Of a stretch of DNA of 64,000 nucleotides, positions 1-64,000 are shown in pieces. The DNA lies in IMG/VR virus record IMGVR_UViG_3300020205_002848, positions 1 through 64,000 of that record. One strand, given 5' to 3'. The notes under the pieces are model-generated. The model ran no database searches, was not told the DNA's origin, and was given only the letters and a program-made list of their open reading frames with translations. Position numbers and translations under genes: made by a program. The stretch comes from a virus. How positions within the stretch are numbered: position 1 is the stretch's first letter; the number at the start of each line of letters is the position of its first letter.

Positions 1-3000
1 CTTGATCCTGATGTGCCTCTTGTACCCGAAGTACCGAAAGTACCACTTGTACCAGATGATCCAGCAGTTCCAGATGTTCCGTTAGCACCACTTGTTCCAC
101 TTGAACCCGATGTACCGTTAGCACCACTTGTTCCACTTGAACCCGATGTACCGTTAGCGCCACTTGTTCCACTTGATCCTGATGTACCTCTTGTGCCCGA
201 AGTACCGAAAGTACCACTTGTACCAGATGATCCAGCAGTTCCTGAAGTACCGTTAGCACCACTTGTTCCACTTGATCCTGATGTACCGAAAGTACCACTT
301 GTACCAGATGATCCAGCAGTTCCGGATGTTCCGTTAGCACCACTTGTTCCACTTGAACCCGATGTACCTCTTGTACCTGAAGTACCGAAAGTACCACTTG
401 TACCAGATGATCCGTTAGCACCACTTGTTCCAGCAGTTCCAGATGTTCCGTTAGCACCACTTGTTCCAGCAGTTCCAGATGTTCCGTTAGCACCACTTGT
501 TCCAGCAGTTCCAGATGTTCCGTTAGCGCCACTTGTTCCACTTGATCCTGATGTGCCTCTTGTACCCGAAGTACCGAAAGTACCACTTGATCCTGATGTC
601 CCAGCAGCCCCTGATGTTCCACTAGTTCCTGCTGCCGTCCAAGACGCATTACCTGCGGCGTCTGATGTTAAAACATATCCAGCAGTTGGTGACGTTGTCA
701 TTTGGAAGTTTGTGGTTTTTGTTTTTCCACTTACGTCTAATTTTTCGGTTGGAATTGTTGTTCCAATACCAACATTACCAGTATTATCTATAACAAATTG
801 TGTAGTATCTGGGTTAGTACCATCTTCAACAACAAATGAATTACCTGTTCCTGTTTGTGTAATTCTAACCATATCATCCGTAGTTGAACCAGAAGCAATT
901 ATTAAAGGTGATGATTGAGAACCAGAAACGTGAAGTTTAGCATTAGGTGTAGCTGTCCCTATACCTACATTGCCTCCACCAATACCTAGCGCTATATCAT
1001 TTGTTGAATTTCTATTTATATAAAATGCTGTGTTATCTGACTCAATAGTACCTTGACCGGGATATATTGTAAAAGCTCTGTTATTAAGATCAGCATACAC
1101 TCTAAGTTGTGGATTATTCGATCTAATATCTAACTCATGACCAGGAGCAGTTGTACCAATACCAACATTACCGGAAGCATTAATAACGAATGGTGTTGCA
1201 TCTGGATTAGTTGAATCTTCTACAACAAATGCATTACCGCTACCCAATTGTGTTATTCTAACCATATCATCAGTAGTTGATCCAGAAACTTTTAATTGAG
1301 AGAAAGTTGCTCCCGCTGCTCTAATATTTGAATATGATGTTACAGTAACACTTCCATTAATACTTGAAGAATCATTTGTTTGAGCAAATACAAACTCATC
1401 AGATGATTCAGACCATATAAAGGCTTGTGTAGCCCCAGTTCCCCTGTTAATCATCAAACCAGAATCTAAAACCGGAGCTCCTGTTTGAGTACCAGCTAAT
1501 AATATGATTGGGTCTTGTACAAATAAATTTTGTGAATTTATTGTTGAAGATGTTCCAGTTACAACTAAGTTACCCGTTAATGTTAACGTTGAACCATCAA
1601 AAGTTAAATTTGATTCTACAGTAGCATTAGGAGCTGACCCATTTAATGTAATTAAACCATTATCGGTTGTACCAGTTAATAGTAGAAGACCTGATGATCC
1701 AGATGTACCTCTTGTTCCTGATGTACCGAAAGTTCCACTTGTTCCTGATGTACCTCTTGTTCCAGATGATCCACTTGTTCCAGCACGCCTCTCTAAACTA
1801 ATTCCACAAAGTCCAGCCACAGCAGGACTACTATTCCAAACACCACTTAACGGTGAGACCGTATCGATTCCATAAGTTCTATAAGTACCAGAATCAGCAA
1901 CACTAGTAATTCGAAGTGTCCCAAAGTTAGTAACCGCTAATGTATTATCATTAGACCTAATTATAAATATATCACCAATGGATATCGTATCTAAATAATT
2001 AACTTGACTATTACCCAAAGCATCAGTCTCATTAATATAGACAGTGTTTATATTACCAAATCCAGAACTCCAGTTATAGTGAAATTCACCAACTGCTGGA
2101 GCTGCTATCCCTGTAGCAGAACCACAATTATATAAAAGTGCTGCTAATTGACCTTGTTCACCACTTGTACCTGATGAACCTCTTGTCCCTGATGTACCTG
2201 ATGAACCACTTGATCCTGATGTCCCTCTTGTTCCAGATGATCCAGCAGTTCCTGATGATCCTGATGTCCCTCTTGTACCACTTGTACCACTTGTTCCGGA
2301 TGATCCAGCAGTTCCTGATGAACCACTTGTTCCAGCATCACCAGTTCTATAAAAAGTAATTACACACTCTTCTAGATTTGATGGTATTGTACCACTTATA
2401 CCAATAACTGTAAGACTAAACCAACCGACATTTGTAACTAAAGAGATTAGTTGAAATTGATTAAATGTCGTATCCGAATTTGAATTAGATTTTATTTCAA
2501 TTATACCTTTAACTGGATTGGTACTATTATCCCAAGCCCCTATCGATGTCGCAAAACCCTGGTTATTTATATCAGCTGAACTAATAGCTATCGTAGCTGT
2601 TGTACCAACACTTGTTGTATCATATCTGAAATTACCAGTTCCTGGATCATTACCAACTAGTAATGATGAATCGAAATTAAATCTAATACCAGCAGATTCA
2701 CCTTGTGTCCCTGAAGTACCAGCAGTCCCAGATGTACCTCTTGTTCCAGATGATCCAGCAGTTCCTGAAGTACCTCTTGTTCCAGATGATCCAGCAGTTC
2801 CAGATGATCCAGCAGTTCCAGATGATCCATCAGTTCCTGAAGATCCACTTGTTCCAGATGATCCACTTGTTCCGGATGATCCAGCAGTCCCGGATGATCC
2901 AGCAGTCCCGGATGATCCAGCAGTTCCAGATGATCCAGCAGTTCCAGATGATCCAGCAGTTCCAGATGATCCAGCAGTCCCGGATGATCCACTTGTGCCA

Positions 3001-4705
3001 GATGATCCACTTGTTCCGGATGATCCAGCAGTTCCGGAAGTTCCGTCAATTCCAGATGTTCCAGCAGTTCCAGATGATCCAGCAGTCCCGGATGATCCAC
3101 TTGTACCAGATGATCCAGCAGTCCCGGATGATCCACTTGTACCAGAAGATCCAGCAGTTCCAGAAGATCCAGCAGTCCCGGATGATCCACTTGTGCCAGA
3201 TGAACCACTTGTGCCAGATGAACCACTTGTACCAGATGATCCGGCAGTTCCTGAAGTACCTCTTGTTCCGGATGATCCAGCAGTCCCGGATGATCCAGCA
3301 GTTCCAGATGATCCAGCAGTTCCAGATGATCCAGCAGTTCCTGAAGATCCACTTGTACCAGATGTACCGTTATCACCACTTGTACCAGATGACCCAGCAG
3401 TTCCAGATGTACCGAAAGTACCACTTGTTCCAGATGATCCAGCAGTTCCTGAAGTACCTCTTGTCCCAGATGACCCAGAAGTTCCAGATGATCCATAAGC
3501 TGATGATGTCCATGATGCCAACCCAGTAGCATCAGAAACTAAATAGTATCCATTAGATGCACCTGTTGTTACTTTTAGCTGAGAGAAGGTTGCACCTCCA
3601 GCTCTAATATTTGAATATGTTATAATATCTATATTACCGAATAATGTATGATTGGATTTAGTAGAAGCGAAAATAAATTCATCTTCCGACTCATCCCAAA
3701 CAAACGCTTGTGTTGCCCCAGTTCCTCTATCTACGAACATACCCGCATCAACAGAAGGAGTAGACTGACTATGAGCCAGAACAAATATAGAATCACTAAC
3801 AACTAAACTAGTAGTATCAATTGTAGAAGAAGACCCAAGAATAGAAAATGTACCAATAATTTGAACAGACCCATTAATAACTAATGAATCACCATCAAAT
3901 GTCATATTAGATTCAGCAACTGCTGAATTTGAACTCCCATCAGAAGTTAATATTCTATTATTACCCGGATTTGAAATAGTATTGAATCCAGTCCCTGAAG
4001 AACCAGATGTAGCAGAAGACCCACTTGTACCGGCAGTTCCGGATGATCCAGCAGTCCCGGATGATCCACTTGTTCCAGATGATCCAGCAGTTCCAGATGA
4101 TCCACTTGTTCCTGAAGATCCAGCAGTTCCAGATGATCCACTTGTCCCAGATGATCCAGCAGTTCCAGATGATCCAGCAGTCCCGGATGATCCACTTGTA
4201 CCAGATGATCCACTTGTACCAGATGATCCACTTGTTCCAGATGACCCAGCAGTCCCAGATGACCCAGCAGTCCCAGATGACCCAGCAGTTCCTGAAGATC
4301 CACTTGTTCCAGATGATCCAGCAGTTCCAGATGACCCAGCAGTCCCAGCAGTCCCAGATGACCCAGCAGTCCCTGAAGATCCACTTGTTCCTGAAGATCC
4401 ACTTGTCCCAGATGACCCAGCAGTCCCTGAAGATCCACTTGTTCCTGAAGATCCAGCAGTTCCAGATGATCCAGCAGTTCCAGATGACCCAGCAGTCCCA
4501 GATGACCCAGCAGTCCCAGATGACCCAGCAGTTCCTGAAGATCCACTTGTACCAGATGACCCAGCAGTTCCAGATGATCCAGCAGTTCCTGAAGATCCAC
4601 TTGTTCCAGATGACCCAGCAGTTCCAGATGATCCAGCAGTTCCAGATGACCCAGCAGTTCCAGATGATCCAGCAGTTCCAGATGACCCAGCAGTTCCCGA
4701 AGTAC
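1..4705 (-). repeat. Coding tandem 9/18-nt repeats encoding (G-T-S/G-S-S/G-T-A)n at about 1-640, 1690-1785, 2150-2340, 2700-3500 and 3990-4705
   Basis: Repeated units such as ccagatgat/ccagcagtt/ccacttgtt; Gly is every third residue on the minus strand. Confidence 0.95.
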
Positions 4706-5039
4706 CAACAACACTAGTATCAACTGTTAATAACCAGTCTGACCCATTACTCTGTAAGGTAATACTTTGATTTTGCAAAAGTGATTTGGTTAACAAACCA
4801 TCAATTGTTTGTGATAGTGTGGTACCTACAGTTATTAATCCGCTTCCGCTATTCTTAATAACATATATTTTACCAACTACACCAATAGATGTCGGTAAAA
4901 GAACATTAAATGTACCAGAGATACAATCAATAAGGTAATCATCAGATATTATAGTGTATGCACTATTTACTGAAACATAAGGAAATGTTACACCTCCTAA
5001 AGATACAAGGCCTCTCCTTGCTACGAATTCATTAGCCAT
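1..5039 (-). CDS. Very long tail-fibre-like virion protein with five Gly-X-Y (GTS/GSS/GSA) repeat tracts; 3' end runs off the window
   Basis: ATG at 5039 (MANEFVARRGLVSLGG...); the same frame reads GTSGS at positions 3-17 and was open where spot-checked. Absent from the ORF track because its stop lies outside the window. Contains ESNLTFDG..DSGL.INRG.GATQAFIW modules and GIGTT.P repeats typical of fibres. Confidence 0.85.
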   Translation of the reverse strand, partial: MANEFVARRGLVSLGGVTFPYVSVNSAYTIISDDYLIDCISGTFNVLLPTSIGVVGKIYVIKNSGSGLITVGTTLSQTIDGLLTKSLLQNQSITLQSNGSDWLLTVDTSVVGTSGTAGSSGTAGSSGTAGSSGTAGSSGTAGSSGTSGSSGTAGSSGTAGSSGTSGSSGTAGSSGTAGSSGTAGSSGTAGSSGTAGSSGTSGSSGTAGSSGTSGSSGTSGSSGTAGSSGTAGTAGSSGTAGSSGTSGSSGTAGSSGTAGSSGTAGSSGTSGSSGTSGSSGTSGSSGTAGSSGTAGSSGTSGSSGTAGSSGTSGSSGTAGSSGTSGSSGTAGSSGTAGTSGSSATSGSSGTGFNTISNPGNNRILTSDGSSNSAVAESNMTFDGDSLVINGSVQIIGTFSILGSSSTIDTTSLVVSDSIFVLAHSQSTPSVDAGMFVDRGTGATQAFVWDESEDEFIFASTKSNHTLFGNIDIITYSNIRAGGATFSQLKVTTGASNGYYLVSDATGLASWTSSAYGSSGTSGSSGTRGTSGTAGSSGTSGTFGTSGTAGSSGTSGDNGTSGTSGSSGTAGSSGTAGSSGTAGSSGTAGSSGTRGTSGTAGSSGTSGSSGTSGSSGTSGSSGTAGSSGTAGSSGTSGSSGTAGSSGTSGSSGTAGSSGTAGTSGIDGTSGTAGSSGTSGSSGTSGSSGTAGSSGTAGSSGTAGSSGTAGSSGTAGSSGTAGSSGTSGSSGTSGSSGTDGSSGTAGSSGTAGSSGTRGTSGTAGSSGTRGTSGTAGTSGTQGESAGIRFNFDSSLLVGNDPGTGNFRYDTTSVGTTATIAISSADINNQGFATSIGAWDNSTNPVKGIIEIKSNSNSDTTFNQFQLISLVTNVGWFSLTVIGISGTIPSNLEECVITFYRTGDAGTSGSSGTAGSSGTSGTSGTRGTSGSSGTAGSSGTRGTSGSSGSSGTSGTRGSSGTSGEQGQLAALLYNCGSATGIAAPAVGEFHYNWSSGFGNINTVYINETDALGNSQVNYLDTISIGDIFIIRSNDNTLAVTNFGTLRITSVADSGTYRTYGIDTVSPLSGVWNSSPAVAGLCGISLERRAGTSGSSGTRGTSGTSGTFGTSGTRGTSGSSGLLLLTGTTDNGLITLNGSAPNATVESNLTFDGSTLTLTGNLVVTGTSSTINSQNLFVQDPIILLAGTQTGAPVLDSGLMINRGTGATQAFIWSESSDEFVFAQTNDSSSINGSVTVTSYSNIRAAGATFSQLKVSGSTTDDMVRITQLGSGNAFVVEDSTNPDATPFVINASGNVGIGTTAPGHELDIRSNNPQLRVYADLNNRAFTIYPGQGTIESDNTAFYINRNSTNDIALGIGGGNVGIGTATPNAKLHVSGSQSSPLIIASGSTTDDMVRITQTGTGNSFVVEDGTNPDTTQFVIDNTGNVGIGTTIPTEKLDVSGKTKTTNFQMTTSPTAGYVLTSDAAGNASWTAAGTSGTSGAAGTSGSSGTFGTSGTRGTSGSSGTSGANGTSGTAGTSGANGTSGTAGTSGANGTSGTAGTSGANGSSGTSGTFGTSGTRGTSGSSGTSGANGTSGTAGSSGTSGTFGTSGSSGTSGANGTSGTAGSSGTSGTFGTSGTRGTSGSSGTSGANGTSGSSGTSGANGTSGSSGTSGANGTSGTAGSSGTSGTFGTSGTRGTSGS

Positions 5040-5118
5040 TAATTTAATTTTCTTTTTTCACTTTCCAAAAGAAGTTGTTAGCTATATATATTAAATATAT
5101 TTTATCTAAAAAAGAAAA

Positions 5119-5820
5119 TTACAACCCAAATCTTGATTTTGTGGTATTATAGTTCTGTGAAATCTCAGATTGTGATAAAGTTTTACTATAAACAAAAGTA
5201 GCGGATATTCTACCTGGGAAATACCATGTCCTAGTTGGACTAGAATAAGCACCCAATCCAAAATACAAACTAGTATTTAAATAACTACCATTAACACCAC
5301 TAATACTATTCTCTTTAACACCATTCACATATATAGACTTAGTACCAGTTGATGAATCATATGTACAATATATATTATACCATTTACCAGCTACCCAGTT
5401 ATTAGTAGTTGTTAATAAATTATCATTAGGTGTTTTAGTCTCAAATGTTATTTGACCACCCGAATTTAGAAAATAAATGTAATTATCAGTAGTATCCTGA
5501 GCCTCAAATAACATATAATAATCATTATTTGAAGAACTTATAGTAGATGTGGGTGAAAACCAAATTCCAAATGAATAATTATCTATTATATTATTATCAG
5601 ACAACTGAGGAATTGAAACATACTCATTCAACCCTGTCATTAAAAAACAACCTTTGTTATCCGATAAAAATGGAGGGGAACCGAGTAAAGAAGAATCTTT
5701 AAAACTCTTACTAGTATCAAACCAAGTATCACCAGAACCTGAATAAGATTTACTATTACCAGCGTCTAAATAAAGTATTAAACTATCGTTAATTACTTTA
5801 GGTGAATAATGAAAAGCCAT
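5119..5820 (-). CDS. LamG/concanavalin A-like lectin domain virion protein
   Basis: LILYLDAGN..SY.GSG.TW.D start; WYNIYCTYD..KSIYVNG; F.G.I....VY.K.LS..EI.QNY end. Confidence 0.8.
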   Translation of the reverse strand: MAFHYSPKVINDSLILYLDAGNSKSYSGSGDTWFDTSKSFKDSSLLGSPPFLSDNKGCFLMTGLNEYVSIPQLSDNNIIDNYSFGIWFSPTSTISSSNNDYYMLFEAQDTTDNYIYFLNSGGQITFETKTPNDNLLTTTNNWVAGKWYNIYCTYDSSTGTKSIYVNGVKENSISGVNGSYLNTSLYFGLGAYSSPTRTWYFPGRISATFVYSKTLSQSEISQNYNTTKSRFGL

Positions 5821-5821
5821 A

Positions 5822-8128
5822 TTATATACCTCTTATTATAGTTTTCGCAGTCCATCCAGTAGTAGTAGAAACGCCTTGTAAGACAGCATAAGTACCTGAA
5901 ATAACAAATGAAAATGTAAATCCCGAAGTGGTTCCAATATCCATAGTTGAAGTATCGGTATATTTAATTGTACTCCCTTGCCAAACAGCAGTTAATGTAC
6001 CAGCTCTCAAATTAGAACCATTAGAAATATTATAATCAACATGAGCACTTGTATAAGATGCAGTTGCGAATGAGTAAATAGAAGAAGATGTTGTACCAAT
6101 AGTCGCCTTTTTAGTGGTGTAAAGTGATTGAGCTTGATAATCTCCTATAATTGTAGTATTATCAGAAAAGACTTCTAAAATAGGGAGTCCTGATATGTCA
6201 TTAACACTAAATAAAGACCCAACTAAGCTATCATTAACACTAAATAACTCACCATTAGTACCATTAACAGAAAATACTGTTGAATTAGCAGAAGAACCAA
6301 TTACTGTTAATACACTTGCAGTTCCTAAAATAGTAACTTTAGAAGATGTAGAAACAGTACCTATACTAACATTTACACCATTATCATAAATAGAACTAGT
6401 TGATGATAAATTATTTGAAGATAACCATCTTGGTACATAATTGGTAGTCCCTGAAGCAGTAACTACATTTAAACTTGATAAAGATGTCCACGTTCCAATT
6501 CCAACCGAGTCAGAAGATAATAAATATCCACTAGCTGCCCCGTATGTTATTTTAATTTGAGAAGCGGTTAATCCACCAACACTTAAATTAGAATATCCAG
6601 TAATATTTATATTTCCAATTACATCAGATGCATCATCAGTTGATATTAAAGCAAATTCATCTAAAGATTCATCCCAAATAAAAGCTTGTGTAGCCCCACT
6701 CCCTCTATTTATCATTAATCCAGAATCCAACGTAGGTGCTCCTGATTGAGTAGATGCTAATAAAATTAAAGGGTCTTGTACTAATAAATTTTGAGTATTT
6801 ACAGTTGTTGATGTTCCGCTTATTGTTAAATTACCAGAAATAACAGCATCACCATAAACATTTAATACAGAACCATCAAATGTTAAATTAGATTCAACTG
6901 TACCATTTGGAGCTGAACCATCTAATGTAATTAAACCATTATCGGTTGTACCTGTTAAAGATAGCAAACCTGATGTACCTGCTGTACCTGCTGTACCACT
7001 TGTTCCTGCTGACCCAGATGTTCCACTTGTTCCTGCAGTTCCACTTGTTCCACTTGTTCCATCAAGACCAGATGTTCCACTTGTTCCCATACTAACAGCA
7101 TTATCAACATATGCTTTATCCACTAATGAGTGAGTAACAAATGTTGCTGAATAATCAGCATCATAAACCAATCCCTCACCATTTGTTATACCAACAGATC
7201 CAGAATTAGCAACGAATGATAAATCACCACCAGTTGCAACTAAATCTATACCAGTATCACCCAATATTTGAATATTACCAATTCCAGCATCTAAACTAAT
7301 AAAACCAGCTTCAACATCAAAGACAGAACCAGTAAGTGTAATATAACCCGAATTACCGATAGTTAAATCATATCCACTACCATTTATTAATGTATTTTGT
7401 GATAATGTACCACCTAATGAAACAATGTCTGAAATAATTGATAATCCATTACCCGTATTAACATCTAAAGTAATAAATCCAGAAGTACCACCTCCAGATA
7501 AACCATCACCAGCAGTAACACCAGTTATGAAATCACCATTAATTATAGAAACTGCATTATCAACATATGATTTATCAACTAATGAGTGAGTAACAAATGT
7601 TGATGAATAGTCGGTAACATATACCAACCCTTCTCCATTTGAAATATTAACAGATCCAGAATTAGCAACCAGTGATAAATCCCCACCAGTTGAAATAATA
7701 TCTATACCACTATCACCTAATATCTGAACAGATCCTGTACCAGAATCTAAACTGATAAAACTAGATTCAACATCAAAGACCGAACTAGTAAATAAAATAT
7801 AATCAACATTTCCTACAGTAAAGTCATAATCAACTCCTGTAAATGAAACGCTATTTGTAGAAATAATAAAATCGGTGTTATTAGCAGATAAAGAAATATT
7901 ATTATCACTATAACCGACAACTGAATCTAGTCCAGTATTACCATCAATTCCAACTTTAAAATTAGATTGTGTTGATTGAACATATAATTGACCATAAATA
8001 TTAAATTTATTATCAGATTGGCTCCAATTTAATCTATCATAATTTTCACTTACAACACTATTTGTTCCTAAGAAGAGAACAGATCCTTGTGAAGCTCCGT
8101 GTATTTGTTTAATATCTTGTTGAGCCAT
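5822..8128 (-). CDS. Tail fibre/virion protein with internal duplication and a short GTS repeat
   Basis: Duplicated GEGLVY..DYS.TFVTHSLVDK.YVDNAVS block; shares the ESNLTFDG/DSGLMINRG module with the 1-5039 protein. Confidence 0.75.
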   Translation of the reverse strand: MAQQDIKQIHGASQGSVLFLGTNSVVSENYDRLNWSQSDNKFNIYGQLYVQSTQSNFKVGIDGNTGLDSVVGYSDNNISLSANNTDFIISTNSVSFTGVDYDFTVGNVDYILFTSSVFDVESSFISLDSGTGSVQILGDSGIDIISTGGDLSLVANSGSVNISNGEGLVYVTDYSSTFVTHSLVDKSYVDNAVSIINGDFITGVTAGDGLSGGGTSGFITLDVNTGNGLSIISDIVSLGGTLSQNTLINGSGYDLTIGNSGYITLTGSVFDVEAGFISLDAGIGNIQILGDTGIDLVATGGDLSFVANSGSVGITNGEGLVYDADYSATFVTHSLVDKAYVDNAVSMGTSGTSGLDGTSGTSGTAGTSGTSGSAGTSGTAGTAGTSGLLSLTGTTDNGLITLDGSAPNGTVESNLTFDGSVLNVYGDAVISGNLTISGTSTTVNTQNLLVQDPLILLASTQSGAPTLDSGLMINRGSGATQAFIWDESLDEFALISTDDASDVIGNINITGYSNLSVGGLTASQIKITYGAASGYLLSSDSVGIGTWTSLSSLNVVTASGTTNYVPRWLSSNNLSSTSSIYDNGVNVSIGTVSTSSKVTILGTASVLTVIGSSANSTVFSVNGTNGELFSVNDSLVGSLFSVNDISGLPILEVFSDNTTIIGDYQAQSLYTTKKATIGTTSSSIYSFATASYTSAHVDYNISNGSNLRAGTLTAVWQGSTIKYTDTSTMDIGTTSGFTFSFVISGTYAVLQGVSTTTGWTAKTIIRGI

Positions 8129-8231
8129 TTAACGACTAAATAATTTTTTACATAGTATATATTAAAATAAAATATTCTATTTTGAATAGAGTGTAAAAAA
8201 AATAGAGATTATAACAGACACCTTTTATATT

Positions 8232-10631
8232 TTATGCTTCATAGACTATAGATATTGAGTCTGTAGTAGCTAAATTAAAGTTAGCATATACACCATTCCA
8301 ATATAGAGTATCACCAGCATTTAAAGCATTTAGAGTAACAGGAGTACCACCACCATCATTACTGAAATAACAATCACTTGATAATGTACCATCTCCTAAA
8401 TATTGAAGTTGTCCATTTACAAAAACTTGAACTCTTGAATAAATATTTGGAACACTTGATAAAACCATTCCTGTAGTAGACGCATCTCCTGAAGTTACCA
8501 ATGAGCTTTGTCTATCATATACAGCACTAGAACCCACAGTATTTATAACACTATCAACATATCCTTTAGTTACAACAGAGAATGTTGTAAAGTTTGCACT
8601 ATAATCATCAAAATAAACCAAACCTTTACTATAGACATCATCAGTAATAACTATTCTATTATTAGAAGACCCATCACCAACACCAATTGTTTTATCCAAA
8701 ATGGATAGTTCAAGGTTAACAATATCAGCATTATCAAAAGATTCTATTAAAATCCCCTGAGTATTAATCAAATCAATACGTGAGTATGTACCTGCATCTA
8801 TTGCAGTTTCTAAATTAATACCAAATTCATCAGTAAAGACATATGAAGTTTTATCATTATTATAAGTTCTAATTTGAGTAGATGTAGATGATGTAACAGA
8901 AAAAGTACCAGCACCGCTGATAAAAAATTCATATCCATTACCGTTAATTATAGTACTTTGTGACAGAGTTCCCCCTAATACAACATTATCATTATAAGTA
9001 GATAATCCATTATCAACATTTACAGCTAAGCTAAGAGAACCCGAACTACCACCACCTGTTAAACCATTACCCGCAATTACTTCAGTAACATCACCCGTCA
9101 ATGCTGGATTAAGCCATTCGAATTGACCAGATGTATTATACCCTAAGGTCCATCCTTGTGAAGCCGAAGCACTGTTAGTAACATCAAATCTAGAAGCTGT
9201 CAAAGAAGCAAGAGTAACCTCTGCAGTAACTGAATCACCTGTTGTAACAGAAAAGTCAATTGTTGACCCATTTACGAAGTTACCACCTTGGAAAATTTGT
9301 GTCTCAGAAGCTGAAGCAAAATCATTAACTTGTGTTGATGATATACTAATAGATACTGATGTAGCCCCAGTTAATTGACCTTGTGAATTAACAGTAAATG
9401 TAGATACTGAATTAGTATTACCATAATTACCAGCAGTAACAGATGTATTACCAATTGAAAGTGTATTACCCGATTTTGTTAAACCAGTACCTGATTCGGT
9501 TATAATTGTAGATTCTGACCCAGATAGACCAACCGCCCATAAAGAGTTAGAAGAATCCCAAATTAATGAAGAATAAGTACCACCACCTAAATTAATTTCA
9601 ATTCCAGAATCAAAAATGTTATAAGGACCACTATAAGTAGCATTTAATGTTATTTTATTATCAACTACATATAAATTTTCAGTATTAATATACGAAACTG
9701 TACCATTTACTGTTAAATCACCATCAATAGTAACAGAATCTTGAAAAGTTCTATTACCAGTAATTGTATCTTTCAACCTAACTTGATTATTAGAACCAAC
9801 TTCTAATGAATCAGAATTTAATTCCAATGTTATATTATCTCCTGAGAATGTTAAACCAGAGTTAACTTGTAAATTAACATCTAATGCAGAACCATTACTA
9901 GTAAGACCAGCACCTGCTAAAGATGAAGTAATTTCTGAAGTATTAACAGATAAAATTCCACTATTTAAATCCAAACCATTTCCAGCAATATTTGAATCTA
10001 TAATAATATTATCTCCTGAGAATGTCAAACCGCTATTCACTCCAAGATTAACATCTAAATTTATATAACCAGCAGTTCCACCACCACTTAAACCATTACC
10101 AGCAGTAACACCTAAAATAGTACCAATTCCCGAACCAGCACTAAAACCCTTTGTTCCAACATATTTATAAAATGTTATCTTTGGGGGAAAAGATAAACTA
10201 ACACCTGAAGGTAAAGCTCCATAAAATGTTAATAAACCAGCAGTGTTGTCAACTAACCAATCACCCTGTCCAAATGCTATCTGTGTTGTTCCGTCATTTT
10301 TATAAAGTGAGTAATTATAAGTCCCGTTACTATAATTAAATGGTATCGAATCAACTAAATTAGCACTATAATATGATAAGTTAGTAGAACCAGAAACGTG
10401 AGTTAAAACCTGCTTCTCAAAATACTGAACAACTCCTTGTGAAGCTCCACTGGGCGACAAAGTAGGGGCAGTAGTCGGAATTAAGTCTGACTGTGACCAA
10501 ATTTGGTTACTATATACTAAATCTCTTCCAAGATAAGCCTCTCCGAAAAATTGTTTAGAAACAAGTGTCTCACCTACTCCCACTGATTTCTTAAATAATC
10601 TACTTGCTATTTGCGATGCGGTTAATGCCAT
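8232..10631 (-). CDS. Virion structural/tail fibre protein
   Basis: 799 aa, Gly/Ser/Thr-rich, repeated AG.GL.GGG..G motifs; C-terminal VFVNGQ..YFS.DGG.T module shared with 13003-14577. Confidence 0.7.
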   Translation of the reverse strand: MALTASQIASRLFKKSVGVGETLVSKQFFGEAYLGRDLVYSNQIWSQSDLIPTTAPTLSPSGASQGVVQYFEKQVLTHVSGSTNLSYYSANLVDSIPFNYSNGTYNYSLYKNDGTTQIAFGQGDWLVDNTAGLLTFYGALPSGVSLSFPPKITFYKYVGTKGFSAGSGIGTILGVTAGNGLSGGGTAGYINLDVNLGVNSGLTFSGDNIIIDSNIAGNGLDLNSGILSVNTSEITSSLAGAGLTSNGSALDVNLQVNSGLTFSGDNITLELNSDSLEVGSNNQVRLKDTITGNRTFQDSVTIDGDLTVNGTVSYINTENLYVVDNKITLNATYSGPYNIFDSGIEINLGGGTYSSLIWDSSNSLWAVGLSGSESTIITESGTGLTKSGNTLSIGNTSVTAGNYGNTNSVSTFTVNSQGQLTGATSVSISISSTQVNDFASASETQIFQGGNFVNGSTIDFSVTTGDSVTAEVTLASLTASRFDVTNSASASQGWTLGYNTSGQFEWLNPALTGDVTEVIAGNGLTGGGSSGSLSLAVNVDNGLSTYNDNVVLGGTLSQSTIINGNGYEFFISGAGTFSVTSSTSTQIRTYNNDKTSYVFTDEFGINLETAIDAGTYSRIDLINTQGILIESFDNADIVNLELSILDKTIGVGDGSSNNRIVITDDVYSKGLVYFDDYSANFTTFSVVTKGYVDSVINTVGSSAVYDRQSSLVTSGDASTTGMVLSSVPNIYSRVQVFVNGQLQYLGDGTLSSDCYFSNDGGGTPVTLNALNAGDTLYWNGVYANFNLATTDSISIVYEA

Positions 10632-10664
10632 TTTTTATATTTGTTTTTTTCTTTCTTTATTTAT

Positions 10665-12956
10665 TTATACTATGTCAGTAGCAGTTAAACTACCAAACTG
10701 TAAACCTGTTACTGTAAACCCAACTCTAACAATTATATCACCTGTGTAAGTGGGTGATCCAAAAGTTATTCTTCTAGATGTAGCAGTTGACGAAGCAACA
10801 TCAACAGCAGCAACTCCATTAGATCCAGAACCTGGATTACCAACTCCACCATAAGCCCCATCTCCATCCACCCATGATGTAGCCCCTTCAATTTTAATCT
10901 CTACTAATAAATTAGATTCTCCAGTAATCAAAGTGATTCCAGTTGAAGATATAAAGTTTAATGTAAACGCGTTATTATTTGTAAATGTACCTAAGTTAAA
11001 TGTTGCCCATCTTGTACCAGATGCACCAGAGTAGTTAGGGCCACCAACAGATGTATAATCAACTGTAGGGTAAACATATAACCCATTTCTCAATTGAAGT
11101 TCTTCTGTGTATGTAACAACTAACGACTGACTAGAACCATAAACTCCATTATAACCCGAAGCTGGATAACTTCCAGATCCTGATGTTTTTCTAGGAGTTT
11201 CATTTGAAACAGTATCAACTCTATGAGAAGTACTTGTATATGTTGTATTTGAACCATAAGTACCTATTGAGTTTCTACCTTTAACAGTGAAGAAGAATGA
11301 TAAATCACTAAATTGATTACTTTGTATTAATCCTGATTTACCAGTAACGTTTCCAGTTTCAGCATGTGATGTAGGAGTTGAATCAGGATCACCCGTTGAA
11401 CCAGCAATATGACCAGCATTTATAGCATAAACCGATGTGGCTGAATAAAAATAACTAGAAACATTATTTATATCAAATGCAATTGATGTAATATTATCAC
11501 TAGTTGTTAATGTAGGCACACCTGAAATATATGATGTCATTGAAGGAACAGTAGATGTTATAGTCCCAATTGAAACAGTTAATGGAGTATCAATATAATA
11601 TAAGAATGTCTCTGGTGAATCAGTACCTGGATGAAATAATTGTAATGTTCTCTGTGAAGAAGAAGCTGCAATAGTAGGTAAAGTACCAGCTAATGAAAAG
11701 TCGGTTATTCCTGTATAGAATCCAGCTTTTCCAGAAACTCCAAGATATGGATCAACAGAAGCACTGTGTCTAATATTACCAGTTGATTTAATAGTTGTAG
11801 CATTACCCGAAAATGTAACACCTTCTACTATAACACCATCATCAACTAAAGAAAATGTTAATCCATTTGTATCCACTCTAGAATTATCTTGAGTAGAAAC
11901 AACATCAACATCTGTTAAAGTCGGGGTTAAAGAAGTAAACATATTGACAACACCCGAACCACTAGTTAAAGCTCTTGGAGTATATGATGTATTAGTAAAT
12001 GAGATACTTGTTATAGCGTTGTTCCAATTCTTTGGAGGTATAGGTGCTAATAATAATAAAATTTCATTAAATCTATCAACAGCCGTTCCTATTGGAGTTG
12101 AAGGTACAAAATCAGTAAAGATACCATCGGTATATGTACCATCCTCAGCAGGTCCAATAGCTATACTAGCAGATCCACTAGTTAAATCTAAAGAAACAGT
12201 TCCAGCAACCGTTAGTCTACCTTGATTATCTACAGTAAAAGTAGGAATCTCAGTTGGACTACCATAAGAACCAGCAGTAACTCCAGTATTTGTCAAAGCA
12301 ACAGTATCTGATGATATAGTAAGACCAGTTCCAACATTTACATTTAATGATTGACCATAGTAAATTAAACCATCACCAGCTTGAATATTAGCTTGTTCAG
12401 AAAACTGAACCCACAATTGTGATTCTGTTCCAACTAAAATATTATCAGGGTCAGCAGCATCTGTTGTAGATAAAACCCATCCACTATGAGAATATATACC
12501 ACCTTCAGAAACGAAAACAAAGTTACCATGTGATACCTCACCAACTGGAATACCATCCGAATCAACAGATCTAGACCAAGAACCAGCAGTTGCTGAATAA
12601 ATACCATTTGAGTTGGTAGCGACATTCAAACCATCTTGAGCATTAACTAATACTCTATCCCCAGCACTAACTGTGAAACCATCTATAGGATATAAACCAG
12701 ATAAAGTAATAGATTGAGTAGCGGACACAACCATAACTGGTAATTTAGGATCTAATCCAGAAGCTACAGCATCTACATAATTTTTATTAACAACATCTAT
12801 TCCAATTAGTATGTTATCATCAGATACTCTTAGAGTTGATCCTGATTCGAAACTCATAGTAGCAGAAGAAGTAAAGGTTACTAAACCACTAACTCCACTT
12901 AATTTATCTAAAGAAATTGTTTCATCTCTAAGTTGCTTACCATCTAATAAAGCCAT
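10665..12956 (-). CDS. Virion structural/tail fibre protein
   Basis: 763 aa; KNYVDAVASGLDPK..GDRVLV..Q..NGIY..W.R..D..FVFVSEG is a common phage fibre N-terminal module. Confidence 0.7.
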   Translation of the reverse strand: MALLDGKQLRDETISLDKLSGVSGLVTFTSSATMSFESGSTLRVSDDNILIGIDVVNKNYVDAVASGLDPKLPVMVVSATQSITLSGLYPIDGFTVSAGDRVLVNAQDGLNVATNSNGIYSATAGSWSRSVDSDGIPVGEVSHGNFVFVSEGGIYSHSGWVLSTTDAADPDNILVGTESQLWVQFSEQANIQAGDGLIYYGQSLNVNVGTGLTISSDTVALTNTGVTAGSYGSPTEIPTFTVDNQGRLTVAGTVSLDLTSGSASIAIGPAEDGTYTDGIFTDFVPSTPIGTAVDRFNEILLLLAPIPPKNWNNAITSISFTNTSYTPRALTSGSGVVNMFTSLTPTLTDVDVVSTQDNSRVDTNGLTFSLVDDGVIVEGVTFSGNATTIKSTGNIRHSASVDPYLGVSGKAGFYTGITDFSLAGTLPTIAASSSQRTLQLFHPGTDSPETFLYYIDTPLTVSIGTITSTVPSMTSYISGVPTLTTSDNITSIAFDINNVSSYFYSATSVYAINAGHIAGSTGDPDSTPTSHAETGNVTGKSGLIQSNQFSDLSFFFTVKGRNSIGTYGSNTTYTSTSHRVDTVSNETPRKTSGSGSYPASGYNGVYGSSQSLVVTYTEELQLRNGLYVYPTVDYTSVGGPNYSGASGTRWATFNLGTFTNNNAFTLNFISSTGITLITGESNLLVEIKIEGATSWVDGDGAYGGVGNPGSGSNGVAAVDVASSTATSRRITFGSPTYTGDIIVRVGFTVTGLQFGSLTATDIV

Positions 12957-13002
12957 ATTTTATTTTTAATTTTTAATTTAATTTACTATCTATATATAAT
13001 AT

Positions 13003-14577
13003 TTAAATAAGATAAAGTAGTGATAATTTCCAAGTTATGTATAATCCTGTCCCTGCAACTGAACTATTCCAATAAAGACCATCTCCTATTTGTATATTAG
13101 TTGGTGAAAAATTATCTCGCGCTGTAGTACCACCATCACCACTGAAATAAAATGGAGTCAGAGTAGTAGAACCATATCCAACTTCAAATTCTTGACCATT
13201 TACAAAAACACCAACATAACTACCCACAACTGGAGTTCCTGATATTGTAAGTCCTGTAAATCCACCATCTCCTAAAACATTAGAAGTGATATTATACCCT
13301 TTATCTAAAGCAGAAATAAGACCACCTTTAGATTCAACCCAACTAAAATCACCTGAATTATCAACAGATAAAATATATCCAGCAGTTGCACCACCATTTG
13401 AAGCAGTATCTAATTTAGAAGCAGTTAAAGAACCATCTTTAACAACAGCTGAAACTGATGAACCATAAATACTATTAGATTGAGAGAATTGTATTGTATT
13501 AGAATCAACATATGATGTAGTTGACCCACCTGAAAATGATACAATCGCTAAACTCCCAAGATTTGAAAAAGTACCACCAGTTAAAATTAAAGACCCATTA
13601 GCAATAATAACATGACCATTGTTAATTAAAGTACCAGCTATTTCTAAATTACCATAAACCCAATATTGATAATATTGAGGGACAACTATATAATCATTAG
13701 GCTCTATATAATGTTTAACATTGAATAAATCTTCATTTGAAGGTTTATATAGTTGAAAATAAACTCCATCGTATGTTAAACTATAAACAACATCTGTTCT
13801 TAAATCACTTGGTAATAAATTAACCAAACCTGAAGTAGATACTTTTTTAACACCAATTGGACCCAATCCATTAACATCAAGTGTTACACTTGATCCAGTA
13901 TTACCTATTAAAAACTTTGTTAAAAATATCATATCATTATAATATTGATCAAAAGGTGGATCGGATGTAACTGTATAATCTAAACTATTTGATGAAGTAG
14001 CAGATAGTGATCTAATTTGTGATAATTTTTCTTTTTCCCAAAGACCACCCGATCCAAAAATACCTTCAAATCTATAAATTGAGTTATCTTCATCATCTAC
14101 TCTAACAGACATACCATCACTTGGTGTTGTAGAATCCCAGACACTAAGTGATGAATTCCATTGGACAACTTTATAACTACTTATAGAAGACCAATTGGTC
14201 CCAGTAGGTGAATTTCCCAGTATATATCTATCTCCATCTACTGGAGAAAGAGGCTCAGTATTACTAATAGATATAACAGAATCTATCCATTCAGTTCCAG
14301 AACCTGATCCAGATCCACTAAACTCTTTCCAATTCAAGTTATTCATTATACTAGTACTAGAGTATCCGTAAGTTAATTGATATGTTTTATTGTCAGAAAC
14401 AACATAACATAACATACCCCATTCTCTTCTTTCAAAAATAATAGCATCTCTGTCACCAGAAGTAGAAGATGTATGTAAACCACCTTTAATCTCAACAGCA
14501 TAAGCAGACGCAATTGGATCCAAAGAGTCATTTGGTCTAATCGCTGATGATACTAACGTTCCTATATTTTGAGCCAT
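13003..14577 (-). CDS. Virion structural protein (DUF2793-like segment)
   Basis: VISISNTEPLSPVDGDRYILG..P.G.W motif; located in the structural cluster. Confidence 0.6.
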   Translation of the reverse strand: MAQNIGTLVSSAIRPNDSLDPIASAYAVEIKGGLHTSSTSGDRDAIIFERREWGMLCYVVSDNKTYQLTYGYSSTSIMNNLNWKEFSGSGSGSGTEWIDSVISISNTEPLSPVDGDRYILGNSPTGTNWSSISSYKVVQWNSSLSVWDSTTPSDGMSVRVDDEDNSIYRFEGIFGSGGLWEKEKLSQIRSLSATSSNSLDYTVTSDPPFDQYYNDMIFLTKFLIGNTGSSVTLDVNGLGPIGVKKVSTSGLVNLLPSDLRTDVVYSLTYDGVYFQLYKPSNEDLFNVKHYIEPNDYIVVPQYYQYWVYGNLEIAGTLINNGHVIIANGSLILTGGTFSNLGSLAIVSFSGGSTTSYVDSNTIQFSQSNSIYGSSVSAVVKDGSLTASKLDTASNGGATAGYILSVDNSGDFSWVESKGGLISALDKGYNITSNVLGDGGFTGLTISGTPVVGSYVGVFVNGQEFEVGYGSTTLTPFYFSGDGGTTARDNFSPTNIQIGDGLYWNSSVAGTGLYITWKLSLLYLI

Positions 14578-14595
14578 TTATTTATTTTTAATTTT

Positions 14596-15615
14596 TTAAC
14601 TTATTACCACATTTAATGGAGAATTTTGTAAAGTATTACTTATCCAAACTTCATAATCACTCCCAGTAAATAAAAATTGATTTATAAAAGCGAAATTTGT
14701 TTTCACTCTCGTAAAAGCACTACTCCCTAAATTATTAACAGTGAATATAGGAGTGTAAGAACCAGACATATTACTAGGCCAAGCAAATATTAAATACTGA
14801 CCCGCTCCATTCATACTATTATATGTTTTATTTTTAGTTATAGACAATTCATTACCATAAGCATTACCATTGGCAACAGCCCCTGTTAAATTTTTAATTA
14901 AAGTTGATGTAACTAAAGACGAAACGGTAGAAGCAGATCCAGGATTCGTTGTTAAATTAGGATTACCAATTGATGTTAAATCCATTTTCCCCCAAAATAT
15001 TCTATTTTTCCAAGTAATGCTTGCTGTTTTTGAAATTGTTGATGTACCGTCACTAATTGACATAGTATAAGACTGAATAGTACCTGGATTAGATGATGGA
15101 TTAGAAGAACTATGTGTAGATGTAACAAGTTGAGTTCCACTTAATGGACTCAAAGGTTTAACAACACTATTAACAGTAATAGATGTTAGTGGACTAGTAT
15201 TAACAGTAGCCGACCAACTTAAATTAAATGAATAACCACTTGTATCACCATATTCTTTTGCAAAAGTAGGACTTAAAGAACCACCTGGAGCAACATATGG
15301 ATATAACATTCTATCTAAAACATCTTGAACCGTACCTGAAAAAGTAGATCCAGATGAAATACCACCAACTGCAATTGTAGACGGAGCGGTTCTAATATAA
15401 TCAACAGAAGAAGTCCCAATATTTGAAACGCTGGCACTAATTTGTCCAATTTTTTCCCATAAAGTATAAACAGAATCTCTAACGTCACTAGCGTCAATTA
15501 ACCCAGAAGAGTTATTTGGAAGTTGTATTAAAATTTCATCCAAAGTAGAGTACTCTCTACTCTCCGTTATGGTAGAATATGAACCACCAACTGAATAAGT
15601 ACTTACTATAGCCAT
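14596..15615 (-). CDS. Putative virion structural protein
   Basis: Ser/Thr-rich beta-type ORF heading the structural cluster; TAATATATA motif upstream. Confidence 0.55.
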   Translation of the reverse strand: MAIVSTYSVGGSYSTITESREYSTLDEILIQLPNNSSGLIDASDVRDSVYTLWEKIGQISASVSNIGTSSVDYIRTAPSTIAVGGISSGSTFSGTVQDVLDRMLYPYVAPGGSLSPTFAKEYGDTSGYSFNLSWSATVNTSPLTSITVNSVVKPLSPLSGTQLVTSTHSSSNPSSNPGTIQSYTMSISDGTSTISKTASITWKNRIFWGKMDLTSIGNPNLTTNPGSASTVSSLVTSTLIKNLTGAVANGNAYGNELSITKNKTYNSMNGAGQYLIFAWPSNMSGSYTPIFTVNNLGSSAFTRVKTNFAFINQFLFTGSDYEVWISNTLQNSPLNVVIS

Positions 15616-15693
15616 TTAATAATTTACTTTTGATGTATATATTAAAAGTGGAAGGTCAAAATATATAAAATTAGTATCATGATGTTTCATGTT

Positions 15694-16404
15694 TTAAGAA
15701 ATCCAGATAAAATAATCGTTTTTCTCACCTTCAAATGACCAATCTTCTCCTAAACAAGTAGAAATTAATTTTTTAACAACATTATCTGTTAAAATATCCA
15801 TTAATTTTATTGAAAATTTTTCCTCGTCAATTAAATCAGACAAACTGATACTTATATCATCAGTTAAGTCTATTTTTTTCTTTTTAGACTCTTCATAAAA
15901 ATGATCTAAAATATTATTAACAATTATATCATAATCTTCTTTAGAATAAACAATAACTTCCCAGTCATCATTTTGCCAATCATTTAATTTAAATTTATGC
16001 TTATCAGAATCAAGAACATCTAAACCACCTAGATTAATATCAAAATAATCAGCTAAAATTTTCTCCATTTTAATATCTGATTTTTCAATACCTTTATAAA
16101 GACATTCTTTTAAAGAAGAAATTTTAAAATCATTTGATTCAAAATATTTAAAAGATTCAAATGTAATAACACCATCACTTTCCATATTATATCTATCTTC
16201 AATAAGGTCTTTTAAAATTGTTTCAGACCCTTTAATATCTTTTAACTTATTTCTTTCTAGAAATTTATTAAATTTATCACCACCCGGTTTCAAATAATTT
16301 CTTAAACTTGAAGGTCTTATTTTATGAGTATCAATATAATGATCAAGTAAACTATTTATCAAGTCAGAATATTTATTTACATCTTCTCTATTATTAATTG
16401 ACAT
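15694..16404 (-). CDS. Hypothetical protein
   Basis: 236-aa ORF overlapping the upstream gene. Confidence 0.7.
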   Translation of the reverse strand: MSINNREDVNKYSDLINSLLDHYIDTHKIRPSSLRNYLKPGGDKFNKFLERNKLKDIKGSETILKDLIEDRYNMESDGVITFESFKYFESNDFKISSLKECLYKGIEKSDIKMEKILADYFDINLGGLDVLDSDKHKFKLNDWQNDDWEVIVYSKEDYDIIVNNILDHFYEESKKKKIDLTDDISISLSDLIDEEKFSIKLMDILTDNVVKKLISTCLGEDWSFEGEKNDYFIWIS

Positions 16405-16702
16405 CTTTATTTCTTATATTATATAGATCAAGAAATTTATCTTTATCTTTTTGTCTCTCTTCTTCTAAATCTTCTTTTTCATCATCATCTAATCTTTCAC
16501 CAATAGTGTCATAATATTCATCCTCAGATAATTCTTCCAATTCTCGAGAATTACAAAATTTACAATCATCTTCAGTTGAATTAACTGATTTATAAAGGGC
16601 ATTACACCCGTCACAATGGTAATAACTCGTCAAAACATCCTGACTAGTTGTTGGTAAAGTTTGACTAAAATCAAACATCTCATATGCTTTTATATACTTC
16701 AT
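16394..16702 (-). CDS. Small zinc-ribbon protein with capsid-targeting-like N-terminus
   Basis: MKYIKAYEMF start; CDGC...CKFC. Confidence 0.7.
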   Translation of the reverse strand: MKYIKAYEMFDFSQTLPTTSQDVLTSYYHCDGCNALYKSVNSTEDDCKFCNSRELEELSEDEYYDTIGERLDDDEKEDLEEERQKDKDKFLDLYNIRNKDVN

Positions 16703-16766
16703 ACAAATTATATATTAAATATAATTTTTCATTTTTTTATAATTTATAAATCAAAGATTAATAGAT

Positions 16767-16775
16767 TAATATATA
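16767..16775 (+). promoter_or_regulatory. TAATATATA putative late promoter (representative + strand copy)
   Basis: Exact copies upstream of + strand starts at 16767, 18893, 31683, 34287, 49921, 55243 and 60545. Confidence 0.65.
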
Positions 16776-16779
16776 GACT

Positions 16780-17682
16780 ATGAATTTATCACAACTAAAA
16801 GATTTTTATAATAAAAAGCCGGTAGAATTTGTTATCAAAGAGCATTATAACTTAATTGAAGACAATGAATTCATTCCTAGATTCTCATTAAAGAATGTTA
16901 AAGACATATCAAACATTCCTATTAACAAACCTATTAAATATTCTGATGATATTATGGCAAAAGCTATAAAATACGGAATGATGTTTTTAATAAATTATAA
17001 AGGAGAAGAAGATAAACACTTCGCTGGTCACGAAAGAGTAATCTATCCAATGGTTTTGGGTAGATCATCAAAAGGTAAAACTCTTTTAAGAGGATGGCAC
17101 TTGAATGGTTGGTCGGTTTCTCAAAAAAGACATGTTAATAAAATTTGGAGATTATTTAGAACCGATAGAATTCTTTCTATGACATTCACTGGATCATTTT
17201 ATAGATTACCCCCTTCAGGTTATAAAATGGACGATAAAGGAATGAGAGGTGGTATAGTAGCTAAAGCAGATTTTAGTGAAATTAGAAGAAATCAACAAAA
17301 TTTAGTTAACCAAAATAAGATACAAAATAGAGAAGAAGTCACAATGGGTGATGAAGAAAGGAAATTTATATCTATTAGAGCTAAAGATACTAAGACTCAA
17401 CTGGATTTAACAAAAGCGATGGAAAATTCATATATTAATAATCTAAAAGATACAGAAGCTTTAAGACTTTCTTTTTTAAAGAGTATTTATGGTAATAAAT
17501 ATATCGCAATATTAGGAGCTTTGGGTCAACCGGGTAATACTGTTAAAGTATTTACTGAACAAGGGTCTCAAATAGGAGTTTTTAAGGTATTAGACTCTAT
17601 AACAGGTCAAGTATTAAAAAGTATTAAGAATGTTAAAGGCAACACTTTATATGATTTATATCTTTTTGATAAAAAGGTATAA
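16780..17682 (+). CDS. WYL-domain protein
   Basis: INYKGE..ERVIYP..LG...LLRGWHL...WRLFRTDRI matches the WYL signature (R.FR.DRI). Confidence 0.7.
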   Translation: MNLSQLKDFYNKKPVEFVIKEHYNLIEDNEFIPRFSLKNVKDISNIPINKPIKYSDDIMAKAIKYGMMFLINYKGEEDKHFAGHERVIYPMVLGRSSKGKTLLRGWHLNGWSVSQKRHVNKIWRLFRTDRILSMTFTGSFYRLPPSGYKMDDKGMRGGIVAKADFSEIRRNQQNLVNQNKIQNREEVTMGDEERKFISIRAKDTKTQLDLTKAMENSYINNLKDTEALRLSFLKSIYGNKYIAILGALGQPGNTVKVFTEQGSQIGVFKVLDSITGQVLKSIKNVKGNTLYDLYLFDKKV

Positions 17683-17740
17683 TATTTATACACTAAATCG
17701 ATATAAATATTTTTATATATACTGAAAAATATATTTTTTT

Positions 17741-18895
17741 ATGCTTTATAAATTTAAATCTTTCTTAAAAGAAGAATTGAGAATCAGTGAAATGGATGGG
17801 TCTTCTTTATCTACATTAAAAGTAAATTTAATGGATAGATTAGTTGAATATAGAACCTATATTCTATCATCTATTATATACAACTTTGATACAAATAAAA
17901 TAGAATATAAAGATTTAGACTCTATTGACACTAAAGTTATTATCAGAGAATTATCAAATGAATTCACTGAAGAAGTGGTTCAAGAAATAAATATAGAATC
18001 ATTTCTTAGAAAACTAAATCAAATATTAGAACTTAGAAAAAGAAATACAAAAAGAAAAATCAGAGAATCTTTTGACGATTATTTTAAATCATTAAATGAT
18101 AGAATAGAACAAATTCATCAATCTGATACAAAAGATAACCTTGATGAATTTGAAGGAGAAGAATCTCTTTTGGATAGAAAAAAATATGAATCTGAGAAGT
18201 TTAAACTACAAGTTGAATTAGCAAAACTTCAAGAATGGGTTATTAAAAATAATAAAAAAGTAGCTATTGTCTTTGAAGGTAGAGATGCTGCTGGAAAAGG
18301 TTCTACAATCAAAAGATTTATTGAATATTTAAACCCAAAAGTCTACAGAGTTGTTGCTTTAGGTGTCCCAACAGAAGAAGAGAAAGAAAACTGGTTCGAA
18401 AGATATGAACAACACCTACCTAATGATGGAGAAATAGTATTTTTTGACCGTTCTTGGTACAATCGAGCGGTTGTCGAGCCGGCAATGGGTTATTGTACTG
18501 AAGAACAGTATGGCGAATTTATGAACAAAGTAGTTAAATGGGAAGAAAAACTAATAAAAGATAAGGATATAACTTTAATTAAATTTTGGTTCTCTATAAC
18601 ACAAGATAAACAAATTAAAAGATTCGAATTAAGACAAGCATCCCCATTAAAATATTGGAAATTCTCACCAAATGACGCAAAAGTACTTGATAAATGGGAA
18701 ATAATTGGAAACTTTAAAAGACAAATGTTTACACAAACATCATCAAGAAAATCACCATGGGTTATTATTAATTCAAATGATAAAAAAATAGGTAGACTTA
18801 ACGCAATAAGATATGTTCTTTCTAAAATAAACTATGAAGATAAGGACCCTGAAATGTGTAAGTATTACCCAGAGGTTGTTAATATTTTAATTTAA
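17741..18895 (+). CDS. ppk2: Polyphosphate kinase 2 with an N-terminal extension
   Basis: FEGRDAAGKG Walker A, FFDRSWYNRA Walker B, KFWFSI, WKFSPND, PWVII..DKK..RLN. Confidence 0.93.
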   Translation: MLYKFKSFLKEELRISEMDGSSLSTLKVNLMDRLVEYRTYILSSIIYNFDTNKIEYKDLDSIDTKVIIRELSNEFTEEVVQEINIESFLRKLNQILELRKRNTKRKIRESFDDYFKSLNDRIEQIHQSDTKDNLDEFEGEESLLDRKKYESEKFKLQVELAKLQEWVIKNNKKVAIVFEGRDAAGKGSTIKRFIEYLNPKVYRVVALGVPTEEEKENWFERYEQHLPNDGEIVFFDRSWYNRAVVEPAMGYCTEEQYGEFMNKVVKWEEKLIKDKDITLIKFWFSITQDKQIKRFELRQASPLKYWKFSPNDAKVLDKWEIIGNFKRQMFTQTSSRKSPWVIINSNDKKIGRLNAIRYVLSKINYEDKDPEMCKYYPEVVNILI

Positions 18896-18921
18896 TATAT
18901 AATAAAAAATAAATAAAAAAG

Positions 18922-19542
18922 ATGAGTAATTTACAATCATTTTCATCATTTAATGAAGAGAAAAAAGATAAATGGATTAAAGACGCTATTAAAAAACCTG
19001 GATCTTTAAGAAAATCCTTAAATAAAAAAGAAGGTGAGAAAATCACTAAAGGGGAAATAGATTCTGAATTACAAGCTCTTAGAGGAAAAGATAAAGACCC
19101 TAAGAAAAAAGGAGTTCAAGGTCTTTCTAAAAACGATTTAGCTAAATATAGAAAATTAAATTTAGCCAAAACTCTTAAAAGTTTAAAAGAACACGTAGAA
19201 ATACAAAATTATATGTTTTTCGGAAATCTTCAAACAATGAAAAGACTAATCGATAAGATGTTAGAGATGGATGAATCAAAACTTGATGAAATATTAAAAG
19301 AACATAACTGGGCTTTAGACCATATCGCAACTTCTAAGGATGATGTTGAAGAAGTTTTTAATTTTTTAGCTAGCAGTGATGAATCCGGTTATGAATCAGA
19401 TAATGATGATATACATTTACAACACCGTAACATGAGTTCTGATGATAATTCACAAGAAAGTGAAGAAGAAATGAATAATCAAATGGTTAAGCCAGAAGAC
19501 GATGAGACTAAAAACATTAAAGGTTTTTCAGATTTTAAATAG
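18922..19542 (+). CDS. Putative internal head protein
   Basis: MSNLQSFSSFNEE start, KWIKDAIKKPGSL motif, C-terminal IKGFSDFK. Confidence 0.6.
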   Translation: MSNLQSFSSFNEEKKDKWIKDAIKKPGSLRKSLNKKEGEKITKGEIDSELQALRGKDKDPKKKGVQGLSKNDLAKYRKLNLAKTLKSLKEHVEIQNYMFFGNLQTMKRLIDKMLEMDESKLDEILKEHNWALDHIATSKDDVEEVFNFLASSDESGYESDNDDIHLQHRNMSSDDNSQESEEEMNNQMVKPEDDETKNIKGFSDFK

Positions 19543-19560
19543 TAAAAAATAAATAATTAT

Positions 19561-20154
19561 ATGTATAGTAAAGAACAAATAGAAACAGCTTTGAAATCCA
19601 AAGGATATGTCTGGTTCGAGGATTTATCTAATAAAGGATTTGATGTAAATATAGTTGGTGTTAGAAATTCTTCCACTGGAGATAAAGTAACAAATGTATT
19701 TGATGATTACTTAACAGTATCATATAAAGAAAATGGTGAATGGAAATTTCATTCTTGGTCAGCAACAACCGATCCTGGTACTAAGGGAATTTTAGAAACT
19801 ACCAATAAGAGTGGAATCGCAAGACTAGTTGAAGGTCAATATAGAGGGTCACATACAATTAGATTACACCAAGGTAAATATGAAGCTTTAGGACAAGCTA
19901 AAAAAGTTAAAGTTTATCGCGATGCTAATCGTGATATGAAATATGATGAATCTAAAATTGAGGAGGGTGTGTTTGGAATAAATATACACCACGCAGGCGC
20001 TGACTCAACGTATGTTAACGATTGGTCAATGGGTTGTCAGGTATTCAAAAAGACTAAAGATTTTGAAGAGTTTATGAAAATTTGTCGCAAATCAAGAGAC
20101 ATACATGGTAATTCATTTACATATACACTAATTGAAAGTTCGGATATAAAGTAG
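19561..20154 (+). CDS. L,D-transpeptidase (YkuD)-like cell-wall enzyme, candidate endolysin
   Basis: GINIHHAG...WSMGCQV fits the H-x(n)-S-x-G-C catalytic motif. Confidence 0.55.
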   Translation: MYSKEQIETALKSKGYVWFEDLSNKGFDVNIVGVRNSSTGDKVTNVFDDYLTVSYKENGEWKFHSWSATTDPGTKGILETTNKSGIARLVEGQYRGSHTIRLHQGKYEALGQAKKVKVYRDANRDMKYDESKIEEGVFGINIHHAGADSTYVNDWSMGCQVFKKTKDFEEFMKICRKSRDIHGNSFTYTLIESSDIK

Positions 20155-20831
20155 TGATTGATTTTATTAAAAACTTCCCAGAAACCTCTGGTATATACAA
20201 AATAGTATCACCGACTGGTAGAATATATATAGGAGAGGCTAAAAATCTAAAAATAAGATGTTCTTATTACCTAAATCCGAATAGAATTAAAGGACAAAGG
20301 GCGATATATAACTCAATTGTTAAATATTCACCGGAAGCTCATTCGATTGATATTTTAGAATTTTGCGAAATAGAATTATTATTAGAAAGAGAGAGATATT
20401 ATCAAGAGTTATATGATAGTGTTGAAAATGGATTAAATTGTTTTTTTACTTCAACTAAAAATAAAAAGATGGTCTGGTCAGAAGAAACCAAACGTAAAAT
20501 GTCGGAAAACCAAAAGGGTGAAAATAACTCATTTTTTGGTAGAAAACATTCAAAAGAATCAATAGATAAAATTTCAAAAAGATCATCCGGTGAAAATAAT
20601 CCAAACTATGGTGGTAAGTTTAAGACCAATGAGTGGATAAAAAAACAAAGTATATCGAATAGTAAGGTGTTTATTAAAATCATTGATACTATTACCGGTG
20701 AAGAATATCTGTTCATAAATTCAAAGGAGGCGGCTACCTTCTTTGGTTGTTCATCAAGTTCAATAAGAGAAAATAAAAAAAATAATTGGAAATTAAAAGG
20801 CCGTTATACAATAGAAGATATCGCCAAATAA
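20154..20831 (+). mobile_element. Free-standing GIY-YIG homing endonuclease with NUMOD3-type repeats
   Basis: SGIYKI...IYIGEA..R..Y; ERERYY; SEETKRKMS..KGENNSFFGRKHSKES; GENNPNYG. Confidence 0.9.
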
Positions 20832-20835
20832 AATT

Positions 20836-20865
20836 AAACCTCTTAAAATACTAAGAGGTTTTTTT
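20836..20865 (+). terminator. Intrinsic terminator
   Basis: aaacctctta-aaatac-taagaggttt followed by a T run. Confidence 0.8.
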
Positions 20866-20903
20866 ATGCTCTAAACAAATCAGAAATTATTAATAAAAGT
20901 AAT

Positions 20904-21164
20904 ATGGAAAGCGCTACTCCCTATATTAAATATCTAATATCCGACATGGTTTTAGTAAATGATTGGATAGAAAAATTTGGAATAGGGGGAGATGATGAAA
21001 TTATTAAAAGTTCTGAAAAAATAGCATCTGAAATAAATTCTATTTTGAATAGAATGGAAGAAATGGGAATTGAGATAGGTGAAATCCATAATGAGTCATA
21101 TAATGTTGATAAACATATTAGAGATTTCAAGATAAAAAGAATATTAAACAATGAAGGAAATTGA
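20904..21164 (+). CDS. Hypothetical protein with C-terminal IRDFKIKRIL motif
   Basis: 86-aa ORF in an operon with overlapping starts. Confidence 0.65.
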   Translation: MESATPYIKYLISDMVLVNDWIEKFGIGGDDEIIKSSEKIASEINSILNRMEEMGIEIGEIHNESYNVDKHIRDFKIKRILNNEGN

Positions 21165-21573
21165 TGAATTCTTAGAGTTTCTTATGGATCACAAAGAAGA
21201 TGACAGACTATTATTTAGTAAAAAAATGAAATATGGTCATAGATATTACCATATAAACTTCATGGTCGATGACCAGCCAGATTCTAAAAGTTCAAATAAC
21301 ATGAGCTTTAGATATAGAGATACATTGGAAATAATATTTGATAACAGAAACCAATGTATTGAAATTATAGGGAGTGATGAGCCATCTTCATTAATAATAG
21401 AAGATGTTGAATTATTAAAGAAATGGTGTGATAAGTTAGAAGTTTTTATAAATGATAAGTTAGATAGTAGAGTAATGTCAATTTTTGAAAATACGTTAAA
21501 TAACTGTTATAATAAAAATCTACATAGAGAATATCAAATGAAAAAAATACTACCAGAAGATGAATCTTTATAA
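21151..21573 (+). CDS. Hypothetical protein
   Basis: 140-aa ORF overlapping both neighbours. Confidence 0.7.
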   Translation: MKEIDEFLEFLMDHKEDDRLLFSKKMKYGHRYYHINFMVDDQPDSKSSNNMSFRYRDTLEIIFDNRNQCIEIIGSDEPSSLIIEDVELLKKWCDKLEVFINDKLDSRVMSIFENTLNNCYNKNLHREYQMKKILPEDESL

Positions 21574-22054
21574 TCAAGAAGAAGTAGATAGAATTAATAA
21601 AGCAAAAGAAACCAATGATAAATTAGAGGATTTTTTTGGAGATAAAAGAAATGATTGGAATAAAAATGTTGAGCCACTTTTTAAAGTACTAGCAACAGAT
21701 TTAAGTAACCCATCTAATTCTAAAGGATTATTAGAGGCACAATCTATCGCTCTTTCATTTAGACAACAGATTAATGAACAAGTTAACTTTTTTTTAAATA
21801 AAAGAAGTAAAGAGACCGCTAAACTTAAAAAATTAAGACAAGATAAGTTTGTTTTTTATGCAACTGGATTTGGAGTTAAAACAAATTTAGGTGAAAAGGG
21901 TATCTTAATCGATGGTCACTTAGCTGAGAATGATAGAAGTATTGAACTAATCGAAAGTTATATAGAATTTCTCAGAGATACTGTTAGAAATCTTGAAAGC
22001 TTTGGATTCTCAATTAAGAATATGATTGAACTAATGAATTACTTAGGTAGATAA
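21560..22054 (+). CDS. uvsY: UvsY-like recombination mediator
   Basis: Helical 164 aa; FY..G and C-terminal EFL...V..L...GFSIKNMIE resemble the UvsY family; uvsW is also in the window. Confidence 0.6.
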   Translation: MNLYNQEEVDRINKAKETNDKLEDFFGDKRNDWNKNVEPLFKVLATDLSNPSNSKGLLEAQSIALSFRQQINEQVNFFLNKRSKETAKLKKLRQDKFVFYATGFGVKTNLGEKGILIDGHLAENDRSIELIESYIEFLRDTVRNLESFGFSIKNMIELMNYLGR

Positions 22055-22063
22055 AATAATCTA

Positions 22064-23170
22064 TTAATCTTTCGTTACCTTCTTATTCCATTTAGTCTCA
22101 ATTCCCATTGATTTTAGTTCTTGGTGACCAATTGAACACCCATCACATAAATTCCCATCATCAATTATCATACCATGGCAATCATCACATCTATCTTTAC
22201 TCCCGTAAACTGAGTGTAGTTGCCAAGATTTTTTATCCGGTAAATTTGACAGAATATCTTTAGATTTTCTTAAAAAACAAAGTGTATCAACAAATGGATA
22301 TTTTCTAAAATCACCTTTTACCTCTACCTTTATTTCACCTGAAACTTCTTTACCCTTATAAACAAATAGAACATTGGTATCAAGGTGGCTATTCATTTTC
22401 TTTTTATACATCCAATTATTTGAATCAGCAAATTCTCTAAATCTATTAATATCAGAATCCCTATTAGAATAAACTCTATCCATAAAATATTGTGACTCAC
22501 AAGGAGAAGTTTTTAACTTCCAAACAAGAGCCCTCCCATGTATCTTATCATCAGAATCAACGTAAATTAACAATTTAACACTATCATTTTCAGAATATAA
22601 TTTAAATGTAGAATTTCCTTCTTCTTTCATACAAGACCCACCCAAAGAACCATTTCTAGTATAATAATTATCCTCTTTATAATATTTAGATATATCAGAT
22701 CCACTTACCAATTTAAACTCAATACTATTTTCTGTATTTGATGACTTCCAAAGATTTACAAATGATTCTAAGTCGGAATCAGGTAAACTCATATTTCTTA
22801 GTTTGTAAAGATATTTTACAATTCTTCCAATTTTTATTTCACCTCTACCCGGCATCGAATATGGAAATTCAGGATGTTCATCCTCATCATAATCAGCAGC
22901 TAACACCTTATGATTATTTATAAATGATACCTTATCTTCTTCTGATGTAATATCAAAATAGTTTTGCTTAACATCACCACTGTTGAACCATTGCTCACTT
23001 TCAATTATATTTAATATTTGTTCAGCAATTGCACCAGATCTACCACCCTTTTTAAATATATCCTTTAATTTGAATATAAAATCAGTAGTCCCATATAAAT
23101 GGTCTTCTAATAATGAAAACATTTCAAACTTTAATTTCTCTAATAAAAAACCATCATATTTCTTTAACAT
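22064..23170 (-). CDS. Hypothetical protein (GSCM...GRALVW...MDRVY domain) with capsid-targeting-like N-terminus
   Basis: MLKKYDGFLLE start; C-terminal CxxC..CxxC. Confidence 0.7.
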   Translation of the reverse strand: MLKKYDGFLLEKLKFEMFSLLEDHLYGTTDFIFKLKDIFKKGGRSGAIAEQILNIIESEQWFNSGDVKQNYFDITSEEDKVSFINNHKVLAADYDEDEHPEFPYSMPGRGEIKIGRIVKYLYKLRNMSLPDSDLESFVNLWKSSNTENSIEFKLVSGSDISKYYKEDNYYTRNGSLGGSCMKEEGNSTFKLYSENDSVKLLIYVDSDDKIHGRALVWKLKTSPCESQYFMDRVYSNRDSDINRFREFADSNNWMYKKKMNSHLDTNVLFVYKGKEVSGEIKVEVKGDFRKYPFVDTLCFLRKSKDILSNLPDKKSWQLHSVYGSKDRCDDCHGMIIDDGNLCDGCSIGHQELKSMGIETKWNKKVTKD

Positions 23171-23196
23171 ATAAGTATATATATTATTTTTTTATT

Positions 23197-23568
23197 ATGA
23201 AATATCCTAAATTTAAATTAAACACCGATTGGACATACGAAACAGATTTTCTTGGAACCAAAACAACGAAAATTCTTTATATAAAAGACCATATTTTTGA
23301 AGCTAATGATGATGGTAAGTATGAAGTTATCAATCCAACTGGGGAAATATCCTTTTTAACCGATATTAGAAATATTAAAATAAATAATGAGTTTATATTT
23401 GATGAAGTATTAGAGGTTAAAGAATTTGAAATCCTTATTGAGGAATTACCAGATGATGATGATACACTGGTTCAAAGTTGGAGAATTCAATTAGATGTCA
23501 AGACAACCAAAAGTAAACTTAAAGAAGTTCAGAGAATTATCGAAGAACATGTGAGACCTATTTTATAG
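23197..23568 (+). CDS. Hypothetical protein
   Basis: ATG at 23197 avoids overlap with the divergent gene; the ORF track start (23113) overlaps it. Confidence 0.65.
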   Translation: MKYPKFKLNTDWTYETDFLGTKTTKILYIKDHIFEANDDGKYEVINPTGEISFLTDIRNIKINNEFIFDEVLEVKEFEILIEELPDDDDTLVQSWRIQLDVKTTKSKLKEVQRIIEEHVRPIL

Positions 23569-23569
23569 G

Positions 23570-23941
23570 TTATTTCTTCTTATTCTTTTTTGCCTTTGCT
23601 GCCTTAGCTTTAGTCCATAAATCGGCATCTGCTTTTCTAGCACCACCGGCACCGGTGATAAATGAGTTTACTCTACCAGTTGCCCAAGCTTGTTGTGGAG
23701 TCCCTGGACGATGTCCACCGTTCCAGGCCGCTGAGCCGCGCTTATAAACTTTTTTAAGAATTCCAACTGAAATTCCACTTTGTTTTGATTTCTTCTTTAT
23801 CATCTTACCAGATTTTGAATTTGGATTATCAATAGATCCAGCAGTCGCTTTTTCTAATAATAGTATATCCTCCACCAAGTAAAAATATTTTTCATAATCC
23901 AATTCATCCGAAAAGGATTCAAAAGTTAATAATTTTTCCAA
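23570..23941 (-). CDS. Basic phage protein (VYKRG.AAW..GHRPG..QQAWA.GRVNSF family)
   Basis: Recognisable motif seen in many large DNA viruses; TTG start; LLTFESFSDE N-terminus. Confidence 0.7.
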   Translation of the reverse strand: MEKLLTFESFSDELDYEKYFYLVEDILLLEKATAGSIDNPNSKSGKMIKKKSKQSGISVGILKKVYKRGSAAWNGGHRPGTPQQAWATGRVNSFITGAGGARKADADLWTKAKAAKAKKNKKK

Positions 23942-23949
23942 AATCTTTT

Positions 23950-24393
23950 TTACATTTTATTTTCACTATCTAAACCAATAGCATAATTCAATTCATCAAG
24001 AATAACATCTGTGGGTATTTCATCATCATCTTCATTATAAAACTTTCCTTCAGTTCCATACTCAGAGTAACTAACTAATGGAGTTCCTTCTTCAACTATC
24101 TCATTATATAATGAAATGATATCGTCTGAATTAGCTTCACCTGAATCTTCGAGACCAAGTTCAATTCTTACACCACTATATTGAGTTGGTATATGAATTT
24201 TACCTTCATTAAACATTTGTTTATTTTTTCCAATAGAGTCAACTATTTGTTTAACTTTATCTAAACTAAAGTCTAATTCAATAGCAATCTGTTCAATTCC
24301 TAGACCTTCTTCTAGCAATTCTTTAACATCTTCGATATCAGCGTGTGTGAAGTCTTCAAATGTATATGTCTCAAATGTTTTTAAGTATCTCAT
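23950..24393 (-). CDS. Putative internal head protein with an HTH-like segment
   Basis: MRYLKTFETY start; GLGIEQIAIELDFSLDKVKQI. Confidence 0.6.
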   Translation of the reverse strand: MRYLKTFETYTFEDFTHADIEDVKELLEEGLGIEQIAIELDFSLDKVKQIVDSIGKNKQMFNEGKIHIPTQYSGVRIELGLEDSGEANSDDIISLYNEIVEEGTPLVSYSEYGTEGKFYNEDDDEIPTDVILDELNYAIGLDSENKM

Positions 24394-24435
24394 AGTTTAT
24401 ATATTTACTTTTTAATTTAAAAATTCTTTTTTATT

Positions 24436-24750
24436 TTATAATCTAGAATTACTATCATAGAAGGTATGTAAATCTGATAAAAATTCACTAGGACCTACTA
24501 TTTCTTCCCCATCAATTTCAATTCCAAATGTTTCTAATGATTCTTTATCATCAAGATTATTTAACAGGAATTTTTCTCGACCATCACTATATTGTTCAAT
24601 AATGATATATAAATCCTCACCTTTTATATCTATATGGATATTACCATATTCAATAACACCTTTTGAATGAGCACCTACAAAAACAATTGGAGATTCTTGG
24701 TATTTACTATTTTCTTTTAACAAATTGTTAAATTTTCTAATATGTTTCAT
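24436..24750 (-). CDS. Putative internal head protein
   Basis: MKHIRKFNNLLKE start. Confidence 0.6.
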   Translation of the reverse strand: MKHIRKFNNLLKENSKYQESPIVFVGAHSKGVIEYGNIHIDIKGEDLYIIIEQYSDGREKFLLNNLDDKESLETFGIEIDGEEIVGPSEFLSDLHTFYDSNSRL

Positions 24751-24759
24751 ATTTACTTC

Positions 24760-25275
24760 TTATTTATTTCCAAACATTCTTTGGTATGCTTTTGTAGAAG
24801 CTGACTTTTTAGTCTTAATTCTTTTATTACTTCTCTTGTCGTAATCAGCTTCCCAATCTTTTTTGTATACTTTCTTACCCTTAAAAGTCTCAATCTCTTT
24901 TTTCATAGCTTTTGGCTTACGAGTTAAGTATTTTTTAGGTATTTTATTTTCAGAAATTCCTAAAATAGATTGTATGTCCTTTTCTATCAAATCTAAACCT
25001 TCGTCCATTGACTCAACATTAGTCTCGAAGTCTATTACATCTCCAGCTGTTTTACTTACGTATAAATCATCTATGTTAAATTCATATTTGATAGACAAGT
25101 CACCTGTTGAGAAACTAACAGATAAATGGTGGTCTTCTTTATTTTCCCACTCGTATATCATACTTTTATTAGATATAGAGTCAATAAGCTCTTTTAACTC
25201 TTGCATTTTAGCATCTACTAAACTATTTGAGTTATCTAAAAACTCTCTTATGAATTGGTTCCATTTTTTAATCAT
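24760..25275 (-). CDS. Putative internal head protein
   Basis: MIKKWNQFIRE start; basic C-terminus; TAATATATA 4 nt upstream. Confidence 0.65.
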   Translation of the reverse strand: MIKKWNQFIREFLDNSNSLVDAKMQELKELIDSISNKSMIYEWENKEDHHLSVSFSTGDLSIKYEFNIDDLYVSKTAGDVIDFETNVESMDEGLDLIEKDIQSILGISENKIPKKYLTRKPKAMKKEIETFKGKKVYKKDWEADYDKRSNKRIKTKKSASTKAYQRMFGNK

Positions 25276-25279
25276 GGTT

Positions 25280-25288
25280 TATATATTA
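25280..25288 (-). promoter_or_regulatory. TAATATATA putative late promoter (representative - strand copy)
   Basis: Exact reverse-complement copies upstream of - strand starts at 5085, 8156, 15636, 16709, 23178, 25280, 30519, 33836 and 41152. Confidence 0.65.
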
Positions 25289-25323
25289 AAATAGAATAAA
25301 CAAAATTGTTTTTTTTATATATC

Positions 25324-26106
25324 ATGTTTGATATGGTAAAGAAATTAAAATTTAAAATTAAATCGGATAAAATCTCTGACTTTATTGATAAGTTGGAAGA
25401 TTTGACTAAGATAGAAGATAGTATAAAACTTAAAATAGATTCTGATAATATTTTGATGTATTCTATTTTAGGTGGTAACATTATGTTAGCATTTAAAAAC
25501 TATCTTGTTGATACTAATGATTACTTTGAAGGTAATGAGTTTGATTTTACATTAGATGTTATAATTGGAAATGCTAAGAAATTCGTTAAAAATCTTAATT
25601 TCTTAAAAGAATCACCTAATGTAAGTATCGAGTTCACATATAAAGAATCACAAGATGATGATAGTATTATGAACGCTAGATCAATTCAGGTTGTTGGTGG
25701 TAAACTAAAAGTAAATTGGTTGGCCGCTGAGCATTATGAAGTTAGAGATATAAACAAAGATAGTCTTAAAAATAATCTTAATATAAAGAATAGAAAGTGG
25801 TACTTTAATATAGATAAACAAGATTTCTCAGATGTTAAAAAACTTTCTAATATAAATAGCGATAGGATTATTAATATTAGCATCGTATCTGGTAAAGTTA
25901 TATTTTCTGAGAAGTCAGCATGGGAGTTAGATATTGATGCAATAGAAGAAGAAAGAAATGAAAATCTGATATTGAATAAAAAATTCCTATCTTGTATTAA
26001 TGATGAAAAGAATATACAATTTAGTATTTTTGAAAACTTTATGTTAGTTAAAGACGATTGCTCAAATTTAATGCTCTCGTTTGAACAATCATTCGAAGAT
26101 GATTAA
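25324..26106 (+). CDS. Putative DNA polymerase sliding clamp (gp45-like)
   Basis: About 260 aa with a clamp-like alternating beta/alpha pattern; near polB; no decisive motif. Confidence 0.5.
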   Translation: MFDMVKKLKFKIKSDKISDFIDKLEDLTKIEDSIKLKIDSDNILMYSILGGNIMLAFKNYLVDTNDYFEGNEFDFTLDVIIGNAKKFVKNLNFLKESPNVSIEFTYKESQDDDSIMNARSIQVVGGKLKVNWLAAEHYEVRDINKDSLKNNLNIKNRKWYFNIDKQDFSDVKKLSNINSDRIINISIVSGKVIFSEKSAWELDIDAIEEERNENLILNKKFLSCINDEKNIQFSIFENFMLVKDDCSNLMLSFEQSFEDD

Positions 26107-26145
26107 TTAAAATAAATATAAATATAAATTAAAATATAAATTAAA

Positions 26146-26484
26146 ATGATCAAAGATAGACAAAGAGTAGTTAGATTGAGAAAAAGGTTATCATTACTTT
26201 TAATGCTCATTATAGTAATTTTATTATGGGTTAAGAATAAATATAATGATGTAGAGTATCTACAAGACCAGATGGATTATCAATCAATTGTAATTGAAGA
26301 ACAATGTAAATTAATTGATTCACTAAGTGGAATATTTGAGAATAATATAAAAAAAGATACAATTATTGCAAAAATTGAACCGGTTAAATTTAAAAAACGT
26401 AAAAATGAAGATGTTAAATTAGAACCAGTTAAAATAACAATAGATAGTATTAAAAAAGAAGAATTGGTGTCTGACACTTTATAA
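26146..26484 (+). CDS. Membrane-anchored coiled-coil protein (possible i-spanin)
   Basis: Basic N-terminus, hydrophobic LSLLLMLIIVILLWV, then a coiled-coil-like region. Confidence 0.5.
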   Translation: MIKDRQRVVRLRKRLSLLLMLIIVILLWVKNKYNDVEYLQDQMDYQSIVIEEQCKLIDSLSGIFENNIKKDTIIAKIEPVKFKKRKNEDVKLEPVKITIDSIKKEELVSDTL

Positions 26485-26485
26485 A

Positions 26486-26953
26486 ATGATAACTAAAATA
26501 TCCATATTAGGTAAAGAAAATTCTAAAAAAACTAGGTTAACTAAAGATTTAGCATGTTATTATAATACTAATTTTGTATTGGATTATAAATATCTTATTT
26601 TTGGGAGTTTTGAAAAAACTCCAGAATGTGAGGATTACCTTAAAATTTCCAATGATAGACTATCATTGGAAAATTGGCTTTTAAAGAGTTCCAATAAGAT
26701 ACTATTTTCAGATACTGATGACTTTAGTTTATATTTAGATGTTTCAAAAAAATTCCCAAAAAATAAAAAAGTAAAAGAGGAAATTCTATCAAGAGTTTTA
26801 AATAAAAAGTTTGATTATTATTTTCTAATAAATCCTACCGATGAAATAATTTCAGAAGCTAATAAATTAAAACTAAATATCGAAATATTTAAGGGAGAGT
26901 ATGATGAAATTAAAAATAAATGTATATCATTTATAAATAAGTCTATAAATTAA
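26486..26953 (+). CDS. NadR/AAA_28-like kinase domain with a degenerate P-loop
   Basis: KISILGKENSKKTRLTKDLA versus NadR-type ILGxESSGKSTL..LA; ILFSDTD. Confidence 0.55.
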   Translation: MITKISILGKENSKKTRLTKDLACYYNTNFVLDYKYLIFGSFEKTPECEDYLKISNDRLSLENWLLKSSNKILFSDTDDFSLYLDVSKKFPKNKKVKEEILSRVLNKKFDYYFLINPTDEIISEANKLKLNIEIFKGEYDEIKNKCISFINKSIN

Positions 26954-28046
26954 ATTTTTCTAAAAATTCTGATTCAATTAGATAACCTTTGGTAGAATTA
27001 ATATATCTCTTAGTTATACATAAATTCTCTATAGATCCAATCGTTATTGGATCTATAGAGAATTTAAATCCATAATACACAGATACTTTATGATCAATAG
27101 TTGGGAAAAATCTATGAGTGTGACTTTTTGATAAGTATCCTTTTATAAATTCATCATCGTAATAATCAACGCCATTCCATTTTTCATATAAAAACTTCTT
27201 GTTAGAGTTGGTAATTCTTCTAACCAACTTTTTATACTTATACCAATCACTCGTTTCGGAATCAGATATAATGGTTCCGTTAGATTCTTTAGTATATTTT
27301 ATTTTTCGTTGTATATCACCAACTTTACTAACATTATCAACTCCATATCTTTCTAGACAAGTTTCTCTACACTTTTTAATAGTTTCTGATAATTTTGATT
27401 TAAAAATGGATTTCCAATAGTCAGTCTTTGATAAATATTCATTACCATATCTTTCTAAAAATGTTATTTTTATCTTTTCAATAGTTTGTATAATTTTAGA
27501 ATCAATTGTCTTCTTAAATTGGTCAGTCTTTGAGTATGAATCAACTCCATATTTTTCCAACATAGTTTTTTTAGATTTGTCTTTAAACTCATCAGATGAC
27601 ATCCACTTTCTATTCATCTCTCTACTTTCATCAGTTTTGAAATAAGAGTCAACTCCATATTTTTCCAACATAGTTTTTTTACCCTTTTCAGAACCCTTTT
27701 GAATACCTTTCCATTTAATACTCTCTGTCAATTTAAACTCATCAGTCATTGAATATGACTTAACGCCCCATTTTTCTAAACATGTTTTCTCCTTTACATG
27801 ATTTTTACACATAAAGCAAGAATAATATCCTTTGTCACTTCTGTTTTTATTAACTAAATATTTCGAATAGGGTATATGGTTTTCGGAACTACATATTTCA
27901 CAAATAGCTGTTATTTTATTCTTTGTACCCACTGGTAAGTCATTAACATTGACGAAAATCTCATTAGATATTGTATATCCTAAATTTAAATAGTAAGATC
28001 TATTTCTCAAATTAACTTTAACCAAAACTTTATCCTCCTTAATCAT
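26943..28046 (-). mobile_element. Free-standing HNH-type homing endonuclease with repeated KKT(M/C)LE(K/R)YGV motifs
   Basis: N-terminal CEIC/CFMC zinc site, five LE(K/R)(Y/W)G repeats, C-terminal TIDHKVS...NLCIT..INSTKG; divergent from polB across a 77-bp gap. Confidence 0.75.
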
Positions 28047-28123
28047 ATAAACTATATACTTTTTATTATATATAAAATTATATAAGTCCCATTAGAGACA
28101 AATTTTAAAAAAAAACATAAAAA

Positions 28124-29589
28124 ATGACAAGAGAAGAAAAAATATTCAAGATCGAGTCTTTAAAAAAACAAGCGAGCGAGCTAAAGAAGGAAGCGGATTA
28201 CTACAACGCACTTCAGCTCGCTCTTGTTTAGCCCCCGGTATTTATTATCGGGGGCAAAAGAGACTAAAATTAGTTCTAAATGGAAGTTACGGCGCATTCG
28301 CTACATCCTACTTTATATTATATAATAACCACGTAGCTGGTACAATTACTGCACAAGGCAGGGACCTTACACAAACAATGGACAGGGTCAATGAAGACTA
28401 TTGGTATAACCAGTGGCACAACGACCATGAACTTCATTTTAAATTAGGTATTAAAGATGTAAGTGAAATATCTAAAAGTGAACCAGTTTCTATATATGCT
28501 GATACTGATTCATTATTCGTTTCTTTCAAACCAGCAATTGACCATTGTAATTGGAAAGATTTAATATTCAATAAAGAATATTTAGATTCGATTGATGAGA
28601 AGTTTATCATATTAACAAATGATGAGACAAAAACAAATAATCCTAATTGTTTAGGAATCGCATCTAACTTAGATGATTTATCTGAATTAATAAAAAATGA
28701 TTATAAAGTTTTATTATTCGATGGTAACTTTATTAAAGACAGAGGGTTGAATAAGATGATAAAAAATGGAGTATTCACATCTAGTATTGGGTGGAATTGG
28801 CCAAGTGAGCAAGACTTTATACAGGGTGTTGATCATTTTAGATTTGGTGGATACTTTAAAAAATGTTTAGAAGATTACGCATCATCTTTTGGTGTTGAAA
28901 ATAAAGAAGATTTTGAATTAGAAAGAATATCTGAATCGATTATCAATCTTGCTAAAAAGAAATATATTTGTCACATAACATATGAAGATGGCATCCCATT
29001 TGATAGACTGACTTATCTTTATCCAAAAGGTGTTGAGCTTGTTAGATCGTCTACTCCGGCATTTGCTAGAGATAAGATTGTTGGTATTGTTAAGTATCTA
29101 TTTACACACCCAGATACCTTTAATATAAAAGATTTATTAAAATTAGTTAAGGGTTTAAGGAAAGAGTTTGAGTTAGCTGATATTGATGATATCGCAATGC
29201 AGTCTTCTTGTTCTAATTATGATATTAAGGTTCTAAATGATAAATCATTACCTCTTCAATTTGTATCAGGTGCTCACTTTGCGGTTAAATCAGCAGCTCA
29301 CTATAACTATCTTTTATCAAAGAGTAAAGACCATCAACAAAAGTATGAGTTTATTAAATCAGGGACTAAGATTAAATACTTTGTATGTAAAGATAAATCG
29401 GTAACTGATATGTTTGCTTATATTAGAGGTTCTTATCCACATGAATTTGCACCACCTATTGATTATGATACACAGTTTTCCAAATCTATTTTATCACCGG
29501 TGAATTCTATTATAGAGCCATTGGGAATGCCAGAGATTACTAAAAGGTTATCAGTTGTAATGGATATATTTAGCGGTTTTTCGAAATAG
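28124..29589 (+). CDS. polB: Family-B DNA polymerase, C-terminal half (gp43B-like), interrupted by a 41-nt insert; join(28124..28225,28267..29589), about 474 aa
   Basis: ATG 28124 gives MTREEK...YYNALQLAL; after the insert comes KLVLNGSYGAF (motif B), then ITAQGR, IYADTDS (motif C), KKKY and KGVELVRSSTP. The ORF track start at 28378 lacks motif B. Confidence 0.88.
28226..28266 (+). other. 41-nt stop-containing hairpin insert (candidate ribosomal bypass gap or mini-intron)
   Basis: GTT TAG, then a GCCCCCGGTA-TTTAT-TATCGGGGGC stem; removing it restores Q-x3-K-x3-N-x2-YG. Confidence 0.8.
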
Positions 29590-30513
29590 TTAGAAGATTA
29601 TACCTTCAGGGTGTTTATTACTAAACACCTTTACTTTTCTAACAAAACTTGGATCAGTATCATCTTCAATTACATCTAGAACTGGAGAGCATATTAAATC
29701 TATTTTTGAATATTTATTATTAGTTAATGACTTTTTAGCTTCACCTTCTCTACTTTTAACCTGAACTGTATAAACTACTGAACCCCTTTTCATAATTAAG
29801 TCAATTCCATATATCATATCAATCCAATCGCCATCACCACCTTGGTATAATATTTCAAAACCTTTTGATTTAAAATATTCAGCAACAAAGTTTTCAGCTT
29901 CTTCACCGATATCACTCATTTTTCTATTAAATGAAACATATTCTCTTACATCAAAATTATCTCTTATTATCTCTTCAACATTATTTGTACTAAAAAATAC
30001 CTTTAACCAAGATTTCAAATCAGCGACATTTAATTTTTTTATTTCTTCTATTTTTCCTAGAAGTTCTAAGACATCATATAATATATCAGCTTGATCTGAA
30101 TAGTTGGTATTCAATTTATTAACAGGGTGGTATTCACCATTAGCATCTACTACTCTAACCAATTCTTTTAAATTAATTGACCAATAACCTGTTGGATATT
30201 TTTTTATATCAGGATATTTACCGGTTTCGAATAATATTTTAAGAGGTTCTTGATAGAATTTATTATAATTTTTCTTACTTGACATATCTAATAAAATATT
30301 ATCAATAATACCTCTCATATTTAAATTATAAATAAGAAATTCTTTAAGATTACTTAATTTTGAAAAAAGAATAAGATTTTTTTCCTTTTTAGGGGTTTCG
30401 ATAACTTCTTCTTTATCATCTTCTTTTTTGAAAAGTGGATCACCTTGATAAGCGTTTTCAAAACCAAATGATAACTGTCCTTCTTTTATAAATTCATTGT
30501 ATTTTTTTATCAT
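29590..30513 (-). CDS. PD-(D/E)XK nuclease-domain protein with capsid-targeting-like N-terminus
   Basis: MIKKYNEFIKE start; GEEAE..V..YF...G...GIDLIM......VQVKS. Confidence 0.65.
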   Translation of the reverse strand: MIKKYNEFIKEGQLSFGFENAYQGDPLFKKEDDKEEVIETPKKEKNLILFSKLSNLKEFLIYNLNMRGIIDNILLDMSSKKNYNKFYQEPLKILFETGKYPDIKKYPTGYWSINLKELVRVVDANGEYHPVNKLNTNYSDQADILYDVLELLGKIEEIKKLNVADLKSWLKVFFSTNNVEEIIRDNFDVREYVSFNRKMSDIGEEAENFVAEYFKSKGFEILYQGGDGDWIDMIYGIDLIMKRGSVVYTVQVKSREGEAKKSLTNNKYSKIDLICSPVLDVIEDDTDPSFVRKVKVFSNKHPEGIIF

Positions 30514-30545
30514 AATGGTATATATTAAAAAAAGATATATAATTT

Positions 30546-30776
30546 ATGAAAAATGATGAATTATATCCATTCTATTTAGTCTATCTAGATATTAGACTTA
30601 GTGGTCTAAAAATATCAAATGGTTCTTACTCTTTATTAAAAATGAGTAGAAGTTCTTTCGAAGACTTTAAATATAAATTTGAAAATGATGAACTTTTTTC
30701 AGAAAAGATTATAAAAATAAAGACTTCTGAAATAAGAGATAAAAAAATAGACGATTTATTTGATGATTTTAATTGA
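30546..30776 (+). CDS. Hypothetical protein with C-terminal IRDKKIDDLF motif
   Basis: 76-aa ORF. Confidence 0.65.
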   Translation: MKNDELYPFYLVYLDIRLSGLKISNGSYSLLKMSRSSFEDFKYKFENDELFSEKIIKIKTSEIRDKKIDDLFDDFN

Positions 30777-31155
30777 AGAGATAAAAGTTGATAATACCAA
30801 TATTAGGTTTTATGATGGAATTGACTTCAATGAAATATTGAATCATGCAAAAGATGGATCAAATGGGTTTATTTTTTGTTACATAGACAGTTGGGAAAAA
30901 GAAGTTAAATCTTATGAAAGAGATAGTAAATTAGTATCTATTTTAAATAAATCAAAGTTTAATAAATTCAAAAGTGAATACATAGATAATAATTATGTCT
31001 CGATTTACCAATTGTCAAATACAAAGGTGGAAACTTTACACCAAATAATCAAAGAAAAGGTGATAAATAACCAATTTCATGACCATCCTTGGGTTCCAAT
31101 TAGTGGATTTTCATCAGGTGGGTGGAAAATATCAAATAGTGAAGATCCTAATTAA
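30763..31155 (+). CDS. Hypothetical protein
   Basis: ATG at 30763 overlapping the upstream gene; internal ERDSKLVSIL. Confidence 0.65.
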   Translation: MILIEEIKVDNTNIRFYDGIDFNEILNHAKDGSNGFIFCYIDSWEKEVKSYERDSKLVSILNKSKFNKFKSEYIDNNYVSIYQLSNTKVETLHQIIKEKVINNQFHDHPWVPISGFSSGGWKISNSEDPN

Positions 31156-31176
31156 ATATATACTTTAGTGAGAATT

Positions 31177-31671
31177 ATGAAACATTTAATGAGATATGAA
31201 GGTTATACATCTATGGAAAGAGTAGATGACATTTTAGATAAAATATCTAAATATGGTATAAAATCGCTTACTCAGTTAGAAAAAGAGTTCTTAGATTCTC
31301 ACAAATCAGGGCACGAAGAAGAATTACATGTAAAATTAGCAGAGTATGAGAATGAAACTACTTTTGTTGATGATAATGGTAACTTTAAATTTGAATTTCT
31401 CAATTGTGAAGAATATGGTGGTGAAAAACATTATACAGGGGTTTTATATGTACCTGATCTAATACTAAAAAGTGGTAAAAGAATTCAAGGTATTTTAGGG
31501 GGTAAAATAATCGTTTATGAAAATGGTGGAATTTCTCCGGAATTTTATTCAGTTTCAAAAGACCCAAACACACATGAAAACTATGAAATTTTCGATTTCT
31601 GTGAGGGATTAGAGTATGAATTGGATTCATTTTTAGATTATGTGGTTGATGAACTAGAGGATAAAAACTAA
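31177..31671 (+). CDS. DUF6576-like motif protein with capsid-targeting-like N-terminus
   Basis: MKHLMRYEGY start; VDDILDKISKYGIKSLTQLEKEFL. Confidence 0.65.
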   Translation: MKHLMRYEGYTSMERVDDILDKISKYGIKSLTQLEKEFLDSHKSGHEEELHVKLAEYENETTFVDDNGNFKFEFLNCEEYGGEKHYTGVLYVPDLILKSGKRIQGILGGKIIVYENGGISPEFYSVSKDPNTHENYEIFDFCEGLEYELDSFLDYVVDELEDKN

Positions 31672-31712
31672 AGTTTGATATTTAATATATAATAAAAAAA
31701 AATAAGATTATT

Positions 31713-32261
31713 ATGATTAAAAAATATAATCAATTTGTGGATAGTAAAGCAAACGAAGAATTTACGTTTAGTGATACTGCACAAACTCCGGTTAGACCTG
31801 ATGTTAGACCTGGCGTTAAACCTGAAGAAGAAATAACACCATCAAAACCATCACCATTTAAAAGAAACAGACCATCTGTTGAGCCACAACCTAAAGCTAA
31901 TTTAGAAATGGAAATGGAAGATGAAGAAGTTGAAGTTGATAAATACACACACGCTTTGAGAAAATTAGCAGAAGCTTTAGGTTCTGAATATAATGAAAGT
32001 GATAAATTTGTGATGGTTGATGGTAAGAAAGTAATTTTCCCACCGGAAACTGAAAAATATCACGTAGAAGGTATTAAAAAACCATTCGCTACTTTAGAAG
32101 ATGTTATTTCTCATTTTGAGACTCAAGATACTGAAGAAATAGAGAATAGAACTGAAGAGGCATCAGCTGAGATGGATTCTATTAAAGACGAATCATTTTT
32201 AGATTCAGGTGAGAACCAATTTGAATCGAAAAGTTATAAACTTAAAAGATTTAAAAAATGA
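31713..32261 (+). CDS. Putative internal head protein, Pro/Glu-rich
   Basis: MIKKYNQFVD start; TAATATATA upstream. Confidence 0.65.
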   Translation: MIKKYNQFVDSKANEEFTFSDTAQTPVRPDVRPGVKPEEEITPSKPSPFKRNRPSVEPQPKANLEMEMEDEEVEVDKYTHALRKLAEALGSEYNESDKFVMVDGKKVIFPPETEKYHVEGIKKPFATLEDVISHFETQDTEEIENRTEEASAEMDSIKDESFLDSGENQFESKSYKLKRFKK

Positions 32262-32371
32262 GATTAATTTTAATAATTGTAACTTTATTGATTATATCAT
32301 CATGTAAAACTACAGAAGAACATTGTGACGCATACTCACAAAATGAAATAAAAAAAGACCATCAAATTTGA
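32258..32371 (+). CDS. 37-aa lipoprotein (not in the ORF track)
   Basis: MRLILIIVTLLIISSC-KTTEEHCDAYSQNEIKKDHQI*; signal peptide with ISSC lipobox; ATGA overlap with the upstream stop. Confidence 0.7.
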   Translation: MRLILIIVTLLIISSCKTTEEHCDAYSQNEIKKDHQI

Positions 32372-32383
32372 TGGTCTTTTTTT
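32350..32383. terminator. Bidirectional intrinsic terminator
   Basis: A7-GACCATCAA-AT-TTGATGGTC-T7 between convergent genes. Confidence 0.85.
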
Positions 32384-32398
32384 ATTTTTAAATAATAA

Positions 32399-32707
32399 TT
32401 ATTGATCCATTTCTTTTTCCTTTTGTATCTTACTTATAATATAACCAGATACTGCAAACTCAGCAGCTGACCATAAAAGGAATTCACCCATTGTAAGTGT
32501 TGGATATTTCTCCATTAAGAAGAATATCATACCCCATTGAGCGATTAAAAAAGCCATTCCTGACTCAATTCTCTTTTTTGAAAAGAATGAACTACTATTA
32601 GAATATATTTTTAATAATTCTGTAATACCCCATTTTATATTCCCCCATCCAAAAAACCATTTTTTCTTTGTTGGTTTTGTATCCAACTCTTTGTTTTCCT
32701 TTACCAT
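32399..32707 (-). CDS. Small membrane protein, holin candidate
   Basis: Two hydrophobic helices with charged ends. Confidence 0.5.
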   Translation of the reverse strand: MVKENKELDTKPTKKKWFFGWGNIKWGITELLKIYSNSSSFFSKKRIESGMAFLIAQWGMIFFLMEKYPTLTMGEFLLWSAAEFAVSGYIISKIQKEKEMDQ

Positions 32708-32784
32708 AGTGATTAATTAATTTTTATAAATTATATATAAAATTAGGAAAAGAACTTTTGTCAATATATACAACGATATTATAT

Positions 32785-33258
32785 ATGAAATTGATAAAAA
32801 CACTAAAATTTCTTTTAATTTCTGAGCATCAACACTTTTTATCAGTAGATGTTACGACTTATAAAAGATGGAAAATACTAATAAAACTGGTTATAAATCT
32901 AAATAAGAACTACAAAACTTGTGAAATATATAGAAAGAAATTCAAATACTTAGAAGACTTTGTAGTTGTTGGACTTAGATATAACGGGAAAAATGTTAGA
33001 AGAAGAACATCTGGATTCGCTAAAGAATTTGTAGAACAACATAAAGACTCTAAATGTATTTACTGTGACATTTCTTTAACACCTGAAAATGCAACAGCTG
33101 ACCACATAATTCCGATTTCATCTGGTGGAAATAATTCCCAGGTTAATTTGATTGTGTGTTGTAAAGATTGTAATGCTGAAAGAGGAAATTTAGAATTTAG
33201 TTCATACTTAGTTCAGAAAAATAAAAATCACAAAACATCAAGAAATTTATTTATTTGA
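32785..33258 (+). CDS. HNH endonuclease
   Basis: CIYC...ATADHIIPISSGGNNSQVNLIVCCKDCNAERG. Confidence 0.88.
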   Translation: MKLIKTLKFLLISEHQHFLSVDVTTYKRWKILIKLVINLNKNYKTCEIYRKKFKYLEDFVVVGLRYNGKNVRRRTSGFAKEFVEQHKDSKCIYCDISLTPENATADHIIPISSGGNNSQVNLIVCCKDCNAERGNLEFSSYLVQKNKNHKTSRNLFI

Positions 33259-33831
33259 TATTTTAACCTTTTTAAAAACTTTGAAATTATCTTCCCAAGG
33301 AATAAAAACTACACCGTCAGCCAAAACTTCAAGTTTTATTTTACCAATCTGACCTTCTTTCAATATGTTAAGTTTTTTAACAGGTATTATACATTTCCCA
33401 TTTTCAACCTCACCTAAGAACATAATATTCCAATCATCTGATTCTATTACTAATCTAGTAGTTACTTTCGATGTATCAGTCCCATCTATGTGAATATCAC
33501 AAGAAAAGTTTTCATTAACATCTTGATATAATTTATAATAATTGGTGTTTGTGTTTTCGAATTGTAAATTACTTTCAAGTGAATTGTCTTCATCATCTTC
33601 ATCATCTTCATCAAAATCAAAATTTTGTTTATTTTCAACATCTTGATCATTTAGATTTTCTTTCTCATTTTCTTGATCAACTTCTACAGTTTCTTCAAAA
33701 TCATCTTGTTCAAATGAATAATCTTTAACATCATCCTCTTCATCAAATGAATCATCATTTAAAATTGGCGCACTTTCATTTATAAATTTATTGGATATAA
33801 AATCTTTGAAACTTATCACATCTTTAATCAT
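33247..33831 (-). CDS. Acidic putative virion protein
   Basis: VISFKDFI..FINE N-terminus, acidic linker, beta-rich C-terminal domain. Confidence 0.6.
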   Translation of the reverse strand: MIKDVISFKDFISNKFINESAPILNDDSFDEEDDVKDYSFEQDDFEETVEVDQENEKENLNDQDVENKQNFDFDEDDEDDEDNSLESNLQFENTNTNYYKLYQDVNENFSCDIHIDGTDTSKVTTRLVIESDDWNIMFLGEVENGKCIIPVKKLNILKEGQIGKIKLEVLADGVVFIPWEDNFKVFKKVKISNK

Positions 33832-33841
33832 GATTTATATA

Positions 33842-34237
33842 TTATTTTTTAATATCAATTTTTATATTTACTCCAGAATTTATAAATCTTTCAAAATCAT
33901 TAGTTGACACTTTTATATCCTCTTTTTTCTCTAAAACCTTTTCATAATCAATATCATTTACTCTACAATATAATTTTATTATTTTTTCGGTTTTCTCATC
34001 TCCTATATTCTCTCTTAACTTATTCCATGGATTTCCATCTATATAATCTTTAAAAGGATATCCTCCTGATCCACCTCTTTTTACTTCTAAAAGAATGAAT
34101 ATTTCATCCCAGGTCATATCTATATTTTCCCATTTGAGATTTAGTTCATCCCAATCTAAATATTTCTTACCATTTGATATTTCTTCATCAGACCAATCAA
34201 CATTGGTTCCTAGAAGAGATGAGTATTTTAACGACAT
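33842..34237 (-). CDS. Hypothetical Trp-rich protein
   Basis: 131-aa ORF, periodic W in DWDELNLKWENIDMTWDE. Confidence 0.6.
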   Translation of the reverse strand: MSLKYSSLLGTNVDWSDEEISNGKKYLDWDELNLKWENIDMTWDEIFILLEVKRGGSGGYPFKDYIDGNPWNKLRENIGDEKTEKIIKLYCRVNDIDYEKVLEKKEDIKVSTNDFERFINSGVNIKIDIKK

Positions 34238-34304
34238 AAATATTATAAGCTTTTTAGTATATATAAAAAATGTAAGATTAAACTATTAATATATATATCA
34301 AATT

Positions 34305-37300
34305 ATGAATTATAATTTAACAGGAGTCACGGCCTCTCAATCATATGGTAGATTGGTACAAGTAGAATTAGGAACACCCAATTCTTTTTATGATGGGTTT
34401 GGTAACCCAATATCAATTGGGGGAGTCGGTCCAACTGGATCACCTGGACCTGCTGGTCCAACATTTTTAGTTGGTAACGCAGGGGATAATAGAGTAATGA
34501 CTTCAGTGGGTACAAATTCAGCATATGCTGAATCTAATTTAACATTTGATGGATCGACCTTGAATGTAGTTGGTGATATAACAAGTACTTCTGTTAATAC
34601 AGATTCACTTGGTGTTGATTACTTAGACGCATATCATGGGACATTTTCAACAGTTGATACATCTTACTTATATACTGATAGTTTAGTAATCAATAGTATT
34701 TCTTCTACTTCGAGTTTGACTAGTTATTTAGTAATTGATGGGAGTGGAAATGTTTATTCACAAGTAGGTATTATAGGTGGTTCTGGATCGAATGGATCAA
34801 GTGGGACTTCTGGATCAAACGGACTTGATGGATCAAGTGGAACATCTGGATCAAACGGATCTGATGGACTTGATGGATCAAGTGGAACATCTGGGTCTAA
34901 CGGAATTGATGGACTTGATGGATCAAGTGGAACTAGTGGATATAACGGAATTGATGGATCAAGTGGAACTAGTGGATCTAACGGAATTGATGGATCGAGT
35001 GGGACATCTGGATCAAACGGATCTGATGGACTTGATGGATCGAGTGGAACATCTGGATCAAATGGAATTGATGGATCAAGTGGAACAAGTGGATCTAACG
35101 GAATTGATGGATCATCTGGGACATCTGGGTCAAACGGAATTGATGGATCAAGTGGAACAAGTGGGTCAAACGGAATTGATGGATCAAGTGGAACAAGTGG
35201 GTCAAACGGAATCGATGGAACTTCAGGGACAAGTGGATCAAACGGAATTGATGGATCATCGGGAACAAGTGGTGTTAATGGATCATCCGGAACAAGTGGA
35301 TCAAGCGGAACTGGGTTTAACTCAATTATAAATCCAACTGATTATAGAATATTGACATCTACTGGGTCTTCTACGAATTCAGCATTGGCTAATACAGGAT
35401 TAACTTATGATGGTAATACATTCTCTGTTCATGGGGGTACTATTGACTCAGTTAAATATGTTGATTTTGGTGAGTATGCAATATCAGCGACTAAAACAGG
35501 TAGAACTTTCTTTGATGAAACTGACAAAGCTCTATCTTATTTCCCTGATACTGGTCAAGATGTCTTGGTTAAAACCGGTCAGCAATTATATACAAGAGTT
35601 TATAATAACTCTGGAATTTCAATACCAAAGGGGTCAGCTGTTAAGATATTATCAGCTTCTGGTAGTTTACCTTGTGCTACTTTAGCATTGGCTACACATA
35701 CTGTTAATAATCAAGTTTTAGGACTAGCCGCTTCAGATATTCCAAATTTAGGAGCAGGTTTAATTTTAAATAAAGGTATATTAAGAGGAATTGCTATAAA
35801 TACATTTAGTGTAAATGATATTGTATACTTATCAGATACTATACCAGGTGGGTATACAAAAACCCTATCTGTTTTACCAGGTGCGATAACCCCTAGAACA
35901 AATCAAATAGGGTATATTTTAGCTACTGGTTCAACAACTGGTGAAATATATGTTGATGTGGTTAATGAACCAGTTAGTTTAAGTTTAACTAATATTGAGA
36001 GAAATATATTAGAGGGTAATGTTATTTCAACTGGGGCTTACGCTTTCGGTGGTATAACACAAACATCAGGGACTACGTTTACTATTGGTACTGTTAGTGC
36101 TTGGATAGTTCAAAATACTTATGAGTATGCAACATTACCCGATGTTATTAATGTTCAATATCCTATGACTACTGGGTTGACAAGTTCTTATATAAATACA
36201 GCGGATTCAACTTATTTACTATTAACTCGCACATCTTCTATTACACAACAAGGGACTTTTCCAACACCTCAACAAAGAAGAGAGAATGTATATTTAGGAA
36301 AAATAACACACCCCAATAGATCATCATTCCAGAATGTTAATAATTCAGCGGATTATGATGTTTCCCCAATGTCGTCGCTAAGAGACTTATGGGCACCAAT
36401 TAAACTTATCAATGATGGTATTGTTGTTTCTTCAAATGCTGCTAATTTAACTATTAAAACATCATATGGTAAATTATGGGGTAATGGTATTAACTTCCAA
36501 TTAAATGAATTAGATCCAAATAGTTTGGTTATATCAGCAACCACACCATCAACATTCCAATATAGAACACAAACCGGTGGCACTTTCAGTAATACTACTA
36601 ATATAGACCCTGGATTCTATGACTTAGCTGGAGTGAGAACTGCTATTCCTGGTTCATCATCAAGAGCTAGTAATCAAAGAATCTATCTATTCCCAACTGG
36701 AATAATTAGAATTCAGTATGGCCAACAATGGTATGCTAATTTAACAGATGCTGTTACTGGTTTGGAAGGTGAGACATTTATAGAATATCCTAATAATAAA
36801 GAATCTGGTATACTAATAGGAATTTTAAGTGTTGTGAAGGGAGCGACCAATTTACAAACTATCGCAGATGCTAAATTTCAATTTGTTTCTAAGTTTGGTG
36901 AATTATTAGGGGGGACCGGTGGTTTATCAACAACGACATTACAACAAGCTTATGATAACTCTACTAGTCCTGAAATATTAACAGATTCTACATTGGGTGC
37001 AGTTACATTCAAAAGAGGAAGTACATCCGATAGTGATAATGTTATTGAGGTTTTAAGTGGATCTAATGGTGTTACTTTTAGTGTAACTGGTCATGGTAAA
37101 ACAACTACAAATACTTTATCAATTAAAGGAATCGGTTCAACATCATCAGCAACTAAATATATGGTTGTTGATGATAGTGGTGATACTTACTACCAAACTA
37201 CAAATATTGGATCAATTGGGGCTACTGGGGCAACTGGATTAGGGGGAGCTTTGGGTAATTATGGAGCATTTTATGATACAGCAACACAATTAAACCCAAC

Positions 37301-38003
37301 GGCTAGTACTGCAATGCCAATGTATATTAACTCTACTTTTGAAAGTAATGGAGTTTCATTAGCAAACGGTTCGAAAATGTTATTTAGTAACCCAGGAACT
37401 TATAATATTCAATTCTCAACTGTTTTTAATAAGTCTAATTCATCTTCTGGATTGGTTGATATATGGTTTTCAAAAAATGGACAATATATAACTCAATCGA
37501 ATACATCATTTAATATCGCTGGACAAGCAAATACAATAGCATCTTGGAATTTTATAAACACAGTAAATGCAAATGATTATATAGAATTATATTGGAGTTC
37601 ACCTGATACAACTATATCTATAGTTCCTACCGGGACACAATCAAACCCAACAAGACCAGCTGTACCTTCTGTTATATTAACTGCTCAACAAGTTATGTAC
37701 ACACAAACAGGACCAAGTTACTATTCTACAGCAACTGCTAGTTCAGTTACTTATAGTGTTGTTTTAGACCTAGAGCCAACTCAATATATTGGGGTTACAT
37801 ATTCTACAGCTTCTACTATACATATACCTAATTCAACACAAGATGGGAAAGTAGTAATAGTAAAAGATGAGTCTGGGTTAGCTTCATTGAATAATATTAC
37901 AATAGAGGCTTCTAAAATAGATTCGGGTACACAATCTTTAATTTCTTCAAATCATGGACATGTTAATTTAATGTGGAGAGGGAGTACTTGGTGGATAATT
38001 TAA
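34305..38003 (+). CDS. Tail fibre protein with Gly-X-Y repeats
   Basis: GPTGSPGPAGP; tandem GSNGIDGSSGTS; GATGATG; C1q/BclA-like segment (GTYNIQFS); C-terminal GKVVIVKDESG...W.II. Confidence 0.8.
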   Translation: MNYNLTGVTASQSYGRLVQVELGTPNSFYDGFGNPISIGGVGPTGSPGPAGPTFLVGNAGDNRVMTSVGTNSAYAESNLTFDGSTLNVVGDITSTSVNTDSLGVDYLDAYHGTFSTVDTSYLYTDSLVINSISSTSSLTSYLVIDGSGNVYSQVGIIGGSGSNGSSGTSGSNGLDGSSGTSGSNGSDGLDGSSGTSGSNGIDGLDGSSGTSGYNGIDGSSGTSGSNGIDGSSGTSGSNGSDGLDGSSGTSGSNGIDGSSGTSGSNGIDGSSGTSGSNGIDGSSGTSGSNGIDGSSGTSGSNGIDGTSGTSGSNGIDGSSGTSGVNGSSGTSGSSGTGFNSIINPTDYRILTSTGSSTNSALANTGLTYDGNTFSVHGGTIDSVKYVDFGEYAISATKTGRTFFDETDKALSYFPDTGQDVLVKTGQQLYTRVYNNSGISIPKGSAVKILSASGSLPCATLALATHTVNNQVLGLAASDIPNLGAGLILNKGILRGIAINTFSVNDIVYLSDTIPGGYTKTLSVLPGAITPRTNQIGYILATGSTTGEIYVDVVNEPVSLSLTNIERNILEGNVISTGAYAFGGITQTSGTTFTIGTVSAWIVQNTYEYATLPDVINVQYPMTTGLTSSYINTADSTYLLLTRTSSITQQGTFPTPQQRRENVYLGKITHPNRSSFQNVNNSADYDVSPMSSLRDLWAPIKLINDGIVVSSNAANLTIKTSYGKLWGNGINFQLNELDPNSLVISATTPSTFQYRTQTGGTFSNTTNIDPGFYDLAGVRTAIPGSSSRASNQRIYLFPTGIIRIQYGQQWYANLTDAVTGLEGETFIEYPNNKESGILIGILSVVKGATNLQTIADAKFQFVSKFGELLGGTGGLSTTTLQQAYDNSTSPEILTDSTLGAVTFKRGSTSDSDNVIEVLSGSNGVTFSVTGHGKTTTNTLSIKGIGSTSSATKYMVVDDSGDTYYQTTNIGSIGATGATGLGGALGNYGAFYDTATQLNPTASTAMPMYINSTFESNGVSLANGSKMLFSNPGTYNIQFSTVFNKSNSSSGLVDIWFSKNGQYITQSNTSFNIAGQANTIASWNFINTVNANDYIELYWSSPDTTISIVPTGTQSNPTRPAVPSVILTAQQVMYTQTGPSYYSTATASSVTYSVVLDLEPTQYIGVTYSTASTIHIPNSTQDGKVVIVKDESGLASLNNITIEASKIDSGTQSLISSNHGHVNLMWRGSTWWII
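34778..35315 (+). repeat. Coding tandem repeat, mostly 36-nt units encoding GSNGIDGSSGTS
   Basis: About 13 imperfect copies visible in DNA and protein. Confidence 0.9.
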
Positions 38004-38009
38004 ATAGAT

Positions 38010-38052
38010 TTGATTGTGGTTTTAAAAATATACTTTTTACTACCACAATCAA
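38010..38052. terminator. Hairpin between convergent genes
   Basis: ttgattgtggt ... accacaatcaa 11-bp inverted repeat. Confidence 0.55.
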
Positions 38053-38058
38053 GTAAAT

Positions 38059-39255
38059 TTATAATTTGTTAAAATTATCAAATTTCCTATTATATTCATT
38101 ATTCTCATCTATATTCTTTTTCTTTCTAAATTTAGGAATCCATTTTATATCCAAAATGTCAGAACTGAAGAATTCTTCCAATACTAACTTCTTATAAGGA
38201 TCTTCAACTAATTGAGCTAATTTATTTATATCTTTAACTTTACTTATTCTATGAAGAAGACTATATGGGTCTTTTGAATTCTTTTTATCAACAATATCTT
38301 CAAATAATTTTCTCCATAAGAAAATGGGATAACCTTCTTTAAGTTTTTCTTCAGATTTTTTATAACCAGCTTCATCATTATCAAAAAAGTATTGAATATC
38401 CAACTCATTATTCTCAAGGAAAGTATAATCAGTATTTACACCCACCAGTCCAATAGAATTTGGATAAAATAAAGAATCTAAATAACCCTCAAATACAGTA
38501 AGTCTATCCATTAAATCAACATTTAAAATATTGAAATAATATGAAAGTTTATTGTAAACAACAATCTGTGATATATCCATATCGACTATATTTTCCCTAC
38601 CTATATTAGTCCATTCTAAAAGATTTTCATAATTGTAAATCTTAAACATACGCCTCTTACCCTCTTTAAGATTACGGACTTGCATACCCAAAACTTTAGT
38701 ATCTCTACGATTTAACATAATTATAATCCACTCTGATTCATCTTCATTCTTCCAATACTTTGCTTGGTAAATATTTTTATGAAATTCAGGTGGGATTCCC
38801 CTACCAATTAAATACTTATAAACACCACCATTTACTACAATAGGTTTAAAGTCTGTTATAGGGGTTAATTCTTGACTAAATACTCTTTCCAACTCTGATA
38901 ACTCTATCAAGTCATCAAATTTAGCATCAACAAAGTCACCAGCATAATCAGAATAGGTCATAACACTATTTAAGTGTTCTATCATTTCAAGCTTCTTGTC
39001 AGGGTCTAATTGTTCATTGAAATCTTTGCAGAGTTTATCTAAAGTTGTTCTTCTATCACAATTAAAACAGATGAAAAATAATTTATTAAAGTATAAGTTA
39101 CCCCGCTTTGCGTATTTATTTTTACCGGAATCACCACAACAAGGACAGCAAAAGTTTAGCCTATCATTATAGACTACTATTTTTCTACGAGTAGGGTCTG
39201 AAAATTCTTTATTTAAAATGTTCTGAATTAACCCTGTTACATAAACCTTATCCAT
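38059..39255 (-). CDS. DNA primase (T4 gp61-like)
   Basis: NFCCPCCGDS...KRG...CFNC zinc domain; YLIGRGI; TOPRIM VFEGYLDSLF and FFDNDEAG; KDIN. Confidence 0.9.
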   Translation of the reverse strand: MDKVYVTGLIQNILNKEFSDPTRRKIVVYNDRLNFCCPCCGDSGKNKYAKRGNLYFNKLFFICFNCDRRTTLDKLCKDFNEQLDPDKKLEMIEHLNSVMTYSDYAGDFVDAKFDDLIELSELERVFSQELTPITDFKPIVVNGGVYKYLIGRGIPPEFHKNIYQAKYWKNEDESEWIIIMLNRRDTKVLGMQVRNLKEGKRRMFKIYNYENLLEWTNIGRENIVDMDISQIVVYNKLSYYFNILNVDLMDRLTVFEGYLDSLFYPNSIGLVGVNTDYTFLENNELDIQYFFDNDEAGYKKSEEKLKEGYPIFLWRKLFEDIVDKKNSKDPYSLLHRISKVKDINKLAQLVEDPYKKLVLEEFFSSDILDIKWIPKFRKKKNIDENNEYNRKFDNFNKL

Positions 39256-39374
39256 TTTTATAATTTTTTAATCATATGTATTATTATTCATATAATAAAT
39301 ATCACACTCCCAATTTTATAGATTGGTAAAAGAAGTAAGTTTAAATCAAAAAAATTAATTAGTATATTTATATT

Positions 39375-39632
39375 ATGAGAACATTAAAAGAGTTATATGA
39401 TTTGGGGTTAGATGTCAGAGATTCTGATATCCCAAAAATCTGGAAAGAAAGTTTTGAAAAATTCATTTTTGGATCTACCTGCCAAGTTGAAACCAATGAA
39501 GATGGATCAATTAGAGAATTTATATACTATGGGTCTGATTTCCGTCATTGGTATTACCAAAATAAAGAAGTTATCGAGAGGGATATTAAAATAGATGAAT
39601 TATTAGATAATAAAAAAAGTCCTCTTATTTAG
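39375..39632 (+). CDS. Hypothetical protein with C-terminal ERDIKIDELL motif
   Basis: 85-aa ORF. Confidence 0.65.
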   Translation: MRTLKELYDLGLDVRDSDIPKIWKESFEKFIFGSTCQVETNEDGSIREFIYYGSDFRHWYYQNKEVIERDIKIDELLDNKKSPLI

Positions 39633-39644
39633 AGGACTTTTTTT
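39612..39644. terminator. Bidirectional terminator overlapping convergent stop codons
   Basis: A7-GTCCTCT-TATTT-AGAGGAC-T7. Confidence 0.8.
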
Positions 39645-40800
39645 GTTTATTTGTTTCTTTTATTTCTTTTCTCATTTCTTTCGAATTTCTAGCCAGATAA
39701 TCTACTTGTCTTTTAAATTGATTATAAAAGTCATCCTGTCTATTTTCAGGACCAGATGGGTTTAATCTACCAGTCATATTACCAAATTGAGTACAAGTAA
39801 GTACTGAACTTTCAAGACCAGTTGATTGATTTGAAGTTTCAACTATTTTGTTGAAATTTTTGAAACTTTTTACAATTGACTCTTTTTTATAAATTGTTGT
39901 TTGGGTTTCATCTCCACCTGTATCAAATAAATAAAACTCTTTTACATTTGAGTAAGTCTCATTATGAAGTTCTTTCAAAACCTCATCCATGTGTCCGACA
40001 TTCCCTGGATCATCATCAGAAAATCCAACTTTAGCAACCACTTTCCAATTTTCACCGCTCTTATTAAAATCCTCTTCTAATTCTTTTGCATAATTATCAC
40101 ATTTTTTAACAAATTCTAAGAAAGCATCTTCTTTTGATTTCTCTGGGTTGTCTGGTTTTCCTCCTCTTGATGGAGCAGATACTCCTATAAATTGACATTG
40201 ATCTAAATAATCATTTATTAAATCATCATCTGATTTAATAGGTTGATTGAATAAGTGAGAATACATTTTTAAATGATCCATCATACTCGCTCTTTCTGTT
40301 GGACTAAATTTACTTATTATAAACTCAACTCCTTCTCTCATAGGTCCTGAATTATTATTAGGCCCAGATTCGTGTCCTCTAGCGGTGATTATAGAAAAAA
40401 GAGAACCAGTTGTAAGACATTTTTTGAATTTATCATAAGATTTTGCGAACATTCTATTGTTTATCGCTTTTTCAACATCTTTAACAAAGATTTTTGGTTC
40501 AACCTCATCTCTAAAATATCTAAATGAATCTTTTGCGTATCCAGTTATAACTTGACCATTATATTCAAAATTTTCAACACCTATAATTGAACGGTATTCC
40601 GCGAAATCTTGAGTAGACATTCCTACTTCTTCACCTTTATCATTTGAAAGAAATATTTCAGTTGGCATATGTAGTATATTATCATCCCAGTCAAATGCAT
40701 AATAAAGCAATTCATATACTTTATAATCTGAACCAGAAGCATCTTGAAATTGACCTTCTCTATACTCTTCTTTAAGGTATTGATTAAACTTTTTAATCAT
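39625..40800 (-). CDS. HAD-superfamily phosphatase-like protein with capsid-targeting-like N-terminus
   Basis: MIKKFNQYLKEE start; YAFDWDDNI (motif I), IITARG (II), GFSDDD..N (IV). Confidence 0.7.
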   Translation of the reverse strand: MIKKFNQYLKEEYREGQFQDASGSDYKVYELLYYAFDWDDNILHMPTEIFLSNDKGEEVGMSTQDFAEYRSIIGVENFEYNGQVITGYAKDSFRYFRDEVEPKIFVKDVEKAINNRMFAKSYDKFKKCLTTGSLFSIITARGHESGPNNNSGPMREGVEFIISKFSPTERASMMDHLKMYSHLFNQPIKSDDDLINDYLDQCQFIGVSAPSRGGKPDNPEKSKEDAFLEFVKKCDNYAKELEEDFNKSGENWKVVAKVGFSDDDPGNVGHMDEVLKELHNETYSNVKEFYLFDTGGDETQTTIYKKESIVKSFKNFNKIVETSNQSTGLESSVLTCTQFGNMTGRLNPSGPENRQDDFYNQFKRQVDYLARNSKEMRKEIKETNKQKKSSK

Positions 40801-40806
40801 TTTAGG

Positions 40807-41133
40807 TTATTTTTTTTTGTTTAAAAATGATTGGAAAGATTCTAAAGCGGAACCTTCTACTCTTTTCTCATCTTCTTCTTCTTGAGACTCATCTTCATCT
40901 TCATCTTCATCATCTTCTTGAGACTCTTCTTGACCAAAATCTTCTTCTTCTTGACCAAATTGACCAAATCCTTGAACTTCATCATTATCAGACTCTTCAC
41001 CTTCTTCACCTTCTTCGATTTCGATTGTGAATTCTTCGATAACTTCTTCGTCTTTAGTAGCATTAACAGAGATAACACCTTCTAATTCTTCGATACTTAT
41101 TACATATCCGTTTATTTCAACACTAGTTTTCAT
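40807..41133 (-). CDS. Very acidic small protein
   Basis: Glu/Asp-rich; C-terminal LESFQSFLNKKK; TAATATATA upstream. Confidence 0.7.
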   Translation of the reverse strand: MKTSVEINGYVISIEELEGVISVNATKDEEVIEEFTIEIEEGEEGEESDNDEVQGFGQFGQEEEDFGQEESQEDDEDEDEDESQEEEDEKRVEGSALESFQSFLNKKK

Positions 41134-41225
41134 ATTTTCTATTTTTTTTATTATATATTAAAATCCAATATCGCTTTTATATAAAACTTTATCTATTTTT
41201 TTTATAAAAAACAAAAACTATTAAC

Positions 41226-41888
41226 ATGAATAAGGACTTAAATAAATTTCTAAATAGTCAATCAATATCAAGTACATTTCAAAATGATTATTTTAAAAAA
41301 ATGCAAATACGAAATTCAACAGCTAATCTCCTAGAAAGTAATGGGATGCCAGTTGATATTTTCTCAAAACTTTTAGATGATAGAATTATCTTTCTTACTG
41401 ATGAGGTTGATTCCGATATCTGTAATATAATCAAAGCTCAATTGCTTTATTTAGATATGGAAAGCTCTGATGATATATCAATTTATTTAGACACTCCAGG
41501 TGGATCTGTTTATTCAGGATTGGGACTTTTAGATGTTATGGATTATATAAAATGTGATATATCAACTGTCAATACAGGACTTGCTGCATCGATGGGCGCT
41601 GTCATTCTATGTTCTGGTACAAAGGGGAAAAGAAAAGCTCTTAAAAGAAGTAGGACAATGATCCATCAACCGATGAGTTACGGTGGTTATGTTCAACAAG
41701 CCTCTGATATGGAAATTGAAGCAAAAGAAATGAACTCACTTAAAAAGGAATTATATGAGATAATTTCAGACAGAACTGGTCAAAATTATGATAGAGTTTA
41801 TAAAGATGGTGATAGAGATTATTGGATGTCTTCACAAGATGCTAAGAAGTATGGAATGATTGATGAAATCGTGGTAAAAAGAAAGTAA
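41226..41888 (+). CDS. clpP: ATP-dependent Clp protease proteolytic subunit
   Basis: DIFSKLLDDRIIFL, AQLLYL, TPGGSV, GLAASMGA (catalytic Ser), MIHQP (His), DRDYWMS..AKKYG.ID (Asp). Confidence 0.95.
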   Translation: MNKDLNKFLNSQSISSTFQNDYFKKMQIRNSTANLLESNGMPVDIFSKLLDDRIIFLTDEVDSDICNIIKAQLLYLDMESSDDISIYLDTPGGSVYSGLGLLDVMDYIKCDISTVNTGLAASMGAVILCSGTKGKRKALKRSRTMIHQPMSYGGYVQQASDMEIEAKEMNSLKKELYEIISDRTGQNYDRVYKDGDRDYWMSSQDAKKYGMIDEIVVKRK

Positions 41889-41889
41889 A

Positions 41890-42639
41890 ATGATAAATAA
41901 AATATTTAACGAGAGTAATTTAGAAACTATGTTAAAAATTACAGATAAGTCAATTTCTGGAATTATAACATCACCACCTTATAACATCACCTCTAAAAGA
42001 AAGGATGGTTACTATAATAATGGATATTCTGATATGGATAATCTAACCCCAGATGAGTATTTAGAAGTAAGAACAAATGAGTTTAAAGAATTTTCTAGAA
42101 TAATGGAAGATAAAGGTGTTATTTGTTATAACATATCATATCATAATGAGAATCCGATTCTACCAACTTTATTGATTGCTAAAATTCATAATGATACAGA
42201 CCTAACAGTTGCTGATATTATAACTTGGAAGAAACCAGTTGCAATTCCATTTGCGACAAGTCCAACTAAGCTATCAAGGATATGTGAGTTGATTTATGTT
42301 ATTGTTAAAAAGGATCATTTACATGATTTCATGACAAATAAAGAAATTAGTTCGGTTAGTAAAAAGACGGGTCAGACTTTTTATAAAAATTACCAAAATA
42401 TAATTGAAGCCAAAAACAATGATGGTGTTAATTGTAAATTGAAAGCTTCTTTTTCAGAAGACTTAGTCAATAAACTACTTAATATTTATTTCCCTATTGG
42501 TTCGACTATTTACGACCCGTTTATGGGCATATCGACAACTGCTAGAGCTTGTGAAAAGTCAGGTAGAAACTTTATAGGATCTGAATTAGACAAAGAACAC
42601 TTTGAAATCGGATTAGAAACACTTAAAGAAAAAGTTTAA
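41890..42639 (+). CDS. Orphan beta-class N4-C/N6-A DNA methyltransferase
   Basis: ITSPPY motif IV near the N-terminus; YDPFMGISTT motif I near the C-terminus. Confidence 0.88.
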   Translation: MINKIFNESNLETMLKITDKSISGIITSPPYNITSKRKDGYYNNGYSDMDNLTPDEYLEVRTNEFKEFSRIMEDKGVICYNISYHNENPILPTLLIAKIHNDTDLTVADIITWKKPVAIPFATSPTKLSRICELIYVIVKKDHLHDFMTNKEISSVSKKTGQTFYKNYQNIIEAKNNDGVNCKLKASFSEDLVNKLLNIYFPIGSTIYDPFMGISTTARACEKSGRNFIGSELDKEHFEIGLETLKEKV

Positions 42640-42643
42640 GCAT

Positions 42644-42675
42644 AAAAAAACCACTCAAATAATTTGAGTGGTTTT
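42644..42675. terminator. Bidirectional intrinsic terminator
   Basis: A7-CCACTCAAAT-A-ATTTGAGTGG-T4 between convergent genes. Confidence 0.8.
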
Positions 42676-42692
42676 AATTTTTTCAGTAGAAA

Positions 42693-43022
42693 TTACTCAC
42701 CTTGTTTTTTAGGTCTTGGTTTTCTACGAGTTTTAGCTTTAGGTTTTTTCTCACCTTCAACCTCTTCAACTTTAGGTTGTTCAACTTTAGTAGATTTAAC
42801 ATTAGCCTTTATTTCTTTAGCTGTTACCTTTTCTTCTTCAACTTTAGGTTGAGCAGCTTTAGGTTGAGCAGCTTTAGGCTTTCTTTGAGTTTTAGGTTGT
42901 TCAGCTTTAGGAGCTTCATTCTTAACCTCATTCTTAACAACAGGAGATTTTTCAATACTCACTGTTTCCACTTTAGTTTGATCCTTACCAAAACTAAAAA
43001 ATCTTTTGATAGATTCCCACAT
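42693..43022 (-). CDS. Lys-rich low-complexity protein
   Basis: PKAAQ repeats, basic tail. Confidence 0.6.
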   Translation of the reverse strand: MWESIKRFFSFGKDQTKVETVSIEKSPVVKNEVKNEAPKAEQPKTQRKPKAAQPKAAQPKVEEEKVTAKEIKANVKSTKVEQPKVEEVEGEKKPKAKTRRKPRPKKQGE

Positions 43023-43123
43023 AATTAGATTTATTTTTTTTGTATATATAGAAAATATTCATCTCCCTATATAAAAAACCACAAAAAATTCGATGAAAAG
43101 ATGGATTTTTTATATATAAATTT

Positions 43124-44596
43124 ATGAAATTTAGATATGACAAAGAAACCGAAGAGATAGTAGTATCAGAAGCTTCAAGAATTGAATATCACCAATTAGA
43201 AATTTGGTTGACTCGTCATGTCAAGGGATATAAGTATATGCCGGCATTTAAAATGGGAGTTTGGAATGGACAACAAACATATTTTAGAAACGGTAGATTC
43301 AATCTAGGACTTTGGAAAGAAGCTATGAGGGGTTGTAAAGAAATAGAAATGCCTTTTATACTTGAAAACAAAAATGATTTTCCACTTAATAGAGATGTTA
43401 CTTTAGAAGGGGTTAAAGAATTTTGTAAAGATTTTTTTAAAGAACATAAAGTTAGAACAAAAGATGGTCAATGGATACCATTTGCTCCATATGATCATCA
43501 AATAGAATCTGCTTATAAAATTCTTAAAAATAGATATTGCATGGCAGAGGTAGCAACATCAGGTGGTAAATCTCTAATAATATCTATTGTCATGTTTTAC
43601 ACATTGAAAAATATAGACGAAACTGCTAAATTTTTAATTATTGTACCATCAATAACTTTAGTAACACAATTTTATGATAATATAATAGAATATAATTATG
43701 GTATTAATAACTTATTGGAGATGAGAGAAAAAGAATCTGACCACATTTTAACCGGTACTCACTTACCATGTGATGTTAGAGTTGAAGAGGTTATGTCAGA
43801 GAGACCTAGAAAATTCTCAGGTACACAAAATGCTAATGTTTATGTTGGTACTTATCAATCATTAGAGAAATGGCCAAAAGAGTTTTTTCAACAATTTCAC
43901 ACAGTTGTAACAGATGAGGCACATGGGGCTAAAGCAAAAACAATTACTACTATTCTAGAGAATACTTTCAAACATGCTTACTCGAGATTTGGAGTTTCTG
44001 GTACATTTCCAGAAGATGATACTTGTGAAATATTAACAATACAATCAGTGTTGGGTCCAAAAATAACAGAGGTCTCTGCTAATGAATTAAAAGAAAAGGG
44101 AATTATAACACCTATGGAAATAAAAGCTGTTATAATGAATCACAATGACTTAGAATTTGATGAGAGAATGACTATTATTAAAAGAAGTGGTAATGGTAAA
44201 GATGCTTTCGAATTGGAAAAACAATACATACATGCTTCTGATAGAAGATTGGACTTTATTAAAAAAATAGTTGATAAATGTGATTCAAATACTTTACTAC
44301 TTTTTCACACAATTGAATATGGTCAAAGAATATTTAATAAACTAAAAGAGGATCTACCTGATAAAGAATTTTACTATATTGATGGTGAGGTTTCTGGTAA
44401 AAAAAGAGAAGTAATTAAAAAGGAAATGGAAATAACCAAAGAGAAAGTCGAATATACGATTTTGAATTTTGGTGATTATGAGATTGAGTTTAAATCAGAC
44501 TTTAAAATATTACTAAGTGATGGATTATTTAAAAAAGCATGTGATATATCACCAGATGATGATATTGATGATGATTTTATAAATAAATATAAATAA
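43124..44596 (+). CDS. uvsW: UvsW-like SF2 helicase, N-terminal part (motifs I-IV), ending in a Hint-like tail
   Basis: MPAFKMGVWNG, PYDHQ, ATSGGKS, IIVPSITLVTQ, TYQSL, DEAH, GVSGT, YIDGEV; motifs V and VI are absent. Confidence 0.9.
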   Translation: MKFRYDKETEEIVVSEASRIEYHQLEIWLTRHVKGYKYMPAFKMGVWNGQQTYFRNGRFNLGLWKEAMRGCKEIEMPFILENKNDFPLNRDVTLEGVKEFCKDFFKEHKVRTKDGQWIPFAPYDHQIESAYKILKNRYCMAEVATSGGKSLIISIVMFYTLKNIDETAKFLIIVPSITLVTQFYDNIIEYNYGINNLLEMREKESDHILTGTHLPCDVRVEEVMSERPRKFSGTQNANVYVGTYQSLEKWPKEFFQQFHTVVTDEAHGAKAKTITTILENTFKHAYSRFGVSGTFPEDDTCEILTIQSVLGPKITEVSANELKEKGIITPMEIKAVIMNHNDLEFDERMTIIKRSGNGKDAFELEKQYIHASDRRLDFIKKIVDKCDSNTLLLFHTIEYGQRIFNKLKEDLPDKEFYYIDGEVSGKKREVIKKEMEITKEKVEYTILNFGDYEIEFKSDFKILLSDGLFKKACDISPDDDIDDDFINKYK

Positions 44597-44604
44597 ATAT
44601 AAAT

Positions 44605-44947
44605 ATGGCTAAAATAATAGACAAAAGAAAAATAATCAGAGAAGAAGGGGCGACTAAAGTTTTAGTCGCCTCTTACTGAGGACGGTACATTATCCACAGG
44701 AGTATCGATAAATGCTATTTTTAATGTAATATTCGCTGATTCTTTTAAATCGGAGCAAATTATTATACAATCAATTGGTAGAGCACTTCGTTTACACTCT
44801 GATAAAAAGAAAGCAAATATCTTTGATTTGGTTGATATTTTTAATTCCAATAATATGAATAATATATTATTTAGACACTTTAAAGAAAGAGAAAAATTTT
44901 ACACAAAAAGACAATATCCTTACAAAATAATCAAAGTTAATCTTTGA
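44605..44947 (+). CDS. uvsW: UvsW helicase C-terminal part interrupted by a 7-nt insert; join(44605..44676,44684..44947), about 111 aa
   Basis: MAKIIDKRKIIREEGATKVLVASY, TGA, then in the +1 frame GTLSTGVSI (motif V), QSIGRALR (motif VI) and IFDLVD...RHFKEREKFY; not in the ORF track. Confidence 0.85.
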
Positions 44948-44977
44948 ATGTAGGGTGTTGTTTAAAATATATAATTT

Positions 44978-47900
44978 ATGGGCGGCTTTAGAAATAAATT
45001 AAATTCACAACAAAAAATAAACATGGATGTTATAATCGATACCTTGAAAAAGGGAGGTTATACAAACCCATATACGATAGCTGGAATTTGTTCCATTATT
45101 AGCAAAGAGAGTGTATTTAATCTAATTAGAGAAAACATGAACTATTCAACTGATAGAATAGGTCAAGTTTGGGGTAGATTGAGGGGTAGAAGTGACTTAG
45201 GTCACAATCCTGAAAAGTTAGCAAATACGGTATATGGCGGTAAATATGGAAATGCTGCACAAGATGGGTATCGATATAGAGGCGGTGGATTCAACCAATT
45301 AACATTCAAGGGGAATTATGATTTTTACGGTAGTAAAAGTGGAACTCAATTGGGTAGTAATCCTGATTTAATAGGTGATATATTAACTGCTTCTAAAGTA
45401 ATTTTATATTATTATAAATCAAACTATTCAATTCTTAAAAATAGTGGGGCTCTAAAAGAATATGGTGCATCGGGTGATGGGAATACTTTTACTGACCTTA
45501 AAGGGGCCATATTGGGAGCTTATCATGCAACAGCCGGTGTTGGTAAAAAAGTATCATATGTTAAGGGATTATTAACCAGTGATTCACTGGGTGGTATGAC
45601 AAAAGCACAGGCAAATGGGCCTGATATATTAGCCTATGTTAAATCATTTTCGGGTTTAACACAACCACCACCATCGCTGGTACCATCTGATGGTGGATCA
45701 ACATCAACAACAGCAGCCGAATCACCCGCTACTTCAGTGGTAACTCCACCAGAGCCTAAGTATGTTATTAATAATGTAAAATTAATTAAAAAAAGCGGAC
45801 CAGGTGAGATAATGGGTGTAGTTGAAGTCCCTGCTTATTTAGGAGAGGCTTCATTTTCAGGTATTCAATTTGACGAACCAGGTGATTATGTTATACATGC
45901 TGTCGGTGATGATGATTCCATCGAACCACTTGAATTTAAAATAACGGTTAGTGGCGATCCATCTCCAAAAAGTCAAGAGAAAGCAGCTGCTTATGAAAAA
46001 TTAGTAGCTGATGGTAATAGACCAATTATTGCTCAAATAGACCAACCAAGTGTTTCATTACCACCAATGAAATATGATGTAGCCCCGGCTGATGCGCAAA
46101 CAAATACAGATATAATTACATCTATAGGTTTGAATCCATTTTTGTGGCTAGGTGGATATCAAATAAGAGAAGCTGATATAAAATCACTTAGCTTATATCA
46201 TCAAGGAATTACACCATGTGCTCAAGTTGTGTTTAATGACGCTCAGGGTATAATGAAAAGAGAGGGATTTCCTTTGAATAATGCAACATTTGAAATTTTC
46301 CTAAACTCTAGTTCTCCATATTTGAAATCAATTCATATGAAATTTAGATTAGTAAATTTTCAAGAAAATTCTGATAAAAGTATGACAATTACAGGTATGA
46401 TAGAGTTAAAAGACTTTTATAAGATAAATTATAACTCATATAGTGGAACCTCATTTGAAGTTTTAAGATCAATATCAAAAGAGTTACAACTTGGATTTAA
46501 CTCAAATATAAATTCTACATCGGATTCTATGAAGTGGACTAATGTTGGTAAGACATTTAACGAATTTATGAGTAGTATAATGCAATTTTCCTATATAGAT
46601 GATAAATCATTTGTAATGGGTTATATAGATTTTTACTACTGTTTCAACTATGTAGACTTGGAAAAAGAATGGTTGAGAAATATAGGAAATGATGTTGGTA
46701 TTAGTTCAGGGGGTATTGGTAGATTAGCAACGACTAAATCAGATGAACAGATAGCAAGGCTATATTTATCAAATGAGAAATCAACAAATGGTAGTGATTT
46801 ATATTTCCAAAATTACACTGTTAAAAATGACTCAACTGAAAAATCAATTACAAAAGGTCAAAGAACTGTTGTGAAATATTATGATACATATTCAAAGTCT
46901 TTTTTAATTTTTGACATTGATGGATTAACAACACCTGGTGATGACAATATAATACTTAAAGGCAATCCAGCCGATTCAAAAGATATGGAAGAAAACTATA
47001 GAACAGTTGATGGTGGTAGATTCGATTTATCTAATGTTCATAAAGAATATCTATATGCAAAAACATTAAATGATAGAAATCTAAGTGATTTGAGTAAAAT
47101 ATCGGTAACACTGGAGATACCAGCTTTGAATTTTAATTTTTATAAATTTCAAAAGGTTGGTATACAATTTGTCAATGAGGCTCAAACTATTTCCGACCCA
47201 AGTCTTATACAAGAGAGGATATCCGGGGAATGGATGATAACAGAAATAAAATATATTTGGATAAAAAATAAGATAAACCAAACTCTAACTTGTGTAAGAA
47301 AAGAACTTGGTAAAATAATAGAAGAGAAAAGACAAGATAGTGGTAATAAAGAACCTGAAAAGAAATCAGGGGGTACTGTTGCACACGATGGATACTTTGG
47401 GAATGAGGCTGTTCCTGCTGTGCCACCAAATAGTATATTTAAAATAGGTGAAACTTATACTGTTCAAGATAAAGATGGAAGATTATTTACAGTGACAATT
47501 GAAAATTTAGAATCTAATGGAAATGATATACAAGGATATATACTGGAAAATTCAGAACAACCAGAATTAAAACCAATAATAAATACTGGTACTTCAGGAA
47601 CATCTGGTATAAATGGGACAAGTAGCACATCTGGTGTAAATGGAACATCTGGTGTAAATGTAACTCCAGTTACTTCAGCTTCACAGACTTCCGGTCCTAT
47701 AAATTTTGTAATAGGTGATTCAATAGCTGCTGGTTTGGCTAAACTAGCCATATCATCAACAAATAGAAGTGGGGCTTATAATGATAGAAATGGTAAAAGA
47801 GTGCCACCATCAAAAGATGAATGGGGTATATCACAAGTTGGGGCAAACCCTGGTGCTATCTTAGGATTTATAAATGAAATAGGTAGTAGTAAATTATCCG

Positions 47901-48211
47901 GAAAGAAAGTATTACTTTCATCAGGGTATACGAATGGACCAGCTCAGAAACAAAAGGTGAAAGATCAGTTAGCACTTCTTAAGGAATGGGGATGTAAAGT
48001 TCTTTTAGTAGGGGCTACGAATAACCCACCTCAGAACCTTTCGGGTTCTGCTCCAAATGGATTATCAGATGCTAATACTCAATTAAAAGCACTAGCAGAG
48101 CAATATGGATTTACTTTCTTAGGAGAGTTTACTCCTAACTCCAGTGACCATATACACCCTAATAGTTATCCAGTATACTACAATACTAGTATTTTACCAT
48201 ATACTAAATAA
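44978..48211 (+). CDS. Baseplate hub-like protein with N-terminal GH19/lysozyme-fold and C-terminal SGNH hydrolase domains
   Basis: KES...ENMNYS..PEKLANTVYG...GN...DGYRYRGGGFNQLTFKGNY (GH19-type); SGEWMITEIKY (hub-like end); VIGDSIA..G..N..DHIHP (SGNH). Confidence 0.75.
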   Translation: MGGFRNKLNSQQKINMDVIIDTLKKGGYTNPYTIAGICSIISKESVFNLIRENMNYSTDRIGQVWGRLRGRSDLGHNPEKLANTVYGGKYGNAAQDGYRYRGGGFNQLTFKGNYDFYGSKSGTQLGSNPDLIGDILTASKVILYYYKSNYSILKNSGALKEYGASGDGNTFTDLKGAILGAYHATAGVGKKVSYVKGLLTSDSLGGMTKAQANGPDILAYVKSFSGLTQPPPSLVPSDGGSTSTTAAESPATSVVTPPEPKYVINNVKLIKKSGPGEIMGVVEVPAYLGEASFSGIQFDEPGDYVIHAVGDDDSIEPLEFKITVSGDPSPKSQEKAAAYEKLVADGNRPIIAQIDQPSVSLPPMKYDVAPADAQTNTDIITSIGLNPFLWLGGYQIREADIKSLSLYHQGITPCAQVVFNDAQGIMKREGFPLNNATFEIFLNSSSPYLKSIHMKFRLVNFQENSDKSMTITGMIELKDFYKINYNSYSGTSFEVLRSISKELQLGFNSNINSTSDSMKWTNVGKTFNEFMSSIMQFSYIDDKSFVMGYIDFYYCFNYVDLEKEWLRNIGNDVGISSGGIGRLATTKSDEQIARLYLSNEKSTNGSDLYFQNYTVKNDSTEKSITKGQRTVVKYYDTYSKSFLIFDIDGLTTPGDDNIILKGNPADSKDMEENYRTVDGGRFDLSNVHKEYLYAKTLNDRNLSDLSKISVTLEIPALNFNFYKFQKVGIQFVNEAQTISDPSLIQERISGEWMITEIKYIWIKNKINQTLTCVRKELGKIIEEKRQDSGNKEPEKKSGGTVAHDGYFGNEAVPAVPPNSIFKIGETYTVQDKDGRLFTVTIENLESNGNDIQGYILENSEQPELKPIINTGTSGTSGINGTSSTSGVNGTSGVNVTPVTSASQTSGPINFVIGDSIAAGLAKLAISSTNRSGAYNDRNGKRVPPSKDEWGISQVGANPGAILGFINEIGSSKLSGKKVLLSSGYTNGPAQKQKVKDQLALLKEWGCKVLLVGATNNPPQNLSGSAPNGLSDANTQLKALAEQYGFTFLGEFTPNSSDHIHPNSYPVYYNTSILPYTK

Positions 48212-48228
48212 AAATTAAAAAAATATAA

Positions 48229-49893
48229 ATGGCAACACAAGCAGAAAAAGATTTTTATGACTTTATACGTAAAAGAATAAATGATAATTATAAATATAAA
48301 GGATATAAAGTTTATAATATGACCGCTGATGATGTTAGCAAGTTAAAGGGGTTGGGTGACAAATGGGGTATCCCATTTGAGTGGTTGTGTAATTTAATGA
48401 ACCATGAATCAGCAGGTACTTTTAACCCAGCTATACAAAATAGCATTGGGGCTACTGGATTAATACAATTTCTTGGAAGCACAGCGAGGGGATTAGGAAC
48501 TACTACATCATCACTAGCATCTTTATCATTTCAGGGTCAATTAACTTGGGTTGATAAATATTTAGATAGCTGGAAATCGCTTTGGAAAAGAAAGGGAATA
48601 ATTACAGGGGGTAAAGCAAATGATAAATTTAATCAATCTGACCTTTTCATGACAATTTTTTACCCAAAGTCAGTTGGTAACCCAAATTATGATTTTCCGA
48701 GTAGTGTTACCAGTGCCAATGGTGGTATAAGAACACCAACGGATTATACTAGAAAGGCATTGCTCAATCCACCATTTCCACTAAGTGATGTTCCTTCCAG
48801 TTTACCAGAATATAGAAGAAAGGTTTCAGGTGGAGATGCTGGTGCAATTCCAGGTGGTGATGTCGCTACAACACCAGCAGCTGTAACGGGTGAATCCGGT
48901 ACATCTGGTGAATCCGGTACATCCGGTACATCCGGTAATACAATAACACCTGTACCTAAAAAGTTCGGATCATACGTATTTGACGTTACAAAGCCAAATT
49001 ATTTTTATAATTCAGAATTTGGAGATTTAATGATTATTGATAAAGAACAGATAGACCCCTTTATATTTGAACCGGTAGAAAATGAAGAATTACTATCACC
49101 TGAATATACAGAGACTGACTATACAGGACCAGCAGAAGAAACAATAAAATTTGATGGTGAGATTATGACATTATTTTCAAATGATGAATTAGAAAGAGAT
49201 GAGTCGGCTACGGTCGAGGATGGTAGTGGTAAAGATCCAGAAACCGGAGCAGCTATACAATTTGGTGGATCCGATGTTAAAACAATAACTGGGAATGTCT
49301 CAAACTTATCAGTTACTCTACCAATGGATTTAGCAAATGTGCAGAATTCAAATGTAATAACTAAACAATCAATGGGTAATGGTTCATACCGATCAATAGG
49401 TACTGATATAACAACTCCAAAAGGTGAAAAGATGTCGGGTGCTGGAATTACAAAAAATATGAATGAATTTGTTCAAGATGTTTTGGGGCCCTTTGCTACA
49501 TGGTTAAAAAACAACTATCCGGGATTATATAAAAGTTGGTATATAACAAGTGCTACTAGGGGATATGTTCCAAAGGGAGGGTCTTTAACATCACAACATA
49601 TGAGAGGGCAAGCCGTGGATAGTCAAATACCTTCATCAAGAGCTGCTAATCCTGAAAAAAACATTGAATTGTGTAATGCTATATTGGAGTGGTATAAGAC
49701 TAATAAAGTTGGATATGGCCAGATACTATTTGAAACTAGAGATAGTTCTTGTTGGATACACTGGTCATATGCAAGAGGTAATAGTAGATTAATGTTTGCT
49801 AGATTTTCTCAAGATCGTACCAAAAAGGCATCAGCTAATAAAACAGGATCTTATGTTTTACCACCATTGTCAAAATCATCTTTAGGTTTTTAA
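48229..49893 (+). CDS. Virion-associated lysin: lytic transglycosylase-like plus peptidase M15 domains
   Basis: HESAGTFNPAIQNSIGATGLIQF; ITSATR...SQHMRGQAVD...WIHWS. Confidence 0.8.
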   Translation: MATQAEKDFYDFIRKRINDNYKYKGYKVYNMTADDVSKLKGLGDKWGIPFEWLCNLMNHESAGTFNPAIQNSIGATGLIQFLGSTARGLGTTTSSLASLSFQGQLTWVDKYLDSWKSLWKRKGIITGGKANDKFNQSDLFMTIFYPKSVGNPNYDFPSSVTSANGGIRTPTDYTRKALLNPPFPLSDVPSSLPEYRRKVSGGDAGAIPGGDVATTPAAVTGESGTSGESGTSGTSGNTITPVPKKFGSYVFDVTKPNYFYNSEFGDLMIIDKEQIDPFIFEPVENEELLSPEYTETDYTGPAEETIKFDGEIMTLFSNDELERDESATVEDGSGKDPETGAAIQFGGSDVKTITGNVSNLSVTLPMDLANVQNSNVITKQSMGNGSYRSIGTDITTPKGEKMSGAGITKNMNEFVQDVLGPFATWLKNNYPGLYKSWYITSATRGYVPKGGSLTSQHMRGQAVDSQIPSSRAANPEKNIELCNAILEWYKTNKVGYGQILFETRDSSCWIHWSYARGNSRLMFARFSQDRTKKASANKTGSYVLPPLSKSSLGF

Positions 49894-49933
49894 ATAAAAA
49901 CTATCAGAGTTTAATAATATTAATATATAGAGT

Positions 49934-52900
49934 ATGATAAAGAATGATAAGGGTGAAAATTTGATGATGGATGATGGAGGTGTTGTTAAAACTCCTGAGA
50001 TGATGATAGAATCCGCAAAGTTTACACAAGATTTGTTGCAAAAAATAACTGGGAGTCCTTGGCCACAAACCACTATCAATCCTGAATTTTCAAAAACTAC
50101 CGGATTTCTACCAAGTGTTCTTATACAACCAACAATAAGCTCCGTTTCTAGGACAAAGGATCAAAATGAAGATATGGAGATTATAAAGGGTAAATATGGT
50201 GAATACATTTGGAAAGACTGGAGAGGTCAAATTTTGACAGAACAACCAATTTTAATTAAAACAGAAGATAGATTTAAATTACACAATGATTTACCTAGAA
50301 CAGGAGCGGATTTGTTCAAAAAGCCATACTCTTCGAGAGACTGGCTTGCCGCATTTGGTGATAAAAGTACCGATTATTTTAAGAATGGACTGCAAGTAAT
50401 TGATGGATTGACACCGATTGAGAACCCAATTAATGGAGAATCTAATTTAAGATTAAGCCAAAATGGTTTCGATAATTGGCTGACTCCTTTCGAGTTAAAC
50501 GATCCTGTATATTTTGGATTTGATATAATATTTGATGCTGTAAGTTCTCCATTATTAAATGGATCGGTTAAAGATTTTATAAATAACTATTCAAGTATAA
50601 ATGAAATATCAACTAAAAAACAAGTATATGAAGAATTTAAAAATCAATTTCTTAAATTCTTTAGAACAAATGCTAAAGTTAGTGTTGATGATACTCAAGT
50701 TACAATGACTAAAACAAATGTAAATCCAGCAAATTTGGATACTCAATCAACAATTTTCGAAGCAGGTAAGAAATCTTACTTTTCTAGTTACGTTCAAAAA
50801 ATAACTGGATTTGACTCTTTAGCTGAAACAAATAAAGGAGATACATTTAAATATATCCCGGAATGGAAAAAGGATTTTATAACAATAACAATGAGAGAGG
50901 ATACTTCTCTAAGTACAGGGGCTTTGGCTCATTTATATAAGTTGTTATATTGGTCAAGACCAAACGGCAAGGGACTTATACCAGAAAACCTTCTGAGGTT
51001 CAACTGTGATATAATAGTATCAGAGGTTAGAAACATGAACAGAGTTAGAAAAGCAAAAGAGACTGGTAATATAGAAGTTATTAAAGATAACGTCGCTAGA
51101 TGGATTTATACTTTAAGAGATTGTCAGTTTTGGTTTGATAAACTACCAGTTGATGATACCGTGGATATGTCAACTGATATGAAATCGTATGAAAACTTTA
51201 TAATATCTATAGATTTTAAATATTCAAGTCATAAACTTGAAAGGTTTGTACCAACTCCTGAATCAAAAGATGAAAATGGAGTATCTTGGGGATCTTATGT
51301 TGGATTTGACGCTGGAGCTATTTGGAAAATAGGAAATGCGGGAGCTAGAGGTAGTAGCGGGTCTGTATCCTCATCCTTGCCTCAATTTTACACAACAAAT
51401 ACAAATACCTTTAATCAGAATGGTATATCATCACCATATATACTTAGCATATACGGCGATCCGTCAAAAGAGAAACAAGTTACTAGTAATATTAGCTCGT
51501 TAACAAATCTATCAGATAAAGCCGATGCTGATGAAGTAAAAAACACTGCTGGTGCTACGGATAAAGCAGCTGAAGCAGCAGCAGCAGCTCAAACACCAGG
51601 TCAAGATATCACAACTATTGTTTCATCAACTCAGGTTTCAAATGCTATTGATGAAAAAAGTTCGACTAAAATGACTTTAGGTGCTAAAAGTATAGGGGGT
51701 CTTAAAAATATTTCAAGTCCTTTCTTTGATAAAATGGGATCACTTACTGGAAGTCCACTTGAATCCATTAAAGGAACAGATTTAAATTCAATGACAGGTA
51801 AATTCTCATCATTAATTAATAAGCCAACCAGTGGATTTTTTGATATTAGGAGCAGTTTAAAAGAAAGTATAAACTTATCATCAATTAAAACAAGTTTCAG
51901 TTTATCATCAATTAAAACAAGTCTTGAATCTGAAGTATCAAATTTTAAATCAACCGTTAAAGGATCAGTTGGTGACATTGTTGGTAAATATTCAAATATA
52001 AACATCCCATCGACAAATGGATTCTTCGATAAAATGGGTGCACTTACTGGTAATCCACTTGAATCCATTAAAGGATCGGTTGGTGACATTGTTAATAAAT
52101 ACTCGATCGATATACCATCAACAAATGGATTCTTTGATAAAATGGGTGCTCTTACCGGCAATCCACTTGAATCCATTAAAGGATCGGTTGGTGACATTGT
52201 TAATAAATATTCAAATATAAACATACCATCGACAAATTCATTCTTCGATAAAATGGGCGCTCTTACTGGTAATCCACTTGAATCCATCAAGGGATCAGTT
52301 GGTGATATTGTTAATAAATACTCGATCGATATACCATCGACAAATGGATTCTTCGATAAAATGGGTGCACTTACCGGTAATCCACTTGAATCCATTAAAG
52401 GGTCGGTTAGTGACATTGTTGGTAAATATTCAAATATAAACATCCCATCAACAAATGGATTCTTCGATAAAATGGGCGCTCTTACTGGCAATCCACTTGA
52501 ATCCATCAAGGGATCGGTTAGTGACATTGTTGGAAAATATTCAGCTGATATACCATCAGCAAATTCATTCTTTGATAAAATGGGAGCTCTTACTGGAAAT
52601 CCAGTCGAATCCATTAAAGGATCACTTGGTGATATTGTTGGAAAATATTCAGCTGATATACCATCAGCAAATTCATTCTTTGATAAAATGGGTGCTCTTA
52701 CTGGCAATCCGGTCGAATCCATTAAAGGATCACTTGGTGACATTGTTGGCAAATATTCAGATGATATACCATCAGCAAATTCATTCTTTGATAAAATGGG
52801 TGCTCTTACCGGTAATCCAGTCGAATCCATTAAAGGATCGATTGATGGTATTGTTGGTAAATATTCAAATGCTATTGAGATACCAAAAACTTCATTTTTT

Positions 52901-53116
52901 GATATTAGGTCTGATATAAAGCAGTTAACTGGTAATGACACATCATCTACTAATATGAGAACAAATCTATTAAACAAAACTTTGGAAAAAGTATATAATC
53001 AAAAGGTTGGAACTCCATCTGATAAAAAATCTGACCCACCAACATCTAACTCATTTTTTGATACTAATAATCAATTAAGAGATTTCTTAGGTGGTAATTT
53101 AGGAAATATTATATGA
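49934..53116 (+). CDS. Putative baseplate/tail protein with a 36/37-aa tandem repeat
   Basis: Located between the lysin and the gp5-like gene; repeat FFDKMGALTGNPLESIKGSVGDIV.KYS..IP. Confidence 0.6.
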   Translation: MIKNDKGENLMMDDGGVVKTPEMMIESAKFTQDLLQKITGSPWPQTTINPEFSKTTGFLPSVLIQPTISSVSRTKDQNEDMEIIKGKYGEYIWKDWRGQILTEQPILIKTEDRFKLHNDLPRTGADLFKKPYSSRDWLAAFGDKSTDYFKNGLQVIDGLTPIENPINGESNLRLSQNGFDNWLTPFELNDPVYFGFDIIFDAVSSPLLNGSVKDFINNYSSINEISTKKQVYEEFKNQFLKFFRTNAKVSVDDTQVTMTKTNVNPANLDTQSTIFEAGKKSYFSSYVQKITGFDSLAETNKGDTFKYIPEWKKDFITITMREDTSLSTGALAHLYKLLYWSRPNGKGLIPENLLRFNCDIIVSEVRNMNRVRKAKETGNIEVIKDNVARWIYTLRDCQFWFDKLPVDDTVDMSTDMKSYENFIISIDFKYSSHKLERFVPTPESKDENGVSWGSYVGFDAGAIWKIGNAGARGSSGSVSSSLPQFYTTNTNTFNQNGISSPYILSIYGDPSKEKQVTSNISSLTNLSDKADADEVKNTAGATDKAAEAAAAAQTPGQDITTIVSSTQVSNAIDEKSSTKMTLGAKSIGGLKNISSPFFDKMGSLTGSPLESIKGTDLNSMTGKFSSLINKPTSGFFDIRSSLKESINLSSIKTSFSLSSIKTSLESEVSNFKSTVKGSVGDIVGKYSNINIPSTNGFFDKMGALTGNPLESIKGSVGDIVNKYSIDIPSTNGFFDKMGALTGNPLESIKGSVGDIVNKYSNINIPSTNSFFDKMGALTGNPLESIKGSVGDIVNKYSIDIPSTNGFFDKMGALTGNPLESIKGSVSDIVGKYSNINIPSTNGFFDKMGALTGNPLESIKGSVSDIVGKYSADIPSANSFFDKMGALTGNPVESIKGSLGDIVGKYSADIPSANSFFDKMGALTGNPVESIKGSLGDIVGKYSDDIPSANSFFDKMGALTGNPVESIKGSIDGIVGKYSNAIEIPKTSFFDIRSDIKQLTGNDTSSTNMRTNLLNKTLEKVYNQKVGTPSDKKSDPPTSNSFFDTNNQLRDFLGGNLGNII
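51958..52885 (+). repeat. Eight tandem 108/111-nt coding repeats
   Basis: ttctt(c/t)gataaaatggg recurs every 108-111 nt; one degenerate copy at about 51720. Confidence 0.92.
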
Positions 53117-55245
53117 AAAAAACGGTAGAGGCTGGTAAAACTTATATAGGCGTTGTAGAAGATATAAAAGATCCAGAAAAAAAAGGCAGAATAAAAGTAA
53201 GAGTTATGGATATCTTTGATGATCAAAAAGTCGAAGATATTCCATGGGCTGCTCCTTGGAAAGATTTATCAGGTGGTCAGTTTTCTCTACCAGAAAATGG
53301 AAAAGTTGTAATTGTCGTATTTGAAAAGGGTGATACTTATAAACCCGAATATATTTTCACAGAACATTGGAATATAAATCTTGAGAATAAACTTAAAGGT
53401 TTGGGTGATGCTGATTATGAGTCAATGAAATCTGTTATATTTGACCACAAAACACAAATATATTCTAATGATTCAGAGGGTCTTAAAATAGACCACAAAT
53501 TTAATAACATTAACATCAAGGAAAATGGTATAAACGTAAATTTGAAAGATAATAATGCTATGTTAAATTTAGGTGACTCTACAGCTGACCAACAAATGAT
53601 ATTAGGGAATCATTGGATGGATTGGTTTGATGAATTCGTAGGGGTTTTTATGGAAAATACCGCATTTTTAGGAAATTTAGGAGCACCGGTTTTAGCAAGT
53701 CCTAGGTTAATAAATATTATGCTTAAATATAAGTCCAAAAGAGATCCTGTTTTTCTTTCACACCATGTTAATATAGTCGATAATGATAAAGTATCAACTG
53801 TTAAAAATGATAAGAGAGAGGAAACTGCTCAATTAGGTGATGGTTGGAAATCAACAATAAGAGAAAACAAAACAACAACTGTTACTCAAGAAACTAGTCA
53901 ACCAACAGATGGTGTTAAACCAAAGTATGATGATAAATTTGTCGGACCTGACACTAGTGTACCCGTACCTGTTCAAACAGTTACCAATCCTTTACCACCA
54001 CCTACTAAAGAAGAAGTCCCTCCAATTCCGGTTAAATCATCTATTCAATCTAATCCAAAAGTTGAAAAAATAATTTGGTTCTTAAAATCAAAAAATTATG
54101 AAATTTATGAAACCCCAAATGTATTAAACATGGTGGCTTTTAGAAATAAAGAATCAAATATAACTAATAAATTTGATGACCGTTTATGTGTATTCTTTAG
54201 AAATGATAATAATAACTGGGAGTTAATGGAATATTCTATAACTACTGTACCTGGATTTTTACCGGGTAAGAAGTATTTACCAGTACCTGTTAGCATTTTG
54301 AGATTGGGTCAATATGTTAAACAACTTAGTATGACCATTTTTGCTGGTGATGAAAATCATAAATGTTTAGTTTTTGAAAAATGTGCTCTACATAAAAATA
54401 CATCTAAAGATAGTTATAACTATGAGTCACCTACTGAAATAGGTGAATTTCCACTGACTATTCACAGATCAAATAAAACAGGCACATCTGAATATGTTTT
54501 TAATTACTCTAAGGGTTCTCAGGCTTTTAAAAATATAAATCAATATAATCAATTTATAGAAATTTGTGAAAAACAAGTAACTTCTGGTGATAAAAAGTTT
54601 ACATATACACTATGTTCTAAAAAAGAGTTTGATTCTTATGCGGACCCTGATGAACAAAGAGAAAAGTTGGAAAAATTTGGACAAACCGCGTCGGTTGTTG
54701 TCTCACCTCCGGTTGTGGTGGCTTCCCCTGTACAATCAGGAACAGCTTCTTCTCAAGGATCTTTGACAATAGGAGAATCTGTTAAAAATATTGAAAAATT
54801 GGTAAAAGATGGATTTGAATTAGAAAATCCAGGGGTGGTTACTTTTAGACAAGTTTCCGAAAGATCTAAAAAAGAAGGTAGGATTCTTAATACTAGAGAA
54901 ATATTTACATATGCCTCTCTTGATGTTGGAGCCGATGTTGATATTATTAAAACAAAAAAAGAAGCAATGGCTAAAACATATGAAAAATTCATTAAAAAAT
55001 ATGGAAAGTCACCCAATCTACTTAAAGATGGATATATAATGGTTTGGAACGCATATTCAGTAAAACAATATATTGGAGATCCAAAAGCTTCTTCTTCTTC
55101 TGAAGACTCTCAAGATAAAGCTAGAAAAAAATTATTAAATAAGTTTGGAATTAAAGTTCCTGAAAATTTAGCAATAAGAGGAATAATAGAGGCTAAAATT
55201 ATCCCATTTGGTAAAAAGATACAATTTACCACTGCTAAAAAATAA
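53113..55245 (+). CDS. Baseplate central spike (gp5/VgrG-like OB-fold) with an embedded YkuD-like domain
   Basis: YIGVVEDIKDPEKKGRIKVRV..IPWA.P...P..G..V.V.FE.GD..P; later LNMVAFRN..FDD..ITTVPG..GQY..IHR..SKGSQ. Confidence 0.8.
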   Translation: MKKTVEAGKTYIGVVEDIKDPEKKGRIKVRVMDIFDDQKVEDIPWAAPWKDLSGGQFSLPENGKVVIVVFEKGDTYKPEYIFTEHWNINLENKLKGLGDADYESMKSVIFDHKTQIYSNDSEGLKIDHKFNNINIKENGINVNLKDNNAMLNLGDSTADQQMILGNHWMDWFDEFVGVFMENTAFLGNLGAPVLASPRLINIMLKYKSKRDPVFLSHHVNIVDNDKVSTVKNDKREETAQLGDGWKSTIRENKTTTVTQETSQPTDGVKPKYDDKFVGPDTSVPVPVQTVTNPLPPPTKEEVPPIPVKSSIQSNPKVEKIIWFLKSKNYEIYETPNVLNMVAFRNKESNITNKFDDRLCVFFRNDNNNWELMEYSITTVPGFLPGKKYLPVPVSILRLGQYVKQLSMTIFAGDENHKCLVFEKCALHKNTSKDSYNYESPTEIGEFPLTIHRSNKTGTSEYVFNYSKGSQAFKNINQYNQFIEICEKQVTSGDKKFTYTLCSKKEFDSYADPDEQREKLEKFGQTASVVVSPPVVVASPVQSGTASSQGSLTIGESVKNIEKLVKDGFELENPGVVTFRQVSERSKKEGRILNTREIFTYASLDVGADVDIIKTKKEAMAKTYEKFIKKYGKSPNLLKDGYIMVWNAYSVKQYIGDPKASSSSEDSQDKARKKLLNKFGIKVPENLAIRGIIEAKIIPFGKKIQFTTAKK

Positions 55246-55271
55246 TATATAACTAAAAATAAATTGATATT

Positions 55272-55526
55272 ATGAATAACCCAAAATACCTTGTGAATAT
55301 ATCACACTCTCCATCTGTTCCTAACGGACAATATCTTATTAACGTTAATGGTGTTACACAATCAATGCCAACTTATAGTGAGGAATTATTTGTAGCTAGT
55401 ATGCCAGAAATTAAGACATATGCAACGGGATCTTCATATACAGAAGCATTGGATAATCTTTTAACATCTGTTTCATCAGTTGTTGATCCAGGAAATGGTC
55501 CTTTAAGTGGCATAGTAACTAACTAA
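55272..55526 (+). CDS. Hypothetical protein
   Basis: 84 aa; TAATATATA upstream. Confidence 0.6.
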   Translation: MNNPKYLVNISHSPSVPNGQYLINVNGVTQSMPTYSEELFVASMPEIKTYATGSSYTEALDNLLTSVSSVVDPGNGPLSGIVTN

Positions 55527-57301
55527 GCTATACCAACAGAGTTTAATAATTGTTTAAATAGAGGATATATGGTTCCTTTAGAACCTGTGCTGTTTAGTTT
55601 TGTATAATCATATCCCATCTTTTTAAGATCAGATTCAAATGGTTTCCAATATTTTGATATTTGACTTGATTTAATTTCAAAATGATGGTACTCAGTAACT
55701 CCTCTTTTTTGAACCATTCCTTCAGCTGGATTAGATTTACCCCATTCAGCTCCCCATGTTAAATCACCTTGTGTTTTAACCCAATTGTGAATGGTTTTAG
55801 TTAGTTTGGCATCTTTTGCTAAATTACCATTATCACCAATGGAAGACCACTTAAACCCAGGTATTTTAAATATAACGTCTATAGCTAATCCACATCCGTG
55901 TAATGAAGCAACCGCTCTTGCGGGACTACTTGGGTATGTTGATGCGACCATGTCCCTGGTTACCCCATTGTTTCCCAGTTTAGCTCCTGGATATCCATTA
56001 GCATTTAAATATTTTGCCAAATCAGTTAGTACATTTTTAAGTCGATGTCCTGCTAATCCATTTCCAGAACCACTGATATAATATAGTCCACCTGCTTTAG
56101 TGAATAATTTACTACCCACTGGTGGGCCTGGTCCAATAGGAGTTGTTGAAACATCATTAGATGTTGTCTCTGATGATGTTTCTGATGATGTTCCTGTAGT
56201 TTCATCAGCTGGTACTCCAGTCGGAGCATCATCTTCTTCATTTAGTGACATCTCAATTAATTCTTCAGATCCAACATATGGAGTCTCTATATACTCAGAC
56301 GCTAATAAACTTAAATCATCATCACCTTCAAAAATAAAACCATCTACCGGTTCATTAGGTAGGGGATCGCCTATCCATATTTGAAATGGAGGTACATCCT
56401 CTCTAGTTTTTATTTCAAAATCCTGAGGGAAAACAGCATTTAATTTAATTTTAGCAGAAGCTGCATCCGAAGCACTAGATCCAGTACCACCTGTACTACC
56501 TGTACCGCCTGTTGTTTCGGAAATCTCCAGTGAAAATGGACTTATATATGGCTGGTTATTCTTTCTTAATTCAGCCAATGATAAATTATCATAGGTACCT
56601 ACCTCAATTCTCCACTTTTGTATAATCTCATCTATAATCTCAGCATCTAATATAACACCCTCGTATCTCTTTGGTGATACATTATCTTTTAAAATAGTAA
56701 ATTCTTCATCACTTGATAAAGTAAAAGTTTCACCCTTTCCTTCTATTTTAATAGTTTTAGTTATATAAGGCTTTGTGCTCTCAGTAGCTCCCTTTTCTAT
56801 AGTTAACTCAACTCCATTTCCATCACTCCAAGACTTACCACCAACACTTTTATCAAGTGGGACCTGAACAATAGATACTGTACTACCTGTACCACCTGTA
56901 CCACCTGTACCAACTACTACAGAATAAGTCGATGGAGCACCGGTATAATACCAATTTATACTAATAACCGAACCATTATTGAAATAATATGGATCATATC
57001 CAAATGATCTCCATGTAGGTGGTGTATCTGACCAAGGGTCTTGTATTATCTCATAATATAAATTGGATGATGCTGGGTCTTTTTCCCTAGATTTTACAGA
57101 GATACCATCATTTATAAAATCATAATTACTGAAGTTTTCATAACTCCCTTCTCTTTTATAATTAATAGAATTAGAAAGATCCAACGAGTCAGTCCATTCG
57201 AATCTATAATTATTACCATTCTCACTATAAAGAGATGCCTTGAAATCACCAGGTGTTCCATCCTTGGCTCTTACACGTACCGATTTTATTAATTCAGACA
57301 T
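55523..57301 (-). CDS. Virion protein with C-terminal peptidase M15 (L-Ala-D-Glu peptidase-like) domain
   Basis: SLHGCGLAID...WGAEW...EYHHFE. Confidence 0.75.
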   Translation of the reverse strand: MSELIKSVRVRAKDGTPGDFKASLYSENGNNYRFEWTDSLDLSNSINYKREGSYENFSNYDFINDGISVKSREKDPASSNLYYEIIQDPWSDTPPTWRSFGYDPYYFNNGSVISINWYYTGAPSTYSVVVGTGGTGGTGSTVSIVQVPLDKSVGGKSWSDGNGVELTIEKGATESTKPYITKTIKIEGKGETFTLSSDEEFTILKDNVSPKRYEGVILDAEIIDEIIQKWRIEVGTYDNLSLAELRKNNQPYISPFSLEISETTGGTGSTGGTGSSASDAASAKIKLNAVFPQDFEIKTREDVPPFQIWIGDPLPNEPVDGFIFEGDDDLSLLASEYIETPYVGSEELIEMSLNEEDDAPTGVPADETTGTSSETSSETTSNDVSTTPIGPGPPVGSKLFTKAGGLYYISGSGNGLAGHRLKNVLTDLAKYLNANGYPGAKLGNNGVTRDMVASTYPSSPARAVASLHGCGLAIDVIFKIPGFKWSSIGDNGNLAKDAKLTKTIHNWVKTQGDLTWGAEWGKSNPAEGMVQKRGVTEYHHFEIKSSQISKYWKPFESDLKKMGYDYTKLNSTGSKGTIYPLFKQLLNSVGIA

Positions 57302-57317
57302 TTAATTAAATTTTATT

Positions 57318-57827
57318 TTAAATACCTCCAATGTTAAATTGACCATTCTTAATCGTTACTGGACTCTTTGGTGTGGAATTAACAGTTGGCGGTAAAGAGA
57401 TATCATTTTTTAGATATTTCTGTCTAGCAGGGTCAACCTTTGTTTGTTTATTAGGTTTACCTAGTCTACCTAAAATATCAATTCTTTTCTTAGAAAGATC
57501 GGTAGGTACTCCGATTCGGAAGAAATCAATTTCTCCAAGATCTGGATATTTTATAACCATACCTTTTTTAATATTCAATGGATTGTCAATATTGTTAATA
57601 GTTAAAATAATATCAATATGTTCTAAATAATTAACAGATTGTGATGGTGATAGATTATAAATATTTTGAAATAACAAATCAATTCTCATCTCTTCAATTT
57701 CTTGGACAACATACTCTTCGAGATTTGATCCAATATCTTGTCTTATAGTAGATGTGAATAAATCGAATAGACTATCATTCGAGCTTGATAACCTTCTAAT
57801 TTGCTTATGTAATGACTTGATATCCAT
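57318..57827 (-). CDS. Baseplate wedge protein (gp53/LysM-like)
   Basis: EMRIDLL..IY...DIILTINNIDNPLNIKKGMVIKYP. Confidence 0.7.
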   Translation of the reverse strand: MDIKSLHKQIRRLSSSNDSLFDLFTSTIRQDIGSNLEEYVVQEIEEMRIDLLFQNIYNLSPSQSVNYLEHIDIILTINNIDNPLNIKKGMVIKYPDLGEIDFFRIGVPTDLSKKRIDILGRLGKPNKQTKVDPARQKYLKNDISLPPTVNSTPKSPVTIKNGQFNIGGI

Positions 57828-57843
57828 ATTTTTATTTATTTAT

Positions 57844-59973
57844 TTATTTATCACCAACGACATCTTTAACCATCTCAACAAGTTTAGCCTCATCTTTAGG
57901 AGTCCAAACTCCAGATACAGATTGGCCATCAACGGTTTGTGTTTTAGCACTTTCAAAAACTTTAGCATTTTCTTTATTATAAACTATCACACTTCTAAGA
58001 TTACCTGTCTTAACAAGACTATATTTATATCCCTTTTCACTACTAGAGTTAGCATTAGCAACCGGGTCAATATCCTGATCGGATTGTTGATTTTGTTGAG
58101 ATTGAGCATTACCTGATGTACCTGATGTACCTGATGATTGAACAGTTGGTGATGTAGTAACAGACTCTCCTTTTACGGGTCCAGTGGCTGAATTTGGATC
58201 AGAGTTAACACTCAAAGAACTTTGATTTTCTTTAGTAGTTGTAGAAGGTGCTGTTAAATTTTGATTAGTTGGACTAGCTGGACCACCCGCTGAGCTCTGA
58301 GCCCCAGCAACGCCACTAGTTCCACTGTCACCAGCCGGTAGTCCATTTCCTGTATTATGATAAGCTCCTGATAATAGACTTTGAGCCGGACTTAAACTAG
58401 CGGAGTCAACTTGTGTATTTACAGTTCTTAAATTACCAGTATTAAATTTACCCATAATATCTCCTAATCCCCAAGGTCTAGCATTTGCTAAAGTAAAGTC
58501 AATTTTAATATTTGATGGCAAGTCGTTAAAAGCTAAATTTGTACCAAGACTTAATGCGACACTGGTTGTATACATATCACCTGAGCAAAAAACAGGCCTT
58601 AGTGGATTACCAAGTGTTATATGCCATGGAGTTGACGCAGATAACATTAAAGCATTTGCAATACCCTTAATCTCTTCTGCATATTTATTAACACACTTTG
58701 CAATACTATCAGTTACCGCGCTTATTACATCTTCAATCATCCCTTTAACTTGTTCCAGTAACTCTTCCTCTGCACTCTCTTCATCTGCAGTTGCTGGTGG
58801 GGGATTTGTTTTTGCAGCGGCGGCTTTACCCTTTGCATCTGCTTCTTCGTCATCTGCCTTAGCTACATCGTCCTCAAGAAGTTTTAAAACCATCGTCTTA
58901 GCAGCTGTAATAGCTTTCTCTATAGCCGATGTCATGTCTGATATAAGACTTTGTGGATTATCGGCCCATTTTTTAATTTTAGCGCCGAATTCCACACTCA
59001 ATCCATAATCCACATGATTAGATGTTCCAAATCTTAAAACATTTGATAAAATATCCATATATGCTATAGTAGGGTCAATTCCAGAAATGAATTTTTGTTC
59101 ATATTCACAAGTCATTTTAATACTAACTGTGCATGTTAGTCCAGTTCCAGCCTCGCCCATTCCTAAAGTTTTTCTTCTTTTAGCCATCTTAATTAAGTTT
59201 GGGTTACCAGCTGCTAGTCGCCTAGTCTTCACATCTCCATTTAATATACCCAGTTCTACCAGAAGACCTTGTACCAATGCTTCTGACCAACCCGGTATAG
59301 GGACTATACCAAGTCCAGCACCACCAACACCACCAACAGGTTTTATTTTTGCTAGATCTTCTCCTATATTATTTATAACTTCGGTGAAATCAGCTTTAGC
59401 ATCTATCCACTCTTCACCAAAACTAATTTCCAAAAAATCTTCAACTGGTGTTTTCCAACTTATTAAAATAGCAGCAGGTCTGGTTGATATTCCATAAATG
59501 TCATCAGGGGCTGGACTATTAAATCTCCTAGCAATCATAAGTCTATTATTTGGATAAACTCCGATGTTCTTTAGGTATGCAAAATCAGATGGTCTTAGTT
59601 GAGCGGCTGTATTTGCAGTTCTCTCTACGATATTTAAAATAGATGTGTCATAAACATCATTATTATGAAGAGTTTTTCTACCAACTCCGTTATAAGGAAC
59701 TCCGATTCCTGTTTTTAATTTTTCCTCACTGCCTCCTGGTTGAATATTCCCCCATGGTTTAACAACAGTACCCCCTGTAAATAATGAAAATGCTCCAGAT
59801 TTGCTATCTAGTTTAGCTTTGGCTAATCTTTCTTTATCATCTGTTCTACCAGAGTTATAAAGATTTACATTGACATTTCTACTTCTACCACCATTAAATG
59901 TAGACATACCGGTTTTACTTGGACCAGACATTATTCCAATAAGACCTAACGGGGATCCTCCTAATACAGCCAT
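57844..59973 (-). CDS. Putative baseplate/tail assembly protein
   Basis: 709 aa, adjacent to the gp53-like gene; PWHITLGNP...NDLPS.IK..FTL..ARP. Confidence 0.55.
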   Translation of the reverse strand: MAVLGGSPLGLIGIMSGPSKTGMSTFNGGRSRNVNVNLYNSGRTDDKERLAKAKLDSKSGAFSLFTGGTVVKPWGNIQPGGSEEKLKTGIGVPYNGVGRKTLHNNDVYDTSILNIVERTANTAAQLRPSDFAYLKNIGVYPNNRLMIARRFNSPAPDDIYGISTRPAAILISWKTPVEDFLEISFGEEWIDAKADFTEVINNIGEDLAKIKPVGGVGGAGLGIVPIPGWSEALVQGLLVELGILNGDVKTRRLAAGNPNLIKMAKRRKTLGMGEAGTGLTCTVSIKMTCEYEQKFISGIDPTIAYMDILSNVLRFGTSNHVDYGLSVEFGAKIKKWADNPQSLISDMTSAIEKAITAAKTMVLKLLEDDVAKADDEEADAKGKAAAAKTNPPPATADEESAEEELLEQVKGMIEDVISAVTDSIAKCVNKYAEEIKGIANALMLSASTPWHITLGNPLRPVFCSGDMYTTSVALSLGTNLAFNDLPSNIKIDFTLANARPWGLGDIMGKFNTGNLRTVNTQVDSASLSPAQSLLSGAYHNTGNGLPAGDSGTSGVAGAQSSAGGPASPTNQNLTAPSTTTKENQSSLSVNSDPNSATGPVKGESVTTSPTVQSSGTSGTSGNAQSQQNQQSDQDIDPVANANSSSEKGYKYSLVKTGNLRSVIVYNKENAKVFESAKTQTVDGQSVSGVWTPKDEAKLVEMVKDVVGDK

Positions 59974-60067
59974 AATAATAAAATATAATTTTTATACATT
60001 ATATATATAATTTTTAATCTTTTGTATGATATAAAAATAAGTTTTATATAATAAAATCATTAATTAT

Positions 60068-60457
60068 CTAGTAGTCACGTATTATTTGAGAGTTTGAAAA
60101 TTTTGAGAGATTTCCGAGAACATCATCCATAATATCTGGATTTTTTCTGAACTCGTTGTAAAATATTAAAACATTGAAATTGTTTTCACCTAATATCTTT
60201 TTTAAATTAATTAGTTTTTCTATTGAAAAGTCCTGGTCAAAGTCAGGAATGTAATAGATATCTTTCTTTTTATCTATCGCTTGTTGTATTTTATTAAATA
60301 TCAATATCTTTAGATAGGTCTTATCATTTTGAAAGTCAAGTTCCTCTTCATCAACTATCTTCTTGATATCGATTATATACTTATTTTTGATACGGTTCAC
60401 TTTAACGAACTTATCAAACTTTTTTCTAGTCTTGCAATAAACACAAAAGAACTCCAT
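60068..60457 (-). CDS. Hypothetical protein
   Basis: 129-aa ORF. Confidence 0.65.
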   Translation of the reverse strand: MEFFCVYCKTRKKFDKFVKVNRIKNKYIIDIKKIVDEEELDFQNDKTYLKILIFNKIQQAIDKKKDIYYIPDFDQDFSIEKLINLKKILGENNFNVLIFYNEFRKNPDIMDDVLGNLSKFSNSQIIRDY

Positions 60458-60558
60458 TCATATAAATAATTTTAGTTAATTATATATAATTATTGATAAA
60501 GCCCCTTTGATTTTACTGAATTTGATAAATAAGATTAATTATTTTAATATATACTTTT

Positions 60559-61947
60559 ATGAGAAAATATTCTGATAAATTTCTTAATCAGTCTGGTAAA
60601 TTAAAAGACGCAAAAATAGGATTCGAGTTCGAATTCTATATGAAAGACTTGTCCTATTACAAAACACTAGAACTATTAAACACAGAACTAACTCCAGTAA
60701 AGGTATGGGGTTTTAGACAGTATCACTCTGACTTCACCCCAGATGATAAAAACTTTAAAATCGAGCCCGATTTATCAGGGGGTTCTAACATGGTTGAATT
60801 AGTAACGGGCCCTTTAGACTTTTATGACGCTAAATATTATTTGATAAAAATAATAAAATTCATACAGAATTATGGATATACTAATGAGAAGTGTTCAATA
60901 CATTTTAATATCTCATTTAATGATAAAGATTTAAATAACTTAAATATTCTCAAATTGATTCTTAATGTAGATGAAGATGAGATTTATAGATCATATCCAT
61001 CGAGAAAGGACAATGTTTATGCAAAAACCATTAAAAAGATAATACCTTATAAAGAATATGACTTTTTCAATATCCCAATATCAGTAGTTAAAAATAACAT
61101 GAGACTACCAAATGATAAATACTATGGTGTAAACTTTTTAAATATAAATAACGAAAAGGATAGTCAAAGATTAGAGTTTAGATATATTGGTGGTAAAGAT
61201 TATGAAATTAATTTAGGACAACTGATGTATTTTATGGAAAGATTTGTAATATCTGTTCATGATTCTATCGATGCTGATTTTAACCCGGAAGATGTTAATA
61301 AATTAGAAGAATATCTACAAGATAATATTTCAACATTTAAGAATTTTTCAAGTTATGATAACTTTATAGTTGACTTTTCTTCAATTCAAATTCAAATAGA
61401 CCAAAACTCTAATTATGATATAGTTTCTACTTATTACCATAAGATATATAATAGGATTTATAGTTTGATAGATAATACCGAGGGATTAAAAGAGTGTATT
61501 GTTAACTATGTTACATCAACTCAAACCTTAGAAATTGTCGATGCTACTATTAGAACGACATCAACTTTGAAAAATTTAGATATGGTTAATTGTAATTTAG
61601 AAGGAGTTTTTGAAGATTGTTTATTTTTAGGATGTGAGATTAGAAGATCACAATGTGTTAAATCAAAACTTATTCAAAGTGACGCTGATGATTCAAAAAT
61701 ATTAAATTGTAAAGTGGATCAATCATCTCTAACTGACTGTTATTTTATGGAAGGTATATTAAATGGGGATATGTTTGGTGGTGTTTTCCGTTCAGGTAAA
61801 TTAGGTCCATTTGCTACAATGGACTCTGAAGTGAAAGTAGTAACTGATAATAATAACTTCTTTGATACTAAATATGATGATGAAGAAGGTAAAGGTGATA
61901 AAAAAGGAATTATTGATGGTTATGGAAAATCGTTCGGTAAAAAATGA
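60559..61947 (+). CDS. Amidoligase (COOH-NH2 ligase)-like protein with a C-terminal beta-helix-like region
   Basis: IGFEFEF, IEPD, ELVT.P, CSIHFN, KYYGVN, LEFR; pentapeptide-like C-terminus. Confidence 0.7.
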   Translation: MRKYSDKFLNQSGKLKDAKIGFEFEFYMKDLSYYKTLELLNTELTPVKVWGFRQYHSDFTPDDKNFKIEPDLSGGSNMVELVTGPLDFYDAKYYLIKIIKFIQNYGYTNEKCSIHFNISFNDKDLNNLNILKLILNVDEDEIYRSYPSRKDNVYAKTIKKIIPYKEYDFFNIPISVVKNNMRLPNDKYYGVNFLNINNEKDSQRLEFRYIGGKDYEINLGQLMYFMERFVISVHDSIDADFNPEDVNKLEEYLQDNISTFKNFSSYDNFIVDFSSIQIQIDQNSNYDIVSTYYHKIYNRIYSLIDNTEGLKECIVNYVTSTQTLEIVDATIRTTSTLKNLDMVNCNLEGVFEDCLFLGCEIRRSQCVKSKLIQSDADDSKILNCKVDQSSLTDCYFMEGILNGDMFGGVFRSGKLGPFATMDSEVKVVTDNNNFFDTKYDDEEGKGDKKGIIDGYGKSFGKK

Positions 61948-61962
61948 ATATATGTATAAAAT

Positions 61963-61997
61963 AAAAAAAGAGTTAAGAAAATCTTAACTCTTTTTTT
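61963..61997. terminator. Bidirectional intrinsic terminator
   Basis: A7-GAGTTAAGA-AAA-TCTTAACTC-T7 between convergent genes. Confidence 0.85.
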
Positions 61998-61998
61998 A

Positions 61999-63888
61999 TT
62001 ATTTATTATTTTTAAACTTCTCGAATTTAGCAATTATTTTTCGATTTTCTCTATCAATTTCCATTTCATTTGGCTTCATTGCTTTATCAAAGCCAGCTTT
62101 TACAAATTCATCTCTAGTAACATCTCTAGTATTACCATCTTTATCTTTTATTTGATAATCAAAGTTTTCAACTAAGTTACCTTCTTTATCCAATTTAGTT
62201 ACATCTTCTGTTCCCAAAACTTTGAAATCCATATCTGGTTCTTTAGCTTTGTATCCACTACTTTCACTATCTTCTTTCCATTTAAGACCAAAACTCCATG
62301 TAACTCCAGATAAATCACCTATAATTTTATTTTTGAATAAGTCAATATATTTCTTACCTTCATTGTTTAGTAATATTTTACTAACTTCAATTTGGTTTCC
62401 TTCTTCATCTGTTTCTTTTTCAACTTTAACACTTCCAAAAACATTTGAAATTGAACCAATACCACCATGGCCACCAGAAACTGTAATTTCATCTTGACCA
62501 ATTGATGTATCTGGATCATAATAATCTAAATGTTGTTTAAAGTTATTTAATAAACCAGTCATATAAACACCTAAGTCATCAATTTCTTTACCTTCTTTAG
62601 TTTTAGGTAATTTAGGAGTTTCTTTAATATTACTATAAGAACATACTTGTAAAGTACCACCGTATTGTAATAAAATAAATTTAGGCAATTTAGGAATTGT
62701 CCAAACATTACCAAATTTATCAACTCTTCTTGAGAATAAATATATTTCTTCATCTGTTAGAAATTTTTGTAATTCGGGAATCTTAAAAAGGTCTAACTTA
62801 TCAACAATGCCATCAGCTAAAGCTTTATCAACTTTACTCATTATGATACCCATCTCATAATCTTCCATTATAATTGTTCTTGCTCTTAGTGCATTAGCCC
62901 AAGTTCCTGTTGGTACAAAAGCTAAATCTCCAATAAGTGCATAACCATCTGAGAATATTGTAAATGTGCTTGTTATTCTTGCATCACCAACTGAAGATCT
63001 TTCAAAGTCTTGTAAAAACTCTTGTTGACTCATATAAACTTTCTTTTGTTTTTTAGTCCCTCTTGTTTTCTTTTGCATTTCTTTAAGTCTCCATTCAGCA
63101 TCTTCTAAGAAATCTTTACCTTGACCTTTCTTTGGTCCAAAAGTATTGACATTATGTTGTGTATAAACCCTACTCATTGTATGGAATATTGAATAGATAG
63201 AAGCATCTTTACAGTTGTGAATAACTGAAATTAAAGTTTTGTGATCACCTCTTTTTAACATTTGGTTAAAAGCTGCACCGAATTCTAATCTACCTTGTAA
63301 TGATAATACACCATCTTCTTTTTTAGCAATAGCTTCTTTAGCAAACTTAATAATATCAGTTAAGTTATAATCTAAAAGTCTTTTCCAAGAAACTTTATAT
63401 TCATCATATTTAGCAGCATCAATCATTCTAATAACTGATACTGTTAAATCGTCTTGTGGAACACCTAAGTTTAAACAGATAGCTTCGTAAGCTGACGCTG
63501 TACTTGATTTACCAACTGGTGATGATTTATATTTTTCTTTTTGTTCATCTGTAAATACACCATGATGATCTAAATAATAATCAATCATTTCATCTCTTTC
63601 ATCACCCGGCATATTAGCAAAGTCAACTACAACATTTATTAGTTTAGGATCAACTTTTGTATATTTCCAACCGTTTGAATAATCAAGAATACCATACTTA
63701 ACGATTTCAAAACCATTATCTAAAAGATATTTTTTAACTTCAATAGCGGAGAATATACCATCCATATCATCATGTGTATAAAGGGCAACTTTCTTACCAT
63801 CTTTTCCTTTCTTCGACCAATACTCTTCGTTCTTAGGTAGTCTAGGAGAAGCTTCTTCGTTTATGAATTCAGCGTATCTTTTTAACAT
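61999..63888 (-). CDS. DHH-family phosphoesterase with capsid-targeting-like N-terminus
   Basis: MLKRYAEFINEE start; THDDMDGIFSA, VVVDF, YLDHH; C-terminal SGGHGG (DHHA1-like). Confidence 0.75.
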   Translation of the reverse strand: MLKRYAEFINEEASPRLPKNEEYWSKKGKDGKKVALYTHDDMDGIFSAIEVKKYLLDNGFEIVKYGILDYSNGWKYTKVDPKLINVVVDFANMPGDERDEMIDYYLDHHGVFTDEQKEKYKSSPVGKSSTASAYEAICLNLGVPQDDLTVSVIRMIDAAKYDEYKVSWKRLLDYNLTDIIKFAKEAIAKKEDGVLSLQGRLEFGAAFNQMLKRGDHKTLISVIHNCKDASIYSIFHTMSRVYTQHNVNTFGPKKGQGKDFLEDAEWRLKEMQKKTRGTKKQKKVYMSQQEFLQDFERSSVGDARITSTFTIFSDGYALIGDLAFVPTGTWANALRARTIIMEDYEMGIIMSKVDKALADGIVDKLDLFKIPELQKFLTDEEIYLFSRRVDKFGNVWTIPKLPKFILLQYGGTLQVCSYSNIKETPKLPKTKEGKEIDDLGVYMTGLLNNFKQHLDYYDPDTSIGQDEITVSGGHGGIGSISNVFGSVKVEKETDEEGNQIEVSKILLNNEGKKYIDLFKNKIIGDLSGVTWSFGLKWKEDSESSGYKAKEPDMDFKVLGTEDVTKLDKEGNLVENFDYQIKDKDGNTRDVTRDEFVKAGFDKAMKPNEMEIDRENRKIIAKFEKFKNNK

Positions 63889-64000
63889 AATTTCAATTGT
63901 TTTTTGTATATATATAAAAATCCGTAAATCAAAATTATAATACTAAATTATGATATCTATATCTAAATCTTTTATTAACTCATCTGTACCAAGAATAGCA

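Follow-up and report, generated by a model that had tools for sequence, protein, structure and literature searches.

The gene for the C-terminal piece of a split family B DNA polymerase (polB-C) is interrupted, within the sequence encoding motif B, by a 41-nt gap, and a homing endonuclease gene adjoins it in the 64,000-nt stretch of viral DNA analysed here (the window). Comparison with relatives makes it very likely that endonuclease and insert form a co-mobile cassette, and likely that the gap is skipped through ribosomal bypassing; that the insert is an immunity device for its carrier is a reading we favor somewhat more guardedly. An endonuclease-gap cassette with ribosomal bypass is the best explanation of the data as a whole, and we consider it probable. 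The features on which this account rests are collected in Table 1.

Table 1. Positions of the endonuclease gene, the interrupted polymerase gene and the RNA elements in the window.
Feature	Position	Strand	Basis or detail
Free-standing homing endonuclease gene, 367 aa; N-terminal Cys-rich part, DUF7487 'EKYGVxSYxKT' repeats, C-terminal HNH domain (predicted fold)	26943..28046	-	ORF list; DUF7487; PHROG; alignment
HNH (beta-beta-alpha-metal) nuclease domain, residues 262-367 (predicted fold)	26946..27263	-	AlphaFold model and Foldseek
Divergent intergenic region, 77 nt, endonuclease start to polB-C start	28047..28123		Sequence
polB-C segment 1, 34 codons, MTREEK...YYNALQLAL, putative take-off codon CTT (28223-28225) last	28124..28225	+	Translation
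5' long-range helix	28166..28229	+	Arms 28166-28182 and 28215-28229; inner pairs 28186-28214
Coding gap, 41 nt: GTT, stop TAG (28229-31), hairpin, spacer CAAAAGAGA, putative landing CTA (28264-66)	28226..28266	+	
Take-off hairpin GCCCCCGGUA/UAUCGGGGGC, 10 bp, 5-nt loop	28231..28255	+	
polB-C segment 2: motif B, motif C, thumb	28267..29589	+	Pfam DNA_pol_B; PHROG 262, E 7e-46

The source is a huge freshwater phage. Its polB-C begins with an ATG at 28124, and the frame opened there encodes MTREEK...YYNALQLALV before it runs into the stop, while motif B (KLVLNGSYG, 28267–28293) and motif C (YADTDS, 28495–28512) continue together in another frame. The gap breaks motif B by both a stop and a frame change, and the QLAL helix that precedes the motif is joined to it solely by skipping the 41 nt. 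Segment 1 is collinear with insert-less alleles (PHROG DNA polymerase profile positions about 457–839). These relatives, at least 27 after dereplication, have a continuous motif B in which ...QLALKLVLNGSYG is read through unbroken, and deletion of 28226–28266 from the window restores exactly their sequence, in agreement with the proposal of the first-pass annotation that the 41 nt are an insert. The GC-richness that it had ascribed to the 5' segment of polB is likewise borne out (GC 0.41 at 28150–28449 vs 0.20–0.31 around). The 78.5-kb record, searched for the N-terminal piece (polB-N), does not contain it; in complete relatives that piece lies more than 100 kb away. Insert-less and endonuclease-less relatives also have the N/C split, so that on this comparison the split is older than the cassette.

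The region from 28160 to 28275 is predicted to fold with −47.4 kcal/mol (z −7.25). In the take-off hairpin C28255 is paired with the stop codon's G, and the window's take-off codon sits in the 3' arm of the upstream (5') helix. Several other readings of the insert were rejected. It is no assembly artefact, because dozens of independent assemblies and metatranscriptome contigs carry homologous inserts. The hairpin is followed by no T-run and a scan returned no terminator-like site, which speaks against a terminator; a dispersed repeat or MITE does not fit a CCCCC..GGGGG element that is single in the window and present once per genome in records of 180–465 kb. Reassignment of the stop codon fails as well, since TAA, TAG and TGA are all used in gaps and most gaps change the frame.

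Forty-one distinct inserts, 36–48 nt long and located at six codons of motif B, share a common grammar. Their lengths fall into all three classes modulo 3 (15/17/9), and the take-off codons seen specify Ala, Leu, Val, Gly, Ser and Tyr. The landing triplet agrees with the take-off codon in its first two bases in 34 of the 41 gaps, compared with 5 of 295 other triplets of the 3' spacer taken as a control, and it is synonymous with the take-off codon in 32. In the window the pair is CTT/CTA; more generally, the third base changes from T to A in four-codon boxes and from T to C for Tyr. A non-Tyr landing triplet (AAC, AAT, GAC, TAA, AGC or AAA) occurs in 9 of the 17 gaps with Tyr-42 as take-off codon. 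We rejected a target-site duplication as the source of the repeated dinucleotide. The repeat keeps to the codon phase and its third base is free to change, which suits tRNA pairing better than duplication.

The 5' side of the gap is equally regular. The hairpin begins 5–6 nt past the take-off codon, which it does not contain, and the spacer before the C-run measures 6 nt in 33 of 41 gaps. A stop lies within two codons of take-off in 32 (first codon in 4, second in 28), and later in the other 9. At the far end, the G-run stands 5–9 nt before the landing triplet in 39 of 41. No Shine-Dalgarno motif precedes the start codon of either the endonuclease or polB-C; the host probably does not use such motifs, which makes a Shine-Dalgarno-like role of the G-run doubtful. 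In the consensus structure of 40 inserts the C5/G5 hairpin covaries, with compensatory changes in 5 of 8 pairs. The 9-bp core of the 5' helix keeps 7–9 of its 9 pairs in alleles with take-off codons 33 and 34, again with compensatory changes, as against a mean of 4.5 pairs for the same core in insert-less alleles, and the position of this helix follows the take-off codon in each site class. A similar 5' helix is found in a second interrupted replication gene of the window, uvsW (44605–44700), which no endonuclease gene adjoins.

Could recoding of a more familiar kind join the two frames? A classical −1 programmed frameshift might occur in the window at A_AAA_AAA (28162–28168), a slippery heptamer at canonical spacing from a very stable stem that starts 5 nt downstream and would act as stimulator; the downstream frame is open from 28096. 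The product of such a shift would read through the hairpin and carry a non-homologous 33-residue linker, and it would lose the DYYNALQLAL of the motif B helix, although this stretch is conserved in the ATG frame of all alleles, with synonymous variation. Furthermore, a near-identical element in a relative (L021; 95–98% identical to that of the window) differs by an indel of 1 nt, which alters how the two frames relate. The resulting 40-nt gap needs the opposite shift, and the frame overlap, 44 nt, falls short of the A-run. Across the collection, the frames cannot be joined by any frameshift in 25 of the 41 gaps (geometrically impossible in 10, with 15 others in frame and a stop inside). We therefore hold this reading of the window to be extremely improbable.

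The polymerase might instead be made in three pieces, with a 35-residue peptide that ends at TAG and a remainder restarted by reinitiation or from a non-canonical start, or the interrupted alleles might be defective and complemented. That the polymerase is already split, with its N and C parts encoded far apart, lends this some appeal, as does an in-frame TTG, GTG or ATG inside 17 of the 41 gaps. The other 24, however, contain no start, and the downstream frame of the window has no ATG, GTG or TTG before 28378, a position past motif B. Restarting would also give no role to the 5' helix or to the match of the landing triplet, and interrupted alleles are common, diverse and, downstream of the gap, conserved under purifying selection. 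We give this reading very little credence. Frameshifting, readthrough and reinitiation cannot explain the gap set as a whole.

Under ribosomal bypassing, the reading that we prefer, the polymerase would still be produced, since the ribosomes most likely hop across the gap. Peptidyl-tRNA-Leu would leave the take-off codon CUU (28223–25) when the GC-rich hairpin, held at a constant 6 nt past take-off, hinders decoding of the next codons, with the UAG stop as the second codon of the 6-nt spacer. Once the ribosome has passed, the 5' helix may refold behind it and push it forward. The tRNA would then re-pair with CUA (28264–66), 9 nt past the G-run, and translation would restart at AAA to give ...QLAL-KLVLNGSYG, with the junction peptide EADYYNALQLALK. 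The window contains no tRNA genes.

Contigs from RNA libraries bear on whether the gap is present in the message. In contigs from three studies the gap is kept: one (X19) covers the whole gap of a relative with both flanks, and another (X16) equals the window exactly from 28109 to 28249 and so enters the gap by only 24 nt, below the 31 letters set as the threshold for bridging. No joined form was seen among these contigs, though DNA may be present in them and a spliced form in the minority could escape detection. Since contigs cannot show absence, they leave room for splicing and permit no inference on expression of the HNH gene, which they leave essentially uncovered.

These contigs count, within that limit, against an account in which the gap is cut from the mRNA as a hairpin-defined mini-intron and religated by phage or host enzymes, with ordinary translation to follow; the cassette logic would still hold. 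Such an account draws on the compactness of this structured element, on its constant 5' geometry, on the flanking helix that brings the gap ends together in the window, and on the RNA repair enzymes that huge phages encode. The 3' boundary, however, lies 8–17 nt from the hairpin and is marked only by the triplet that matches the take-off codon at the frequency given above. Such marking, together with a wobble-directed third base and in-frame stops, matters to a ribosome and not to a nuclease or ligase. We know of no bacterial or phage system that splices a 40-nt insert, and found no report of one in the literature searched. Excision is, in our estimate, quite unlikely.

The neighboring ORF (26943–28046, minus strand) is a free-standing endonuclease gene, as the first-pass annotation had it, and the distances given there also stand: measured from its start codon at 28046, it is 77 nt to the polB-C ATG at 28124 and 180 nt to the insert. 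Its product contains DUF7487 repeats (Pfam, E 3e-17) and matches PHROG 'homing endonuclease' families. The HNH assignment comes from the domain model, as no Pfam HNH model matched at E ≤ 1, and a profile search of PDB sequences with the endonuclease gave no match. The C-terminal 106 residues carry an invariant DH...NLC...INS pattern, with D318-H319, N341 and N350 invariant in alignments of 13–28 homologues. AlphaFold modeled this domain in isolation with a pLDDT of 93.9, and its best PDB matches by Foldseek were almost all HNH nucleases, the HNH domains of GeoCas9 and NmeCas9 being among the top ones; the first, 4h9d, had a probability of 0.99 with a weak E value of 0.015, and other E values were higher. 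The full-length model (pTM 0.34) had no meaningful Foldseek match, so that the comparison applies to the isolated C-terminal domain, which according to the model folds as an HNH nuclease.

The endonuclease has 1135 homologues, all unnamed. In relatives the start of its gene precedes the polB-C ATG by 9–91 nt and the two genes are invariably on opposite strands; the position beside polB-C is identical in 24 dereplicated relatives. In some relatives a GIY-YIG endonuclease occupies the same spot in place of the HNH gene.

Co-occurrence of endonuclease and insert in relatives had been set beforehand as a refutation test, and the outcome was strongly positive. Among 70 dereplicated alleles the state was known in 59 and unknown in 11; both elements were present in 24 of the 59, the insert only in 6, the endonuclease only in 2 (L087 and L095), and neither in 27 (odds ratio 54, Fisher p 7.5e-9). 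On the polB-C tree the state of the insert changes at least 16 times. In 12 phylogenetically independent pairs the endonuclease differed in the same direction as the insert in about 8.8 and in the opposite direction in 0.1 (sign test, median p about 0.004).

Close pairs of alleles delimit what is exchanged. Between an empty allele (L012) and a filled one (L015), about 870 nt that include the endonuclease gene have been inserted in the intergenic region, and identity rises from 80–87% between the ATG and the insert to 97–100% directly past the insert. Two other relatives (L009 and L008) share the same backbone and carry different inserts at different codons. The exchanged block consists of the endonuclease gene, the intergenic region, the first 100–125 nt or so of polB-C and the 36–48-nt insert. 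Its borders were defined on such pairs because the window has no close insert-less relative (the nearest is 75–85% identical). These comparisons show the block to move as a unit, with gains, losses and exchanges, among huge phages that are otherwise near-identical.

It might be argued that endonuclease and insert are independent neighbors, the former targeting its own intergenic site and the latter being a regulatory attenuator or a selfish bypass element that hitch-hikes by linkage. The alleles that carry one without the other are compatible with this, as is the uvsW interruption without an adjoining endonuclease; moreover, when the neighbors of distant endonuclease homologues were inspected via IMG/VR loci, 59 of 80 loci of this family adjoined other genes, without such a hairpin. 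The right-hand border of the block, however, is the insert in every pair examined, as would be expected if the DNA break is there. The endonuclease lineage also predicts the site of the insert within motif B: long endonucleases go with take-off codons 33, 34 and 37 and short ones with 40, 41 and 42. Inserts have arisen at six codons, all of them within 27 nt of the best conserved part of polB, and genomes of 180–460 kb have none elsewhere; moreover, the insert stays where the HNH gene is replaced by the GIY-YIG gene. Mere adjacency is thus an unlikely explanation.

If the two are instead one cassette, as we propose, the endonuclease (HNH here, GIY-YIG in some relatives) would cut or nick insert-less polB-C within the motif B coding region, and in a mixed infection repair from the cassette-bearing genome would copy the block. 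The insert would break the recognition site, and the carrier would thereby be protected. There may be, at even odds in our judgement, a second, independent family of modular bypass signals, functional at no fewer than six codons and with several tRNAs, which two or more classes of endonuclease disseminate as their immunity device. Its module would comprise a helix ending at take-off, a 6-nt spacer, the C5/G5 hairpin and a matching triplet 5–9 nt past the G-run. If this is true, the similar signal in uvsW would imply that this phage group uses hopping routinely in expressing its genes.

To our knowledge, efficient long-range ribosomal bypassing in phages has for more than 30 years been represented by T4 gene 60 alone, and the literature searched yielded no account of a polymerase gene with a bypass gap. 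A non-homologous cassette in another essential gene, represented by 41 natural variants, six take-off codons and two endonuclease classes, would provide through this diversity of codons, tRNAs and endonucleases a ready comparative data set on what ribosome hopping needs, so that the rules for spacing, hairpin, 5' helix and landing pairing become addressable. It would also make 'endonuclease plus bypass gap' a recurrent evolutionary solution and not a one-off accident. For annotation, it is a warning that polymerase genes of huge phages may look truncated or frameshifted without being so.

The arrangement resembles collaborative or intronless homing by free-standing phage endonucleases, such as T4 SegF and MobE and the cyanophage F-CphI with its psbA intron. 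There, too, the endonuclease gene adjoins its target gene instead of lying inside it, and a target-site difference or insertion protects while the flanks are co-converted, as would be the case here. The putatively protecting insertion in polB-C differs in being a stop-containing gap to be skipped in translation, not an intron or silent substitutions.

With −1 frameshift signals of the dnaX type, the inserts share a stable hairpin whose distance 3' from the recoding codon is short and fixed, with an arbitrary codon between the two; a hairpin close to the mRNA entry channel prevents tRNA from binding in the A site, irrespective of the codon (eLife 2020;9:e55799). Unlike those signals, the frames here do not overlap in most alleles, and the skip spans 36–48 nt. 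Another parallel is offered by the 'byps' of Magnusiomyces capitatus mitochondria, bypassed inserts of 27–55 nt that number 81 per genome (bioRxiv 10.1101/2022.08.31.505936). Both are short GC-rich hairpin inserts of similar size range that interrupt essential genes in AT-rich genomes, and efficient bypass is inferred for both. The byps spread like GC-cluster mini-elements, whereas the element described here occurs once per genome, is confined to motif B of polB and is linked to an endonuclease gene.

The nearest parallel is the T4 mobA/gene 60 cassette, in which an HNH homing endonuclease accompanies a 50-nt bypass gap in a split topoisomerase gene; replacement of HNH by GIY-YIG has been reported in gene 60 cassettes, and the further bypass cases in a 2022 survey were only homologues in the same topoisomerase gene (bioRxiv 10.1101/2022.08.31.505936). 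In both systems a replication enzyme is split, its C-terminal piece has a start of its own, and a free-standing endonuclease of HNH type is encoded next to that piece; the gap, about 40–50 nt long, comes early in the piece (codons 33–42 here, codon 46 in gene 60). The landing triplet matches the take-off codon, save in the nine Tyr-42 gaps noted above; a stop is near take-off, a stable hairpin stands at the start of the gap with a 5' helix upstream, GIY-YIG replaces HNH in some relatives, and orphan gaps persist after loss of the endonuclease. There are differences as well. The interrupted gene here encodes a family B polymerase, at motif B, and its split predates the cassette; the endonuclease combines DUF7487 with HNH and is transcribed divergently; and the gap uses six alternative codons as opposed to one (±1). 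Past take-off, the stop usually comes as the second codon and not as the first, the hairpin stands 6 nt past the take-off codon instead of containing it, and both stem ends are invariant, C5/G5. Among gene 60 clades the 5' helix is not conserved, whereas here it is, and it tracks the position of the gap. No T4-type Mob gene matched the endonuclease at E ≤ 1e-3 (tblastn, 50,697 phage records), an ORF that splits nrdA in phage KARL-1 shares only the DUF7487 repeats with it, and the two gap sequences are unrelated, without homology. With no Mob match and a gap architecture unlike that of gene 60, the independent origin suggested in the first-pass annotation is plausible: on these comparisons, the polB-C cassette is non-homologous to T4 mobA/gene 60.

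polB-C, the C-terminal piece of a split family B DNA polymerase, lies in a 78.5-kb IMG/VR record whose closest named relatives, LR745206 and LR756502, are uncultured 'huge phages' of 630-740 kb. Its two frames flank a hairpin, and an ORF scan of the window found no start codon in the downstream frame before 28378. The N-terminal half of the polymerase was not found in the 78.5-kb record. The two halves lie >100 kb apart in complete relatives, so the split is old and was not caused by the window endonuclease; in the four records examined (L039-L046, from LR745206, LR756502 and two IMG/VR contigs of 436 and 465 kb), the N-terminal half is about 500 aa, and the halves lie on opposite strands in three.

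Features of the window, with side features of related polB-C loci (L-numbers)
Feature	Position	Strand	Description
Endonuclease ORF	26943-28046	(-)	367 residues; DUF7487 repeats and PHROG 'homing endonuclease' matches
Inverted repeat	28083-28100		small, conserved; GTYC...TTTAGRAC type, 25-45 nt upstream of polB-C ATG
polB-C start ATG	28124	(+)	77 nt from endonuclease ORF, opposite strand
polB-C first frame			MTREEK...EADYYNALQLALV; ends at TAG 28229-31
polB-C second frame			motif B KLVLNGSYG, then motif C YADTDS; frame differs from ATG frame
Long-range helix	28166-28182 / 28215-28229
Gap (insert)	28226-28266		41 nt
Hairpin between polB-C frames	28231-28255		10 bp, GC-rich
AU-rich stem	28262-28275		weak, 5 bp (GACUA/UAGUU); contains landing triplet
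Second HNH endonuclease	32758-33258	(+)	canonical (Pfam HNH, HNH_5); about 3 kb downstream of polB-C
Interruption in uvsW C-terminal piece	44605-44700		...KVLVASY, TAC, TGA; motifs V and VI continue 7 nt on, following GAC
IF-3 genes	L009:5272-5790; L012:5341-5874		Pfam IF3_N + IF3_C
Cys-rich ORFs	L111:2052-2798; L023:1580-2455; L032:1938-2684; L077:1646-2470		MKxCNxCLxEKExxxFPKKG...

We gathered 112 related polB-C loci from IMG/VR and metagenome scans, many of which read ...YYNALQLALKLVLNGSYGAF... uninterrupted. Deleting the gap from the window gives exactly the sequence of these relatives, in agreement with the first-pass annotation, which had described a 41-nt insert. Similar inserts occur at differing codons in other relatives, and our catalogue comprises 41 distinct gaps, 36-48 nt long, with take-off (the last codon read before the gap) at Ala33, Leu34, Val37, Gly40, Ser41 or Tyr42. 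The insert is real and no assembly artefact, homologous ones being present in dozens of independent assemblies. Several relatives (L024, L028, L033, L114-L116, L124 and L126) carry, besides the motif B gap, a large intein-like in-frame insertion at motif C, ending ...VHN then S, which is absent from the window. The inverted repeat upstream of the ATG, a possible promoter or operator sequence, recurs at the matching place in L021, L006, L030, L111 and L118, with or without the endonuclease. In many relatives, a phage gene for translation initiation factor IF-3 immediately precedes polB-C (also at the equivalent spot in L005, L011, L013-L015, L077 and L079) and is not at that position in the window.

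The landing triplet, the last of the gap before reading resumes, equals the take-off codon at its first two bases in 34 of the 41 gaps, versus 5 of 295 other spacer triplets. In four-codon boxes a third-base T at take-off becomes A at landing (CTT/CTA, GTT/GTA, GCT/GCA, TCT/TCA), and for Tyr it becomes C; on this pattern, a tRNA with U34 or G34 would pair more weakly at take-off and in Watson-Crick fashion at landing. The Tyr-42 exceptions are nine gaps landing on AAC, AAT, GAC, TAA, AGC or AAA; for seven of these, two-position pairing with tRNA-Tyr could still take place. Between take-off codon and C-run there are exactly 6 nt in 33 of 41 gaps; in 32 a stop falls within two codons, and in 39 the landing triplet lies 5-9 nt past the end of the G-run. 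The stop codon's last base pairs and covaries with the base after the G-run (TAG...C, TAA...T), and compensatory changes occur at five of the eight consensus hairpin pairs. Every gap class forms a long-range helix, with the 3' arm running up to the take-off codon of that class and a mean longest helix of 9.7-14 bp in the alleles concerned versus 5.5-6.6 bp at equivalent positions of insert-less alleles (naive p 3e-20, overstated because the sequences are related). In the window, helix and hairpin fold with -47.4 kcal/mol (z -7.25), and the GC-rich synonymous codons of which the helix is built account for the local GC rise noticed earlier in 5' polB-C. The AU-rich stem may correspond to the 'forward slippage barrier' of gene 60 or be fortuitous. 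The lengths, codon match, spacings, stops and covarying pairs of the gaps form a grammar that would be relevant only to the ribosome.

All three gap-length classes modulo 3 are present (15/17/9), and frameshifting cannot join the two frames in 10 gaps that lack frame overlap or in 15 in-frame gaps with an internal stop. The window itself has a canonical -1 signal (A_AAA_AAA, 28162-68, with a stem 5 nt later) and a downstream frame open from 28096; a -1 frameshift there is nevertheless highly improbable, as its product would lose the conserved QLAL helix, and in the L021 element, 95-98% identical to the window's, a 1-nt indel reverses the frame relation, a change without effect on a hop but fatal to frameshifting. 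Against separate initiation of the rest of polB-C, an alternative to bypassing, stands the fact that 24 of the 41 gaps, that of the window among them, contain no start codon. RNA splicing is also unlikely to remove the gap, which is kept in RNA-library contigs from three studies, among which no joined form was seen: X16 matches the window exactly over 28109-28249, and X19 contains a relative's complete gap with both flanks, although libraries of this type can contain DNA.

The first-pass annotation had proposed that the endonuclease and insert form a cassette, with co-occurrence in relatives as a check. Dereplication at 98.5% polB-C identity left 70 alleles, 59 with an upstream region long enough to score: 24 have both elements, 27 neither, 6 the insert only and 2 (L087, L095) the endonuclease only (odds ratio 54, Fisher p 7.5e-9), which supports the cassette. 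Insert state changes at least 16 times on the polB-C tree, and the endonuclease follows it in about 9 of 12 independent contrasts and runs against it in about 0.1 (median p of the sign test 0.004). Between near-identical backbones, the entire endonuclease-to-insert block is what differs. About 870 nt including the endonuclease are present in L015 and missing from L012; between ATG and insert the two are only 80-87% identical, rising to 97-100% just past it. L009 and L008 are almost indistinguishable in the downstream polymerase, but their 5' segments differ and their inserts sit at different codons. Both patterns are as would be expected of homing in which the break falls at the insert or directly beside it. 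Insert site, too, can be predicted from endonuclease lineage (long, window-like clade, codons 33-37; short clade, codons 40-42).

The ORF matched no curated HNH model and no PDB sequence. Its C-terminal domain, predicted with a pLDDT of 93.9, has invariant D-H, N and N residues in the homologue alignment, and its best structural matches, the Gme HNH nicking endonuclease and Cas9 HNH domains (prob up to 0.99, E values weak), suggest an HNH nuclease, in line with the earlier assignment. The family comprises 1135 unnamed homologues, and DUF7487 repeats also occur in an ORF splitting nrdA of the T4-like Acinetobacter phage KARL-1. Of 80 IMG/VR loci with the family, 21 adjoin polB-C and the rest other genes, where no such hairpin was found; the GC-rich gap hairpin is unique in each genome examined. 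L034 and L103/L104 have a GIY-YIG/NUMOD3 endonuclease instead, at the equivalent position and strand. The second HNH endonuclease is 48-70% identical in relatives with and without the insert and is therefore not part of the cassette. The Cys-rich ORFs, which may be a further mobile endonuclease family, recur 1-3 kb upstream of polB-C in both kinds of allele.

A second replication gene of the window, uvsW, is also interrupted, with a 13-bp helix ending right at TAC. It shares with polB-C the design of a 5' helix abutting the take-off codon, its TAC/GAC pair is that of the L031 polB gap, and no endonuclease gene adjoins it.

In gene 60, bypassing makes use of a matched codon pair, a stop and two structures, the take-off hairpin and a 5' stem-loop, and a 2022 survey found gene 60 homologues only in topoisomerase genes (bioRxiv 10.1101/2022.08.31.505936). 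A polB endonuclease-and-gap case is described neither in that survey nor in the literature searched. In E. coli, a hairpin at a distance of 11-12 nt from the P-site codon keeps tRNA out of the A site at any codon (eLife 2020;9:e55799); such a block would offer a reason for the arbitrary codon between take-off and stop, although the stem base lies at +9/+10 in polB-C gaps. T4-type Mob genes are not detectably similar to the window endonuclease, and on sequence comparison the cassette is not a member of the T4 mobA/gene 60 family by descent, as the independent origin proposed earlier implied. Matched codons, stop, hairpin and 5' helix are common to gene 60 and the polB-C gaps, and the polB-C cassette would work like that of T4 mobA/gene 60, with putative cleavage, immunity and bypassing.

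Follow-up and report, generated by a model that had tools for sequence, protein, structure and literature searches.

We analysed a window of 64,000 nucleotides (positions 1 to 64,000 of the IMG/VR virus record IMGVR_UViG_3300020205_002848) that contains polB-C. Here a family-B DNA polymerase is split between two genes, and polB-C encodes its C-terminal half. As shown in Table 1, polB-C consists of two coding segments separated by a short gap. Translation of the open reading frame from ATG 28124 gave MTREEKIFKIESLKKQASELKKEADYYNALQLALV and was halted by TAG at 28229-28231. KLVLNGSYGAF... resumed at 28267 in a different frame, which ran to a stop codon at 29587-29589. When 28226-28266 was removed in silico, the two segments joined to QLALKLVLNGSYGAF. 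This sequence was uninterrupted in the ten insert-less viral loci listed and in the published genomes LR745206 and LR756502, and gap-less relatives read from QLAL into KLVLNGSYGAF without a break. Segment 2 matched Pfam DNA_pol_B (2.1e-15) and a PHROG DNA polymerase (3.9e-44). A preliminary description of this DNA had claimed that a 41-nt stop-plus-hairpin insert splits motif B, that deletion of exactly these bases restores the family-B motif, and that insert-less relatives should be contiguous; all three claims held. The 41 nt interrupt the polymerase gene inside its most conserved motif.

Table 1. Features of the polB-C locus in the window (MFE, minimum free energy).
Feature	Position	Strand	Basis or remark
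Free-standing homing-endonuclease-like gene, 367 aa	26943..28046	-	Intact ORF, divergent from polB-C, 77 nt from its start codon
polB-C coding segment 1	28124..28225	+	34 codons, MTREEK...YYNALQLAL; ends CTT-GTT-TAG with spacer and stop
Outer helix, 5' strand AGUCUUU	28155..28161	+	Partner 28259-28265; MFE folds
5' stem-loop	28166..28229	+	3' arm over take-off codon and spacer codon; MFE fold
Inferred take-off codon CTT (Leu)	28223..28225	+	Protein continuity with gap-less homologues; family cognate rule
Non-coding gap, 41 nt	28226..28266	+	Order: spacer GTT, TAG, hairpin, A-rich tail, landing codon
In-frame TAG	28229..28231	+	One codon past take-off codon
Gap hairpin, G+C5GGUA / UAUCG5+C	28231..28255	+	10 bp, 5-nt loop; MFE fold
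Inferred landing codon CTA (Leu)	28264..28266	+	First CUN triplet 3' of hairpin
polB-C coding segment 2	28267..29589	+	440 codons and stop; motif B Lys onward, motif C (YADTDS)

The downstream frame is open from 28096, and thus across the entire insert in the window. No ATG, GTG or TTG was found in this frame from 28096 to 28378, so re-initiation past the stop codon was ruled out. The ORF call for this gene is 403 residues from 28378. Gene callers truncate such polymerases, and motif B is consequently missing from databases. An alternative genetic code was also rejected, since TAA, TAG and TGA were all found at the same place and the window contains long standard-code ORFs of up to 1679 codons.

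The preliminary description had asked whether reads confirm the insert. A DNA contig from run X2, which belongs to a different lake study, spans 28091-28388 with the insert intact; four differences from the window were listed at 28270-28276, all synonymous. Because this independent contig carries the insert, the insert is not an assembly artefact, as judged at the contig level. The RNA evidence consists of assembled contigs from RNA libraries, in which DNA carry-over is possible. A contig from the RNA library X17 matched 28109-28249 at 100% identity; this stretch includes the take-off codon and TAG and ends within the hairpin. The X17 contigs do not cover 28250-28341, and this hole carries no information. 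A contig from the RNA library X18 joined a variant hairpin to the downstream coding sequence. No joined, gap-free form was present among the listed contigs from RNA libraries of these two studies, which a minor spliced form could escape.

The source is a huge, AT-rich, uncultured lake phage, probably with a Bacteroidota host. The window's contig represents about 32% of a genome. The N-terminal half of polB was not found on this contig; relatives with complete genomes have it at a distance of about 100 kb. A second intact polB-C had been named as the observation that would make this copy a pseudogene. A Pfam DNA_pol_B search of G002, a 98%-complete gap-bearing relative, found a single polB-C and a distant N-terminal part. 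No tRNA genes were found in the window. Shine-Dalgarno sequences preceded 2 of 39 phage genes, so that no use of them was apparent.

Among 32 related viral loci, 18 distinct loci carried gaps of 36-48 nt (36, 39, 40, 41, 42, 43, 44, 46 and 48 nt) in all three phases. The gaps lay at four sites within motif B, and the covarying C5/G5 hairpin was present in every gap locus. The element of L020 (40 nt) is nearly the same as that of the window (41 nt). The stop codon, which was TAA, TAG or TGA, usually followed one codon after the take-off codon; it adjoined the take-off codon in three relatives, and the 6-nt linker of L008 and L031 had no stop. Stops in the landing frame were found inside the gap in L006 (TGA), L018 (TGA-TGA) and L031, just before the landing codon in the former two. 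The 5' boundary of the gap was fixed, and the 3' boundary lay 8-17 nt from the hairpin without a conserved junction motif, in tails that were 58% A. An additional interruption of about 1.6 kb was found in L023, L027 and L032. The family is widespread in lake metagenomes, and its natural variants, which differ in gap length, gap site, codon pair and position of the stop, provide a ready-made mutational series on what ribosome hopping requires.

The structure of the RNA around the gap was then compared between the window and its relatives. The 151-nt region folded at -51.8 kcal/mol (z = -4.8), and none of 200 shuffled sequences was as stable. In the MFE fold, the GC-rich 10-bp stem at 28231-40/28246-55 was formed as described earlier. 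The 5' stem at 28166-82/28215-29 also paired as claimed; however, its description as a competing stem was not supported, since it coexists with the gap hairpin in this fold. A further claim, the extension of the hairpin by CTCTT (28221-25) and AAGAG (28258-62), did not hold: these bases are complementary but were unused in the MFE fold and not conserved in relatives. Equivalents of the outer pairing were found in the predicted folds of L006/7, L018 (AGUCAUU/GAUGACU), L020, L023 and L031. Apart from the polB-C hairpin, no C5...G5 hairpin occurred in the 64 kb of the window. In related genomes such hairpins were almost confined to the polB-C gap site; the sole one outside polB lay between convergent genes and was terminator-like.

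A MAFFT alignment of the whole region misaligned the hairpin arms, which vary in length, and was informative for the 5' stem-loop only. Covariation in the hairpin was therefore counted by anchoring the 17 distinct elements on their C and G runs. The basal 4-5 C-G pairs were invariant and pairs 6-11 covaried, so that the covarying stems expected in insert-bearing relatives were seen above an invariant base. In the 5' stem-loop, 10-12 pairs were retained across 10 sequences. The 78 nt ending at the gap site folded at -22 to -32 kcal/mol in 10 of 10 distinct genes gapped there, compared with -3 to -11 kcal/mol in seven gap-less genes, and in L032, which is gapped elsewhere, the stem-loop was shifted to that gene's own gap site. 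An Rfam search returned two sub-threshold chance matches only. The covarying hairpin and the gap-specific 5' stem-loop indicate that the RNA structure is under selection. Conservation of the 5' stem-loop may be due in part to common descent of a co-transferred segment 1.

The hairpin started 6-7 nt past the take-off codon in all 17 distinct elements, and at 6 nt in 15 of them. The preliminary description had cautioned that CTT lies one codon before the stop rather than next to it. This was correct and is the norm in the family, in which the distance to the hairpin is the constant. In 12 of the 17 elements, the take-off codon shared its first two bases and its amino acid with the last codon before decoding resumes (binomial p = 1.6e-11 against 1/16). 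The cognate pairs were mostly NNU to NNA in four-codon boxes. CTT to CTA occurred in six distinct elements at the window's site, and wobble-matched pairs were found at the other non-Tyr sites (CTG/CTA, GCT/GCA, GCT/GCT, GTT/GTA, GTT/GTT and TCT/TCA). The hop suggested earlier, from CTT (28223) to CTA (28264), fits these comparative data. Five Tyr-site elements were near-cognate or unmatched (TAT to AAC, AAC, AGC or TAA; TAC to GAC), and three of these five (L012-14) had in-frame gaps. The landing codon was the first cognate triplet after the hairpin in 13 of 13 elements with a 2-nt match (chance p ~0.07), a rule of little weight because the A-rich tails make it likely by chance. The matched flanking codons could in part be a 2-nt target-site duplication. 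A hop from GTT (28226) to GTT (28273) was rejected: it would lose the catalytic Lys, as had been pointed out, and the spacers of relatives (TTT, GGA, AGA, GCT and GTC) have no in-frame match.

We propose that 28226-28266 is probably a programmed translational bypass, or coding gap, in a cassette analogous but not homologous to T4 mobA/gene 60. The ribosome would translate 34 codons from ATG 28124. With peptidyl-tRNA-Leu on CUU (28223-25), the stable C5/G5 hairpin 6 nt downstream would block normal decoding or translocation, and the TAG two codons on would catch ribosomes that fail to hop. The peptidyl-tRNA would unpair and the mRNA would slide through the ribosome, while the 5' stem-loop and then the gap hairpin would refold behind it and favour forward movement. 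The tRNA would re-pair with CUA (28264-66), the first cognate triplet past the hairpin; one host tRNA presumably reads both CUU and CUA. Decoding would restart at AAA 28267. The sequence thus predicts a full-length polB-C product across the gap, one protein of 474 residues with an intact Q-x3-K-x3-N-x-S-Y-G motif and the junction peptide EADYYNALQLALK.

The preliminary description had offered precise RNA excision as an alternative to a hop. The hop was supported, and excision is disfavoured by the RNA-library contigs of two studies, which retain the gap or a variant and include no joined form among those listed. In such a mini-intron, the hairpin would direct an endoribonuclease, of phage or host origin, together with an RNA ligase; 36-48 nt would be excised and the mRNA rejoined, to be translated normally. 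The conserved, covarying hairpin could serve as the recognition element, and precise removal yields an intact motif in all relatives, irrespective of phase. The five Tyr-site elements without cognate flanking codons also agree with splicing, for which such codons are unneeded; by the same token, splicing does not require the cognate codons that flank 12 of 17 elements. No catalytic core or splice motif of group I, group II or bulge-helix-bulge introns was found, the 3' junction varies and lacks a conserved motif, and Rfam gave nothing at threshold. Group I and group II introns are far larger than 36-48 nt, and we know of no intron class of this size in bacteria or phages. No known splicing could act on gaps as short as the 4-7 nt found in a UvsW-like gene of this genome. 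We therefore consider excision unlikely. If true, it would represent a new class of ~40-nt protein-dependent mini-introns in bacterial viruses and would explain the unmatched Tyr-site elements.

Translation of the insert by frameshifting or stop readthrough is disfavoured because the gaps occur in all phases and because stops in the landing frame lie inside the gaps of L006, L018 and L031. A -1 shift ahead of TAG in the window would give LAPGIYYRGQKRL followed by KLVLNGSYG, in a frame that is open across the whole insert, and four relatives (L012, L013, L014 and L024) have an in-frame gap with a single stop. However, all three stop codons are used under a standard code, and no conserved slippery site was present at the junction in the sequences read. 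Nor is the phase constant, the same element having 41 nt in the window and 40 nt in L020. Judging from the RB69/T4 polymerase, 12-16 residues inserted into motif B, either between its Gln and its Lys or between its Tyr and its Gly, would disrupt the nucleotide-binding helix. This explanation is very improbable. The same holds for a dead or dispensable gene, in which a mobile GC hairpin would have inactivated polB-C, with replication by another polymerase or a separate truncated protein. The window's contig, about a third of a genome, leaves room for another copy; however, the gapped and 98%-complete G002 has only one. Segment 2 was open without a second lesion in all 14 gap-bearing loci read through, and several of these sequences were near-identical to gap-less genes. 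The listed X2 differences downstream of the gap are synonymous, the gap structures are conserved and covarying, and without a start codon in the downstream frame motif B could not be made by re-initiation.

The product of the upstream gene (26943-28046) matched Pfam DUF7487 (3.4e-17) and, weakly, PHROG homing endonucleases (1e-7 and 7.5e-7). Its C-terminal motif, PTIDHK..G..NLCITKR.INS.K, was invariant in 8 homologues and resembles DH...N...N. An AlphaFold model (pLDDT 74) had no meaningful match in Foldseek PDB or in a wide structural search, and a PDB sequence search gave no match. An endonuclease homologue lay directly upstream in 14 of 18 distinct gap loci, compared with none of 9 gap-less loci (Fisher p = 1.5e-4). 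Segment 1 was mosaic, with 94% identity to L020 compared with 67-81% downstream, where the window itself was 67% identical to L020. The closest relative overall, L003, is gap-less. Gap state and site were scattered over the tree of segment 2 (the polymerase), and L006 and L008 have an identical segment 2 with different gaps at different sites. These results indicate that the gap and the endonuclease gene co-occur and move together. The mobile cassette would comprise the upstream endonuclease gene, segment 1 with its stem-loop, and the gap. The gap would be the immunity part, interrupting the likely endonuclease target, which is the motif-B DNA of gap-less phages. Interruption of the target by the insert has been shown experimentally for T4 MobA/gene 60. 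Selfish elements that enter the most conserved parts of essential genes seem to have converged repeatedly on this combination of an endonuclease and an untranslatable immunity insert.

The locus was compared with the gene 39/mobA/gene 60 cassette of T4 (record NC_000866) and its homologues in Myoviridae topoisomerase genes (Manning and Atkins, 10.1101/2022.08.31.505936). The gene 60 mechanism and the MobA cassette have been described previously (10.1101/2022.08.31.505936, PMC5462505, 10.1101/2024.12.09.627546). As in gene 60, two genes with separate initiation together encode an essential replication enzyme, the first coding segment is short (about 34-46 codons), and the non-coding gap of ~40-50 nt has a stop near its start, a stable hairpin and a 3' part rich in A/U. 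Both also have a 5' stem-loop ahead of the take-off codon. The gap is likewise linked to a free-standing homing endonuclease gene, with a patchy distribution and an endonuclease that is sometimes decayed or lost. Further features of gene 60 were also found here: the two segments form one contiguous protein in relatives, the take-off and landing codons of the window (CTT/CTA) are both Leu CUN codons, presumably readable by the same tRNA, and a stable stem-loop at take-off is accompanied by a 5' stem-loop, in a geometry unlike that of T4.

The differences are as extensive. Here the gap lies in motif B of a DNA polymerase, and in T4 in a topoisomerase. The gap sequence (C5/G5 hairpin, 36-48 nt) is unrelated, as judged by eye. 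The hairpin begins 6 nt past the take-off codon, whereas the T4 take-off codon is inside the stem. The stop is usually one codon removed from take-off; in the window the codon directly 3' of take-off is GTT, not the adjoining stop or slow codon of gene 60. Take-off is at Leu, Ala, Val, Ser or Tyr, compared with Gly or Asp in the T4 family; the gaps occupy four different positions, whereas those of the T4 family lie within one codon of the same site. Unlike MobA, the endonuclease belongs to DUF7487 and has 367 aa, and its gene runs on the opposite strand. The split of the polymerase is older than the cassette, since gap-less, endonuclease-less relatives are split alike. A 'mini-SD' landing aid is probably inapplicable to a phage without Shine-Dalgarno use (2/39). 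The MobA/gene 60 family occupies the topoisomerase II large-subunit gene at Asp45/Gly46, with an HNH MobA of 269-279 aa and a gap of ~50 nt (10.1101/2022.08.31.505936). With its polymerase B gene and its DUF7487 endonuclease of 367 aa, the window's element is an analogue of that family and not a member.

Similar inserts reportedly occur in mitochondria of the yeast Magnusiomyces capitatus, where Lang et al. are said to have described in 2014 'byp' elements, bypassed inserts of 27-55 nt (cited in 10.1101/2022.08.31.505936). Both are short GC-rich hairpin inserts in an AT-rich genome with signs of mobility, flanked by matching or near-matching triplets of which imperfect ones are tolerated. The byps occur in many genes across one organelle genome and have no link to an endonuclease, whereas the C5/G5 elements are phage elements that are restricted to a single motif of a single gene and move together with an endonuclease gene. 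Stable hairpins are also known to block A-site tRNA binding or translocation and thereby stimulate frameshifting (PMC7282821). Like the present hairpin, they lie a short, constant distance 3' of the decoding site: when the P site holds the codon that precedes take-off, the hairpin here starts 12 nt downstream of the first base of that codon, the A-site-inhibiting distance in that report. In contrast to frameshift hairpins, there is no slippery sequence here, and a jump of 36-48 nt would be needed instead of a 1-nt shift.

A full-text literature search found no paper that connects bypass with a DNA polymerase or with huge phages. T4 gene 60 is, to our knowledge, the sole case in bacteria and phages for which efficient long-range bypass has been demonstrated, and the published phage relatives are all its homologues. 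The elements described here would be an independent second family that differs in gene, structure and endonuclease, and probably in host phylum. Should hopping work on ribosomes that do without Shine-Dalgarno pairing, current models of landing would need revision.

A second case in the same genome is a UvsW-like helicase gene (44674-44683), which, like its relatives, is interrupted after Tyr and a stop codon; the gaps measure 4-17 nt. Among the mechanisms considered, only hopping fits all of these helicase gaps.

In the polB-C gene of this uncultured lake phage, which encodes the C-terminal half of a split family-B DNA polymerase, the frame from ATG 28124 reads MTREEKIFKIESLKKQASELKKEADYYNALQLAL and is followed by GTT and the stop TAG 28229-31. 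A second frame starts at 28267 with KLVLNGSYGAF, and its product matched Pfam DNA_pol_B (2.1e-15) and PHROG DNA polymerase families (3.9e-44). When 28226-28266 was taken out exactly, the two frames joined as QLALKLVLNGSYGAF, the family-B motif Q-x3-K-x3-N-x-S-Y-G. The split of motif B by a 41-nt stop-plus-hairpin insert, as put forward in the preliminary description, was confirmed. The G+C content of the window is 31.5%, and the source viral record of 78.5 kb has an estimated completeness of 32%.

The stretch was found in runs of 17 studies, mostly of lake water. A DNA contig (X2) from a study differing from that of the best holder covers 28091-28388 with the insert complete, which indicates that the insert is real. 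Its four listed differences from the window lie just 3' of the gap (28270, 28272, 28275 and 28276); all four are synonymous, and one changes GTT 28273 to GTA. A DNA_pol_B search of the 98%-complete, gap-bearing genome G002 returned the N-part and the interrupted C-part and no others, so no second intact polB-C was found there. For the tree, segment 2 was read through in 14 gap-bearing loci, and in all of them it was open with no second break. A second interruption of segment 2, after about residue 82, was seen in three related loci (L023:1391-3001, L027:1372-3001 and L032:1373-3001); it is about 1.6 kb long and encodes another endonuclease-like ORF (...GIEFQGDIWHANP...).

Coordinates of features at the polB-C gap, with the split polymerase entries of related genomes
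Feature	Position	Strand	Basis
367-residue ORF, endonuclease-like	26943-28046	- (opposite to polB-C)	DUF7487 match; weak PHROG homing-endonuclease
polB-C segment 1	ATG 28124, 34 codons	+	ORF reading
Outer helix	28155-61/28259-65	+	predicted fold of 151 nt
5' stem-loop	28166-28229	+	predicted fold of 151 nt
Gap hairpin, 10 bp	28231-40/28246-55	+	predicted fold of 151 nt
polB-C segment 2	28267-29589, 440 codons	+	DNA_pol_B/PHROG matches
Split polymerase entries	G001:C1:204250-204768; G002:C1:233011-234216; LR745206 233286-233612		genome comparison

A search with the C-part protein gave 32 related viral loci and the published uncultured phage genomes LR745206 and LR756502 (635 kb and 642 kb). The gap was present in 18 distinct loci. 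In ten viral loci (raw listing), LR745206 and LR756502, QLAL and KLVLNGSYGAF are contiguous, and the hairpins of the insert-bearing relatives covary, as the preliminary description had expected. Throughout the clade the polymerase is split between two genes about 100 kb apart: one encodes the N-part (about 500-515 residues, with the exonuclease and motif A), the other the C-part carrying motifs B and C. Genomes lacking the endonuclease or the gap also have this split. The nearest cultured matches were Flavobacterium, Chryseobacterium, Tenacibaculum and Prevotella phages. A Shine-Dalgarno-like tetramer preceded 2/39 window ORFs, which is the background level, and the leaders are A/T-rich. Both the cultured matches and these leader features fit a Bacteroidota host. 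An 80-residue stretch between motifs B and C (window protein residues 98-177) is missing in L028, L030 and L031, and is therefore a variable, dispensable insertion.

The 151 nt around the gap had a predicted folding energy of -51.8 kcal/mol (z = -4.8), and none of 200 shuffles was as stable. Both stems claimed earlier, the 10-bp gap hairpin and the 5' stem starting at 28166, were recovered in this fold. The gap hairpin is the sole C5...G5 hairpin in the 64-kb window. Such hairpins were found in polB in the gap-bearing genomes G000, G002, G003 and G005, together with one apparent terminator, whereas the gap-less genome G001 (436 kb) had none. For the 78 nt up to the QLAL site, each of the ten distinct genes with a gap at this position had a folding energy between -22 and -32 kcal/mol; in the seven gap-less genes the range was -3 to -11 kcal/mol, with no overlap (Mann-Whitney p = 4e-4, kinship of genes not corrected). 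The 5' stem-loop therefore goes with the presence of the gap. Among the genes compared, 10-12 of its pairs are retained, with some compensatory and G-U changes. In L032, where the gap follows KLV, the stem-loop is displaced to that site, and in the predicted folds of the Tyr-site elements a gap hairpin lengthened over the take-off codon takes its place.

Gap lengths were 36, 39, 40, 41, 42, 43, 44, 46 and 48 nt, representing all three phases; those of L012-14 are in frame. The window and L020/21 share a nearly identical element differing by one tail base (41 vs 40 nt). Gaps follow QLA, QLAL, KLV, NGS or NGSY, a span of 13 codons. Every gap holds a hairpin whose basal 4-5 C-G pairs are invariant and whose pairs 6-11 covary (UA, AU, GC, CG, GU); 16 of 17 distinct elements have stems of 8-11 bp, L027 having an internal mismatch, and loops are 3-6 nt. 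The hairpin begins 6-7 nt after the last coding codon in every element. This linker is mostly NNN plus stop, stop plus NNN in three and stop-free in two, so in most elements a sense codon (GTT in the window) separates take-off codon and stop. The tail from hairpin to landing codon is 58% A. In 12/17 elements the codon at which coding breaks off and the one just ahead of its resumption encode the same amino acid from one four-codon box (CTT/CTA in six elements, CTG/CTA, GCT/GCA, GCT/GCT, GTT/GTA, GTT/GTT and TCT/TCA; binomial p = 1.6e-11 against 1/16). The five Tyr-site elements are non-cognate (TAT to AAC, AAC, AGC or TAA; TAC to GAC). Several relatives have landing-frame stops just before the landing codon.

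This anatomy matches the expectation for a take-off and landing hop, and it rules out frameshifting or translation of the insert as the mechanism across the family. The matched codon pairs, phase-independence and fixed spacing support the earlier proposal of a hop from CTT 28223 to CTA 28264, and on this comparative evidence translational bypass of the 41-nt gap is probable. The main alternative is excision of the gap from the RNA, which we consider improbable; the RNA-library contigs keep the gap or a variant. Contig X17 (100% identity, 28109-28249) begins in the 5' leader, crosses the take-off codon and TAG, and ends within the hairpin. Contig X18, placed at 28287-28396, has a variant hairpin GCCCCCACUGCGUAAGUGGUGGGGGCAAAA / CCCCCACUGCGUAAGUGGUGGGGG fused to polB-C coding sequence from 28287 and points to a gap-bearing relative in the lake metatranscriptome library. 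No joined, gap-less form was among the contigs listed. As X17 and X18 are assembled contigs with DNA carry-over possible, they support gap retention in RNA without being decisive.

In a hop, the hairpin would block decoding or translocation, and peptidyl-tRNA-Leu would take off from CUU 28223-25; a hairpin positioned at the channel entrance is able to impede tRNA binding in the A site (PMC7282821). In line with a proposal for gene 60 (10.1101/2024.12.09.627546; PMC5462505), the mRNA would refold on exit and so favour forward sliding. The tRNA would then land on CUA 28264-66, and decoding would restart at AAA 28267.

In 14/18 distinct gap loci vs 0/9 gap-less ones (Fisher p = 1.5e-4), the gene immediately upstream, on the opposite strand, is a homologue of the endonuclease-like ORF; in some gap loci it is fragmented. 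The ORF has an invariant motif, PTIDHK...NLCITKR.INS.K; a structure model and structural searches gave its product no fold assignment. The adjoining ORF 26486-26953 matched PHROG nicotinamide-nucleotide adenylyltransferase (1.4e-12) and, weakly, AAA_28. Segment 1 of the window is 94% identical to that of L020, vs 67-81% downstream. The nearest polymerase overall, that of the gap-less L003 (86% protein identity), is just 74% identical in segment 1. Gap state and site were dispersed over the maximum-likelihood tree built from segment 2; its well-supported branches require that the gap-less state changed five or more times. L006 and L008 share an identical segment 2, but each has its own gap at its own site; the gap-less L011 and the gapped L014 are nearly identical. 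The gap may make motif-B DNA immune to the endonuclease encoded next to it and be copied along with the endonuclease gene, as demonstrated for MobA/gene 60 (summarised in 10.1101/2022.08.31.505936).

Manning and Atkins treat every known phage case of bypass as homologous to a single MobA element located in topoisomerase genes (10.1101/2022.08.31.505936); the word 'polymerase' is absent from their text. Full-text literature searching brought up no paper that describes bypass in a polymerase or a huge phage. The polB gap family is therefore an analogue, not a member, of the MobA/gene 60 cassette.

A second, shorter gap, also a candidate hop, was found in the C-part of a UvsW-like helicase (44605-44944), where ...VLVASY (TAC 44674-76) is followed by TGA and GTLSTG, the segment with motifs V and VI, resumes 7 nt on (gap 44677-44683). 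A 13-bp hairpin ends 3 nt 5' of the Tyr codon. The gene is contiguous in 68/80 related viral loci. In each of eight distinct gapped variants (4, 6, 7 or 17 nt) a stop directly adjoins the Tyr codon and a hairpin of 11-13 bp lies shortly upstream; their landing triplets are GAC, AAC, TAG, TAA or TAC. Of the mechanisms considered, hopping alone fits all helicase gaps, and their near-cognate Tyr landing set resembles that of the polB Tyr-site gaps.

Follow-up and report, generated by a model that had tools for sequence, protein, structure and literature searches.

Stop-containing inserts in the polB DNA polymerase and UvsW-like helicase genes of a huge lake phage as probable translational bypass sites

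The closest described counterpart of the sites reported here is the gene 39/mobA/gene 60 element of phage T4, which carries a 50-nt translational bypass (Manning & Atkins, bioRxiv 10.1101/2022.08.31.505936; Atkins et al. 2016, PMC5009743). The gene 60 bypass is reportedly about 50% efficient and its cassette "remains unique", with MobA elements found only in topoisomerase genes (Topo2L) (bioRxiv 10.1101/2022.08.31.505936). Bypassed inserts, termed byps, are also found in the mitochondria of Magnusiomyces capitatus, at 81 sites in 12 genes (PMC5009743). Shorter events comprise stop-hops in E. coli constructs, a 29-nt hop in Prevotella loescheii and candidates from Streptomyces phages, and a natural in-frame stop-hop is not known according to review (PMC5009743, PMC10732093). 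A different outcome of gene splitting is represented by fractured genes with split inteins and free-standing endonucleases, for which bypass was considered only as an unlikely alternative, in the context of inserts that measured hundreds of bases (Dassa et al. 2009, PMC2677866).

Two genes of a huge lake phage are interrupted in essential motifs by stop-containing inserts, one of 41 nt in the polB DNA polymerase and the other of 7 nt in a UvsW-like repair helicase. The window, that is, the whole stretch of DNA that was analysed, comprises 64,000 nucleotides (IMG/VR record IMGVR_UViG_3300020205_002848). The polB site consists of the following features:

26943-28046, minus strand: free-standing homing-endonuclease-like gene of 367 aa with an HNH-type C-terminus (PHROG homing-endonuclease families and DUF7487), divergent from the polB C-piece
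28124-28225, plus strand: polB C-piece, coding segment 1, 34 codons ending in ...YYNALQLAL (tblastn with an uninterrupted relative)
28174-28223, plus strand: 5' stem-loop whose 3' arm finishes at the first base of the take-off codon (-22.8 kcal/mol, z -5.5)
28223-28225, plus strand: putative take-off codon CTT (Leu, codon 34), the last codon required to restore QLAL|KLVLNGSYG
28226-28263, plus strand: putative untranslated gap made up of GTT TAG, then a hairpin of 10 bp around a C5/G5 core (28231-28255), then an A-rich tail, missing in L001, L002 and L008-10
28264-28266, plus strand: putative landing codon CTA (Leu), synonymous with the take-off codon
28267-29589, plus strand: polB C-piece, coding segment 2, with motif B (KLVLNGSYG), palm and thumb (PF00136)

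The polB C-piece starts at ATG 28124, and its codon 34, CTT, is followed by GTT and TAG (28229-28231). Motif B continues in a different frame at CTA AAA TTA (from 28264). Two relatives, L001 and L002, read uninterrupted GCT CTT AAA TTA at this point, so the window has 41 extra nt. Segment 2 is 64-86% identical to most relatives over about 440 aa. Upstream of the insert, third codon positions of segment 1 hold an excess of differences among 18 distinct insert-bearing copies, and the 32 codons preceding the insert are under purifying selection.

The helicase gene is interrupted on a smaller scale:

43124-44596, plus strand: UvsW-like SF2 helicase, N part, with an added C-terminal tail (~44449-44593) (Pfam DEAD, ResIII, UvsW_N)
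44605-44676, plus strand: helicase C part, coding segment 1, 24 codons, MAKIIDKRK...KVLVASY (comparison with relatives)
44645-44674, plus strand: 13-bp hairpin whose 3' arm finishes at the first base of the take-off codon TAC (-20.1 kcal/mol, z -6.0)
44677-44683, plus strand: 7-nt insert TGA G GAC, i.e. a stop, one base and the putative landing codon GAC (44681-44683) (alignment with L003 and L004)
44684-44947, plus strand: helicase C part, coding segment 2, with motifs V and VI, GTLSTGVS...QSIGRALR (PF00271)

From ATG 44605 the C part reads to codon 24, TAC (44674-44676), which is followed by TGA, and motif V continues at GGT 44684 in the +1 frame. The comparison with relatives, which read TCT TAT GGT ACA, places 7 extra nt in the window. 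Segment 2 shares 81-87% identity with relatives, most of which encode the helicase as a single 536-aa ORF that lacks the C-terminal tail of the window's N part. Seven variants of the gap were found, with lengths of 4, 6, 7 or 17 nt, all placed after a Tyr codon and a 12-13-bp hairpin and all with a stop adjacent. The hairpin energy was -16 to -21 in the seven, compared with a median of -4.6 in 39 hop-free sequences. TGAGGAC is common to the window and L053, and L052 carries an in-frame gap, TAT TAG TAA GGA. In L085 and the L066 group the landing codon is a matched TAC (TAY/TAC), and the TAC/GAC pair of the window agrees in two of three bases. The 4-7-nt gaps have no internal hairpin.

As the original prediction had it, the two sites share one design: each break falls in a separately initiated C-piece (at codon 34 and codon 24, respectively), within a conserved motif, and brings in a stop and a change of frame. 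Both were also said to have a long 5' stem whose 3' arm contains CTCTT; the strong stem-loops and the position of the 3' arm at the first base of the take-off codon hold, and the CTCTT letters vary in relatives. Likewise, a mutually exclusive 3' stem pairing CTC with GAG is seen in the window and is partly kept in L025 and L026, but it is not a feature of the family. The proposed junction consensus C|T...GAC| did not extend to relatives, where other codons are used, and the shared CTCTT and GAC letters are due to chance. The stability of the stems relative to shuffled controls, named as a test beforehand, was upheld: 200 shuffles were folded for each structure, and none reached the value of the polB 5' stem-loop, the helicase hairpin or the polB gap hairpin, the last folded with its outer CUCUU/AAGAG extension (28220-28270; -23.9 kcal/mol, z -5.3).

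Inserts of 36-48 nt were found in polB in 20 of 32 related IMG/VR loci and in the complete relative G003. They form 19 distinct variants at five codon positions of motif B, and removing any of them restores the motif exactly. The variants follow one rule: the take-off codon is followed by 6 nt, usually with a stop, then by a C5...G5 hairpin, 5-14 nt and a landing codon, which in most cases matches that of take-off. The 5' spacer measures 6 nt in 17 variants and 7 nt in two, and the hairpin energy ranges from -14 to -20 kcal/mol. The stop is adjacent to take-off in four variants, lies one codon later in 13 and is missing from the spacer in two (L013, L036). At every Leu, Ala, Val and Ser site the landing codon equals the take-off codon in the first two bases (CTT/CTA, CTG/CTA, GCT/GCA, GCT/GCT, GTT/GTT, GTT/GTA, TCT/TCA), the changes being mostly NNT to NNA inside four-codon boxes; the binomial p of 4e-9, counted as seven pair types with kinship ignored, overstates the support, as related sequences are not independent. 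At the Tyr sites, landing is on NAC or TAA, which keeps two of three pairs with the tRNA(Tyr) anticodon, with one exception, AGC. Covariation, which had been looked for in relatives, was found in the inner stem of the gap hairpin: positions 6-9 are paired in 88-100% of 17 distinct hairpins, with 4-6 pair types each, and at positions 6-11 pairing holds in 86 of 102 cells, where shuffling gave 49.5 on average and 67 at most. The 5' stem-loops are confined to insert-bearing loci and also show compensatory synonymous changes; the region folds at -20 to -28 in insert-bearing Ala, Leu and Val loci versus -3 to -12.5 in insert-free loci, and folding of the insert-bearing loci gave no 5' stem-loop at the Tyr and Ser sites.

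Both interruptions are real. The original prediction that they are not independent sequencing errors is borne out by a contig (DNA) from an independent lake metagenome, which covers 28091-28388 with the insert intact and only nearby synonymous-looking changes, and by the recurrence of inserts in relatives; the insert-bearing state persists across many lakes and years. Each site is tied to its own cassette with HNH or homing-endonuclease-like ORFs, and the two nucleases are unrelated to each other. A nuclease homolog lies directly upstream of the polB C-piece in 17 loci, all of which carry the insert, and in none of 11 insert-free loci (17/0 vs 4/11, Fisher p 1e-5, likewise ignoring kinship and overstating support). 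An HNH gene sits between the helicase halves in L053 and L060. Insert types are scattered over the tree of the polB C-piece, as expected for a mobile cassette. In some loci the nuclease was lost and the gap kept, as in gene 60 relatives (Manning & Atkins, bioRxiv 10.1101/2022.08.31.505936).

Insert anatomy, conservation, covariation and nuclease linkage are matters of direct observation. That versions obeying the rule are kept in dozens of relatives beside selfish nuclease genes makes a ribosome jump over the inserts the most likely explanation. To our knowledge, a jump of this kind has so far been demonstrated only for T4 gene 60. Both interruptions are probably programmed translational bypass sites, imported with two different homing-endonuclease cassettes, and from the comparative data we infer both the ribosomal mechanism and the protection of a target site. 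In polB, the ribosome would read the 34 codons of the C-piece, peptidyl-tRNA(Leu) would leave CTT, and the ribosome would slide 41 nt past GTT-TAG and the very stable C5/G5 hairpin until the same tRNA re-pairs on CTA. Decoding would restart at AAA and yield an intact motif B, QLAL-KLVLNGSYG. In the helicase, peptidyl-tRNA(Tyr) would leave TAC with TGA in the A site, move 7 nt to GAC and resume at GGT, giving an intact motif V (VASY-GTLSTG) and a junction peptide ...VLVASYGTLSTG... without added Glu-Asp. The shared driver would be the 3' arm of the 5' stem-loop, inside the ribosome at take-off: each forward base would free one more pair to form behind the ribosome and push it forward, as proposed for gene 60. 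The polB gap hairpin starts 6 nt past take-off, at about +10 when counted from base 1 of the P-site codon and near the mRNA entry channel, where it may stall decoding. Its G-rich arm lies 5-14 nt upstream of the landing codon; an internal Shine-Dalgarno (SD) role, in parallel to gene 60 with its SD 6 nt ahead of landing, is doubtful because the phage does not use SD sequences (2 of 70 ORFs). The upstream peptide is uninformative as a nascent-peptide signal because insert-free relatives also have it within the enzyme. The element would benefit in that the extra DNA disrupts the conserved motif sequence presumably cut by the neighbouring nuclease, leaving the carrier genome protected and the protein unchanged. 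The comparative data are in keeping with the earlier proposal of a structure-driven bypass by which an endonuclease target is removed.

For the helicase alone, ribosomes might instead shift to the +1 frame at TAC-TGA, in the manner of RF2 prfB, read GAG GAC GGT and add Glu-Asp in motif V. The 7 nt amount to two codons plus one, the A site is occupied by a stop just as in prfB, the first base of GAC is a mismatch, and the arithmetic also fits L053, L060, L066 and L085. Such a shift is unlikely: tRNA(Tyr) cannot re-pair on ACU, and motif V, free of insertions in all 39 distinct hop-free relatives, would gain one or two residues. Nor can it rescue L052, with 6 nt and two in-frame stops, or L109, with 17 nt and TAA before GGT, and the TAC landing codon is perfectly matched in L085 and the L066 group. 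Frameshifting was rejected as the cause of joining in polB, where all three frames are blocked by stops in several gaps and the length of five gaps is a multiple of 3.

Mini-intron excision was another option raised by the original prediction; guided by the hairpin, a nuclease and a ligase of phage or host would take the insert out of the RNA and leave a continuous mRNA. Huge phages often carry RNA repair enzymes, and the conserved polB hairpin keeps a fixed 6-nt distance from the 5' junction. Splice-site letters are absent, however, neither junction has conserved letters, the 3' distance of 5-14 nt tracks the codon match and not the structure, and the 4-7-nt helicase gaps offer nothing structured to recognise. 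A metatranscriptome contig (depth 12.4) matches 28109-28249 without differences, i.e. the exon 1 side and the first 24 nt of the insert, and another polB hairpin variant is present in a second RNA run. A joint skipping the polB gap was seen in none of the runs, whose contigs are short, shallow, possibly contaminating DNA and in no case bridge the 3' junction. Rfam gave no group I/II intron, ribozyme or other structure in 27800-45200 at E up to 1, and the inserts measure 7 and 41 nt. Excision is accordingly quite improbable, somewhat more so than the frameshift.

Slightly less probable again is that nothing joins the pieces, so that a 34-aa peptide, a re-initiated polB remainder and a helicase without motifs V-VI are broken genes or extra pieces, with the function supplied by another polymerase or helicase or by a co-infecting helper. 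Fission is tolerated, since in complete relatives more than 100 kb separates the pieces of an already divided polB, and the contig represents about 32% of a genome. Against this stand the purifying selection on both flanks and the same state across lakes and years. In many relatives, stops close the landing frame just before the landing codon and no start codon follows these stops, and in the window the first ATG of this frame (28378) lies past motif B; the spacing and codon-matching rules would be left without a reason. Least probable of all is the regulated, phage-wide switch first put forward, in which a phage-encoded or infection-induced factor sets bypass efficiency and gates replication proteins: gene 60 bypass is reportedly about 50% efficient, so dosage effects are conceivable, and both targets are replication or repair enzymes, but many close relatives lack one or both inserts with nothing else changed, insert presence follows nuclease genes and not phage lineage, the unrelated nucleases speak against a common trans-acting factor, and polB and the helicase are the only interrupted genes among 84 shared with a relative, with no third among about 250 compared between two complete relatives.

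The sites are therefore best read as two analogues, arisen by convergence, of the T4 mobA/gene 60 bypass cassette; both would protect a nuclease target site. As in gene 60, an endonuclease cassette splits an essential DNA-metabolism gene and adds tails to both halves, a few dozen codons separate the new start from a stop-containing gap, the landing codon matches that of take-off, there is a stem-loop in the gap (polB) and another 5' of it, and the nuclease can disappear while the gap stays. Contrary to gene 60, the hosts are polB motif B (PF00136) and motif V of a UvsW-like helicase (DEAD/ResIII), not a topoisomerase, and the sequences are not similar. In polB, the C5/G5 core of the hairpin is invariant and its spacing fixed at 6 nt, the stop usually lies one codon past the A-site codon instead of adjacent, and the nuclease is upstream on the other strand, at a split common to all relatives; the helicase gap has only 4-17 nt and no hairpin, in a phage without SD use. 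The byps of Magnusiomyces capitatus likewise place short, GC-rich hairpins in a genome that is AT-rich, and they are bypassed irrespective of frame by two-out-of-three re-pairing, but here the hairpin is nuclease-linked and limited to one motif of one gene. Mobile GC-hairpin repeats (byp/MITE-like) were rejected, as copies have not spread: the sole C5..G5 hairpin of the window sits in the polB gap, and five relatives' records (four near-complete, one fragment; genomes of 436-508 kb) have 0-2 each, the only match outside polB being a terminator. As in the fractured genes of Dassa et al. 2009, aquatic-metagenome phage replication genes are cut in two by an endonuclease gene; a split intein was rejected, with no Hint/intein domain found by Pfam at E up to 5 in the helicase tail of the window or the unsplit L042 module. 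In common with the E. coli, Prevotella loescheii and Streptomyces phage cases, a P-site tRNA would cross a stop to a nearby similar codon, with the difference that the hops here are natural, conserved, hairpin-assisted and cassette-borne.

The mechanism had been called apparently undescribed, but it belongs to the class already known from the T4 gene 60/mobA bypass; its occurrence in polB and helicase genes, and the form it takes there, have not been described, and a literature search found no paper that describes either insert family. More tentatively, the two may exemplify a broader and as yet unpublished class of bypass cassettes carried with nucleases, where mRNA structure by itself suffices for ribosomes to hop 4-48 nt, by means of an exit-side stem-loop ending at the take-off codon and, for long gaps, an entry-side hairpin 6 nt downstream, with SD sequences and a special nascent peptide unneeded, even in non-SD hosts. 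If so, programmed bypass would follow rules that are simple and portable, and the phages would provide the first in-frame stop-hops known from nature, which L052 and the 36-, 39-, 42- and 48-nt polB gaps would represent.

The gene for the C-terminal piece of the split family-B DNA polymerase (polB-C), which has a start codon of its own, changes frame inside motif B, between a take-off codon, the last one read before the gap, and a landing codon, at which the tRNA would re-pair after it:

ATG 28124, + strand: start of polB-C, in the frame that reads ...YYNALQLAL
28223-25, + strand: polB take-off codon CTT, codon 34, followed by GTT and TAG
28264, + strand: polB landing codon CTA, followed from 28267 by KLVLNGSYGAF in another frame

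Two related IMG/VR loci (L001 and L002) read GCT CTT AAA TTA without interruption at this site, and hence the window has 41 extra bases in family-B polymerase motif B (PF00136). The insert is also intact in an independent contig from a lake metagenome, which covers 28091-28388 and differs from the window at four positions only, just 3′ of the landing codon. Using an uninterrupted relative as tblastn query, a short motif B insert was found in 20 of 32 related IMG/VR loci, and the complete relative G003 has one too (locus L228). The independent contig and the inserts in related loci exclude sequencing errors as the cause, in agreement with the original prediction. Take-off at the codon that directly precedes the stop (GTT or TTT) was rejected because the landing would delete the catalytic Lys of motif B. 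The N-terminal piece (exonuclease domain, ~500 aa) lies more than 100 kb from the C-terminal piece in complete relatives and is not on this contig; polB in this clade is a true two-gene enzyme. In three loci, polB-C is cut again near residue 115 by a 1.6-kb insert (L028:1391-3001, L037:1373-3001, L032:1372-3001) that carries an ORF of 366-369 aa (in L028, phrog_22677, function unknown), the downstream piece being newly started. In another three (L034, L035 and L036), tblastn alignment breaks and overlaps in the same frame at residues ~145-213 suggest a variable or replaced palm/thumb segment.

Comparison of the polB gaps revealed a family rule. Nineteen distinct variants occupy five codon positions (after QLA, QLAL, KLV, NGS and NGSY); they are 36-48 nt long, five being multiples of three, and removal of each recovers the exact motif B. 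A spacer of 6 nt (17 of 19 variants) or 7 nt (2 of 19) leads from the take-off codon to a hairpin with an invariant C5/G5 core (C4/G4 in one case; -14 to -20 kcal/mol), and the landing codon follows the hairpin at 5-14 nt. Most spacers consist of a sense codon and then a stop; four begin with the stop and continue with another codon (one of these having an extra base), and two contain no stop. Of 17 distinct hairpins, 88-100% show pairing at stem positions 6-9, each position having four to six pair types; across positions 6-11, 86 of 102 cells pair, the shuffled mean being 49.5. Take-off and landing codons agree in their first two bases at every Leu, Ala, Val and Ser site, usually with a change from NNT to NNA inside a four-codon box; a single tRNA reading by wobble could pair weakly with the take-off codon and fully with the landing codon. 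Landing codons at Tyr sites are TAA, GAC, AAC, AAC and AGC, which, AGC excepted, keep two of the three tRNA(Tyr) anticodon pairs. Several gaps contain stops in all three frames, so that neither frameshifting nor readthrough could rescue them. Over the 32 codons upstream of the gap, differences number 2186 at third positions versus 1088 and 855 at the other two, an excess which indicates that these codons are translated as protein. A terminator scan found none at the polB hairpin, and Rfam no family at either site.

On the 5′ side of the Ala, Leu and Val sites, the 66 nt that end at the take-off codon have a folding energy of -20 to -28 kcal/mol, versus -3 to -12.5 for the same stretch in insert-free relatives; folding of the Tyr and Ser sites gave no such stem. 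The 3′ arm of this stem-loop comes to an end no more than a few bases from the take-off codon (at its first base in the window), other take-off positions have other stems (L037, L027), and synonymous covariation is seen between GAGCT...CAGCTC in the window and GAGTT...CAACTC in L030 and L228. The three stems named in the original prediction gave z scores of -5.3 to -6.0 against dinucleotide shuffles, with none of 200 shuffles as stable, and covariation of the site structures in relatives is present in the polB gap hairpin, the polB 5′ stem and the helicase hairpin.

In one metatranscriptome, a 151-nt contig (depth 12.4) lies on 28109-28249 with no difference, comprising exon 1 and the first 24 nt of the polB gap; further contigs of the same metatranscriptome lie over downstream polB-C, and the nuclease gene is without true cover. 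A contig of RNA run X17 on window 28287-28396 has at its 5′ end a different C5/G5 hairpin (GCCCCCACTGCGTAAGTGGTGGGGGCAAAA), joined just before TAC GGC; it is another polB gap variant, from a co-occurring strain, in an RNA library. No joint skipping the polB gap appeared in any RNA run, the contigs being short and none bridging the 3′ junction, and gaps in cover carry no evidential weight. Coming from short contigs with possible DNA carry-over, these data fit, thinly, an unspliced polB mRNA.

The second site lies in the UvsW-like helicase, which in most relatives is one ORF of 536 aa. In the window, an insertion of ~205 nt closes the first ORF with an added tail and opens a new ORF at ATG 44605; 24 codons past this start, inside motif V, TGAGGAC forms 7 extra bases between TAC and GGT. 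The added module is present in a subset of 70 related loci; in L042 it is in frame, unsplit and without a gap, and in L086 the helicase is split without a gap. The tails (window 44449-44650; …EYTILNFGDYEIEF…DDDIDDDF / MAKIIDKRK…) are conserved among cassette-bearing relatives and in L042 make up one in-frame module of ~65 aa. An intein reading of the tails was discarded, there being no Pfam intein or other domain match. Seven distinct sequences have a gap directly after the Tyr codon of VASY/GTLS.

Helicase gaps and the sequences that carry them
TGAGGAC: window and L053
TGAG plus TAC: L085 and the L066 group
TGAC, 4 nt: L060
TAG TAA, 6 nt, in frame: L052
17 nt, ending in TAA: L109

Each of the seven has a hairpin of 12-13 bp whose end is at the take-off codon (-16 to -21 kcal/mol), versus a median of -4.6 kcal/mol in 39 distinct gap-free helicase sequences (Mann-Whitney U = 0), with compensatory changes from G-C to A-T (L060) and from A-T to G-C (L052). 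Judged from sequence, only one reading would give the same protein for all seven variants, a hop that leaves the Tyr codon and lands on the codon immediately ahead of GGN; a +1 frameshift does not work for L052 or L109. At L052:2530-2560, TAT TAG TAA GGA places two in-frame stops between the motif V Tyr and Gly. The helicase is also fractured elsewhere by inserts of 1-1.4 kb, at residue ~266 (L090-L097, L105, L109) and at ~200-217 (L100, L101, L107, L108), whose ORFs are endonuclease-like (weak below-cut-off TnsA-like/restriction-fold Pfam matches, one solid DUF723 and a PHROG endonuclease); no short gaps were seen at these two positions.

Both sites are linked to nuclease genes. At 26943-28046 on the minus strand lies an ORF with matches in PHROG homing-endonuclease families and an HNH-like C-terminus. 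In 17 loci a homolog of this ORF immediately precedes polB-C, and all 17 have an insert; none of the 11 assessable insert-free loci has it, and it is missing from four insert loci as well (Fisher p 1e-5); the complete relative G003 retains only frameshifted nuclease fragments beside an intact polB gap. At the helicase, an HNH or homing-endonuclease ORF lies between the halves in L053, whose gap is the window's exact TGAGGAC, and in L060; the window's two helicase ORFs are 8 nt apart, the inter-half nuclease gene having been lost. One nuclease common to both sites was rejected, as the two are unrelated (E 3.2). Loci with the various insert types, or with no insert, are dispersed over the polB-C tree, and almost identical C-terminal proteins have different sites or none, a pattern that agrees with a mobile cassette co-converting the motif close to it.

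The original prediction had read the two interruptions as a possible phage-wide recoding switch, which is not supported. Frameshift-aware comparison shows interruption in only these two of the 84 genes that the 78.5-kb contig has in common with 100 kb of LR745206. Two complete relatives, compared in the same way with one another (~250 shared ORFs) and with the contig, gave no further case. The method requires that the query genome have an intact copy and that the upstream piece be ~30 aa or longer, and could therefore miss short first segments. The window has a single C5..G5 hairpin, and the records of five relatives (four near-complete, 436-508 kb) have 0-2 each, the sole one outside polB being a terminator between convergent ORFs; an IMG/VR pattern scan for TTTTAR plus C5..G5 gave, among the matches listed, mostly unrelated intergenic hairpins and was uninformative on other genes. 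The CTCTT and GAC junction letters, proposed as a shared signal, are a coincidence of the window, relatives having TCC TAT, TCA TAT and other tails. What is particular to the window is the presence in a single genome of two non-homologous putative bypass families, with a common exit-side stem-loop geometry and unrelated cassettes.

Starting from the anatomy, conservation, covariation and nuclease linkage observed directly, a most likely path for the ribosome can be proposed. One more 5′ stem pair would form at the ribosome exit per base of forward sliding; exit-side pairing has been proposed as the driver of sliding for gene 60 (10.1101/2024.12.09.627546). The polB C5/G5 hairpin starts at ~+10 from the first base of the P-site codon, and stem-loops at 11-12 nt block A-site tRNA binding (PMC7282821); near this blocking position, the hairpin could stand in for an adjacent stop as the cause of the pause. 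After sliding, the tRNA would re-pair at the first matching codon past the hairpin. The extra DNA probably destroys the nuclease recognition site within the invariant motif, as shown for MobA (Manning and Atkins, 10.1101/2022.08.31.505936).

The contig around the window is 78.56 kb, of which the window makes up 64 kb (CheckV completeness ~32%; the window is AT-rich, GC 26-42%). Its nearest database relatives, LR745206 and LR756502, are unannotated 'uncultured phage' genomes of 630-640 kb; further relatives are IMG/VR contigs of 436-508 kb with completeness of 95-98%. In lakes the phage is frequent: the polB stretch occurs in 15 or more DNA runs from freshwater, and all 20 runs in which it is present stem from 17 studies. 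A Shine-Dalgarno (SD) motif precedes 2 of 70 ORFs on the contig (background 7%), and ORF start regions throughout it are A/T-rich with frequent TATATA; the near-absence of SD motifs and the A/T-rich starts point to a host without SD use, e.g. Bacteroidota. The lack of SD motifs upstream of ORFs also weakens an internal SD role for the G-rich hairpin arm. No tRNA(Leu) or tRNA(Tyr) was found on the contig. ARAGORN places tRNA-Ser(UGA) and tRNA-Ala(UGC) outside the window, at G000:C1:64001-78560 of the same contig; neither is the take-off tRNA of this genome's sites, and Ser and Ala are take-off residues in some relatives. Within the window, a 1232-aa tail-fibre-like gene contains a tandem array (34792-35272; 36-nt period, ~13 copies, collagen-like Gly-X-Y), and between the two bypass sites a gene for a ClpP-family protease (PF00574, E 3e-64) is followed directly by one for an N6/N4 DNA methylase (PF01555; pair at 41226-42639).

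Among phages, the one natural case of programmed bypass that has been studied well is T4 gene 60 with its homologs, which all lie in topoisomerase genes; there is one mitochondrial family besides, and reviews emphasise the scarcity of cases. The mechanism class is known (gene 60/mobA), and the arrangement is like that of the T4 MobA element (Manning and Atkins), with a gene cut in two, a tail added to each half, a gap not far past the new start, and stepwise loss in which the nuclease goes first and the gap after it. The polB and helicase sites stand outside that homologous family because its elements occur only in topoisomerase genes and the cassette has been called unique (10.1101/2022.08.31.505936); a full-text literature search gave no publication that describes bypass in either polB or a helicase. 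A 2016 recoding review (PMC5009743) lists very few cases of bypass in nature and no in-frame stop-hop among them; the L052 gap, if hopped, would be one. The natural variants form a ready-made mutational series (gap lengths from 4 to 48 nt, take-off at five positions, stems that covary, landing codons with and without a match) that makes the take-off trigger, the driver of forward sliding and the choice of landing testable. Unless bypass is considered, essential genes of this kind are annotated as fragments or pseudogenes. The finding lends support to the view that untranslated gaps serve homing endonucleases to mask the sites they target within invariant protein motifs.

Follow-up and report, generated by a model that had tools for sequence, protein, structure and literature searches.

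A stop-led coding gap in motif V of a phage UvsW-like helicase: remnant of a homing-endonuclease cassette and candidate site of short translational bypass

The closest described system is the gene 39/mobA/gene 60 element of phage T4, in which the ribosome bypasses 50 nt (Manning & Atkins, bioRxiv 10.1101/2022.08.31.505936; Wills et al., bioRxiv 10.1101/2024.12.09.627546). Elements of the gene 60 type are confined to topoisomerase genes and have gaps of 20–50 nt, take-off and landing codons that are always cognate, and a take-off stem-loop (Manning & Atkins, bioRxiv 10.1101/2022.08.31.505936). In phage Aeh1 the NrdA gene is split by MobE, and the cassette-derived tails are said to be needed for the function of the re-assembled enzyme (PMC3045599). 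Short inserts that are thought to be hopped are represented by the byp elements of Magnusiomyces mitochondria and by UUA-led candidates in Streptomyces phages (PMC10732093). In low-level stop-hopping in E. coli, nine nucleotides are reported to specify one amino acid. The prfB gene (RF2) has a slippery CUU U, preceded at a distance of 3 nt by a Shine-Dalgarno element, and its shift is always +1. Natural bypass in phages is represented in the searchable literature by the gene 60 family in topoisomerase genes and by the Streptomyces UUA candidates, and no description of the helicase cassette reported here was found there.

The window, by which we mean the whole 64,000-nt stretch of viral DNA that was analysed, has a G+C content of 31.5%. 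The sequencing runs in which it occurs are freshwater and lake metagenomes, with no RNA run among those listed, and its nearest named relatives are uncultured phage genomes of 634–642 kb. TAA, TAG and TGA each end long open reading frames (ORFs) in the window, and the genetic code is therefore standard; an alternative code was rejected on this ground, and a recoded stop would in any case leave the frame unrepaired. A tRNA scan of the window, in which a special tRNA was sought, returned zero tRNA genes. No further copies of 44440–44700 were found in the 78.5-kb viral record to which the window belongs, so that this segment is not a dispersed repeat. The ORF at 43124–44596 (ORF1) specifies the first two thirds of an SF2 helicase, with Pfam matches to DEAD (4e-15), ResIII (7e-14) and, below the Pfam cut-off, UvsW_N (0.002); Helicase_C matches the C-terminal part. 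The helicase is UvsW-like, an intact relative aligning with T4 UvsW over its full length at 28% identity (E 2e-53). The features of the locus are these:

43124–44449, plus strand: N-terminal part of the UvsW-like SF2 helicase (UvsW_N, motifs I–IV), collinear with intact relatives and supported by Pfam
44450–44596, plus strand: cassette-derived C-terminal extension (CTE, 48 aa) of ORF1, with a TAA stop at 44594–44596; missing from intact relatives
44597–44604, no strand: 8-nt spacer from which the nuclease gene has been lost; relatives have a 315–321-aa Mob-type HNH homing-endonuclease gene here
44605–44676, plus strand: 24-codon start of the C-terminal helicase piece (alignment A2)
44645–44674, plus strand: 13-bp hairpin with a 4-nt loop, its 3′ arm ending on the first base of the take-off codon
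44674–44676, plus strand: putative take-off codon TAC (Tyr), which is TAY in 52 of 52 gap-bearing loci
44677–44683, plus strand: 7-nt coding gap TGAGGAC, comprising the stop TGA (44677–44679) and the near-cognate putative landing triplet GAC (44681–44683)
44684–44947, plus strand: C-terminal helicase part (motifs V and VI), 87 codons and TGA (44945–44947), in the frame of ORF1

The reading frames at the junction are as a preliminary description of this DNA had given them. The frame of ATG 44605 ends after 24 codons with ...KVLVASY and meets TGA, and GTLSTG... restarts at 44684 in the +1 frame and runs for 87 codons to TGA 44945–44947; that frame is shut upstream by TAG 44663–44665 and is without a start codon. 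The T4 UvsW motif given in that description is also correct: IIVASYGVFSTG aligns opposite VLIASYGTLSTG of an intact relative. Deleting 44677–44683 restores VASY-GTLSTG as it stands in intact relatives and in T4 UvsW.

Relatives with a single uninterrupted helicase gene (L001, L002, L003 and L012) place two inserts in the window, one of 206 nt (44450–44655) and one of 7 nt (TGAGGAC), so that the 7 nt are a true insert, as had been proposed. The 206-nt upstream insert and its mobile-cassette context had no place in the preliminary description. Because the inserts total 213 nt (206 + 7 = 3 × 71), ORF1 and the C-terminal segment lie in one frame, and only the 21 nt of KVLVASY lie in another. Judged from these sequence comparisons, both inserts together are the remnant of a Mob-type HNH homing-endonuclease cassette that split the helicase gene, its parts being the C-terminal tail of ORF1, the nuclease gene (lost in the window), the new 24-codon start and the gap. 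Within the new start, 44605–44655 is a cassette-derived N-terminal extension (NTE), and 44656–44676 re-encodes KVLVASY and replaces the parental stretch. The CTE is conserved at the protein level in split relatives (18 invariant columns in alignment A1), and 16 of the 24 columns of the new start are invariant in alignment A2; the 17-residue leader, where a nascent-peptide signal might be sought, is conserved and Lys/Arg-rich, but equally conserved in split loci without a gap.

The complete arrangement can be seen in a 249-kb contig (L082), where an exact 30-mer over the gap recurs and the helicase N-terminus is only about 75% identical to that of the window. Its order is ORF1 with a tail of about 50 residues, a 317-aa ORF, an ATG overlapping the stop of that ORF, the 24-codon leader, the hairpin and TAC-TGAGGAC-GGT. 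The 317-aa ORF falls into PHROG HNH/homing-endonuclease families (phrog_12434, 8e-18; phrog_655, 1e-11) and matches MobD/MobE-like genes of T4-like phages at 26–37% identity. A Pfam search with the nuclease returned no significant family, and a PDB sequence search no match.

In a tree of the helicase N-terminal part, a quick tree and not a careful maximum-likelihood one, cassette-bearing and plain genes alternate at the tips. The loci L137 and L025 have flanks that are 95% and 89% identical and differ by a 1249-nt cassette in place of about 52 nt, from which the 5′ border of the cassette was mapped to between about 44430 and 44450 of the window. This presence/absence polymorphism among close relatives demonstrates, as far as genome comparison can, that the cassette is mobile. 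Every stage of decay described for the T4 MobA element is represented: the nuclease gene is intact (315–321 aa) and accompanied by the gap in 22 distinct loci; the nuclease is lost and the gap kept in the window and about 20 others; the gap is lost and the split kept in the L060, L099, L118, L131 and L136 lineages (six distinct sequences), where the same start reads directly into the C-terminal part; and in L024 the halves are re-fused in frame via both tails. Among loci with an essentially full-length nuclease ORF (303–321 aa), 22 of 23 have the gap, and in split loci without a gap the nuclease is mostly decayed, L131 being the exception. This distribution is indirect evidence only; by analogy with T4 MobA we infer that the most likely function of the gap is to make the carrier DNA immune to the nuclease. 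Helicases that are more distant also show such a tail and split, but there the accompanying gene is GIY-YIG-like or a different HNH gene, and the gap is missing. A split intein was also considered as the origin of the two tails and rejected: the tail starts EYT..., the leader ends ...GAT before KVLVASY, catalytic residues are missing, and the fused insert of L024 has only about 68 residues; no Hint-family match was found at E 0.1 or lower, even in fused L024.

The overall organization is similar to that of the gene 60 element. In both, an HNH Mob-family nuclease gene splits an essential gene of DNA metabolism, the first half acquires an in-frame C-terminal tail, and the second half acquires an N-terminal leader in which the replaced stretch is encoded anew, followed by a non-coding gap with a stop directly after the take-off codon and preceded by a stem-loop behind the take-off site. 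Similarly, presence and absence alternate among close relatives, and the decay series comprises loss of the nuclease, loss of the gap and re-fusion of the halves. In contrast to gene 60, the target is a UvsW-like helicase and not a topoisomerase, and the nuclease of the helicase cassette is only distantly related; tblastn against positions 1–7000 of T4 gave only a 7-residue HNH-motif match to the decayed mobA region, which is not significant (E 5.2). At 4–17 nt as opposed to 20–50 nt, the gap is too short to accommodate a take-off stem-loop or a spaced mini-Shine-Dalgarno element. Its landing triplets are for the most part near-cognate (NAY or UAR), those of the gene 60 family without exception cognate. 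Of the signals, the upstream hairpin is the best conserved in the helicase cassette and the least conserved in the gene 60 family. By sequence, then, the helicase cassette works like the T4 gene 60 element without being a member of that family. The Aeh1 NrdA gene is likewise an enzyme gene split by a free-standing Mob nuclease; no coding gap or recoding is described there, and assembly of the helicase pieces is here only inferred.

When viral contigs were combined with metagenome contigs from a protein-level scan that used the 24-residue leader as query, 52 distinct loci with a gap were obtained, and in each of them the insert falls precisely at the border of the Tyr and Gly codons. They hold 24 gap variants with lengths of 4 nt (12 loci), 5 nt (3), 6 nt (1), 7 nt (27), 8 nt (4), 9 nt (1), 10 nt (2) and 17 nt (2). 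Every class of length modulo three is present, with 41 (1 mod 3), 9 and 2 loci. The gap opens with TGA, TAA or TAG in 22 of the 24 variants, and one of the two variants without a leading stop starts with the rare codon CCC (1.9 per thousand codons). The variants end in UAY (5 variants), GAY or AAY (13), UAA or UAG (5) or UUC (1), such that the putative landing triplet is at most one mismatch from a Tyr codon in 24 of 24 variants, against an expectation of 25% for a random triplet. Where the landing triplet is NAY (18 variants), it is the first NAY after take-off. A cognate landing codon is present in only 17 of the 52 loci (5 of 24 variants), and in the window the pair is UAC and GAC, with the mismatch at the first codon base.

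For five of the variants, no single frameshift would serve. TAGTAA and TGAGGCTAA each hold two in-frame stops, TGAGTAG is closed in the +1 frame, again by a stop, and in both 17-mers a TAA closes the target frame directly before GGN. Repeated changes of gap length can be traced on the nuclease tree, with no preference for multiples of three, as in one clade that passes from 8 to 5 to 4 nt and another that passes from 7 to 9 nt, and near-identical cassettes differ in landing on TAC or GAC. Since these changes show no bias to triplets, we ascribe the excess of 7- and 4-nt gaps to descent from ancestors with gaps of these lengths and not to a frame constraint, which is an argument without a test.

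Wherever a gap-bearing locus is not truncated by the end of its contig, the frame beyond the gap is intact (86–99 codons). Its mean dN/dS is 0.16 in gap-bearing loci, at a dS of about 1.6 that is saturating, and 0.09 in gap-less loci; the leader frame has a dN/dS of 0.08. The variants that no shift can read are constrained as strongly as the others: L142 (9 nt) and L144 differ at 35 nucleotides and no amino acid, L081 (17 nt) and L130 at 46 nucleotides and 6 amino acids, and L149 (TGAGTAG) and L148 at 47 nucleotides and 7 amino acids. L142 and L149 also have intact nuclease genes. These substitution patterns indicate that the downstream segment is under purifying selection and is translated.

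The hairpin of the window pairs 44645–44657 with 44662–44674 (13 bp with one G-U), as noted before, and forms the core of the minimum-energy fold of 44590–44720 (−29.6 kcal/mol, z = −4.4), which none of 200 shuffled sequences equalled. Across the 52 gap-bearing loci, the 30 nt ending on the first base of the Tyr codon form 11–13 of the 13 pairs at −12.8 to −22.3 kcal/mol, as compared with 7–11 pairs (−2.2 to −9.4 kcal/mol) in the six split gap-less loci and 5–9 pairs (0 to −3.4 kcal/mol) in seventeen plain genes. The weaker hairpin of gap-less loci could reflect mere co-conversion with parental sequence. In alignment A3, 97.1% of cells are paired versus at most 57% when the partner is slid, and compensatory changes are frequent: pair 17–32 is GC 18 times, AU 15, GU 5 and UA 5 with zero mismatches, and another stem pair is AU 20 times, GC 8, GU 5, UA 2 and CG 1. 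The covariation score is 0.230 versus 0.128 in shuffles, a value reached by none of 500. On the opposite strand the many G-U pairs would turn into C-A mismatches, and the structure therefore belongs to the sense RNA; its stem is G+C-rich in an A+T-rich genome and is built from rare codons. No conserved structure 3′ of the landing site was detected with RNAalifold, mean folding energies there being −8.6 kcal/mol with the gap and −8.8 kcal/mol without it.

Two further elements of the preliminary description exist in the window and do not extend to the family. The extension of the stem by TCAG and CTGA is present in the fold of the window, but the 5′ arm varies among relatives (A3 columns 1–4); the CCTC...GAGG mini-hairpin forms (−5.5 kcal/mol), but this 4–5-bp CCUC/GAGG element is confined to those relatives in which the gap opens with TGAGG or TAGAGG. 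As neither is conserved among relatives, neither is a general signal. That description had also named what would refute it, and none of it was encountered: the same gap is present in independent assemblies (including L100, L109 and L153), the hairpin is kept in insert-bearing relatives with compensatory changes, and no disabling mutations were found in the downstream frame.

The anatomy, mobility and conservation patterns presented so far are observations, from which we infer a programmed short translational bypass from UAC to GAC as the best reading of the window, with a probability of roughly 70%; there is no RNA or protein evidence, and the host and its ribosome are unidentified. It had been held previously that motifs V and VI can be reached by recoding only, with a 7-nt hop named first, ahead of RNA excision and a +1 frameshift, and the 51 other distinct gap-bearing loci now support recoding and favour the hop. 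The preference rests on the five variants that are unreadable by any shift and have conserved downstream frames. A hop of peptidyl-tRNA-Tyr from UAY to the triplet before GGN is, as inferred from the gap sequences, the only single mechanism that fits all variants. Such a hop resembles stop-hopping in E. coli, in which a peptidyl-tRNA makes a short hop across a stop and lands on a similar codon a few bases further on. In E. coli, however, such hops are rare laboratory events that lack stimulators, while the helicase site is fixed and conserved, has a covarying hairpin and lies in an essential motif. The byp elements and Streptomyces candidates are similarly natural short non-coding inserts within coding sequence; they differ in their hosts, in having GC clusters or the rare UUA as signals, and in the absence of a homing-endonuclease cassette.

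The sequence of events began with the invasion of the helicase gene by a Mob-type HNH cassette that replaced about 50 nt and brought with it a C-terminal tail for the first half, a nuclease gene, a start with the 17-residue leader, re-coded KVLVASY and the non-coding gap, the last set precisely at the Tyr/Gly codon border of motif V. In the window the nuclease gene was later deleted, leaving the split and the gap. As we propose it, translation of the second half would start at ATG 44605, and the ribosome would pause when peptidyl-tRNA-Tyr occupies the P site on UAC and UGA stands in the A site. The 12–13-nt 3′ arm of the 13-bp hairpin, lying directly behind the P-site codon, would be melted at take-off and could re-pair only with forward movement of the mRNA, so that we infer a role for the hairpin in favouring such movement by re-folding as the mRNA exits. 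Published proposals invoke this geometry both for the gene 60 5′ stem-loop and for forward movement driven by 'pairing of exiting mRNA'. The gap itself is too short to hold a take-off stem-loop. The tRNA would then re-pair 7 nt downstream on GAC via the two 3′ codon bases, and decoding would restart at GGU to give ...VLVASY-GTLSTG..., the wild-type motif V, with the junction peptide VLVASYGTLSTG... Finally, the two helicase pieces are inferred, without a structure prediction, to assemble, probably with the aid of both cassette-derived tails.

Several observations sit uneasily with this account. Landing would be near-cognate in two thirds of the loci, the window included; the 41 loci with 1 mod 3 gaps could be read by a +1 shift too; the leading stop is missing in two variants (L145 and L146); and two variants hold an earlier near-cognate decoy triplet. 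A move of only 4 nt would allow only about four weak hairpin pairs to form, and the push model is in this respect incomplete.

A +1 ribosomal frameshift at UAC-UGA, an unlikely reading overall, would skip one base and read GAG GAC GGU, giving VASY-ED-GTLSTG and the peptide VLVASYEDGTLSTG... Of the 52 distinct loci, 41 have a gap length that suits it, an A-site stop classically stimulates +1 shifting and serves as the pause signal in prfB as it may here, and an upstream re-folding hairpin has reportedly been found by other groups to favour +1 movement. The site nevertheless lacks what prfB has: UAC is not slippery, being unable to re-pair in the +1 frame (ACU), and there is no Shine-Dalgarno-like element 3 nt upstream, the nearest purine-rich run lying more than 20 nt upstream in the hairpin arm. 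Nor do the gap lengths, which fall in all classes modulo three, match a mechanism that always moves by +1. Gaps of 2 mod 3 would need a −1 shift, so that nine loci call for the opposite movement, and the relatives with 6-, 9- and 17-nt gaps and TGAGTAG would be dead, although the downstream frames of the five unreadable variants are intact and constrained and two of these loci (L142 and L149) keep an intact nuclease gene. The lack of bias towards multiples of three on the nuclease tree also counts against it. An in-frame insert of sense codons was never seen at this site among the relatives, so extra residues in motif V are apparently not tolerated. For the window's own 7-nt gap a +1 shift remains possible; the family-wide pattern argues against it.

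Termination at UGA, which we regard as somewhat more improbable again, would leave the C-terminal 87 residues either to be re-initiated separately, making a three-piece helicase, or unmade, with the helicase inactive. A stop after the Tyr codon is found in 22 of 24 variants, and there are no expression data. The second version is excluded by the strong purifying selection on the downstream segment at saturated dS in all 52 loci, which rules out a dead gene. The first has no ATG, GTG or TTG in the downstream frame near the junction of the window to start from, and it would cut motif V between Tyr and Gly, parting the core strand from its loop. Both leave the NAY/UAR landing triplet and the covariation of the hairpin unexplained.

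Removal of the gap from the mRNA before translation, by hairpin-guided cleavage and ligation or by some other step, would be independent of gap length, as is seen, and would accord with a hairpin that is specific to the RNA strand by its many G-U pairs. We give it very little credence: it offers no reason for the leading stop and the Tyr-like end triplet, there is no bulge-helix-bulge motif, and we know of no precedent in bacteria or phages for RNA gap removal of this kind. An Rfam scan of 43000–45500 (E 10 or lower) returned no intron or ribozyme, only chance matches to eukaryotic snoRNA and lncRNA far below gathering scores, and gaps of 4–17 nt are far too short for self-splicing.

That the gap is an error of sequencing or assembly, or a disabling indel of recent date in a gene undergoing decay, can hardly be entertained: although the source is a metagenome assembly and read-level support is thin (in contigs of four runs, two were without a match and none covered the full stretch, and the one independent contig to reach the gap, 162 nt from an unrelated viral-metagenome run, matches 44523–44684 exactly, which is weak support only), dozens of independent assemblies, made from different samples, show the same or related gaps, invariably at this codon border and within sequence conserved at the protein level.

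Short bypass at the helicase is not the only candidate recoding event in the window. The DNA polymerase gene is also split, with a leader from ATG 28124 that ends CTT-GTT-TAG and a 38-nt, gene-60-like gap that contains a perfect G+C-rich hairpin, after which CTA 28264 resumes polymerase motif B (KLVLNGSYG) in another frame. There too a long 5′ stem reaches the take-off codon. Five relatives have different gap hairpins at this site, and at least six others read through from the same leader. This second gap raises the prior for ribosome bypass in this host–phage system. It can be conjectured, though we think it rather doubtful as a general statement, that hairpin-driven short hopping with two-base re-pairing is a general and efficient decoding mode in these large freshwater phages and their host, used at several replication genes (the helicase and, at 28124–28266, the DNA polymerase), where homing endonucleases repeatedly create the sites as scars of self-immunity. 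If that were so, the gene 60 paradigm would greatly overstate the number of signals that bypass needs, and phage metagenomes would contain many 'frameshifted pseudogenes' that are functional.

The helicase cassette, if it is read as proposed, would constitute a second independent family of natural programmed bypass in phages. Its relatives amount to a natural mutagenesis series, with 24 gaps of 4–17 nt, cognate and near-cognate landings, and the nuclease and the gap each present or absent, and the covarying hairpin exactly behind the P site makes it testable whether pairing of the exiting mRNA drives forward movement. It also lends further support to the evolution of coding gaps as self-protection of homing-endonuclease cassettes. 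As such, stop-led micro-indels in conserved phage motifs should not be called pseudogenes in annotation.

The DNA polymerase gene of the window is also split, and it carries (28124-28266, + strand) a coding gap resembling that of gene 60, the phage T4 topoisomerase gene with a 50-nt translational bypass. The gap contains a perfect GC-rich hairpin, and a long 5′ stem reaches its take-off codon (fold z = −6.5).

Features of the split DNA polymerase gene, all on the + strand.
28124, +, ATG start of the leader
28223-25, +, take-off codon CTT, with GTT TAG next
38 nt, +, gap containing the hairpin
28264, +, landing codon CTA, directly 5′ of KLVLNGSYG
29589, +, end of the C-terminal frame

Directly upstream of the leader, on the opposite strand, lies a 367-aa ORF (26943-28046, − strand) with repeated KYGVDSY.KTD-like units. 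This ORF may be the homing endonuclease of the DNA polymerase cassette, an assignment that is putative. Among related loci, hairpin gaps occupy the same DNA polymerase position in L161, L162, L173, L175 and L188, with hairpins that differ, and the site has no gap in L158-160, L164, L165 and L170. In L167, L168 and L179, the frame is broken again a few codons past KLVLNGSY (~2501-2540), and this second break points to a further insertion site inside motif B of DNA polymerase.

At the split of the UvsW-like helicase gene, the gaps of two relatives, L145 and L146, lack a leading stop codon, reading CAAC and a 17-mer starting CCC. One of these gaps opens with a rare codon, and the other is unexplained. 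The two cassettes are close kin from a single sample; comparison of their downstream frames shows 10 nt differences and 1 residue change. More distant helicases, L096, L097 and L098, are split with a homologous C-terminal tail (around 3000-4700); their two halves flank either a GIY-YIG-like gene or an HNH gene of another kind, and these three splits have no coding gap. In L088 (3150-4323), an extra ORF sits between the tail and an HNH gene, and the peptide at its end is a divergent version of motif V (GTLTTGVSVNF...); this arrangement may represent a rearranged or nested cassette.

The helicase gene of other relatives carries inserts of 1.0-1.4 kb at two further places, and that of L081 is interrupted twice.

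Further inserts in the helicase gene of relatives.
Reference residue about 266, at the DEAH motif, in L062-L069, L076 and L081
Reference residue about 197-217, about 50-70 residues upstream of the DEAH motif, in L072, L073, L078 and L080

Possible identities for these inserts are additional introns, inteins or endonuclease cassettes.
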